From the NCBI RefSeq assembly GCF_022045235.1, contig NW_027266272.1, positions 4,340,001 to 4,404,000 of the forward strand: a stretch of DNA of 64,000 bases, given 5' to 3'. This document shows, piece after piece, positions 1 through 64,000 of this stretch (position 1 is its first letter; every line of letters begins with the position of its first letter). The translations under genes and the position numbers were made by a program. Source of the DNA: Haliotis cracherodii. Lineage: Eukaryota. The notes beneath the pieces were generated by a model. It had not been told where the DNA came from, ran no database searches, and saw only the letters and a program-made list of their open reading frames with translations.

Positions 1-1295
1 TTAAGTTCCTCGTGCCAAGTTTGTCTTGAACAAACTAACACATTAAGTTGAATGTGCCAAGTTTGTCTTGCACAAACTAACACACCAGGTTTCTTGTGCC
101 AAGTTTGTCTTGAACAAACTAACACATTAAGTTCAATGTGCCAAGTTTGTCTTGAATAAACTAACACATTAGGTTCCTTGTGCCAAGTTTGTCTTGAACA
201 AACTAACACATTAGGTTTCTTGTGCCAAGTTTGTCTTGAACAAACTAACACATTAGGTTTCTTGTGCCAAGTTTGTCTTGCACAAACTAACACATTAAGT
301 TCAATGTGCCAAGTTTGTCTGGAACAAACTAACACATTAAGTTCCTTGTGCCAAGTTTGTCTTGAACAAACTAACACATTAAGTTCCTTTTGCCAAGTTT
401 GTCTTGAACAAACTAACACATTAAGTTCCTTGTGCCAAGTTTGTCTTGAACAAACTAACACATTAAGTTCCTCGTACCAAGTTTGTCTTGAACAAACTAA
501 CACATTAAGTTCCTTGTGCCAAGTTTGTCTTGAACAAACTAACACATTAAGTTCAATGTGCCAAGTTTGTCTTGCACAAACTACCACATTAAGTTCAATG
601 TGCCAAGTTTGTCTTGTACAAACTAACACATTAAGTTCAATGTGCCAAGTTTGTCTTGCACAAACTAACACATTAAGTTCCTTGTGCCAAGTTTGCCTTG
701 AACAAACTAACACATTAAGTTTCTTGTGCCAAGTTTGTCTTGAACAAACTAACACATTAAGTTCCTTGTGCCAAGTTTGTCTTGAACAAACTAACACACC
801 AAGCTCCTTGTGCCAAGTTTGTCTTGCACAAACTAACACATTAAGTTCCTTTTGCCAAGTTTGTCTTGCACAAACTACCACATTAAGTTCAATGTGCCAA
901 GTTTGTCTTGTACAAACTAACACATTAAGTTCAATGTGCCAAGTTTGTCTTGCACAAACTAACACATTAAGTTCCTTGTGCCAAGTTTGCCTTGAACAAA
1001 CTAACACATTAAGTTTCTTGTGCCAAGTTTGTCTTAATCAAACTAACACATTAAGTTCCTTGTGCCAAGTTTGTCTTGAACAAACTAACACACCAAGCTC
1101 CTTGTGCCAAGTTTGTCTTGCACAAACTAACACATTAAGTTCAATGTGCCAAGTTTGTCTTGCACAAACTAACACATTAAGTTCAATGTGCCAAGTTTGT
1201 CTTGCACAAACTAACACATTATTTTTTTTGTTCCAAGTTTGTCTTGCACAAACTAACACACCAAGCTCCTTGTGCCAATTTTGTCTTGACAACAT
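1..1295. repeat. 42-bp tandem minisatellite (~30 units, runs off the left edge)
   Basis: Unit TTAAGTTCCTTGTGCCAAGTTTGTCTTGAACAAACTAACACA. Each unit has an internal inverted repeat AGTTTGT-n5-ACAAACT. A 7-unit (294 bp) higher-order duplication is visible (variant CTACCAC at 581 and 875). Confidence 0.97.
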
Positions 1296-1453
1296 AAACA
1301 CATGAACAGTATGATGTCATTGCGATGTATGGCTCACAAGTAAAGTACTTCAGGGGTGACCCCATCATGGTTTGTTCTGAAGTAGCTGTGCTATACATTC
1401 ATATATGCGCGTACTATACATGGTGTTTATGTGAGAAATAATGAATAATGATA

Positions 1454-1605
1454 NNNNNNNNNNNNNNNNNNNNNNNNNNNNNNNNNNNNNNNNNNNNNNN
1501 NNNNNNNNNNNNNNNNNNNNNNNNNNNNNNNNNNNNNNNNNNNNNNNNNNNNNNNNNNNNNNNNNNNNNNNNNNNNNNNNNNNNNNNNNNNNNNNNNNNN
1601 NNNNN
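1454..1605. other. Assembly gap (N run)
   Basis: 152 N. Confidence 1.
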
Positions 1606-3480
1606 AATACAGAGCTTTGCTTTCTATATATGTTACAGCCAATGTGTAAAATCAGCCACTGTGTAAAATAACTGAAATTTCACAAAACAGTTCAACAATT
1701 CACATAGCCAAAATATGTCAGTCATTATACCATGTTTGTCCCTTCACATTGACGAAAGTGTATGAAGAAGTTCAATAGGGATCACAAACATCACATGCAC
1801 TAATTATGTAAGGATAAGGAGTAAAATAAAAACAAATATACATTTACTTTCGTTTTCTTTTATTCATTTGTAGTCACTGGGTGATCAAATAGAACCCCGA
1901 AATGTTTAGGATCCGTTATCATTAAACCATAAATGGAAACTTTTTTGTAATATAGCTGAAATATTTTGGCGTTTGTAGCTTGCCTGAGTGAAAATTTCAC
2001 TCATTTTACACATTAACTGATTTGAAATATACTGAGAGTATACAGATGAAAACTGGATTTGATTAACAATTACAAACGTTCTCAAAACTAGGCTGAAAAC
2101 ATTTGCCGAAACACTGCAAGCTTAAGGTTCAAAACACATCTATGATCCCCGTATCAAATACATCACCCTTTATAACCATTTCTTGTTTGTTTCATTTTTA
2201 GCCACTATCAAACATGGGTGTATACTTTCTTTTGCCCTTCAGTTTAGGTCCCAAGCCGCCTATTTTGTAGGTGAGAGGCGATTGAATGGATCGGTGGTCA
2301 GGCTCGGTGACCTGGTTGATTATATAATTACAATATCATCGTATCCCAATTGCGTGTCATGATGTCCTAACTCGATTGTTTACAATCTGGAATATTGTCG
2401 CATTAATCAACCAACCAACAAACAAACATTAAGGCAGAGTCAATGTCAGATAAAGAAATGTCTTCTTTCAAATCCGTAAAACGTACATTATTCGTAAATA
2501 ATTCAAGTCCACATTTATATTTCTAACTAACAGTTGGAATTTCCAAGTGCAGGTACAAGGTAATAAATTGTCAGTACAATATGGCACTTGAAGGCAAATG
2601 TATGCATCAAAGATTATGAGGAAGGCAAAGGGAAGCATCAAGGATTAAGAATGATTCAGTGATGGATCTCCGAATCGCTGCACGTATATGTGTGTAACCT
2701 TCATCATGATGGACATCTCAAGGCTGGTGGCCGGTCAGCGGAGGACGCCCACAAGACCACGATGACCCGGCCCTGAACTGTATGTCACGTTCAGTGCGGG
2801 GACGCCGAGGAACACGTTCACGGTGACATCAACACCACACACACGTACGTATAACCCCTGTCTCCAGGCCAAGGCAAAACGCCGAGCCTTTTTATACGGC
2901 AAATCATTTTCTCTTTGACTGTTCTGATAGGCTTATGGTTTTCAGCAAAGAAGAAAACACCCTGTACATCGGACAAGTAGATATTTGTGTCGTCAGCTAA
3001 ACGTGACGACGTTTAAAATCGTTTATGAGCTAAATATTTAAACTCTCATAGCTAAAAGCCCTCCGAAAACGATTTCTTTTGTTTCCGATTATATTTGTCT
3101 TTCTTATATGAACATTTATGATATCATACATGTACAATTCTAAACAAAATTTACAAAGCACAATGACGGTTTATGATTATTTACCATATTTGTAAATAAA
3201 CGAAAGTAAAGTTTATTCTACTTTGATCAAACCAAATAACACCTCTACATGTACGGGTTTCCTGATCCAGACACGATTATTTACAGGCCACCGCGTTAAA
3301 CAACGAACAAACACACAAACAAACAAAACAAACAAAGGCTGGGTAGCCTAGTTGTTAAAGCCTTGACTTGACATGGGTATCAGGTGTGCAGTCAATTACT
3401 TATATCCCACTCAGTGATTTGCTTGGATATTTTAAATAACAGCGTAAAACCATAACGACTCACTATTGCTACATGTCTGC

Positions 3481-3714
3481 TTGTTTGATTGTTTAACGCC
3501 GCGCTCAGCAATATTCCTGCTATATGACGGCGGTCATAATCCAGTATGGACAGGACAATCCAGTGATTGACATCATGAGCATCGATCCATGCAATTGGAA
3601 TTCGATGACATGCATCAACCAAGTCAGCTAGTCTGACCACCCGATCCCGTTAGTCCCCTCTTACGACAAGCATAGTCGCCCTTACGGCAAGCATGGGTGG
3701 CTGAAGACCTATTT
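3481..3714 (-). mobile_element. SINE-like element, family 1 (structured non-tRNA head, RUDI-like), head partly truncated
   Basis: The reverse complement matches the copies at 10971, 16937 and 57209: GGTCTTCAGC..CCCATGCTTGTCGTAAGAGG..ACTAACGGGATCGGGTGGTCAG, with tail GGAATATTGCTGAGCGCGGCGTTAAACAATCAAAC. Confidence 0.8.
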
Positions 3715-4473
3715 TTGAACATATACTCAGAGTTGGGTTGCGGGTGTTGGGGTGCATTCAATCAATCTTTTAAATAGTAATTTCAAATAATGTAGTACAG
3801 CTTATTTGGGCCCGAACACAAACGCCCGCGTCAAACCACAACTCACATGAACCAAATCAGGCACCAATACACATTAAAAATACATAGCTGGTATATTGCT
3901 GACTGGCGTAACAAGCAAAGATACAAACATAATCTCATTTAAGAGCGGTCGTATAGCTTAATGAATAAAGCGTTTACGTGGCTTTGGTATAGTCAGTTTC
4001 CTGTGTCCCCTACAGTGATATCAATTGAATATTGCTAAAACTGCGCACAACCAAATTCACTAACTATTAGCCATTCAATTTGCTAAGGATCAGTTGGTGT
4101 ACTTTATCAACCATTGACATAGTGGAATAGACCTATTTTTGGTGCACCAACTAGGATTTCGTTTGAACAATATAATCTCAGTCACTCACTAACTGACAAG
4201 CCAGTCATGCAACCCTGAACACAGCGAGAATAAACAATGTCACACGCACAGGTCAACCACTGTGACATTGGCGTGGCAAATGACCTCGGAGGCGATGAAC
4301 TTACCATGGTCTCTTTTAACCCGACCCGAACTTACTTTTATGTCCAAGGTGACATATACCCAAAGTATATACCCTTTATGTGAGTGTTTAAAAAAGCCAT
4401 AAACGTCATTTAAACGTCGTGTTTCTTTCGAATTGTTTTCAACGGTTTGTTATTTTTGCTTCGTGGTGTTTGG

Positions 4474-4480
4474 TATAAAA
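4474..4480 (+). promoter_or_regulatory. TATA box of EGF gene copy 1
   Basis: TATAAAA 80 bp upstream of ATG 4554. Conserved at the same distance in copies 2 (14454-14460, -) and 3 (26197-26203, -). Confidence 0.7.
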
Positions 4481-4553
4481 GCATGTCAGTATGTCTTGCC
4501 AAGTATTCTCGTCCAATACACCCCAGCTGTTCCGTTCTCTAACTTCCGACACA

Positions 4554-7002
4554 ATGGTCGTCATTGTAGCTGCCTGTGTCATCTTCGCCATTACTGGTTC
4601 TGCCTCTGCTGCAAGTAAGTGTTTCAAGCATCAGGTACTGTAAACCGTTAAAGACTCATTATGTAGATAAGTTACTGTTAAACAATCGTATACTTTGCAA
4701 TTTGTTAATGTTAATTTCCTGGTCCAGACGCGGAGTTAGAAAGATACTGTCATACAATGAATACATTACTTTAATTCAAATATGGAATAGAACCTGAAGA
4801 TTTGTTGTAACTTATATGGATATAATAATTTAATTTTAGAAACTCCTGCTTCTGTATTTTGCTATATGTATATAAGTTACTGTCATACAATGATATACTT
4901 TGCAACTTGTTTAGTTTGAACTACAATTTGTGGGAACTTAATTATGCTTCAGTATTTTGCAATATAATGGAACTTTTGTACAATGAGTAACTACATGGAC
5001 AAACACCATTAGGGGTCAGATTTGAAAAACGTCAACACAATTACAGCAGATTCTTTTATTTACCTAACTTTTATACTTCGTTGTTCCGTGGGGATCCCAA
5101 GTAACAACATAGATTCCCACAAACGTGTCGACTTGTTTGACAGTTTGTCATCTTACTCCAATAGCGTGGATCGATCCTCATGATGTCAATCACTGTATTG
5201 TCTGGTCCAGACGCGGCATTAAATAGTGGCTTTATATAAAACTGTACATGTGAATTGTCGACAAAACTGGAACTATACATCAGGTTATGTTGGTGTCAAC
5301 AGTATTAGAAATGATCAGTAAGTACATCCGTGACACTGTATGATGTTGACATCCTCAGCTCCCACCAACTGCACCATCTCTGGATGTGGGTTTGGAGGCA
5401 AATGTATCGACAATGCTGCTGGGACGGCGTCCACCTGCGTCTGCTACCAAGGATTCGAACTCAGCCTCCAGACATTCGAATGCATAGGTCAGTAACAATG
5501 ATCCTAATATTTAGAAAGACCCAACTAACCAAACTTATTCGCTTGTATATTGTAAGTGGCGACTCCGGTGGCCATACTAGGTGACCTGACTTGGTGGGTG
5601 TCATTGTACCTAAACTTCTGACAACAAGTGTTCTGCATTACCTAAACTCCAATGTTTATTAACGGTCGTGAATTACCTGGAATATTTGGAGCGTAAATAT
5701 AAAATGTCAACGAAAGAGAATTATATGAGCAGACCATTTTCCCCATTCTCGCGAATACCTGGTGTCATCACTGATTTGCAGCAATCCATTCGTTCAATTT
5801 TCACCACATTTTTGTCTTTAATCTGTCACGGGAGATACTCGATATTGAATATTCTCTTGTGTGGAAGCAGTAGTACCAGTGTGTCAGTGCATGTTTCTCT
5901 TCCAGACATCAACGAGTGTAACTACACCAGCGCCGCCCTGTGCCCTAACGGCTTCTGTCACAACATGTACGGCGACTACAAGTGCAACTGCTCCCGGGGC
6001 TTCGTGCCGCACTTCCCCGACGGAAAGACCTGCGTGCGACGTAAGTAACGAACGTCAGACCTCGTTAATCCGGACTATACCATGCTCAAGGAAATCGTCC
6101 GGATTAACGAAGCAATGAAATTCAAATTTCAGAATAGGGAATCTACTGGGGTTGCACTGTCTACAGGTGCAAGGGGACTGATGGACATATTCTTAAAGAC
6201 CCGATATCATTTTCCGAGACGAATCTCAAAGCTAGAAAGTAAAAAAAACATGACATACCTGCTAGAAGCACAGTCGTTGTATGATTCCGAATACATCATT
6301 AGCATATGTTTATCAATCACTATTATAGGGATTATGCTAGATGTTCATAAAAAGGTGGCACCCGTCACAAACACATGCAAAGGCATGTTCACCTGAAAAA
6401 AACAAGAGAACATAATTATGGTCAAAATAGTGAATTGCTTTTTTGTCACTGATGCGTCAAATTTGGAAATGTCTTCCACTTATCCACCAAAAAGCATTCT
6501 GAAAACTTGACAATGGCCCTGGACTTTGTCAACTTCAGCACACAACATTTGCGGAAGAGTTATAAGACGCTTGTTGAAATCGTAAAGATTAAACTGATGA
6601 TAAGGAACTCATCTAGCTTCTGGACAATGCTTGGGGGGATGGGGGGAGCAGGAGTCAGAAAAATACTTTCATGTTTGAACATGGAACATCAATCTGTGCC
6701 GCACAACGCCGGAAAACCAGGTTCGATTCCCGACATGGGTGCTACGTATGTCTTCAGCCCAAACTGAGTCTATGGCCTCGATATTGTTGGAATATTGCTT
6801 TATGTTGCGCCAAACTCAACATATCAACATCTCAAAACACATAGCTTGCAAATCGATGGCATATGATTCGTATGCTCACTATAAACGCCCTTCTGTTTCA
6901 GCTATATTCCCTTTCATCAACAACAACAACAACAATAACAACAACAACATCTTTGGCAACATGCCAATCTGGCTCTTGTCTTTGCTGTTTGGAGAGATGT
7001 AA
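4554..7002 (+). CDS. Secreted double-EGF protein with poly-Asn and hydrophobic tail, copy 1 (141 aa)
   Basis: Exons 4554-4614, 5359-5487, 5906-6040, 6902-7002. All introns are GT..AG and phase 1 (donors GTAAGT, GTCAGT, GTAAGT). Protein: MVVIVAACVIFAITGSASAA-TPTNCTISGCGFGGKCIDNAAGTASTCVCYQGFELSLQTFECI-DINECNYTSAALCPNGFCHNMYGDYKCNCSRGFVPHFPDGKTCVR-PIFPFI(N)10IFGNMPIWLLSLLFGEM. Two 6-Cys EGF modules; the second has the DINEC and C-x-N-x4-Y-x-C calcium-binding consensus. AATAAA at 7103-7108. Confidence 0.88.
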
Positions 7003-7102
7003 GAAGAGCAACATCTTAACAGTGTTCTAGTGTGTCCAAGTAGACAGCGAAGGATCGCAACACGTCTGGCAATGGATCCATAAAAACAAATGTACTGCAA
7101 TG

Positions 7103-7108
7103 AATAAA
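7103..7108 (+). terminator. Polyadenylation signal of EGF gene copy 1
   Basis: AATAAA about 100 nt after the stop. A matching TTTATT is present in both minus-strand paralogues (~11750, ~23869). Confidence 0.65.
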
Positions 7109-7185
7109 TATGAATGGCAGATTTAACGTTGTCTTTGTTTACTTTAAGTTTTTGAATGGCATTTAGAAGTCATGCACTTGGGAAC

Positions 7186-7348
7186 AGAATTTATGGATGT
7201 CAACTTCTTTATTATGAGGAACTCAACGTTTCGGAATACATATTTACTTCTTCATCATGTGAAATGGTTGGAACCTGATGAAGGGGTAAGTATACACACC
7301 GAAACGTTGTGTTCCTCATATAAAAATAAGTTGACATCCATAAATTCT
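7186..7348. mobile_element. Palindromic element with hammerhead-like core (Penelope-like element derivative)
   Basis: Inverted arms of ~50 bp (AGAATTTATGGATGTCAACTT..CAACGTTTCGG / CCGAAACGTTG..AAGTTGACATCCATAAATTCT). CTGATGA at 7275-7281 and GAAA at 7301-7304. More decayed copies at ~11530-11672 and ~23641-23790. Confidence 0.65.
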
Positions 7349-8124
7349 CTTTCCCCTTTGTTTACAGTTGTTAATCCGATCTCTGGGTACATTCAGGACA
7401 TGTGTTTATTTGTTAACGCCGCTCACACCAACATTCCATCTTAAAACGGCAGTGTGAAAATAATCAAGGCTGGACTTGACAAACCAGGGACTGATATTTT
7501 GACAGCGTCCCACGCCGGGGTACAAGGCCCCGCAATCAACCGAGCCAGACCACAGGATCTATTAAGTCGACACGTACGTCTGGCGAAGGTTGCTCGGGAT
7601 CTGTTCAAACCTGTGGAAGGAAAACCCGAAGTGATGCTTGTCTCAGACGTTTACCGCTTTGGTGAAACTCATAAGGACGGGTATGGTGTTCACAGGCCTA
7701 AATGTGGGATTCGAACCCACGATTTCTGCACAGAGAACAGTGACACTTAAAGCGAGTAAATGAGAAATACATGTAGGCTTCAATCAATTTACCCACGTGG
7801 AGAATCGAAACCGGCCCTTCAGCATAACGATTCCCGGGTGGCTTTAACAAGGGGGAACCGTGTATGGTTAAAAAACCAAAAACGCACAGGTAGTATGTAG
7901 TTCATTGAACCTTACTACAAAACAAAATCCAGTATATGAATTGGATATATGTTATTGGAAAATTTTGGTGGCCTGATATTCGGCAAAAGCTGCGTCAAAA
8001 AACAGCCATTGTCGAATCGCAATGTCTTAAACGACATTGTTTTCATACTTGTACAAAAATGTCATGGAGGAAAACAGTCAAGGAAAATGCATGCGCAAGT
8101 TATGGTATTTGTAAATCGCGGTAG

Positions 8125-8290
8125 GCTGGAATCCAAACCCAGAAGACCAGTTATCGTCCCTCTTTTGCAACAGATCCATCGACAGCGACGCTTGCGTTGG
8201 TGCCATACCTTATAGCCTTGGAATTTGAGAAACTGGACACGAGCGTGGTTTAGTGATGAATCACGAATTCTTCTTCACGTTACAAGCAGA
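8125..8290 (+). pseudogene. Tc1-like transposase fragment
   Basis: Translates as ..RRPVIVPLLQQIHRQRRLRWCHTL*PWNLRNWTRAWFSDESRILL (first catalytic D motif). The upstream 7880-8110 is homologous to 20830-21040. Confidence 0.75.
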
Positions 8291-10329
8291 ATGGCGTACA
8301 CTTATCCAGTAGGGAGATGCAGAGCCGAGATTGCTGCAAGGAGCGGTCACACGAGATACTGAGTTCAGCGCAACCTTGTGGCCTTATGTGACATGACAAT
8401 GAAGAGTTTTCAATGCCTTTGTACAACGACATCATGTGACTATCGAGCTCCAAAATTTCATGTATCTATGATATTGAATTAAATATATCGACTTTATTAG
8501 GTACAATAAATTTACTAAAAATCTACCTTTCTTTATTTGAAGAGTGTATAAGTGTATTCTTTCTTTTGCCTGTAATTTTAGATGTATTGAGTCCCTCAGT
8601 GTTCTTATAATCAATAAAGCCGTGATTTAATGTACAAGTCTGTCGCAGCCACGAAATTACATCATCTTAAACGATATATCGAGCTAAAAGAAGTTCGAGT
8701 TAACTAGGTTTCTTACACAACGGTCGGTGAGAAACCCATTTGAGATAACTGGTATCAAACATATGTGTGAGATCGAATTCGAGGCCCGTGATTGGCTACT
8801 CCAAGGTGATGACCTGAGGTCAGATGATGACGGACTACTTCTCTGATTGTAAGTCATTGATAGGTTGCTCGTGATTCAGTCGAATGTTCACATACGCCTC
8901 GTTGAACCACAAGACCGTGTAATAATTAATAATAATAATAATCAGTTACATTATATGCTGTTATGTCAACGTTATCATTTTTTAGAGTGTAAACCCCCTG
9001 GATGCCACAGCGACACATATGTCCCTCCTCTTCAACCCTCACTTCGAAGTCGAATAAAATTCAAAATACATCACGCAAACTAATACACTTCGCAGTTTTG
9101 AATTCACTTTTCTGTTTATCATTTGCTGTCATTTTCGGCAAAGCAAAATTAGTGAATGTGACATCTGAAAATTAGGTACATTGTAAGTCTGGCCAAATCA
9201 CAATACACGGCGTTATTTACTGTGTTTTTAGAAATCTAAATATTGGATATTTGCTCGAATAATTAAAGTAGAAAAATAGCATATTAGTGATCACGGGTAT
9301 CAAATCACTAATGATAATACAGAAACGTCGCTGATAAGCCTAGAATCGTTTAGAATGTTTTGGAAAATACGCATTCACAAACGCCGAAGTGTACGTTCCG
9401 CCATATTGGATTGTGTTTACAAAATGCCGGTTATGAGACGCCTATTCGATCAGGTATATTTCAAACTCAGATGCTATACATGCATCCCTGAATTCCATAT
9501 ATATAGAAACAAATGACAAATTTGTCACCAATGCAAATTATCGAGATGAAATCATGCCAAATAAATAGGCGTGGAAACTAACACTGTGCTCGGAAAACTG
9601 TACTTGCTGAAATGTAAACAAAGCAAAATATTCATGCATTGGCTCGATCACGCGTTTGAGAATATTCATGGGAAGAGTATCGTTGCACTAATAATGGAAT
9701 TCAAATATAAACATTACAATGATGTGGTAAATTCATTAGAAACCGTACAAGTGTGACGCCATGACAGATGCTAAATCACGCACAACGCCGACGGTAGTTA
9801 TCTGCATTTCTGAATTATTCTCTTTGTTACATGGAAAACATGGTAAACAAATAACAGTAAGCAGATTGTCAGAATGTTTCTGAATACTTACGTGAAACAT
9901 TAATGTGTATACGATCCCTCAATCAACGAAAATCTTCCTCTGGAAATCCCGCATGCTGTTTTCAGTGTACACGCCATTTTGCAAAAGTCGTTCGTCGGTA
10001 GTGATGTCATACGGAAGTAAACATTGTTGTACATATTTGGTAGTTTCTTTGAGATGTCAACATTTAATTCGGCATCCATCGTGTTCTTTGTTTTTGTCTT
10101 GTTTGCATTATCATCGTCGCCTTGATAATCCACAGACATTGCGGAAACCTTTTTGTGTAGGGTCACATTATTTATGAGTAGTAAGCAGTACATGGAACGA
10201 TGTCACTTATGACAATAGTGTTATGTATTAATGCGCTACTGCGATCATGAGAATATACAAAATGCATAGATCCGGTGCTAAAAAGGTGCGATTTTAGGGT
10301 GTGTAAGAAACAGATTACTGTAAACGTGC

Positions 10330-10440
10330 CTGTCAGATACCATTGATCTTACAACTCGTTGTTACAAAGCGTATCTAACTCCCTTCTTTCGTTAGATACG
10401 TTTTGAAACAACTCGTTGTAAGATCAATGGTATCTGATAG
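10330..10440. repeat. Long near-perfect inverted repeat (hairpin/MITE-like)
   Basis: 50-bp arms CTGTCAGATACCATTGATCTTACAAC..GTATCTAAC / GTTAGATAC..GTTGTAAGATCAATGGTATCTGATAG around an 11-nt loop. Confidence 0.85.
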
Positions 10441-10970
10441 TCACTCGTGTATTAATCTCTATTTATCATCCAAAACTGGCTCTCAAGGGAGATCTCGCTG
10501 CAATGAAATTGCGTCACCATTATTACAATGACGTCACAATCAAAAACATCACTAATGTGTCTGCTACTGAAGCTGTTAGCAGTATTTTCTTACACCGAGA
10601 CACTGCTTATTACCGTCTACAAACTGAAAAGTTTGGAAGAATGATGTTGGATAAATAAAATCTCTCCCTGGTGTCTTTTGATATCAAATATATCAACACT
10701 CGTTGAAAAACGTGGAAAAAGTCCTCTTTGATTCTCCATATGTATACAGTGCATGTGGCAATCAACAGCAATAACACTGATGAGAAGTTTTTCTTCATGT
10801 TTCCACTCCTTTCCTCCACATTTAGCTGCCATACCGTTATATAACTGAGTTACTGCCCAAAGAGGGTTGAACTAAAATCACTTACTTCACATCAGCAAAC
10901 GCTTTGACTAGTAAGACCCAACATCGCCTCTTGTTTAGAAGGTATTATTACTTGTGTCAATATAAGTGAG

Positions 10971-11223
10971 GCCCGTGAAGACGCCGGGGTAGAATAGGTC
11001 TTCAGCAACCCATACTTGCCGTATAAAGTGACTATGCTTGTCGTAAAAGGCGACTAACGGGATCAGGTGGTCAGGCTCGCTGACTTGGTTTATACATGTC
11101 ATCGAACACGATTGCGTGGATCGATGCTCATGATATCAATCACTGGATTGTATAGTCCAGACTCGATTATTTACAGACCGCCGTCATATGGAATATTGCT
11201 GAGTGCGGCGTTAAACAACAAAC
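10971..11223 (+). mobile_element. SINE-like element, family 1, near full length
   Basis: Runs from GCCCGTGAAGAC..GGGGTAGAATAGGTCTTCAGCAACCC to GGAATATTGCTGAGTGCGGCGTTAAACAACAAAC. Absent from the paralogous position near 23300. Confidence 0.85.
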
Positions 11224-11855
11224 TGTGTGTGTAGCCATACAACATTGTCTGTTAGTAACAACAGTATTCCTTCTCCCGTGGGTTAGAATAGATTCCCAGC
11301 AACCTACGCCAGACGTATAGATCCTGTGGTCTGGCCCGATGGATTACTTCGTATGGTGCCCCTGCGTGGGACGCTGTCAAAATATCAGTCACTGGATTGT
11401 CAAGTCCATCCTCGATTATTTACAGACCGACGTCATATAGCTGGAATGTTGGTGTGTGCGGCGTTAACAAATGAACAAATGCCCTGAATGTACCCAGAGA
11501 TCGGATTAACAACAGTAAACACAGGGGAAAGAGAATTAATGGATGTCAACTTATTCTTTTTATGAGAACACAACGTGTATACTTACTCTTTCTCAGGGTC
11601 CATCAATTTCACCTCCAAATACTCTGAAACGTTGTGTTCCTCATAATAAGGAAGTTGACATCCATAAATTCTGTTCACTAGTGCATCTCTTCTAAATGCC
11701 TTTCAAAGACTAAACAGTAAACAAAGACAACCTTAAATCTGCCATTACATTTATTCATTGCAATACATTTGCTTTTATTGATCCTTTGCGGGACGTGTTG
11801 CGATCCTTCGCTGTCTACTTGGACACACTAGAACACTGTTAAGATGTTGTTCTTC

Positions 11856-14380
11856 TTACATCTCTCTAAACAGCAAAGACAGGGCCCAGACTGGCAAGTT
11901 ACCAAAGATGTTGTTGTTATTGTTGTTGTTGTTGTTGTTGATGATAGGGAATATAGCTGAAACGGTAGGACATTCATAGTTAGCATACGAATCATACAAT
12001 GTCATCGAGTTGCAAGTTTATGTGTTTTGTTAGTGGATATGTCGGGTTTGGCGCCTCTTTCAGCAATATTCCAACACTATCGCGGCCTTGGACTCAGTTT
12101 GGGCAGAACACATAGCACCGATGTTGGGGCTCGAACCTGTCTTTTGGCGTGACGAGCCATCGCTTCAACAACTAGGCTGCCCAACGGCTCTATGTAAAAT
12201 GAAATTAAACATGTATGTACGACTCCTGCCCCAAATAAAGCACTCTCTTTCTTCTTTGTGTAGCGGCCATAAAACTTCCGAGTCCCGTGATGGGATTCGA
12301 ACCACGGACCTTCTGATCAGAGGTCGGACGCTTGTCCACATGACCAAAGAGGTTAACCCCGTCAGCAAGCTGACAAGGTAAGGATGTCATCTGTGGGATG
12401 ACTCCACGCCCTGCTACATACTCTCCCGTGAACCGAAGGCACGTCCCGGGCCGCATAGTAAGGTACTGAGGCTTATTTTGCTCAAATTTCATATGAACGT
12501 GCTCAGCCCCACGTTGGGCGCCAATGTAGCAGCCATAAAATTTCCGAGTCCCGTGATGGGATTCGAACCACGGACCTTCTCATCAGAGGTCGGACGCTTG
12601 TCCACATGACCGAAGAGGTTAACCCCGTCAGCAAGCTGACAAGGTAAGGATGTCATCTGTGGGATGCTACATTTGTACGTTAGAATCATCTGAGGAAAAG
12701 AGATCGGGTCGCTTAGTATTTTCTGTCAGCCACTACCCCACCCCACCAATATATCCTTACACTGGAACCCCGGTAGAATTTCTGGATTTCGAATTTCCTT
12801 GAGTCGGGATTAACCATGTTTACCGCGAGTCACTTACGTCGCACGCAGGTCTTTCCGTCGGGGTAGTGCGGCACGAAGCCCCGGGAGCAGTTGCACTTGT
12901 AGTCGCCGTATATGTTGTGACAGAAGCCGTTAGGGCACAGGGCGGCGCTGGTGTAGTTACACTCGTTGATGTCTGGAAGAGAAACATGCACTGACACACT
13001 GGTACTACTGCTTCCACACAAGAGAATATTCAATATCGAGTATCTGCCGACACAGAATCCATTGGTTGTAAAAGACAAAATAGTGGTTAAAATTATACGA
13101 ATGGATCACTGAAAATGAGTGATGACACCAGGTGTTCTCGAAAAGGATAAACATGTTCAACTCTGATAATTCTCTTTCCCTGACATTTCATATTTCCGCC
13201 CCAGTTAGCAATATTCCAATTAATTCACGGCAATAAATAAAAACTGGAGTTTAGACAACGAAGAAAGGTGTCTTTCAGCAGTTTGGGTACAATGACAAGC
13301 TCCAAGGTCACCTGGTATGACGACCCGAGTGACCTCTTAAACAACTGGAGTTGGAAACTTTCTTAATATTAGGATCATTGTTACTGACCTATGCATTCGA
13401 ATGTCTGGAAGCTGAGTTCGAATCCTTGGTAGCAGACGCAGGTGGACGCCGTCCCAGCAACATTGTCGATACATTTGCCTCCGAACCCACATCCAGAGAT
13501 GGTGCAGTTGGTGGGAGCTGAGGATGGCAACATCATACAGTGACACGGATGTACTTACTGATCATTTCTAATACTGTTGACACCAACATAACCTGATGTA
13601 TAGTTCCAGTTTTGTCGACAAGGACTCGTTTCTTTCAAATATCGAGATAAAGAAACACAGTTGTAATTCACATGTATAGTTTTATATATAGCCACTTTTT
13701 AATGCTGTGTGTGCACCAGACAATCCAGTGATTGACATCACGAGGATCGATCCACGCTATTGGAGTAAGATGGCAAGCTGTCAAACAAGTCGACACGTTT
13801 GTGGGAATCTATGTTGTTACTTGGGATCCCCACGGAACAACGAAGTATACAAGTTAGGTAAAGGAAAGAATCTGAGTAATTGTGTTGACGTTTTTCAAAT
13901 CTGACCCCTAATGGTGTTTGTCCATGTAGTTACTCATTGTACAAAAGTTCCATTATATTGCAAATACAGAAGCATAATTAAGTTCCCACAAATTGTAGTT
14001 CAAACTAAACAAGTTGCAAAGTATATCATTGTATGACAGTAACTTATATACATATAGCAGAATACAGAAGCAGGAGTTTCTAAATTTAAATTATTATATC
14101 CATATAAGTTACAACAAATCTTCAGGTTCTATTCCATATTCAAATTAAAGTAATGTATTCATTGTATGACAGTATCTTTCTAACGCCGCGTCTGGAAAAG
14201 GAAATCCAGTGATTGAAATTAACATTAAACAAATTGCAAAGTATACGATTGTATGGCAGTAACTTATCTACATAATGAGTCTTTAACGGTTTACAGTACC
14301 CGATGCTTGAAACACTTACTTGCAGCAGAGGCAGAACCAGTGATGGCGAAGATGACACAGGCAGCTACAATGACGACCAT
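11856..14380 (-). CDS. Secreted double-EGF protein, copy 2 (141 aa)
   Basis: Exons (minus) 14380-14320, 13517-13389, 12972-12838, 11956-11856. Same exon lengths as copy 1 (61/129/135/101) and intact splice sites. Tail PIFPII(N)10IFGNLPVWALSLLFREM, with mostly conservative substitutions relative to copy 1. Confidence 0.88.
12259..12671 (-). mobile_element. TRIM (miniature non-autonomous LTR retrotransposon) with tRNA-like sequence in both LTRs, Helenus-like
   Basis: LTRs 12525-12671 and 12259-12418, each bounded TGTAGC..GCTACA. PBS TGGCGCCCAACGTGGGGC (12506-12523, minus) is complementary to the tRNA-Lys(CTT) 3' end. Purine tract GGGAGAGTA precedes the 3' LTR. 4-bp TSD TTTG (12255-12258 / 12672-12675). 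A box (TGGTCATGTGG; CGGTCATGTGG in the 5' LTR) and B box GGTTCGAATCC lie inside the LTRs. Confidence 0.9.
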
Positions 14381-15873
14381 GGTGTCGGATGCTAAAGAAC
14401 TGAACAGCTGAGGTGTATTGGACGAGAATACTTGGCAAGACAAACTGACATGCTTTTATACCAAACACCACGATGCAAAAATGGAACAGCGTTAAAAACA
14501 ATCCCAAAGGCACGCGACGTTTAAATGACGTTTATGGACTTTTTTAATCGCTGACATAGGGGACTTTGGGTATATGTCACCTTGGACATGAAAAATATGT
14601 TCGGGTCGGGTTAAAAGAGATCGTGATAAGTTCATCGTCTCCGAGGTCATTTGCCACGCCAATATCACAGTGGTTGACCTGTGCGTGTGACATTGTTTAT
14701 TCTCACTGTGTTCAGTGTTGCATGACGGGCTGGTCAATGAGTAAGTGAGTGAGATTATTTTATTCAAGCCAAATCATTGTTGGTGTTGCACCCACAATAG
14801 GTCTATTCCGCTAATTTATTTTTCAAAGGTTGATTAAGTGCCCCAATTGATCCTCAACCAACTGAGTAGCTGACTGTGTGTAAATGTGCCTTGCGCAGTC
14901 TTCACAATATTCAAGTAATATCATTATGTTTATCAATATAATCCGTGCATGTAGTGGTCATATTTGGTTTGATCATAATAGGATAGGTTATATTTCTAAA
15001 GTAAATTATTATAAGCCGTCAGTACTGACATAAACTGAACGGCAAAAGAAAGCTTACACTTATGTCTGATGGTGGCTATAAATGAAATGATGTTTTTGAT
15101 AGGGGAATCGCAATTGTGTTTTGGACTATACATGTTTAAATTCTAAACATGTTTAGATTATGGGGATGTTGTGATTAGGTGGTGTTTAGGCAGTGAGACG
15201 ATAGCTCATTTCATGTGTTTAGACCCTAAATATGTTAGATAGAATACACTAAATGTGTTTTCCGTTTAGGACGTAAACATGTCTTGTATGCGTTAACATT
15301 CTATACAAATTATTACAGGGTACAATGCGTACTATAGCTGTAACGATGTGTTAAGCAATAAGTTAAAATTGAAACAAATAAACCCAACCAAACAATTTTT
15401 GTGTAAAAAATCAAATTTCTACTGTGAAATACAAGTGTTGATTGCAGCGACTACAGTAACGATATTGTTCCCTGATTGCATTTAAAAGATATACCTTCTA
15501 GTTGAAATAAAGTATTATTATGAGGGTTGATTTGACATGATATAAATAGCTTTTCTTTACACAGAGTATGAAGGATTTGGTAAACTTATGGCAACGGTCC
15601 GTATTTCTCATGTGGGTCCAACCGCAGGCATCATAGACTTGTGGGATACACATTTGTCCTCAATGAGGGGGCCGCTGAGGACAACGTCTGACGCCTCGGA
15701 AGGATGAACTCTTCACACATACACACGCCATTAAAACCACCTTTTTTGTCTCATAAATATGTGCCATCATAAAGAGATTATCACTAGATACCTTGTCATC
15801 GTGACCTTGACATACACCCTGAATGTCATTTGCATCAAAAGCTACAAAGGACTGGATGTTGAGGTGGAATCTC

Positions 15874-15885
15874 TATAAATATAAA
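15874..15885 (+). promoter_or_regulatory. TATA box of Gly-rich gene A
   Basis: TATAAATATAAA 88 bp upstream of the ATG. Identical in all six paralogues (27708-27719 +; 38089-38100, 45799-45810, 52508-52519, 58072-58083 on -). Confidence 0.75.
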
Positions 15886-15961
15886 GGAAGGCTGCTTCTT
15901 TCCATTAACCATCCTGACTCTCACACAGAACGGTTCTGCTCGCAACTTTCTTGCTTCAACC

Positions 15962-18347
15962 ATGAATTCTTCAGTTTTGATTGTTGTCCTTGTCGCCGTC
16001 TTTGCGGCAACAGCGTCAGCTCAAGGTAAATATATATTAGCATTTAAGTTGTTTAATAGGTGTAAAATGCATGGGAATGTGTACTGCATTCTGATTGGGG
16101 AAGAACTGTTGGATCTTATAAATCTTTCGAACTTTTCAGAGCGTATGAATATTTTTTCTTGATGCATATCTATTTCCTGAATCCCATTTTTGAAAGAAAA
16201 CGCTATGGTTGAACAATAATTGTACGAAGAACTTCGATTTTGTCCAAATTCTTCTGTCAGACGGTGAAAGGTGAAAGGTGACTATGCTTGTCGTAAAAGG
16301 CGACTAACGGGATCGGGTGGTCAGGCTCGCTGACTTGGTTGATGCATGTCATCGATCCCAATTGCGTGGATTGTCTGGTCCAGACTCGATTATTTACAGA
16401 CCGCCATCATATAGCTGGAATATTGCTGAGTGCGGCGTTAAACAACAAACCAACCAACCAATTTCCAGACTGACGTCATAACTGCGTCACCGCTGCGAGA
16501 TCTCATATCGGGCCCTGGGGAAAATTACGTGTGACTGTTTTACTTTACAATGTCCATAATTATTGAGTGTTAAATGCATCGAATACTGAGTGAGTGAGTT
16601 GGGGTTAACGCCGCTTTTAACAGTATTCCAGTCATATCACGGCGTGTGAGGTTAATGTGGGAGGAAAGCCCGAAGTGATGCAGGTCTCAGACGTTTACCA
16701 CTTCGGTGAAACCCACGAGCACGGGTAAGGTGCTGACAAACCTAGAAACATAATCGGGGCGAAGCGGGATTTCGAACCCACAATCATAGGTTTCTGGCGT
16801 GCCCAAGGGACGCAAATCTGCACAGCGAATCGCGGCGCCTTAGACGACTGGGCCGCCCGTGCCCCCCATCGCATACTGAATAACACCCGCTAATATGAAA
16901 ACACATAATGATTATGTCCTAATTTGACTTGTAAAGGTGAAGATCCGGGGTAGAATAGGTCTTCAGCAATCAAAGCTTGTTGTAGGAGGTGACTAACTGG
17001 ATCGGGTGGTCAGGCTCGCAGGCTTGGTTGATGCATTTCATCGTATCCCAATTGCGTGTATCGATGCTCATGATGTCAATCACTGGATTGTCTGGTCCAG
17101 AGTCGATTATTTATAGAAGGCCGTCATATAGCTGGAATATTGCTGAGTGCGACTTGAAACAACAAACAAACAAGATAGCTGTAAGTGGCATTTGATCACA
17201 CTAATTCACTGTACGTTGATGGTGATATGGCTCAAATACTGCCGATACGACTATTAATTTAACTCACTCACTCATGTTCACGATGACGTTATTAACCATG
17301 TGGTACTGGCTGGTGTTTCTGTTTGGCTGTTTCTGTCAGTAATGTCAAGTAGTTCCTGTTTAATCTAGGACATTGTGGTGGCAGAAGGGTATCAGGTTCT
17401 TCAACTGGGTTCAAATCTCCCATTATGATCCCTGGTCTATCGTCACAATACCAGTGTTGTGGATTTAATCAAGGACTAAAACGTCTCCAGCTGACATGAC
17501 ATTGAGTTTTCCTCACACTCATCCTACTGTGATTTATATGAATTTCTGTTACAGGACTTGGAGCACTGCTGGCCTTGAGTGGAGGTTTGGGTGGTGCGGG
17601 TAGCCCGTTTGGTGGCGCAGGTGGACCAGGTGGCGCAGGTGGCGCTGGCGGGATGGGAGGGATGTTTGGCAATTCAGGTAATCATAGGGGTTATACATAG
17701 AAGTAATAGAACGATTCTCAAAGACAGGAAGAGCTGAAGTAACACATGACAATAGAATTTCTTCTGCACATGGCGCCTAACACAGCAAAACTAACAACCT
17801 GTGTTTAGTATACAATGGCGCTAAAATTAGCACGATACTGAAAACCTCGTTTTAAGATTAAGCCGAGTTTGGATTGTGCGCTCGTTGACGACCTCTAAAT
17901 TTAGCAATTACATTTGTACAGGGGTACTGCATGGAAGAACAGTACAGCTCCGATCTAACATCAATGGGCGTGATATATTCATCTAGAAAAAGTACTTCCC
18001 CACCACTTCATTATTTTTATACATCGAGAACATGCAACTATCCATCCAGGACATTAACTTTATTTCGAGAAATGGCTAAGGTACCTGCTGCGAGGTCACA
18101 TCAGTGACTTCCAAGAGAGAAAGCAATTGAAAAGAGTATCGACACAGCTACCATCATGTCGTTAGCTCATCGCCTTCGCTTTCTATAATGTGTATTTCAC
18201 ATTGTACTAAAAAAAAAAAAAAAATTTCGTGACAAAACTGTACAGGATATATTTTAACGTATCGTGTTCACTTTGCATGTGACAGGTCTCAGCCAACAGC
18301 TGCTTCAATGCCGACTCCTGAGCCGAATCTTCCCGATGGAAATGTGA
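15962..18347 (+). CDS. Small secreted glycine-rich protein, copy A (82 aa)
   Basis: Exons 15962-16025, 17555-17677, 18286-18347 with phase-1 GT..AG introns. Protein: MNSSVLIVVLVAVFAATASAQ-GLGALLALSGGLGGAGSPFGGAGGPGGAGGAGGMGGMFGNS-GLSQQLLQCRLLSRIFPMEM. AATAAA at 18434-18439. Confidence 0.88.
16274..16461 (+). mobile_element. SINE-like element, family 1, 5'-truncated, in intron 1 of gene A
   Basis: Family-1 body with a (CAAC)n tail. Absent from paralogue B. Confidence 0.8.
16590..16866 (-). mobile_element. tRNA-Leu-derived SINE (family 2)
   Basis: Head GGCCCAGTCGTCTAAGGCGCC..GTGGGTTCGAAATCCC resembles tRNA-Leu D and T arms. (ACTC)n tail. TSD CATCG(A/C)ATACTGA at 16577-16589 / 16867-16879. Confidence 0.85.
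16937..17172 (+). mobile_element. SINE-like element, family 1
   Basis: GTGAAGATCCGGGGTAGAATAGGTCTTCAGC head through to an AACAAACAAAC tail. Confidence 0.8.
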
Positions 18348-19419
18348 AGATGTCCGTGGGAAATCTGGAAATACTACAATGGCAATCATTCATCATAAAT
18401 TGTCAAACATGTAAAATTGATTAATCATTTATCAATAAACAAGGTATTCGATAACACCTGGTGTGTTTGCTCTTTATTCTCTTCTATGAGGAGTACAGGT
18501 TAGAAGTGATTCCCAACAACTATGCCTGCCGTACGAGACGACTCAATAGATCGGGTTGTCAGGCTCAATGGCTTGGTAGACTGCGTATCTTGGAAAACCG
18601 ACGGTGTGAATGTTGTTCATTGTATCTGGTCTGGTGCAGTTCTTCAGCTTAATGTGGGAGGAAAGGCTAAACTGACACACGTCTTTGACGTTTATCGTTT
18701 TGTCAAACCAACAAGCATGTGTAAGGTGCTGACAAAACCATGGGACATAATCAGGGTGAATCTTGTACTTGTACCTGCGATCATCGGACACCGGCAGACA
18801 TGGAACATACCCAAAATCATTAATGTAGTGCTTTAAAAATCTGGGCCACCCTTGCTCCTGTCTCCACAAGAACACACCATGGTCTTGCTGTCCAACTTGA
18901 GTCCAACAAGTGGTCACCGGACTTACCCATGTCCGAAATAATATGATAAAATAATATTGCAGAAATACAAAACATTAACATTCAACAGTTACTAAACAAT
19001 GTTACATAAACACACCCTGCATTTTTAGCATGACCCATGCACCTAACTGTGTACTGCTTGTGGTGTAGTAACTTGCCCATATTTTTAACAACCTGGTCGC
19101 CCGATAGTCCGGAAATATCAATACTTAATGTAAATGTTTTCAGGGTTTAGTACGGAATCACTCTTAGCAACTAGGATTGTTACTTTGAAGCAATGTACGT
19201 TTAGGATTTACAGAAAAGTGGCGAAAAGAAAGGTAATCTTGTGACTCAAGATATCACAGTCAAGAAATGTTTATACTTGCATGGTACCTTCAAGTAGGAA
19301 TTGGTAAAATACTTTCCTATATACAGATTTGAACAGTTCCGGTTGCGCCTATCATATACTAGAGACACCCGGAAGTCTAAAGGTAGTGTAATGTAGAGTG
19401 CCACTGTAACTACACAAGG

Positions 19420-19815
19420 TATATTTCGGGTATCAAATATCACTCGTTACTCTGATCCTGACCGCCAGTCGTAAACAATCCTGTATATTTCGGGTATCAA
19501 ATATCACGGCTACTCTTATCCTGACTGCCAGTCAGAATGAATCTTGTATATTTAGGGTATCAAATATCCCTGTTACTCTCATCCTGACTGCCAGTCAGAA
19601 TGAATCTTGTATATTTAGGGTATCAAATATCCCCGTTACTCTCATCCTGAATGCCAGTCAGAATGAATCTTGTATATTTCGGGTATCAAATATCACCCGT
19701 TACTCTTATCCTGACTGCCAGTCTTAAACAATCCTGTATATTTCGGGTATCAAATACCACACGTTACTCTGATCCTGACTGCCAGTCGTAATCAATCAAG
19801 TATGTTTCGGGTAGC
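19420..19815. repeat. 63-64-bp minisatellite (~6 units) downstream of gene A
   Basis: Unit core TATATTTCGGGTATCAAATATCCCCGTTACTCTTATCCTGACTGCCAGTC. TATCAAA recurs at 19431, 19495, 19558, 19621, 19684, 19748. Confidence 0.95.
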
Positions 19816-21524
19816 CCAGCCGTTATAGCAGTCGTGTATCATGTTGGATTTCATTGCGAAAATGGAAAGAATTAGAAAAACACGTTTCTGTTGCCCCCCG
19901 CCCTGATATTACATTATTGCTAATAGCAGCGTAAAACCATACCCACAATGAGTTATCAACGCTATGTCACATTTTCAATGAATATGATGGCGAACTTTTT
20001 AATATTCACAATGTGGATAAGCGTGATATTCACATATTTAGGCGAACAGCACACACTGATTGTTTAACCGTAAATAAATCTTACGTAATGCCACAGTTTT
20101 CCGTGGGTGTGTTGCAGGTATGACCGACATTAGGTTGAATTTCCTTCGTTGTAGTGACATCGATCTGAGGGTCCCACCGTTTTTGCATAAAATGTCGTAT
20201 ATATATTTTGATTATGGGTTTTAAAATCACTGTACCGCATAGAACGTGAGACTGTGGCTGCAGCAGCGGCTTTACAGAGACCTGCAAATAGAAGATGGGG
20301 ATGGGGACGCGTAATGAATTTGGCTTTTTGCGTAAAACAACTAGCTTTACATGTAAAAGGCAGCGTTAGGTGTAAACATACATGACTCTTCTCACACTAT
20401 CCGCTAACCGTTGAACCGATACTAAAGCGACCTAAAACAACAATATAACAACTTCCTCTTCTTAGACACAATAAACAAAGGATAAGTCCGATATAATAAA
20501 TGCTGTAATCGACTCCAACCAACCAGCTTCCAGTTCTTCATTACAAGCTGTGCCTAAAGTGTGAAATAAAAGACAGTTTTGTGTAATTTATATGAAATAA
20601 TTATCGAATATGGCTTGGGGACAACTTGATACCATCATCATTCTGCAAAAGTATCCAGTTGGATTTGACAAACGTTATCAAAATGTTACAAGGCTCAAAA
20701 CAGTCGCCGAAACATTGCAAACTAAAGGTCCAAAACACAGCGAAGATATCCGTATCAAATACGTCAGCGTGAAAAAAACAATTTCTTGTTTGTTTTTCAT
20801 TTTAAGCCACCATCTAATACAGTATTAAAAACAACGCACAGGTAGTATGTAGTTCATTGAACCTGACTACACAAAAAATCCGGTATATAAATTGGATATA
20901 TGTTACTGGAAAATGTTGGTGGCCTAATATTCGGCAAACGGTGTGTCAAAACGGCATTGTTTTCACACTTGTTCAAAAATGTCATGGAGGAAAACAGTCA
21001 AGGAAAATGCATGTGCAAGTTATGGCATTCGTAACTTGTGGTAGTGGCTATAAAAATGCAAGCATAAGCCAATAATTTGTCATTCAATTGTCAACATTTT
21101 TCAAGTTCGCAAATGCCGAGACTCATCGCTGCCGATCGGAACATCGCCATAGGACGTATCCAAAGAGGGGAATGTTGCACGCCACTTCAACGTCCACCAC
21201 AGCACAATTTGCTGCCTTTGGGGCCAGTAATTTGATGAAGCAATGTATTGGTACAGGGTGGGTTTTTCCAAAATATTTGTTTTGTTTATGATTTCTCTGG
21301 TGTTTTTGTCTTAAAACGTCATATCCAAACGCATCCCGCATGAAAAACCCGTATGTTAAAGCATGATTTTCGATAGACGCATTTAATGTCACAGAACAAT
21401 CAATCAATCGATTGATTGTTCTGTGACATTAAATGCGGGATCACATCGTGTCGTGGATGGGTATAAAACATCGATCTCCGTCTTTTTTCATTCACTTTAT
21501 TTGGAAGTTTGTGAAGAGTGCAAA

Positions 21525-22516
21525 ATGCCAAGACTGAGCCACGCCAATCGTCACATCGCCATAGGTCTCCTGGAAGCAGGACAATCTCAACTTACAGTTG
21601 CCCGTCGAATGAATGTTCAAAGCACGATTTCTCGTCTCTGGGAGAAATATCGGCAGCAGAACTCGGTGGAAGATGGACCTAGAAGTGAACGTTCTCGAGT
21701 CACCACTGCACTAGGTACATCCGGGTACATCACCTGCGTCAGCGAACAGCTACAGCGACCACTACCGCTAGGCAAATACCCGGATTGAGAAGGATATCTG
21801 CACAGACTGTCAGGAACAGACTACGAGAGGCAGGTTTAAGAGCAAGTAGACCCTACTTTGGCCCCGTTATGCGTCAGCAGCATCGACACCATCGCGTTCA
21901 ATGGTGTACAAACGTTCAGGCCTGGAATTTGGTGAATTGGCGTCGAATCTGGTTCAGCGATGAATCGAGATTTCTGTTGGAACGACGGGGTTTGGAAGAA
22001 TGCAGGTGTACAGACGACGTCATGAACGTTTTGCCGACGCCTGTGTCCCCCAGGTGGACAGATTCGGCAGGGGCAGCGTGATGATGTGGGGAGCCATATC
22101 CTAGACTGAGTTGGTGTTGATCCAAGGCAACCTGACAGCGCAACGCTACTGCGATCAAGTCCTTCGTCCACACCTCCTTCCCATTATCAACCGCCAGAGG
22201 GAGCTATTCCAGCAGGATAATGCCAGCAGGATAATGCCAGACCTCATACGGCACGTGTCTCCGGAATGAGAACATCAATGTGCTGCCCTGGCCCTCCAGA
22301 TCACCAGACTTAAACCCATTAGAACATCTTTCGGATGCCCTGGACAGACGGGTGCGACAGCGTAACCCACAGCCCCAGACACTCCAGCAACTAGCACATG
22401 CACTACAGGCAGAGTGGGCTACATTGCAGCAACATCAGATTCAGAGACTAATTCGTTCTATGCCGAGACGATGTCCCGCAGCTCTGAACGCCAATGGTGG
22501 TCATACGAGGTACTGA
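21525..22516 (+). pseudogene. Tc1/mariner (Tc1 DDE-type) transposase pseudogene
   Basis: Frameshifted segments: MPRLSHANRHIAIGLLEAGQSQLTVARRMNV (HTH), RISAQTVRNRLREAGL, WFSDESRF, VMMWGAI, FQQDNA (with a 14-bp tandem duplication), WPSRSPDLNPLEH, NGGHTRY*. TATAAAA at 21462-21468. Element ends are uncertain (~20830-22700). Confidence 0.92.
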
Positions 22517-23974
22517 CTTCAGCGCCATCAAACGTCGAGGTGTGATTCATAAACTGACTTTTTCCGATGTCTTATTAAACAGTGATACCTTGACATTTCC
22601 TGTGTAAAATTTCTTCGAATTCCATTTGCTATTATCTTGTCCACAGTGTATCAAAATAAAAAGAAATCTGTAGTTAAAATTCTTATATGCGTTGAGAGAG
22701 TATGTATCGAGCTAAAAGAAGTTCGAGTTAACTAGGTTTATCATCCAAAACTGGATCTACATTGTAGATATTGCTGCAATGAAACTGCGTCACAATGCTT
22801 TGCAGACCATTGTGACGTCATTGTTTCTATGAGGTCACAATCAAACAACATCACTAATGTCTCTGCTACTGAAGCTGTTAGCAGTATTTTTTACACTGAG
22901 ACACTGCTTATTACCTACAAACTGAAACGGTTGGAAGAATGATGTACGATGATAAATAAAATCTCACCCTCGTGTCTTTTGATATCAAATATATCAAAAC
23001 TCGTTGATAAACGTGGAAAATTTCCACGGCAAGCCTCGGAGTTTTTCCACTTTTTTCAAATCGTGTTGATATCTTTGATTCTCCATATGTTTACAGTGCA
23101 TGTGGCAATCAACAGCAATAACACTGATGAGTAGTTTTTCTTCACGTTTCCACTCCTTTCCTCCACATTTAGCTGCCATGCCGTTATATAACTGAATTTA
23201 CTGCCCAAAGACAGTTGAACTGAAATCACTTACTTCACATCAGCAACCTTGCCAACATCGCCTCTTGTTTAGAAGGTATTATTACTTGTGTCCATAATAG
23301 TGATGACACAGTTTTGGAATGAGGCGTGTGTGTAGCCATGGAACATGGTCTGTCACCAACAACAGTGTTCCTTCTCCCCTGGGGATCCGGGGTTAGAATA
23401 GATTCCCAGCAACCTACGCCAGACGTATAGATCTGTGGTCTGGCCCGATGGATTACTTCGCATGGTGCCCCTGCGTGGGACGCTGTCAAAATATCAGTCA
23501 CTGTTTTGTCAAGTCCAGCCTCGATTATTTTTACACTGCCGTTTTTAGGCTGGAATGTTGGTGTGTGCGGCGTTAACAAATAAACAAATGCCCCGAATGC
23601 AGCCAGAGATCGGATTAACAACAGTAAACAAAGGGGAAAGAGAATTTATGGATGTCAACTTATTTTTATATGAGGAACACAACGTTTCAGAGAATATACT
23701 AAGTCTTTCTCTTTCTCTTTCTCAATTTCATCTCAAAATACTCTACAACGTTGAGTTCCTCATAATAAGGAAGTTGACATCCATAAATTCTATTCACTAG
23801 AGCATCTCTTCTAAATGCCTTTCAAAGACTAAACAGTAAACAAAAACAACCTTAAATCTGCCATTACATTTATTCATTGCAAAACATTTGATTTTATTGA
23901 TCCTTTGCCAGACGTGTTGCGATCCTTCGCTGTCTACTTGGACACACTAGAACACTGTTAAGATGTTCTTCTTC

Positions 23975-26123
23975 TTACATCTCTCTAAACAGCAAAGACA
24001 GGACCCAGACTGGCAAGTTACCAAAGATGTTGTTGTTGTTATTGTTGTTGTTGTTGTTGTTGATGATAGGGAATATAGCTGAAACAGTAGGACATTCATA
24101 GTTAGCATACGAATCATACAATGTCATCGAGTTGCAAGTTTATGTGTTTTGTTAGTGGATATGTTGGGTTTGGCGCCTCTTTAAGCAATATTCCAACACT
24201 ATCGCGGCCTTGGACTCAGTTTGGGCAGAACACATAGCACCGATGTGGGGGATCGAACCTGTCTTTTGGCGTGACGAGCCATCGCTTCAACAACTAGGCT
24301 GCCCAATAACCGCTCTATGTAAAATGAAATTAAATGTGTATGTACGACTCCTGTCCGTTAGAATCATCTGAGGAAAAGAGATCGGGTCGCTTAGTATTTT
24401 CTGTCAGCCACTACCCCTACCCACCAATATATCCTTACAGTGAAACCCTGGTAGAATTTCTGGATTTCGAATTTCCTTGAGTCGGGATTAACCATGTTTA
24501 CTGCAAGTCACTTACGTCGCACGCAGGTCTTTCCGTCGGGGTAGTGCGGCACGAAGCCCGGGTAGCAGTTGCACTTGTAGTCGCCGTACATGTTGTAGCA
24601 GTAGCCGTTTCTGCACAAGGCGGCGCTGGTGTAGTTACACTCGTTGATGTCTGGAAGAGAAACATAACAATTATACGACTGGATAACTGAAAATGAGTGA
24701 TGACACCAGGTGTTCTCGAAAAGGATAAAATGTTCTACTCTGATAATTCTCTTTCCCTGACGACCGCCTCCGTGGTCTAGTGGTAGAGCGTCCGTCCGGA
24801 GAGCGAAGGTCCGGAGTTCGATCCCCGGCCGCGTAATATCAAAAGACGTTAAAAGATGGTACCTGTTATTACCCTGTCTGGCGCTCGGCATTAAGAGGCT
24901 AAAACAAGGACTGGTCGGCTCGGAGTCACTATACTGTGTCTGATTGGGGTATTCATGTTAAACTGCGGCATGGTATCTCAGTGGGCTAGCACTATAAATC
25001 GGCATCAGTCCGGTCTAGTACAAGCAGCCACACAAACACACACGTGCATGCACGTCGCTATATAAGTGCAATAATCTTGGAGGCGACGTAAAACCCCATT
25101 TCACCTCACCTCACTCTTTCCCTGACATTTCATATTTCCGCCCCAGTTAGCAATATTCCAATTAATTCACGGCAATGAATAAAAACTGGAGATTAGACAA
25201 CGCAGAAAGGTGTCTGTCAGCAGTTTGGGTACAATGACACGCTCCAAGGTCACCTGGTATGACGACCCGAGTGACCTCTTAAACAACTGGAGTTGGAAAC
25301 TTTCTGAATATTAGGATCATTGTTACTGACCTATGCATTCGAATGTCTGGAAGCTGAGTTCGAATCCTTGGTAGCAGACGCAGGTGGACGCCGTCCCAGC
25401 AGCATTGTCGATACATTTGCCTCCGAACCCACATCCAGAGATGGTGCAGTTGGTGGGAGCTGAGGATGGCAACATCATACAGTGACACGGATGTACTTAC
25501 TGATCATTTCTAATACTGCTGACACCAACATAACCTGATGTATAGTTCCAGTTTTGTCGACAAGGACTCGTTTCTTTCAAATATCGAGATAAAGAAACAC
25601 AGTTGTAATTCACATCTACAGTTTTATACATAGCCACTATTTTTATGCCGCGTCTGCAACAGACGTTCATGTAGTTACTCATTGTACAAAAGTTCCATTA
25701 TTTTGCAAAATACAGAAGCATAATTAAGTTCCCACAAACTGGAGTTCAAACTAAACAAGTTGCAAAGTATATCATTGTATGACAGTAACTTATATACATA
25801 TAGCAGAATACAGAAGCAGGAGTTTCTAAAATTAAATTGTTATATCCATATAAGTTACAACAAATCTTCAGGTTCTATTCCATATTTAAAAAGTAATGTA
25901 TTCATTGTATGACAGTGTCTTTCTAACGCCGCGTCTGGACCAGGGAATCCAGTTATTGAACTTAACATTAAACGAATTGCAAAGTATACGATTGTTTAAC
26001 AGTAACTTATCTACATAACGAGTCTTTAACGGTTTCCAGTACCTGATGCTTGAAACACTTACTTGCAGCAGAGGCTGAACCAGTGATGGCGAAGATGACA
26101 CAGGCAGCTACAATGACGACCAT
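23975..26123 (-). CDS. Secreted double-EGF protein, copy 3 (142 aa)
   Basis: Exons (minus) 26123-26063, 25459-25331, 24650-24516, 24078-23975. EGF2 is DINECNYTSAALCRNGYCYNMYGDYKCNCYPGFVPHYPDGKTCVR. Tail PIFPII(N)11IFGNLPVWVLSLLFREM. Confidence 0.88.
24762..25113 (+). mobile_element. Full-length tRNA-derived SINE (Meta/MESC-like core) in intron 2 of EGF copy 3
   Basis: A box TGGTCTAGTGG, B box GAGTTCGATCC, core AAAGACGTTAAAAGATGGTACCTG..TGGCGCTCGGCATTAAG, (CACCT)n tail. 13-bp TSD CTCTTTCCCTGAC (24749-24761 / 25114-25126). Empty site in copy 2 at ~13172-13184. Superfamily name is from recall. Confidence 0.9.
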
Positions 26124-27795
26124 TGTGTCGGATGCTAAAGAACTGAACAGCTGAGGTGTATTGGACGAGAATACTTGGCAAGGCATAGTGGCATGCTTTT
26201 ATACCAAACCCCACGATGCAAATGGCACAGCGTTAAAAACAATCCCATAGGTTCGCGACGTTAAATTGACGTTTATGGACTTTTTTAACCGCTAACATAG
26301 GGTAGACTTTGGGTATATGTCACCTTGTACATTAAAAGTATGTTGGGGTCGGGTTAAAAGAGATCGTGATAAGTTCATCGTCTCCGAGGTCATTTGCCAC
26401 GCCAATGTCACAGTGGTTGACCTGTGCGTGTGACATTGTTTATTTTCACTGTGTTCAGTGTTGCGTGGCGGGCTGGTGAGTGAGTGAGTAAGTGAGTGAG
26501 AATATATTCTCCAAGCCAAATCATTGTTGGTGTTGCACCCACAATAGGTCTATTCCGCTAATTTATTTTTCAAAGGTTGATTAAGTGCCCAAACTGATCC
26601 TCAACGAACTGAGTAGCCTGTGTAAATGTGGTTAAGCGCAGTCTTCACAATATTCAAGTAATATCATTATGTTTGTCAATATAATCAATGAGATTAGATT
26701 TGTTTGTTTGCTTGATGTCTGACGCCACACTCAGCAGAAATCCAGCTATATGACAACGGCCTGTAAACAATCGAATCTGGACCAGACACCCCGTGCATGT
26801 AGTGGTTTTTTTTTTTGGTTTGATCATAATAGGATAAGTTATATCTATAAAGTAAATTATTATAAGCCGTCAGTACTGACATAAACTGAACGGCAAAAGA
26901 AAGTTAACACTTATGTCTGATTGTGGCTATTAATGAAATGATGTTTTTGATAGGGTAATCGCAATTGTGTTTGGGACCATACATGTATAAATTCTAAACA
27001 TGTTTAGATTATGGGGATGTTGTGTTTAGGTGGTAGCTCATTTCATGTGTTTAGACCCTAAATGTGTTAGATAGAACAAAATCAAATGTGTTTTCCGTTT
27101 AGGACGTAAACATGTCTTGTAAGCGTTAACATTCTATACACATTATTACAGGGTACAATGCGATATAAAATAGCTGTAACGATGTGTTAAGCAATAAGTT
27201 AAAATCAAAACAAATAAACTCCACCCAAACATTTTTTGTGTAAGATATCAAATATCTACTGTGAAATACAAGTGTTGTTTGCAGCGACTACGGTATCGAT
27301 ATTGTTCCCTAATTGCATTTAAAAGATATACCTTCTAGTTGAAATAGAGTATTATTATGAGGGTTGATTTGACATGATATAAATAGGTTTTATTTACACA
27401 GAGTATGAAGGATTTGGTAAACTTATGGCAACGGTCCGTATTTCTCATGTGGGTCCAACCGCAGGCATCATAGACTTGTAGGATACACATTTGTCCTCAA
27501 TGAGGGGGTCGGCTGAGGACAACGTCTGACGCTGAGGATGAACTCTTCACACATACACACGCCATTAAAACAACCTTTTTTGTCTCATAAATATGTGCCA
27601 TCATAAAGAGATTATCACCAGACACCTTGTCATCGTGACCTTGACATACACCCTGAATGTCATTTGCATCAAAAGCTACAAAGGACTGGATGTTGAGGTG
27701 GAATCTCTATAAATATAAAGGAAGGCTGCTTCTTTCCATTAACCATCCTGACTCTCACACAGAACGGTTCTGCTCGCAACTTTCTTGCTTCAACC

Positions 27796-29451
27796 ATGAA
27801 TTCTTCAGTTTTGATTGTTGTCCTTGTCGCCGTCTTTGCCGCAACAGCGTCAGCTCAAGGTAAATATATATTAGCATTTAAGTTGTATTATTAATAGGTG
27901 TAAAATGCATGGAAATGTGTACTGCATTCTGATTGGGGAAGAACTGTTGGATATTATAAATCTTTCGAACTTTTCAGAGCGTATGAATATTTTTTCTTGA
28001 GGCGTTTATATTTTCTGAATCCCATTTTTGAAAGAAAACGCTTCATTCGGTTTGCCACAATGGGTACCACACTGATAAATATGGTTGAACAATAATTGTA
28101 AGAAGAACTTCGATTTTAGTTGCCTTTGTCCACATTCTTCTGTCAGACGGGTTATAAGAGAACCATTATGATGTTGTCCATTTTATCGTATTATTTTATT
28201 ACGTATGACTGTTTTACTTTACAATGTCCATAATTATGGAGTGTTAAATGCATCGAATACTGAGTGAGTGAGTTGGGGTTAACGCCGCTTTTAACAATAT
28301 TCCAGTTATATCACGGCGTGTCAGCTTAATGTGGGAGGAAAGCCCGAAGTGATGCAGGTCATGTGGTACTGACAGGTGTTTCTGTATGGCTGTTTCTGTC
28401 AATTACGTCAAGTGGTTCCTGTTTAACCTAGGACATTGCGGTGGCAGAGTGATATCAGGTCCTTCCACGTCCAGTTCCGGGTTCAAATCTCCCATTATGA
28501 TCCCTGGTCTATCGTCACAATACCAGTGTTGTGGATTTAATCAAGGACTAAAACGTCTCCAGCTGACATGACATTGAGTTTTCCTCACACTCATCCTGCT
28601 GTGATTTATCTGAATTTCCAAACAACGTTAAACCATACCACTCACTCACTGACTGAACTTCTGTTACAGGACTTGGAGCACTGCTGGCCTTGAGTGGAGG
28701 TTTGGGTGGTGCGGGTAGCCCGTTTGGTGGCGCAGGTGGACCAGGTGGCGCTGGCGGTATGGGAGGAATGTTTGGCAATTCAGGTAATCATAGGGGTTGT
28801 ACATAAAAGCAATAGAACGAATCTCAAAGACAGGAAGAGCTGAAGTAACACATGACAATATAATTTTTTTTCTGTACATGGCGCCTAACACAGCAAAACT
28901 AACAACTTGTGTTTAGTATACAATGGCACTACAATGAGCACGATACTGAAAACCTCGTTTTAAGATTAAGCCGAGCTTGGATTGTGCGCTCGATGACGAC
29001 CTCTAAATTTAGCAGTTACATTTACAGGAGTACTGCATGGAAGAACAGTACAGCTCCTATCACATCGATGGGCGTGATATATTCATCTAGAAAAAGTACT
29101 TCCCCACCCCTTCATTATTTTTATATATCGAGAACTTGCAACTATCCATCCAGGACATTAACTTTATTTCGAGAAATGGCTAAGTTACCTGCTGCGAGGT
29201 CACATCAGTGACTTCCAAGAGAGAAATCAATTGAAAAGAGTCTCGACAATGCTACGATCAGGTCGTTAGCTCGTCGCCTTCGCTTTCTATATGTGTATTT
29301 CACATTGTACTAAGAAAAAACAAATAATTTTCGTGACAAAAATGTACAGGATATATTTTAACGTATCGTGTTCACTTTGTATCTGACAGGTCTCAGCCAA
29401 CAGCTGCTTCAATGCCGACTCCTGAGCCGAATCTTCCCGATGGAAATGTGA
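27796..29451 (+). CDS. Small secreted glycine-rich protein, copy B (79 aa)
   Basis: Exons 27796-27859, 28670-28783, 29390-29451. One GGA triplet fewer than copy A. Splice sites intact. Confidence 0.88.
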
Positions 29452-30534
29452 AGGTGTCCGTGGGAATTCTGGAAATACTGCAATGGCAATCATTCATCAT
29501 AAATTGTCAAACATATAAAATTGATTAATCATTTATCAATAAACAAGGTATTCGAGAACAACTGGTGTGTTTGCTCTTTATTCTCTTTTATTGGGAGTAC
29601 AGGTTAGAAGTGATTCCCAACAACTATGCTTGCCGTACGAGGCGACTCAATAGATCGGGTGGTCTGGCTCCATGGCTTGGTAGACTGCGTATCTTGGAAA
29701 ACCGACGGCGTGAATGTTGTTCATTGTATCTGGTCTGGTTCAGTTCTTCAGCTTAATGTGGGAGGAAAGGCTAAACTGACACACGACTTTGACGTTTATC
29801 GTTGTGTCAAACCAACAAGCATGTGTAAGGTGCTGACAAAACCATGGAACATAATCAGGGCGAATCTGGTACTTGTACCTGCGATCATCGGACACCAGCA
29901 GACATGGAACACACTCAACATCAGTGACGTGTAGTGCTTTAAAAATCTGAGCCACCCTTGCTCCGGTCTCCAGTAGAACACATCATAGTCTTGCTGTCCA
30001 ACTTGAGTCCAACAAGTGGTCACCAGTCTTACCCATGTCCGAAATAATATGATAAAATAATATTGCCGAAATACAAAAAAATAACATTCAACAGTTACTA
30101 AACAATGTTACATAAACACACACTGCATTTTAAGCATGACCCATGCACCTAACTGTGTACTGCTTGTAGTGAAAGTAGTAACTTGTCCATATTTTGAACC
30201 ATCTCGTCGCCTGATCGTCCGGTAATATTAATACTTAATGTAAATATTTTCAGGGTTTAGTACGGAATCACTCTTAGCAACTAGCATTGTTACTTTGAAG
30301 CAATGTACGTTTAGGATTTACAGAAAAGTAGCGAAAAGAAAGGTAATCCTGTGACTCAAGATATCACATTCAAGAAATGTTTATATTTGCATGGTACCTT
30401 CAAGGAGGCATTGGTGAAATACTTTCCTATATACAGATTTGAACAGTTCCGGTAAAGTTGCGTCCATCATATACTAGAGACACCCAGAAGTTTAAAGGTA
30501 GTGTTATGTTCAGTGCCACTGTAACTACACAAAG

Positions 30535-31310
30535 TATATTTCGGGTATCAAATATAACTCAGTACTCTGATCCTGACTACCAATCGGAATCAGTCTTGTA
30601 TATTTCGGGTATCAAATATCCCCGTTACTCTAATCCTGACTGCCAGTCAGAATGAATCTTGTATATTTCGGGTATCAGATATCCTCGTTACTCTTATCCT
30701 TACTGCCAGTCGAAATCAATCTTGTATATTTCGGGTATCAAATATCCCCGTTACACTTATCCTGACTGCCAGTCAGAATGAATCTTGTATATTTCGGGTA
30801 TCAAATATCCCCGTTACTCTTATCCTTACTGCCAGTCGAAATCAATCTTGTATATTTCGGGTATCAAATATCCCCGTTACACTTATCCTGACTGCCAGTC
30901 CTAATCAATCTTGTATATTTCGGGTATCAAATGCCACCCGCTACTCTTATCCTGACTGCCAGTCCTAATCAATCTTGTATATTTCGGGTATCAAATGCCA
31001 CCCGTTACTCTTATCCTGACTGCCAGTCCTAATCAATCTTGTATATTTCGGGTATCAAATATCAGGGTTACACTTATCCTGACTGCTAGTCAAAATGAAT
31101 CCTGTATATTTCGGGTATCAAATACCACCCGTTACTCTGATCCTGGCTGCCTGTCGTGATCAATCAGGTATATTTCGGGCATCAAATACCACCCGTTACT
31201 TTGATCCTGACTGCCAGTCGTGATCAATCAGGAATATTTCGGGTATCAAATACCACCCGTTACTTTGATCCTGACTGCCAGTCGTAATAAATCATGTATA
31301 TTTCGGGTAG
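30535..31310. repeat. 63-64-bp minisatellite (~12 units) downstream of gene B
   Basis: Same unit and same flanks as 19420-19815. Confidence 0.95.
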
Positions 31311-31861
31311 CCGATCCGTTATAGCAGTCGTGTATCATTTTGGATTTCATTGCGAACTTGGAAAAAACGAGTAAAACACGTTTCTGTTGCCCCCGTCCTG
31401 ATATTTTATTATTGCTAAAAGCAGCGTAAAACTGTACTCACAATGAGTTATTAACGCTATGTCACATTTTCAATAAATATGGGGGCGAACTTTTTAATAT
31501 TCACAATGTGGATAAGCGTGATATTCACATATTTATGTGAACAGCACACACTGATTGTTTAACCGTAAATAAAGCTTACGTAATGCCACGGTTTTCCGTG
31601 GGTGTGTTGCAGGTATACCGACATTTGGTTGAATTTCTTTCGTTGTATTGACATCGATCTGAGCGTCCCACCGTTTTTGCATAAAATGTCGTATATATGT
31701 TTTGATATATCAAAAACGTGAGACTGTGGCTGGAGAAGCCTCGGCTGCAGCAGCAGCTTTACAGAGACCTGCAAATAGAAGATGGGGATGGGAAAGTTAA
31801 CAAACACACATTATTAAGTGTTTCGGGAATGTTTGCAGTGATTGGTTGAGAAGGTCTTAGA

Positions 31862-32142
31862 GTGAGTGAGTGAGTTTGGTTTAACACCGCTTTTAACAGT
31901 ATTCCAGTTATATCACGGCGTGTTAGCTTAATGTGGGAGGAAAGCCCGAAGTGATGCAGGTCTCAGACGTTTACCACTTCGGTGAAACCCACGAGCACGG
32001 GTATGGTGCTGACAAACCTAGAAACATAATCGGGGCGAACTGGGATTCGAACCCACAATCATAGGTTTCTGGCGTGTCCAAGGGACGCCACTCTGCACAG
32101 CGAATCGCGGCGCCTAAGACGACTGGGCAACCCGTGCCCCCC
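31862..32142 (-). mobile_element. tRNA-Leu-derived SINE (family 2), full length
   Basis: Near-identical to 16590-16866. TSD AGAAG(G/A)TCTTAGA at 31849-31861 / 32143-32155. Empty site in the paralogous flank near 46745. Confidence 0.88.
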
Positions 32143-33864
32143 AGAAGATCTTAGAACCCACAAAACTAATTTAACTCTTTCAAAACGACACATAGGACAA
32201 TTTAGGCATACGGACGGTGTTTTACACTATCTTTTGATCTAATACCTCCAGTGATGAACACTGGTGAAGACTGAAGACTGTGAGCTTGATATTTTATATG
32301 TCTTTTATGACTGACGAGTAACTCATGAGCTTGGTGTGGGAGGAAAGCCTGAATTGGTGCAAGTCTTAGACATTTACCACTTTTGTGAAATACTCGAGCA
32401 CGGGTATCTTGGCGACAAACGTACACGTAAAACGAAGACGCCTTTAGGATTTGAACCCACGGTCAAACGTTTCTTGCACGCCCGTAAGGTATCAACCCGT
32501 CCCCCTAGGTCTGATAAAGTCACTATTGAATGATTGAATTTCATCTACTGCAACCTTTAATTCATTGTAAATCGCACCGTATCCGTGGGTTTGTGGATAG
32601 AGGGTCTGCCTGCAGAGCAGAAGGTCTGTGGTTCGATTCACGTCGTGTAATAATAGTGAATGCGACGTTAAACCCCATTTCAGCCCTCCTCACATCACGA
32701 ATGAAAATAACCTTTCGGGTCATATTGAAGTCAACATTACTGACAGGTGACATTCCACAATGGTTGTTTTATTTCCTCTCCGTGAAATATATGACACAAA
32801 GAAACCCGGATTTGTTTATTCCCAATATGCACCTATAATATGTTGACAGTAAATATCTGCCATAGGTCATCCGACGTTTACGTGATCATGACATGCCCCT
32901 TCTTCAAGGACAGTCCTCTCCGCACTGACCCACACGGACACGCTTTTGATAACCATGTTTGACATTCATCACGTCTCCATGTTGCTGTCAAGGACGTGTT
33001 GGGAACATCAGTAACTGTCACCGTCATTCGTCGAACTACTAGATCGTTATTACAGATGAGAACATATTTATTATTATGTGCGTCTGATTGTATGTGAAGA
33101 TTTCCCCGTGTTTTGGCAGATTTAGCTGTTGGTGAAACATTTTATTCGGTTATGAAGTAATTGGCCACATCTCAATCTGAGGTACACAGAGATTGTTCAA
33201 GTCTCGCTGGATGTTAACTATTTCAGTTTGAGAGTTTGACATAACAAATTTATGCTCTCACCAGTCACCAGCAGGTCAGTAGATAAGCCCACATGTCAAC
33301 ACCACGTGTGTGCTTGTCACACCTTTAGAAATATCATTGCATGAAGTTGCCTGGTTCTGCTTAAGTGTTATGTTGGAATGTTTAATACATCGCCAACTCA
33401 TTTATTTTCAAATGTGACATAGCGTAGATAATTGATTGTGAGTATAGTTTCAGCAATAATTTAGTAATATCACGGCGGGTGATACCAGATATGGGTTTCT
33501 CTATTTGATAGTGATTCATAAATACATGCTTATAGTCCTGCGCCATATTTACTAAAAGCCTAGGCAAGTCTAGATCAAACTATACCAAGTCTAGTTTCCT
33601 TGATTCCACAAGCAATCAGCAGAAGAGGAAAGGTTCTTTCAAAAAAAATATAATTATTATTTCAAACAAATGTTTTCATTGACTAAGTGTTTGTCTTCCA
33701 TGCTTATTGCATAGTTTGTATCGTATTTATTTATACTAGTAGTGAAATGGTTTTGTCGCTATTATTTTATTCATCCATTGTTTCCATATTCGGTGCGAAA
33801 CGCAAAATGCTTTAACCACTGCCCACTGCTCTACATGCTGTAAATATTTTATGTAGAAGATACA

Positions 33865-34118
33865 CATGATGAATTACGGCTTGCGGCCAGGATAAGAGTA
33901 ACGGGTGTTATTTGATACCCGAGATACATATGATGAATTACGGCTTGCGGCCAGGATAAGCGTAACGGGTATTATTTGATACCCGAGACATACATCACGA
34001 ATTACGGCTTGCGGCCAGGATAAGAGTAACGGGTATTATTTGATACCCGAGATATACATCACGAATTACGGCTTGCGGCCAGGATAAGAGTAACGGGTGT
34101 TATTTGATACCCGAGATA
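33865..34118. repeat. Divergent 64-bp variant of the minisatellite (4 units)
   Basis: CCAGGATAAG recurs at 33887, 33951, 34015, 34079. The variant segment GAATTACGGCTTGCGG is homogenised across the units. Confidence 0.92.
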
Positions 34119-35733
34119 CACTAAGTGTATATACAATGTCACTGAACATATCTGCTTTTAGATTTGTGGGTGTTTCTAATATTTGATGGCCACAACTTTG
34201 TTATAATTCCAACAAGCTGTTAGGAAGGCATCAACCAAGACTGACTTTTTCAGGCCATTGTACAAGCATTAATTAAATTAATATTCTGAGTCTACGGTTT
34301 ACCGTTAACATTCGCCACCCTTAGCTATAGCCCTGCCTTCGAACGTCCTTGACGTCAATTATTCAAACATTGCTAGTTTTAGAACGATTCCCTATTAAAC
34401 ATTGGAGCAATTACATTTAGTTACGTTATTATCGGACGATCAGGCGACCAGATGCATTAGAATCTAGAAAAGCTACAACTCTCCCCACATGAAATACACA
34501 GTTACGTGCATGCGTTTTTACAATGAACCAGCGTGTGGGTATGTAGCACTGGTTTTAGTACCTGTCACATGTTTTGTATTAACTTCCGACATGGGGAAGC
34601 CACGTGACTATTGGTTTGACTTAAGTTGGACAGTAAGACTGTGGTGTGTTCTTGTGGAGACGGGAGCACGGGCGATTAGTGGTTACCATTCTGTGACAGA
34701 ATTGAAGTACTGAAATACTTGAAGCTCTGTGCATGAATGTGTCCCGTAGGCGTGTCAGTAACTAACGATTGTGGGTTCGAATCCCGGATTCGCTCTGATA
34801 ATGTTTCATTTCCGACAGCATGGGGTTGTGACGGTTACCCTTCTAGCGCCTGACAAGACGGTTTGACTTTTATACTCCCCAGGAAGCTGAGAATGAAAAT
34901 CAAGTGCACATTGATCCATTGACCGGGTAATAATGTCAGGGCATGAACCTTGTGTATGGAGTCAATATAAGTGAACACATTATTTATTTATTTTAAATTT
35001 CTTGGTTTCTCAGAACCTTACGTGCTTGTAGGTTTCGCCAGAACGGTGAACGTCACAAAGACATGCATCAGTTTAGCCTCCATTCTTCAGTGTATAGTAA
35101 CTGTTGAATGTTAATGTCTTTGTATTTCGGCAATATTATTAATTGTATTTTTTCGGACATGGGTCAGCCGTGTGATCACTTGTGGGACAGCAAGATCATG
35201 GTCTGTTCTTGTGGAGACCGGAGCAAGGGTGGTCCAGGGGTTTAAAGCACTACACGTCACTGATGTTGAGTGTGTTCCATGTCAGCCGGTGTCCGATGAT
35301 CGCAGGTACAAGTACCAGATTCGTCCTGATTATGTTCCATGGTTTTGTCAGCACCTTACACGTGCTTGTTGGTTTGACAAAACGATAAACGTCAAAGTCG
35401 TGTGTCAGTTTAGCCTTTCCTCCCACATTATGCTGAAGAACTGAACCAGACCAGATACAATGAACAACATTCACGCCATCGGTTTTCCAAGACAAGAAGC
35501 CTGCCAAGTCATGGAGCCTGACTACCAGATGTGTTTAGTCGCCTCGTACGGCAAGCATAGTTGTTGGGAATCAATTCTATCCTGTACTCCCCACCTACAG
35601 AGAATAAGGAGCAAACACATCAGTTGTTAACGTATACCTTGTTTATTGATAAATAATTAATGCACTTTCACATTTTCGGCAATTTATGATGGATAATTGC
35701 TTCTGGAGTATTTCCAGAAAATCCACGGACCCT

Positions 35734-38012
35734 TCACATTTCCATCGGGAAGATTCGGCTCAGGAGTCGGCATTGCATCAGCTGTCGGCCGAGACCTGTC
35801 AAACGCAGAGTGAGGTAAGTTAGATAGGACCCTTCAAAGCGCAGACACACTACATGATACAGATGGCATGTTGGAGGAAAGGTAATACTACCCTGTATTT
35901 TGTGTAAATAATGGTTTATTTAAGGACCATTGCAATATAAAAAATATCTCTTTGTAATATGATGTAGAATATTAAATTAATTCATATGAAACAAGGTTGT
36001 TCGAATGCCTATGAGGAGTGGGTGTAGCCATTAGACAGCTGGGAAGAAGTCATATATTATTGTTTAAAACCATGTATTTACTTCCTGACGTAAAGTATGA
36101 AGTAACATACCGATATTGAAATCTAGAAGTCGAATTCGATTTTATAACATGTTTTAGAGCTGTTTCATAGCAACAGTTATTTTATCCTGTCTCAGTTGCT
36201 TCCTCTGCCACATGTGATATGACCTAGTAGCAGGTACTGGTGGTAAGACAGTTCTTGGAATGAAGTTAATGTTATGAGTGGATATTTCCAAGTTCTCGGA
36301 AAATGAAAGTAAAGACTGGATGGGAAACTACTTTTATCAAAATACATTTATCCCCCCGGTCGATATTAGATAGAAGCTGTCCTATTCGTTCTTGCGATAA
36401 TATAATAACTTTATTTAGAGGTAGTCATCAAGCGTTAATTCCATTTGCTGCTTAATCCTAAATCAAAGTTTACCGTATTGTGCTTTGTTTAACGCCATTG
36501 TACTTTGTTAAACACAGTTTGATTTGTAAAGGTGTCAGGTACAGAAAAGGAATTCCATTCTGACGTATGTAGGTGTTTCTTGAGTTCTTCAAGCCTTTGG
36601 GCATCGCTATATTGCTTCCATTAAGAACCCTCATAAGTACCTGAATTGCCCAACAGTCCTCCCATCCCGCCAGCGCCACCTGCGCCACCAAACGGGCTAC
36701 CCGCACCACCCAAACCTCCACTCAAGGCCAGCAGTGCTCCAAGTCCTGAAACAGATGGGAGAAGTTCATGCAGTGAGAGAGTGGTATTGGTTAAAGTTAT
36801 TTTGAAATTCAGCAGCAGGATGTGTGTGAGGAAAACTCTATGTCATGTCAGCTGGAGACGTTTTAGCCCTTGATTAAATCCACACTAGTACTGTTACGAC
36901 AGACCAAGGATCATAATGGGAGTTTTGAACCCGGACATGGCAGGGAAGGACCTAATACCACTCTGCCACCAAAGGCAGGAACTATTTGAAATAACTTAAA
37001 GCATTTCCCGATTATATCACTTGCGTAACAGAGTGATAGAAACACCAGCCATTACAACAGGGTTTGTAAAATACTGTTTCTGGCACCCGTTGTTCTAAAA
37101 CATTGATACATTTTCGACACTAAGTTCCATGAATTATCGGGAACATAAAATGCATGTACAGGGATTGAGAAAAAAGTATTCACACGCAGTCCAATGTCCA
37201 AAAGATTTCATATTTTTTCCAACAATCACATTGCTGTCACACTCCTATGCATGTTACAGTTATTAGTAATGCAATCTGAAACACTGGTACATATTTACCT
37301 TGAGCTGACGCTGTTGCAGCAAAAACAGGAACTACTTGACATAATTGACAGAAACAGCCATACAGAAACACCAGCCAGTACCACATGGTTAATTACGTCA
37401 TAGTTAACATGAGTGAGTGAGTTAAAATTTATAGTCATATCAGCAGTATTTCAGCTGTGCTAGGACTCGTCAATATGATATACATGTAATGTAGCGTGTG
37501 TGAGTGTGGTTAAATGCTCCTTTCACATATCTTAAACTTTACAAGTCACTGACATTGAAAATTAGGAGATAAACATTATGCATGAATACTCAATGAAACC
37601 CGCAAATCTAAACACATTCTGTTTATTGGGGCATTGTAAAATACAAAAGTTATCAGTATTTTTCCCTAGCGTCCCTCCCTACGTGAACTGTCGCAGTTCA
37701 ATGACGTCACTCTGCAATGGTTTGGCGTCATGATAAATGAATTTCATGTGCTTCTGTTTATCTACATCGAAGTTCTTCTTACAAATATTAATTAAACTTA
37801 ATGTAGCATTAGTGTGGTATTGTACCAAACAGAATGGTACGTTGTCGTTGAAAAAGGTTACGCATCAAGAATAAGTATTCATACGCAATGACATTGCAGC
37901 ACACACTCCCATGCATTTTACAGCCCTTAAATGCTAATATATATTTACCTTGAGCTGACGCTGTTGCAGCAAAGACGGCGACAAGGACAACAATCAAAAC
38001 TGAAGAATTCAT
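35734..38012 (-). CDS. Small secreted glycine-rich protein, copy C (76 aa; chimeric, divergent 3' half)
   Basis: Exons (minus) 38012-37949, 36745-36641, 35795-35734. Protein after the signal peptide: GLGALLALSGGLGGAGSPFGGAGGAGGMGGLLGNS-GLGRQLMQCRLLSRIFPMEM. Intron 2 is strongly diverged from the other copies while the exons are conserved. Confidence 0.8.
37299..37323 (-). pseudogene. Orphan 3' fragment of Gly-rich gene exon 1
   Basis: TTTGCTGCAACAGCGTCAGCTCAAG followed by the donor GTAAAT, located inside intron 1 of copy C. Confidence 0.8.
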
Positions 38013-50718: not shown

Positions 50719-52431
50719 TCACATTTCCATCGGGAAGATTCGGCTCAGGAGTCGGCATTGAAGCAGCTGTTGGCTGAGACCTGTCAGATACAAAGTGAAC
50801 AAGATACGTTAAAATATATCCTGTACATTTTTGTCACGAAAATTATTTGTGTTTTTAGTACAATGTGAAATACACATACAGAAAGCGAAGGCGATGACCT
50901 GATGGTAGCTGTGTCGATACTCTTTTCAATTGCTTTCTCTCTTGGAAGTCACGTGATGTGACCTAGTAACAGGCTACCGTAGCCATTTCTCGAAATAAAG
51001 TTAATGTCCTGGATGGATAGTTGCAAGTTCTTGATATATAATAATAATGAAATGGTGGTGAAGTACTTTTTCTAGATGAATATATCACGCCCATCGATGT
51101 TAGATGGGAACTGGACTGTTCTGTCATGCAGTACTCCTGTACAAATGTAATTGTTAAATTTAGAGGTAGTCAACGAGCGCACAATCCAAGCTCGGCTTAA
51201 TCCTAAAACGAGGTTTTTAGTATCGTGCTAATTTTAGCGCCATTGTATACTAAACACAGGTTGTTAGTTTTGCTGTGTTAGGCGCCATATGCAGAAGACA
51301 TTCTATTGTCATGTGTTACTTCAGCTCTTCCTGTCTTTGAGAATCGTTCTATTGCTTCTATGTACAACCCCCATGATTACCTGAATTGCCAAACAGTCCT
51401 CCCATCCCGCCAGCGCCACCTGCACCACCTGCGCCACCAAACGGGCTACCCGCACCACCCAAACCTCCACTCAAGGCCAGCAGTGCTCCAAGTCCTGTAA
51501 CAGAAGTTCAGTCAGTGAGTGAGTGGTATGGTTTCACGTTGTTTGGAAATTCATATAAATCACAGCAGGATACGTGTGAGGAAAACTCAATGTCATGTCA
51601 GCTGGAGACGTTATGGTCCTTGATTAAATCCACAACACTGGTATTGTGACGATAGACCAGGGATCATAATGGGAGATTTGAACCTGGAAATGGCAGTTGA
51701 AGGACCGATACCACTCTGCCACCAAAATGTCCTAGGTTAAACAGGAACTAATTGACATAATTGACAGAAACAGCCATACAGAAACACCAGCCAGTACCAC
51801 ATGGTTAATTACGTCAAAGTTAACATGAGTGAGTGAGTTAAAATTTAAAGTCATATCAGCAGTATTTCAGCTGTGCTAGGACTCGTCAATATGATATACA
51901 TGTAATGTAGTGTGTGTGAGTGTGGTTAAATGCTCCTTTCACATATCTTAAACTTTACAAGTCACTGACATTGAAAATTAGGAGATAAACATTATGCATG
52001 AATACTCAATGAAACCCACAAATCTAAACACATTCTGTTTATTGGGGCATTGTATAATACAGAAGTTATCAGTATTTTCCCGTACGTGAAAACTGTAACA
52101 GTTTAATGACGTCACTCTGCAATGGTTTGGCGTCATGATAAAATAATTTCATGAGTTTCTGTTTATCTACATTGAAGTTCTTCTTACAAATATTAATTAA
52201 ACTTAATGTAGTATTAGTGTGGTATTGTGCCAAACAGAATGGTACGTTGTCGTTGAAAAAGGTTACGCATCAAGAATAAGAATTCACACACAATGACATT
52301 GCAGCACACACTCCCATGCATTTTACAGCCGTATAGTAATACAACCTTAATGCTAATATATATTTACCTTGAGCTGACGCTGTTGCAGCAAAGACGGCGA
52401 CAAGGACAACAATCAAAACTGAAGAATTCAT
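50719..52431 (-). CDS. Small secreted glycine-rich protein, copy E (79 aa)
   Basis: Exons (minus) 52431-52368, 51494-51381, 50780-50719. (GGA)3, intact. Confidence 0.88.
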
Positions 52432-54019
52432 GGTTGAAGCAAGAAAGTTGCGAACAGAACCGTTCTGTGCGAGAGTCAGGATGGTTAATGGAAAGAAGCA
52501 GCCTTCCTTTATATTTATAGAGATTCCTCCTCAACATCCAGTCCTTTGTAGCTTTTGATGCAAATGACATTCAGGGTGTATTACAAGGTCACAATGACAA
52601 GGTATCTAGTGATAATCTCTTTATGATGGCACATATTTATGAGACAAAGAGAAAGTGGTTTTAATGGCGCGTGTATGTGTGAAGAGTTCATCTTTCGGAG
52701 GCGTTGGACGTTGTCCTTAGGCGACCCCCTTATGAGGACAAATGGATTTTATCCCACAAGTGAACGGTTTAAGTTGATATAACTTGTACCAAAACTTTCT
52801 TACTCTGTGTAAATAAAACATTTTTAAATCAAACCAAATCTACCCTAATAAGGTATATCATTCAAATGCAATAAGTGAACAACATCGTTATTGTTTTCGC
52901 AGCAGGCAATACTTGAATTTCAAAGAAAGAAATTTGGATTGCTTAAAATATTTGTATCTTATTTTTAGCTACAGTTTTACATCTCTATGTATTTATGGCA
53001 ATTGGGAAATGTTTAGGTCGGATGTGTGCATATACACTGAAACCTCTTTAATCCGGACACTACGTTCTGAGTGAAATCGTCCGGATCAATAAATGTCCGG
53101 ATTAACGAATCCTGGGTATGTATGCCCATTACTTGCATGCTGACGTTCCCAACTTTGATGGTTTAGGGGAACTAACGGGGTCCGGGCTAACGAGGGTTCA
53201 TTGTATACACATATAGTCATAATCTACCTACCATGTAGGTAGAAATGTAATGCATGTATACATATGTCACTAGATTGAATCTGCAGTTACTTCTTATGGT
53301 TATGAAAATGAACCTTGTCGCTTGTCCAGTCTTCATCAGTGTTCATCACTGGGGATATCAGATCAAAAGATAGTAGTGTAAAACACCGTCCGTATGCCTA
53401 AATTGTCCTATGTGTCGTTTTGAAAGAGTTAAATTAGTTTCGATGGTTCTAACATCTTCTCAGCCAATCACTGCAAACATTCACGAAACACTCAATAATG
53501 TGTGTTTGCTAACTTTCCCATCCCCATCTTCTATTTGCAGGTCCCTGTAAAGCCTCTGCTGCAGCCGAACTTTCTCCAGCCACAGTCTCTCGTTCTGCGC
53601 GGCACAGTGATTTTAAACCCATAATCAAAATATATATACGACATTTTATGCAAAAACGATGGGACGCTCAGATCGATGTCACTACAACGAAAGAAATTCA
53701 ACCAAATGTCGGTCATACCTGCAACACAACCACGGCAAACCGTGGCATTACGTAAGCTATATTTACGGTTAAACAATCAGTGTGTGCTGTTCGCATAAAT
53801 ATGTGAATATCACGCTTATCCACATTGTGAATATTAAAAAGTTCGCCATCATATTTATTGAAAATGTGACATAGCGTTAATAACTCATTGTGAGTACGGT
53901 TTTACGCTGCTTTTAGCAATAATGTATTATCAGGACGGGGGCAACAGAAACGTGTTTTACTCATTTTGTCCATGTTCGCAATGAAATCCCATATGCTACA
54001 CGACTGCTATAACGGCTTG

Positions 54020-55040
54020 GCTACCCGAAATATACATGATTTATTACGACTGGCAGTCAGGATCAAAGTAACGGGTGGTATTTGATACCCGAAATATTCC
54101 TGATGGATCACGACTGGCAGTCAGGATCAAAGTAACGGGTGGTATTTGATGCCCGAAATATTCAAGATTCATTCTGACTGGCAGTCAGGATAAGAGTAGC
54201 CGTGATATTTGATACCCGAAATATACAGGATTGTTTACGACTGGCAGTCAGTATAAGAGTAACAGGGATATTTGATACCCGAAATATACAGGATTTTTTA
54301 CGACTGGCAGTCAGGATAAGAGTAACGGGTGATATTTGATACCCGAAATATGCAGAATTGTTTACGACTGGCAGTCAGGATAAGAGTAACGGGTGATATT
54401 TGATACCCGAAATATACAGGATTTCTTTCGACTGGCAGTCAGGATAAGAGTAACGGGGATATTTGATACCCGAAATATACAGGATTTTTTCGCAATGAAA
54501 TCCAACATTAACGGCTTGGCTACCCGAAATATACAGGATTTATTACGACTGGCAGTCAGGATCAAAGTAACAGGTGGTATTTGATGCCCGAAATATTCCT
54601 GATTGATCACGACTGGCAGTCAGGATCAAAGTAACGGGTGGTATTTGTTGCCCGAAATATTCAAGATTCATTCTGACTGGCAGTCAGGATAAGAGTATTG
54701 GGGATATTTGATACCCGAAATATACAAGATTCATTCTGACTGGCAGTCAGGATAAGAGTAGCCGTGATATTTGATACCCGAAATATACAGGATTTTTTAC
54801 GACTGGCAGTCAGTATAAGAGTAACAGGGATATTTGATACCCGAAATATACAGGATTTTTTACGACTGGCAGTCAGGATAAGAGTAACGGGGATATTTGA
54901 TACCCGAAATATACAGGATTTTTTTACGACTGGCAGTCAGGATAAGAGTAACGGGGATATTTGATACCCGAAATATACAGAATTGTTTACGACTGGCAGT
55001 CAGGATCAGACTAACGAATGATATTTGATACCCGAAATAT
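54020..55040. repeat. 63-64-bp minisatellite (~16 units)
   Basis: Paralogue of 47315-49650, with one marker unit at ~54491. Confidence 0.96.
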
Positions 55041-56103
55041 ACTATGTGTAGTTACAGTGGCACTGAACATTACACTACCTTTAGACTTCCGGGTGTCTCT
55101 AGCATAAGATTGGCACAACTTAACCGGAACTGTTCAAATCTGTATTTAGGAAAGTATTTCACCAATGCCTACTTGATACCATGCAAGTATAAACATTTCT
55201 TGAATGTCATATCTTGAGTCACAAGATTACCTTTCTTTTCGCTACTTTTCTGTAAATCCTAAACGTACATTGCTTCAAAGTAACAATGCTAGTTGCTAAG
55301 AGTGATTTCGTACTAAACACTGGAAACAATTACATTAAGTATTGATATTTCCGGACTATCGGGCGACCAGGTGGTTAAAGATATGGACAATTTACTACTT
55401 TCACCACAAGCAGAACACAGTTAGGTGCATGGGTCATGCTAAAAATGCAGTGTGTGTTGAATGTGTTCATGTAACATTGTTTAGTAACTGTTGAAAATGT
55501 TAATATTTTGTATTTCTGCAATAGTATTTTATTACAGCAGCTCTTGTTGGACTCAAGTTGGACAGCAAGACCATGGTGTGTTCTTGTGGAGACCGGAGCA
55601 AGGGCGGCCCAGGGGTTTAAAGCACTACACGTCACTGATGTTGAGTGTGTTCCATGTCTGCCGGTGCCCGATGATCGCAGGTACAAGTACCAGATTCGCC
55701 CTGATTATGTTCCATGGTTTTGTCAGCACCTTACACGTGCTTGTTGGTTTGACAAAACGATAAACGTCAAAGTCGTGTGTCAGTTTAGCCTTTCCTCATA
55801 CGTTATGCCGAAGAACTGAACCAGACCAGATACAATGAACAACATTCACGCCGTCGGTTTTCCAAGATACGCAGTCTACCAAGTCATGGAGCCTGACCAC
55901 CCGATCTATTGAGTCGCCTCGTACGGCAGGCATAGTTGTTGGGAATCACTTCTAACTTTCCCCATAAAAGAGAATAAAGAGCAAACACACCAGTTGTTAT
56001 TGAATACCTTGTTTATTGATAAATGATTAATCAATTGTACATGTTTGACAATTTGTGATGAATGATTGCCATTGCAGTATTTCCAGAATTCCCATGGACA
56101 CCT

Positions 56104-57995
56104 TCACATTTCCATCGGGAAGATTCGGCTCAGGAGTCGGCATTGAAGCAGCTGTTGGCTGAGACCTGTCAGATACAAAGTGAACAAGATACGTTAAAAT
56201 ATATCCTGTACATTTTTGTCACGAAAATTATTTGTGTTTTTAGTACAATGTGAAATACACATATAGAAAGCGAAGGCGATGAGCTTACGACCTGATGGTA
56301 GCTGTGTCGATACTCTTTTCAATTGCTTTCTCTCTTGGAAGTCACGTGATGTGACCTAGTAACAGGCTACTGTAGTCATTTCTCGAAATAAAGTTAATGT
56401 CCTGGATGGATAGTTGCGAGTTCTTGATATATAATAATAATGAAATGGTGGGGAAGTACTTTTTCTAGATGAATATATCACGCCCATCGATGTTAGATGG
56501 GAACTGTACTGCTCTGTCATGCAGTACTCCTGTACAAATGTAATTGTTAAATTTAGAGGTAGTCAACGAGCGCACAATCCAAGCTCGGCTTAATCCTAAA
56601 ACGAGGTTTTTAGTATCGTGCTAATTTTAGCGCCATTGTATACTAAACACAGGTTGTTAGTTTTGCTGTGTTAGGCGCCATGTGCAGAAGACATTCTATT
56701 GTCATGTGTTACTTCAGCTCTTCCTGTCTTTGAGAATCGTTCTATTGCTTCTATGTACAACCCCTATGATTACCTGAATTGCCAAACAGTCCTCCCATCC
56801 CGCCAGCGCCACCTGCACCACCTGCGCCACCAAACGGGCTACCCGCACCACCCAAACCTCCACTCAAGGCCAGCAGTGCTCCAAGTCCTGTAACAGAAGT
56901 TCATGCAGTGAGTGAGTGGTATGGTTTAACGTTGTTTGGAAATTCATATAAATCACAGCAGGATACGTGTAAGGAAAACTCAATGTCATGTCAGCTGCCC
57001 AGAGACGTTATGGTCCTTGATTAAATCCACAACACTGGTATTGTGACAATAGACCAGGGATCATAATGGGAGATTTGAACCCGGAACTTGCAGTTGAAGG
57101 ACCGATACCACTCTACCACCACAATGTTCTAGGTTAAACAGGAACTACGTGACATAATTGACAGAAACAGCCAAACAGAAACACCAGCCAGTACCACATG
57201 GTTAATTAGTTGGTTGGTTGGTTGGTTAGTTGTTTAACGCCGCACTCAGCAATATTCCAGCTATATGACGGCGGTCTGTAAATAATCGAGTCTGGACCAG
57301 ACATTCCAGTGAGTAATATCATGAGCATCGATCCACACAATTGGATCAATGACATGCATCAACCAAGTCAGCGAGCCTGACCACCTTATCCCGTGAGTCG
57401 CCTTTTACGACAAGCATAGTCGCCTTTTACAGCAAGCATGGGTTGCTGAAGACCTATTCTACCCCAGATCTCCACGGGTCTTACTTCATCGTGAACATGA
57501 GTGCGTGAGTTTAAATTTAAAGTCAAATCGGCAGTATTTCAGCTGTGCTAGGACTCGTCAATATGATATACATGTAATGTAGGGTGTGTGAGTGTGGTTA
57601 AATGCTCCTTTCACATATCTTAAACTTAACAAGTCACTGACATTGAAAATTAGGAGATAAAGATTATGCGTGAATACTCAATGAAACCCACAAATCTAAA
57701 CACATTCTGTTTATTGGGGCATTGCATAATACAAAAGTTATCAGTATTTTTCCGTAGTGCTCTCTCCCTACGTGAACTGTCGCAGTTCAATGACGACACT
57801 CTACAATGCCTTGGCGTCATGATAAAAAAGATAAAAAGAAAAAGTATTCACACGCAATGACATTGCAGCACACACACCCATGCATTTTACAGCCGTATAG
57901 TAATACAACCTTAATGCTTATATATATTTACCTTGAGCTGACGCTGTTGCAGCAAAGACGGCGACAAGGACAACAATCAAAATCGATGAATTCAT
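56104..57995 (-). CDS. Small secreted glycine-rich protein, copy F (79 aa)
   Basis: Exons (minus) 57995-57932, 56887-56774, 56165-56104. Starts MNSSILIV, (GGA)3, intact. Confidence 0.88.
57209..57480 (-). mobile_element. SINE-like element, family 1, full length, in intron 1 of copy F
   Basis: Starts GACCCGTGGAGATCTGGGGTAGAATAGGTCTTCAGC and ends in (CAAC)n. Flanked by TTA on both sides. Empty site GGTTAATTACGTC in copies C, D and E. Confidence 0.9.
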
Positions 57996-60287
57996 GGTTG
58001 AAGCAAGAAAGTTGCGAGCAGAACCGTTCTGTGTGAGAGTCAGGATGGTTAATGGAAAGAAGCAGCCTTCCTTTATATTTATAGAGATTCCTCCTCAACA
58101 TCCAGTCCTTTGTAGCTTTTGATGCAAATGCTATTCAGGGTGTATGGCAAGGTCACAATGACAAGGTATCTAGTGATAATCTCTTTATGATGGCACATAT
58201 TTATGAGACAAAGAGAAAGTGGTTTTAATGGCGCGTGTATGTGTGAAGAGTTCATCTTTCGGAGGCGTTGGACGTTGTCCTTAGGCGACCCCTTTATGAG
58301 GACAAATGGATTTCATCTCACAAGTGAACGGTTTTAGTTGATATAACTTGTACCAAAACTTTCTTACTCTGTGTAAATAAAACATTTTTTAATCAAACCA
58401 AATCTACCCTAATAAGGTATATTATTCAATGCAGTTAGTGAACAACATCATTATTGTATTCGCAGCAGGCAATACTTGTATTTCAAAGAAAGAAATTTGG
58501 ATTGCTTAAGATAGTTGTATCTTATTTTTAGCTACAGTTTTACATCTCTATGTATTTATAGCAAATGGGAATTTAGGTCGGATGTGTGCATATACACTGA
58601 AACCTCTTTAATCCGGACACTACGTTCTAAGTGGAATCGTCCGGATCAATAAATGTCCGGATTAACGAATCCTGGGTATGTATGCCCATTACTTGCATGC
58701 TGACGTTCCCAACTTTGATGGTTTAGGGGAACTAACGGGGTCCGGGCTAACGAGGGTTCATTGTATACACATATAGTCATAATCTACCTACCATGTAGGT
58801 AGAAATGTAATGCATGTATACATATGTCACTAGATTGTATCTGCAGTTACTTCTTATGGTTATGAAAAAGAATCTTGTCGTTTTTATTCATTCACAATAT
58901 TGTGTTTTGTAGGGTTTCAAAGGAAGTCTCACAGACCCTGCATTTAACGTACTAAACCTGCCCCAGTCAGTAATAGTGTTGTTATTTTAGCTGTATAGGG
59001 AATGGGTACACCATGACAATTTGAATAAAGGTATAAATAACAGAATTTTGCATTTTTAGATAAAATGCACCACATTTAATAAACCGTCAAACATAACATA
59101 TTGAAAGAAATCATTTCATGTGTGCATTTAGGTATTTCTTTCAACTTACAAAGTTCAGGCGACATCGCCTTGATAACCTCTAACCTCTATACCATGACCT
59201 GGCCCAACGATGTTAAATAGTTGTAACGTGACAGGTGATAGGTGAATCACTTGTTTCATAAACTGCAAACTGCTCAGCTAAATTGTCAGTATTATTATGA
59301 AAATTGATATCAGTATGTAGTATGCGGAATAACATTATAATATTGTACGATTCCGACAATATATATGCATATGTGTATGAATTTCTATCAAATTATGATG
59401 ATACATCTTTTTCAGTCTTAGATTTTGGAACCATCTGCTCTTTAGGCGAGCACAAGGGCATGCATTCTGTGTATGTTTTCACAGCTGTGTTATCGCAAAT
59501 GTGTACAGAATTCCAATTCGATTTTAAACATGATCGCTACGGCAGCAATATTAAAACCGGCATTTTTGCCTTTTTCGCAAAACTATTTGCATATGTCATT
59601 ATGAAATACCAATTGCAGTAAGTACTAAGGACGAGATACTTTGTTAAAGAGGAGATTATTGTCGAGTCTTTAATTCAAAGTTATCTCAAAATTTCGTTTT
59701 TCCGTCCACCCTAATTTCCAATCATGACGTAAAAACCGATGAATAAGGACTGGTTGGTTTCTGACTGATCATAGAGACAAGGTCTGGTTTGCCAGACTCA
59801 AACTCGAGCCTTTTCAAAACCCCGAATCTATTGCATGTGGCATAAAACAATATTCATTAAACATCGTTAACAATATTTTTATGTATGTGGTGGCACAGAT
59901 GTACAGCGCACAGGTCACAAATCAAGTGAAGTTGAGGAACGTTGCTCGCAGGGAGAAAATGGAGGAGGGGACTGTGTTCAGCAGCTTCACCCCTGAAGAG
60001 TTTCTGGGGCTTTGGCCCTGCTACGATTCCCTCTATGACATAATCGTGTGTTAATGAATCAAACAATGAAGAAATACCAGGTGTTCGCGGAAAGTTAGCG
60101 TATCCTGCGCCGGTCTAGTATCTCCCGCCATAGTATTGCTGGAACATTGCCATAACCGGCGTAAAACCAATTTCACACTCACTGATAAAGGCAGACCGTT
60201 GTATATTTTCGGAAGGCTGGGATTTGGTTAAAAAGTCATTTTTTTTAGCAAATACTGTGGAAAATACTAGTTCAGGTGTAACACTGT

Positions 60288-63150
60288 TCAATCAATCTTT
60301 ATTCATGGTACTTATGAGGCCAAAGGCCTATAGTACAATGTGTGGGGCATGTTACAAATTCATACATTTTCTTAGTTTCATGGCATGATAAATGAACATT
60401 GATAGATTTCTAATAGTTTCTGTACAATCACAAGTCATTAATTTACAAAATTTGTTACCGTTTGGGTTGCGGTAGAAATAGTTATTTAGATATTTTGCTC
60501 TTAAATCTTCATACACTGGACATACACATAAAAAGTGATATTCATCTTCAGTACAATCAGTTTTACAAATCCTACAAAGTCTGTGTTCTCTTGCAATACC
60601 TTCATATCTGCCTGTTTCAATAAATAGATCATGTGAGCCACAACGGAATCGAGAAAGAGCTGTTCTAAACTTATGTAAATTTACACTTAATAGATAAGGT
60701 TCTAGTATAATAGTAGTCTTAAATGTAGTGTAATAGTTTGCTTTTCTAGAACTAAGCAAAGAACAATGCCATTTTTGAATGTACATATCTTTTAAAGTCT
60801 GTGTCAAACGGGAGAAGAAATGTTGTGGCATATCTACATGTTGCTGTAACCAAATATAACCATATCCACATTCGTATAACATGTTTTTAACTTTTGATGC
60901 CCAATTTTGTTTCCCATGGCTGTCGTAGAGAAGCATCATATTATAACATTTTTTCGGGTATCTTGAAGATGGCATATTTAATAGCTTGACCCAGGATTTA
61001 AAAACCTTTAAATAACTATTGATATACATGGGAAACCGTCCGCATTCACCATATACCCTTGCGTTTTCTGTGCTAGATTTTACCCCCAAGAACCGTTTAC
61101 ATGCATACAAATGTATTTTCTCAGTAACATCCAAATGTTCTAGGCCCCAAATTTCGGATCCATACAATAGCATCGGGCTTATTTTTGTATCAAATATTTT
61201 AAATAAACATCATATGTAACATTGTCCAGAACTCTAAGACTTTTTAATATGCCTGCAAAAATTTTCTTGGCTTGCAATGAAATGTTATGTGTATTCCTTG
61301 ACCAAGTTAATCTACTTGTAAAACACAAGCCTAAGTATTTATAAAATGGAACAACTTCTACAGGCTTCCTTCTGTAAAACCATTTTTCTTTTCTGGATAT
61401 GTTACCACCATTTTTAAAAACTACAACTTTGGTTTTATCCATATTTACAGTAAGTTTTGACTCGTCACAATAACTCTCTAATACATGTATTTGCTTTTGC
61501 AGGCCAGGTATTGTGCTCGAGAACATGACTATATCGTCAGCGAAAAGAAACAGAAATAATTTAATAGTTTCGGGGTGCAGTTGTATTCCATCAGTGCAAT
61601 TTTTTTGGATTTGATATGCCAAATCATTTATGAAAAAGGAAAATAAGAAGGGACTTAATATACACCCTTGTCGGACACCCCTGCTACTTACAAAAGTATC
61701 CGATATAGCGCCATTGTTCGGTACACATACCTTCACATTTTTATATAGAGAGCATAATAACTTTCCAATTTTGCTACTTAGCCCATGTCTTTGAAAGTGT
61801 GACCACAAGTTATCCCTTTTCACAGAGTCAAAAGCTTTTGCAAAATCTACGAATACAGCATATAGCTTCCCTCGTTTCACTGATAGATATCTCTGAATTA
61901 TAGAATATAGGATAAAAGCATTCTCAGTGGTGGAGTATCCTTTTCTAAAACCTGCTTGTGACTCACTTATCTTATCCAAAGAATCCGCCCAGAAAACAAG
62001 TCTCTTGTTAATAATTGAAGTAAATATTTTACTGAATGTACTTAGGAGAGTTATGCCTCTGTAATTATTAACATCGCTGGTTGCGCCCTGTTTGTGAAGA
62101 GGGACAATAATGCCAACTGTCCAATTATCTGGAAAATATGATCTCTCTAAAAGGATATTAAAAATTAGTTCCAAATATGGTATTAAAATGTCTGAGGAAT
62201 GTTTAAAAAACTCTGCTATTACATTATCATTTCCAGATGCCTTATTATCTTTAAGGTTGGATATGCTGTCAATAATTTCCTCTCTAGATATTGGACATTC
62301 AAGAATATCATCTGTTACACTGTCAGCTTTATCTTCCATGAATTCCATGTCAAATAAATTGTTATTGTCATGGCTAAATGGAACTGAAAACAGTTCCTGG
62401 AAATGCTCAAACCAGGCTTGAATATCAATGTCATTTTTGCAATATCTATTTGGTTTAATGGCTTTTAGCGATGACCAAAATGTTTTAGAATTATCTATGC
62501 TTGATTCCAACAGTTTCTGTTTTTGTTCGAAATATTCTGTCTTTTTTTTCCTACAAACATTGTTGTACTGATTTCTTACTCTATTATAGTCGGTTAGTGA
62601 TCCTCTATCCTTATTCTTTCTAAAATTATTTAAACGTCTACATCGCTCCTTTTTAAGTAGCTGGCATTCGCTATCAAACCATTGTTGATCATATTTACAG
62701 TCCTTATTCATTTTCTTCATATCTGATGCAGCAATAATAACAGCTTCAGTGATATACCCAATACTTTCTTCAACATTAACAAATGCTACATCTACAGCCT
62801 TCTCCAGTAAATCATTCGCAGTCCCAGAAATAAGGTTTATTCTAAACTGTTCAGCCTTCTCTTCAACCCACACAAATTTGAAGGAAGCATTGTTACGTGT
62901 ATTGCGTGGCATAGGGTCATTTACTAGAAGCGTACGTAAACTAGTCGTGACAGGAAGGTGTGATGACTCGGCTCGAGACGGAATGTCAAAGCTATGGCAC
63001 ATATCAAACAACTCGGACGAGGCAATAACATAATCCACCACACTCGCACCCTGATTTCCTATAAAAGTAAAATCTCCCACCCCGGCGTCTGACCCGCACC
63101 TTCCATTCATAATATGTATATTTAGTATACTGCATAAATCTAGTAAGCTG
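60288..63150 (-). mobile_element. 5'-truncated non-LTR retrotransposon (LINE; RTE-X/CR1-group-like) with AP-endonuclease end, reverse transcriptase and C-terminal Cys/His motif
   Basis: ORF 61179-63200 contains GASVVDYVIAS (APE C-terminus), NYRGITLL, QAGFRKG, FVDFAKAFDSV, GVRQGCILSPFLF, LFADD and YKYLG. After one frameshift near 61200 it continues KIFDTKISPMLLYGSEIWG..LSRFRCGSHDLFIETGRY..CRIC..EDEYHFLCVC (60352-61173). The 3' end has AATAAA plus a GATTGATTGA tail. Confidence 0.95.
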
Positions 63151-64000
63151 TCTATCGTCCGAAGAGTATATTGCCAGCAATAAAGCTCAACATGAATCAA
63201 AAAGGGATAATCAAGATTGTGCTTGTCTCCTTGACTGACAAGATGGCCATAAATGTAAATCGTCCTGTAATGTGTAGCACCAGCACACAGTCAGTGTCCT
63301 TGAAATTCCTTTCCATAACCTGGCATTGACCCAAAACACCATGTCAAGGAGGAGTAAAAGTAAAATATAGTCATCGTCACTCTTGGCAAAGCAAAGTTCT
63401 TCTCTGATCTTTGAAGTTGCCATCATATGTAGAGTGAATGAGTGAGTATTGTTTACTCACCGCTGTTAGCAATATTCCAGCAATATCACGGCGGGTGACA
63501 CCAGAACTGGGCTTCACACATTGTATGTGTGTGTGTAGCTATGCGTGTGTGGCTGTGTGCGTGCGTGCGTGCGTGCGTGTGGCTGTGTGTGTGGCTGAGC
63601 TTTTGTTATTCGGCGCCGCACTTAGATATATTTCAGATACACCACGGCGGCATGTAATTAATCGAGTCGACAAGACAACCCAGTGGTTGATATTATGAGC
63701 AACGAGCCACGCCGTCCGGGTACCTTGACACGTCATCAACCAACCAGATCACCCACTCTATTAATCGCTTCTCACGACCTTCAAAGGCATACCGGGACAT
63801 GTTTTATCCCGCCTCCCCACGGGGGCTTTTGTAACTTGATATATGAAGCTGGGTTTCAAAACAGTTTAATATGTCCACCCATGCAACAAGACATGAATGA
63901 ATATTACAATTTGTTTAAAATGATTCCCACATGCTCTCTGCTTTAAAATGGGATCACTTCCTATGCAGTTGTCCCTATTGTATTGGCAACAAAAGCGACA

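Follow-up and report, generated by a model that had tools for sequence, protein, structure and literature searches.

Two families of small secreted proteins with partly paired genes at one locus of the abalone Haliotis cracherodii

Our analysis of a 64-kb stretch of the Haliotis cracherodii genome (C9:4.34-4.40 Mb, here called the window, whose positions serve as coordinates throughout) shows a real cluster of genes coding for small secreted proteins of two families, as seen in gene models, spliced contigs and a RefSeq match. We consider it rather likely that these are two unrelated, co-expressed, abalone-restricted families, partly amplified as head-to-head pairs, and that the likeness between their C-terminal ends is shallow and derived, with no common module behind it. 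The cluster is a recent amplification and has so far been seen in abalones alone. Lineage-specific arrays of genes for small secreted proteins abound in abalone genomes, with candidate roles in shell, mucus, adhesion and defence, and the present locus contributes a further family, of seven peptide genes, that is missing from protein databases. Since this glycine-rich (Gly) family has a two-EGF protein as its physical partner in the genome and both occur in the same two RNA-like runs, the two form a concrete candidate pair for an extracellular material.

Gene models, transcripts and selection

An earlier note on this DNA had proposed nine intact spliced genes in two families, and our scripted models bear this out: three EGF genes (four exons, 141-142 aa) and six Gly genes (three exons, 76-82 aa), all intact, with GT..AG introns in phase 1 throughout (Table 1). 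The terminal exons coding for a final EM before the stop codon were found for all nine where the note had placed them. The one assembly gap listed falls in no exon or intron of any model and is crossed by 0 reading frames; a block near the promoter that is common to Gly3, Gly4 and Gly5 stops at 38300.

Table 1. Features of the window (exons in order of transcription)
Feature	Position	Strand	Exons	Product	Remarks
EGF1	4554..7002	+	4554-4614, 5359-5487, 5906-6040, 6902-7002	141 aa	
EGF2	11856..14380	-	14380-14320, 13517-13389, 12972-12838, 11956-11856	141 aa	tail ...IFGNLPVWALSLLFREM, then stop
EGF2/Gly1 divergent intergenic region	14381..15961	.			1.58 kb; duplicate is 26124-27795 (EGF3/Gly2)
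Gly1	15962..18347	+	15962-16025, 17555-17677, 18286-18347	82 aa	head to head with EGF2
EGF3	23975..26123	-	26123-26063, 25459-25331, 24650-24516, 24078-23975	142 aa	tail ...N11-IFGNLPVWVLSLLFREM, then stop
Gly2	27796..29451	+	27796-27859, 28670-28783, 29390-29451	79 aa	head to head with EGF3
Gly3	35734..38012	-	38012-37949, 36745-36641, 35795-35734	76 aa	
Assembly gap (N)	38718..39007	.			intergenic, 706 bp upstream of Gly3 ATG (38012)
Gly4	43920..45722	-	45722-45659, 44700-44578, 43981-43920	82 aa	
Gly5	50719..52431	-	52431-52368, 51494-51381, 50780-50719	79 aa	
Gly6	56104..57995	-	57995-57932, 56887-56774, 56165-56104	79 aa	

The EGF proteins begin with a 20-aa signal peptide, followed by an EGF-like and a Ca-binding EGF domain, each coded by a single exon, then by an Asn run prone to slippage and a hydrophobic end of short length. 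After the EGF pair comes a 33-residue tail without Cys and nothing more; in EGF1 the run is N10 and the end IFGNMPIWLLSLLFGEM, followed by the stop. The Ca-binding signature DINEC...CxNxxGxYxCxC is visible in the EGF models, and their assignment to EGF_CA (PF07645, cut-off 27 bits) is supported by 34.7 bits for exon 3 of EGF1 alone and by 31-32 bits for the full proteins P0017 and P0002. The first module has its six Cys, and exon 2 alone scores 14-17 bits, under the cut-offs of PF00008 and PF12662 (cEGF); over the full protein the cEGF score rises to 32-38 bits (cut-off 26.6), on one stretch (residues 46-67) covering the end of this module. EGF2 passes the Pfam cut-offs for both cEGF (32.2 bits) and EGF_CA (31 bits).

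The model of EGF2 is identical to RefSeq XP_071101881.1, and those of EGF1 and EGF3 match exactly the last 141 aa of XP_071101880.1 and the last 142 aa of XP_071101883.1, the sole difference being a 21-aa upstream-ATG extension in RefSeq. The description of the cluster as unannotated therefore fails for the EGF family, whose three records are listed as "uromodulin-like", but apparently stands for the Gly family, which is absent from a collection of 15 billion proteins and gave no match in any other sequence search. Names given to the RefSeq models in H. cracherodii also include "protein delta homolog 1-like", and orthologues in H. rufescens and H. asinina are named "fibrillin-1-like X3", "LTBP-1/3-like" and "C1q receptor-like". 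These models and orthologues (141-163 aa) have the cbEGF domain in common with uromodulin, fibrillin and LTBP and nothing else; the names are automatic and derive from that domain alone. Sequence searches found no relatives of the EGF proteins outside Haliotis. An older paralogue, EGF4, lies outside the window on C56, and the cluster-type genes form a derived clade (support 100/99); a pattern coding for NNIF[GN][NS]hPxW occurs exactly 4 times in the whole genome (1.18 Gb) and 0 times in the control.

The Gly family comprises seven three-exon copies at one locus, the seventh (Gly7) about 5.7 kb past the end of the window, and the pattern coding for CRLLSRIFP was found exactly 7 times in the whole genome, with 0 in the control. 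In each product the signal peptide is followed by a greasy stretch rich in Gly, Ala and Leu, with a single short (GGA)n-GGMGG block, and by a conserved, non-repetitive, amphipathic end of 20 residues with one Cys. The mature peptide of about 55-61 residues is almost uncharged, with two Arg, one Glu and no Lys or Tyr. Of the copies in the window Gly3 diverges most, with LLGN and the tail LGRQLMQCRLLSRIFPMEM before the stop, and Gly6 has a TATAAATA box about 85 bp upstream of its start codon. A neuropeptide or cationic antimicrobial precursor would be marked by dibasic cleavage sites, a Gly-Lys/Arg amidation signal and a mature peptide of strongly cationic character; we rejected both for these peptides, which contain no Lys-Arg or Arg-Arg sites and only the charges given above.

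Splicing into the terminal exons, a check suggested by the earlier note, was confirmed by spliced contigs, which cover one gene per family, and by the RefSeq match of the EGF models. The runs concerned, X19 and X20, come from a sister species, and their RNA-like label is a program's guess backed by the spliced contigs alone. A single 854-nt X19 contig carries both EGF3 junctions 24650>25331 and 25459>26063, which are also on an X20 contig, and contigs from both runs reproduce the Gly2 junctions 27859>28670 and 28783>29390, with an extra 9-nt GCAGGTGGA insertion that equals one more AGG unit. On co-expression, another suggested check, both families are present in X19 and X20. Purifying selection acts on both proteins: pN is 0.03-0.04 against a pS of 0.55 in the EGF domains, and 0.12-0.20 against 0.64 between Gly1-6 and Gly7. 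The EGF tail evolves faster (pN 0.27) than its own signal peptide (pN 0.15).

Head-to-head pairs and their possible product

Two EGF genes stand head to head with a Gly gene, and the pair has been copied as one unit, with blocks 13920-14943 and 14943-16204 about 93% identical to 25665-26686 and 26791-28042. Between the two families, the 5' and 3' DNA is unrelated except for one weak 23-bp element (p about 0.04), which each of the nine genes carries at -254 to -270 relative to its ATG; its equal distance hints that the linkage is perhaps more than accidental. The paired genes may share regulatory DNA, and both products would be secreted by the same cells to an extracellular layer or the cell surface. 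There the hydrophobic end of the EGF protein might keep it at the membrane, a GPI-type signal being one option, and the Gly peptide may self-associate via its greasy segment and dimerise by a disulfide bond at its single Cys. Shell, periostracum, mucus or adhesive material can be imagined as the destination.

The C-terminal ends of the two families

The earlier note had also proposed that the two families share a C-terminal tag for sorting or self-assembly. The strings it gave do match literally: in the window, EGF tails read N10-11-IFGN-[ML]P[IV]W-[LAV]LSLLF[GR]EM and Gly tails (GGA)n-GGMGG-[ML][FL]GN-SG-L[SG][QR]QL[LM]QCR-LLSRIFPMEM, each followed by the stop, and the motif Ser is coded by TCT in one family and AGC in the other, as claimed. 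The terminal motif was also said to lie on a separate phase-1 last exon, and the phase and the terminal EM are correct; IFGN is coded in the last exon of the EGF genes and FGN in the penultimate exon of the Gly genes, and the intron position relative to the motif therefore differs.

The excess of the motif over chance hinges on the test. Local alignment of EGF and Gly tails with BLOSUM62 did not rise above shuffles (p 0.05-0.3; p>0.7 for EGF4), whereas an end-anchored 9-residue test, designed post hoc round the motif already seen, was nominally significant for window members only: just 0.04-0.9% of shuffles reached their 5-6 identities with no more than a single gap (P about 0.0004-0.009). The likeness is limited to these final 9 residues of window members. 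Outside the window the tails end in ...WLWPFLLRGEM (EGF4), ...FLWPYILGEL (H. asinina) and ...RIFPLEA (Gly7), and EGF4, P0019, P0002 and Gly7 have lost part of the motif, which is weakest in the oldest members. EGF4-type proteins have no L-S and F, yet their EGF domains are under equally strong selection. The tails also differ physically, mean Eisenberg H being 0.3-0.66 in the hydrophobic EGF tail and about 0.04 in the amphipathic, Arg-bearing Gly tail. No third gene in the 1.18-Gb genome uses either tail, each being private to its own family, and a looser pattern gave a modest excess over the control, the additional matches being unrelated ORFs. A shared tag is not supported by these observations, and the resemblance is weak and probably coincidental. 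The case is a caution that a striking C-terminal signature of one window can dissolve once outside paralogues and orthologues are added.

Prohormone convertases and carboxypeptidase E reach granules by means of C-terminal sorting helices, and by analogy the two families could have converged on a short signal of two hydrophobic residues, one or two spacers, Glu and a hydrophobic last residue, used for granule co-packing or extracellular co-assembly. We regard this as unlikely. The end-anchored identity, the joint occurrence of the families in X19 and X20, the head-to-head pairs and the invariant penultimate Glu (8/8 EGF-family proteins and 7/7 Gly genes) are in its favour, and the motif is strongest in precisely those EGF copies that adjoin Gly genes. 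It is opposed by the post hoc nature of that test, the non-significant local alignment, the physical unlikeness of the tails, their privacy in the genome, the modest result of the looser pattern, the EGF4-type proteins and the EA end of Gly7. More improbable still is a more specific version, in which cluster-type EGF genes convergently gained the end of the Gly family after landing beside Gly genes, with a shared bidirectional promoter and co-sorted, co-assembled products; if true, the pair would be a minimal two-component counterpart, in mollusc secretion, of fibrillin plus elastin.

Old homology through exon shuffling, with phase 1-1 EGF or Gly exons inserted into one ancestor made of signal peptide and tail, seems very improbable to us. 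It would account for adjoining genes whose introns are all in phase 1, whose signal-peptide exons stop one base past codon 20 or 21 in both families, and whose signal peptides have like ends (...SASAA, ...TASAQ). However, phase-1 introns after the signal peptide are common among secreted-protein genes. Signal exon, promoter, tail exon and 3' flank are not above shuffles as DNA or protein, save for the 23-bp element, the intron separates FGNS from GLSQQ in Gly genes but stands upstream of the Asn run in EGF genes, and the oldest members, again, carry the weakest motif.

The EGF tail may have a function of its own as a GPI-attachment signal, with an omega site in the Asn run or the Ser/Thr/Asn-rich linker and the hydrophobic end removed, which would leave the mature two-EGF protein lipid-anchored apically and give the Gly tail a different role. 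This is possible, but we would not expect it. A signal peptide, a polar flexible linker and a C-terminal hydrophobic stretch are present in 8/8 proteins from 3 species, and the tail evolves fast with its composition kept, as in a removed signal. On the other hand, the stretch is just 8-13 residues long, is weak in EGF4 (mean Kyte-Doolittle 0.15) and is followed by [GR]E[ML], with charged residues near the end; the omega+2 choice by eye is Asn (or Ser) only; and Pro and the second-to-last Glu never vary, a constancy that a cleaved-off signal would not require.

Comparison with known systems

Two unrelated secreted families side by side, as we favour, can be set against known extracellular systems. 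The EGFL and EGFZP shell-matrix genes of molluscs lie in tandem or inverted arrays, EGFZP has a transmembrane domain, and in gastropods EGFZP alone was found (Shimizu et al. 2022, PMC9290575). The EGF genes described here resemble them in the signal peptide with two EGF exons, the tandem or inverted arrangement and a hydrophobic C-terminal element. Unlike them, they have no ZP or ZP-like domain in Pfam and lack its eight Cys, and a transmembrane helix such as that of EGFZP would need a longer hydrophobic stretch than theirs. A search of the H. laevigata shell-proteome supplements (6.2 M characters from a different species, in stored files that may be incomplete) found no tail string, and the word EGF does not appear in the main text of that paper.

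Scallop abductin and the hydrophobic domains of tropoelastin are Gly-rich elastomers with long repeat arrays and cross-linking residues, and their likeness to the Gly peptides serves as a lead only. The Gly peptide differs in being short, with one imperfect repeat block, no Lys or Tyr for cross-links and no sequence match, and we did not retain it as a true elastomer of the abductin or elastin type. It is nevertheless rich in Gly, Ala, Leu, Met and Phe and nearly uncharged, with GGMGG-hFG and GLGALLA-type motifs and a Cys-bearing C-terminal end as in those proteins, and the association of the Gly genes with a cbEGF protein, both in the genome and in expression, is loosely similar to that of elastin with fibrillin.

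Gene models, annotation and transcripts

A six-frame scan of the window recovered nine stop-terminated ends of the ...EM type, three from the EGF genes and six from the genes for Gly-rich peptides, and exon assembly placed them in nine intact genes, which bears out both the nine spliced genes claimed in the earlier note and the serine codon difference between the families (TCT and AGC). The EGF genes (EGF1-EGF3) have 141-142 codons over four exons, with a signal peptide ending in GSASAA in exon 1, an EGF-like module in exon 2, a module with D-I-N-E-C at its start in exon 3, and P-I-F-P-[FI]-I, 10-11 Asn and IFGN-[ML]P[IV]W-[LAV]LSLLF[GR]EM in exon 4. The Gly genes (Gly1-Gly6) have 76-82 codons over three exons, coding for the signal peptide MNSS[VI]LIVVLVAVFAATASAQ, then GLGALLALSGGLGGAGSPFGG-(AGG/PGG)n-MGG[ML][FL]GNS and finally G-L[SG][QR]QL[LM]QCRLLSRIFPMEM, with a tail of 19-20 aa. 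Introns of all nine genes are GT..AG and phase 1 throughout. An assembly gap, upstream of Gly3 and 706 bp from its start codon (38012), is outside all exons and introns, so no reading frame needs to cross it; a promoter-proximal block common to Gly3, Gly4 and Gly5 ends at 38300. An upstream in-frame ATG in EGF1 and EGF3, which is the start chosen by RefSeq, adds 21 residues before the signal peptide, but it is missing from EGF2 and from every H. rufescens and H. asinina orthologue, and the conserved start is therefore MVVIV.... An AlphaFold2 model of the EGF2 protein (mean pLDDT 42.5, 5-row alignment) was too poor for use.

Coordinates of the features (window positions unless a genome piece, C, or an extracted stretch, L, is named)
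Feature	Position	Strand	Remark
EGF-type terminal ends	6976-7002; 11856-11882; 23975-24001	+; -; -	six-frame scan
Gly-type terminal ends	18318; 29422; 35734; 43920; 50719; 56104	+; +; -; -; -; -	six-frame scan
Upstream ATG, EGF1	4491-4553		
Upstream ATG, EGF3	26124-26186	-	
~23-bp element, EGF genes	about 4284-4307; 14623-14646; 26366-26389	+; -; -	
~23-bp element, Gly genes	about 15694-15716; 27529-27550; 38246-38266; 45970-45992; 52679-52701; 58243-58265	+; +; -; -; -; -	
N run (assembly gap)	38718-39007		
63/64-bp minisatellite	19419-19813; 30534-31309; 33858-34121; 47315-49652; 54022-55042		4-37 copies
Period-42 tandem array	1-1289		31 copies; stops just short of first N gap
Period-49 tandem array	39674-40063		8 copies; between second N gap and Gly4
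Period-21 tandem array	40953-41933		47 copies; between second N gap and Gly4
EGF3 spliced contig	24516-24650; 25331-25459; 26063-26222		854 nt
Gly2 spliced contig	...27857; 28668-28780; 29387-29490		310 nt
Interspersed repeat	24650-25210		EGF3 intron 2
Interspersed repeat	26705-26890		EGF3/Gly2 intergenic
Interspersed repeat	28261-28360		Gly2 intron 1
Gly7	C9:4409656-4412648 (L013:5656-8648)	-	78 aa
EGF4	C56:26041035-26044056 (L001:2036-5057)	-	intact gene
EGF/mucin-like gene	C9:4485780-4490100 (L021:1780-6100)	-	
C5 tandem open frames	C5:34.50-34.55 Mb (L004:1669-1698; L005:1632-1661; L006:1708-1737)	-	loose tail pattern

Database searches used single exons, or the database proteins P0002 and P0015-P0020, as queries. 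The exon 2 query of the EGF family led, with HMMER against 1.84 billion representatives, to a 141-aa Haliotis asinina protein with three Haliotis cracherodii RefSeq proteins among its relatives. The EGF2 model is identical to XP_071101881.1, and EGF1 and EGF3 match XP_071101880.1 and XP_071101883.1 over their C-terminal 141 and 142 aa, respectively. The EGF family is thus already annotated, under the automatic names "uromodulin-like" and "protein delta homolog 1-like" ("fibrillin-1-like" and "LTBP-like" for the H. rufescens orthologues), and the description of the whole cluster as unannotated appears to hold for the Gly family only. The Gly exon-2 frames of Gly4 and Gly7, a copy to the right of the window, had zero matches in a collection of 15 billion proteins, a size at which true Gly copies would reach E values of 1e-5 to 1e-11 in a local phmmer control; the Gly family therefore looks unannotated and undescribed. 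A protein atlas gave no usable match to Gly exon 2, and Pfam found nothing on the EGF tail, the Gly tail or the Gly exon. Elsewhere in the genome there are Pfam Egg_lysin hits that pass the cut-off. A literature search with the tail strings and six XP accessions found no papers, and the tail strings are absent from shell-proteome and silk-like-protein supplements.

Transcript evidence came from two small sister-species runs, X19 and X20, whose type ("RNA?") is a guess. One spliced contig unites three of the modelled EGF3 exons and another those of Gly2, which supports the models of these two genes; the cut offsets of the Gly2 contig, which has one additional 9-nt AGG unit, put its junctions at the modelled GT..AG sites. 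Both families are thus transcribed, spliced and found in the same two samples. Three own-species RNA-like runs yielded repeats only. Thousands of contigs from all four RNA-like runs fall on three interspersed repeats in the EGF3/Gly2 region, where the summed depth reaches up to 5e5; these repeats are highly transcribed SINE/TE families separate from the genes.

Cluster layout and copies outside the window

Two EGF genes each face a Gly gene head to head, their start codons being 1.58 kb and 1.67 kb apart, and the whole EGF/Gly pair has been duplicated as a unit at ~92-93% identity; beyond the pairs, Gly3-Gly6 form an array in a single direction. A 63/64-bp minisatellite lies 1-1.6 kb downstream of the Gly1, Gly2, Gly3, Gly5 and Gly6 stop codons and moves along with the duplication unit, and three further tandem arrays, of periods 42, 49 and 21, are present. 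In Smith-Waterman comparisons of exon 1 together with 400 bp of 5' DNA, EGF and Gly genes are unrelated save for one ~23-bp element (p ~0.04), CCTCsGA, 2-4 bases, GATGAACT, 2-3 bases, TCAC. Upstream of the ATG, at a distance of 254-270 bp and in gene orientation, this element is found in 3/3 EGF and 6/6 Gly window genes; it is not present upstream of EGF4, the paralogue on C56, or of Gly7. We regard it as a candidate shared regulatory site, with weak alignment statistics and a strikingly equal distance.

Searches of the complete 1.18-Gb genome with single exons, as DNA and as protein, found EGF exons in the window cluster and at one further locus, EGF4, and no Gly exon beyond the cluster. In 220 kb of flanking DNA Gly7 came to light, a divergent seventh Gly gene with its own TATA box, whose stop lies ~5.7 kb and start ~8.6 kb past the right end of the window. 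Its signal peptide (MKFSLVFVALLVVFASTASAQ) and Gly-rich part share just ~59% identity with Gly1-6, and it keeps the tail QQLLQCRLLSRIFP despite numerous synonymous changes, ending in GLTQQLLQCRLLSRIFPLEA with EA instead of EM. EGF4, which is older than the window EGF copies, ends in ...RQIPISNI-N7-IFNSIPSWLWPFLLRGEM, a type of tail also seen in its counterparts XP_046357577.2 (H. rufescens) and XP_067685327.1 (H. asinina), and has no Gly gene in the ~7 kb upstream. A poly-Asn match ~146 kb to the right was rejected, as it comes from reading a Thr-rich mucin-like repeat out of frame. The gene concerned carries an EGF module, a cbEGF module (~42% identical to EGF exon 3) and a long Thr/Pro-rich repeat of ACA/AAC codons that reads as poly-Asn in another frame; the +1 frame of the EGF-family tail exon reads as poly-Thr and then a Cys-rich end.

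Likeness of the two C-terminal tails

Degenerate patterns coding for CRLLSRIFP and for NNIF[GN][NS]hPxW occur exactly 7 and exactly 4 times in the genome and 0 times in reversed controls; neither tail is shared outside its family. The earlier note had proposed that the two tails share a sorting or self-assembly tag, and our results argue against it. BLOSUM62 local alignment of the last 33/36 residues gave no excess over composition-preserving shuffles (p 0.05-0.3; >0.7 for EGF4), and the 3' regions, each made up of the last exon and 250 bp, are, like the 5' regions, unrelated in Smith-Waterman comparisons. Mean Eisenberg H marks the EGF tail as hydrophobic (0.30-0.66) and the Gly tail as not hydrophobic (~0.04); the Gly tail has an amphipathic core with a hydrophobic moment of 0.59 and two Arg. 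The hFGN element and terminal motif do occur as similar strings in both families, but hFGN lies in the last exon of the EGF genes and in the penultimate exon of the Gly genes. In the tails of eight EGF-family proteins from three species, the invariant residues are just two Asn, one Pro and the penultimate Glu, and the L-S and F are limited to the cluster-type EGF genes. In the EGF-domain tree these genes make up a derived clade with support (100/99); as this tree has a midpoint root, the direction of change is likely, short of proof.

An end-anchored test counted identities in a 9-mer with at most one gap against shuffles, and was designed around the motif of the earlier note. Window members reached 5-6 identities, matched by just 0.04-0.9% of shuffles, and EGF4 fell to 2-3 (P 0.2-0.6). 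Genome-wide, LLS-x-h-F-x(1,2)-EM-stop patterns gave 15 and 14 matches vs 5 and 4 in reversed controls, an excess as such, but the non-cluster matches inspected (C3, C5 and C9:7.1 Mb) were rejected as unrelated ORFs. Those on C5 include an open frame of 70 aa or more, present in three tandem copies, that ends in ...SLAYGFLTGIFYEM and has no visible kinship to either family. Taken as strings, the tails have a real likeness, yet one that is shallow and derived and gives no evidence for a common module; we consider a convergent constraint on both tails rather unlikely.

Selection and nature of the products

Purifying selection acts on EGF proteins and Gly peptides alike. Between EGF1-3 and EGF4, pS is ~0.55, and pN rises from 0.03-0.04 in the EGF domains through 0.15 in the signal peptide to 0.27 in the tail; between Gly1-6 and Gly7, pS is 0.64, with pN values of 0.12-0.18 for the tail, 0.13-0.17 for the Gly-rich part and 0.20-0.22 for the signal peptide. 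By these estimates the tail is the best-kept part of the Gly peptide and the least-kept part of the EGF protein.

The head-to-head pairs, their duplication, the Gly array and the finding of both families in X19 and X20 fit secretory products that a single cell type makes under joint regulation. Dibasic sites, Lys, Tyr and Asp are all missing from the Gly peptide, which has a single Cys; it was rejected as a neuropeptide precursor and as a classical cationic antimicrobial-peptide precursor. Binding of calcium by the Gly peptide seems unlikely, and its composition presumably resembles that of the hydrophobic domains of elastomeric proteins. The short hydrophobic end of the EGF protein could be a GPI-type signal or a sticky end. 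Molluscan EGFZP/EGFL shell-matrix proteins begin with a signal exon and two EGF exons and also have a ZP region (PMC9290575). The EGF protein is without the ZP region and so falls outside that family, but with its signal exon and two EGF exons it is like the N-terminal part of these proteins.
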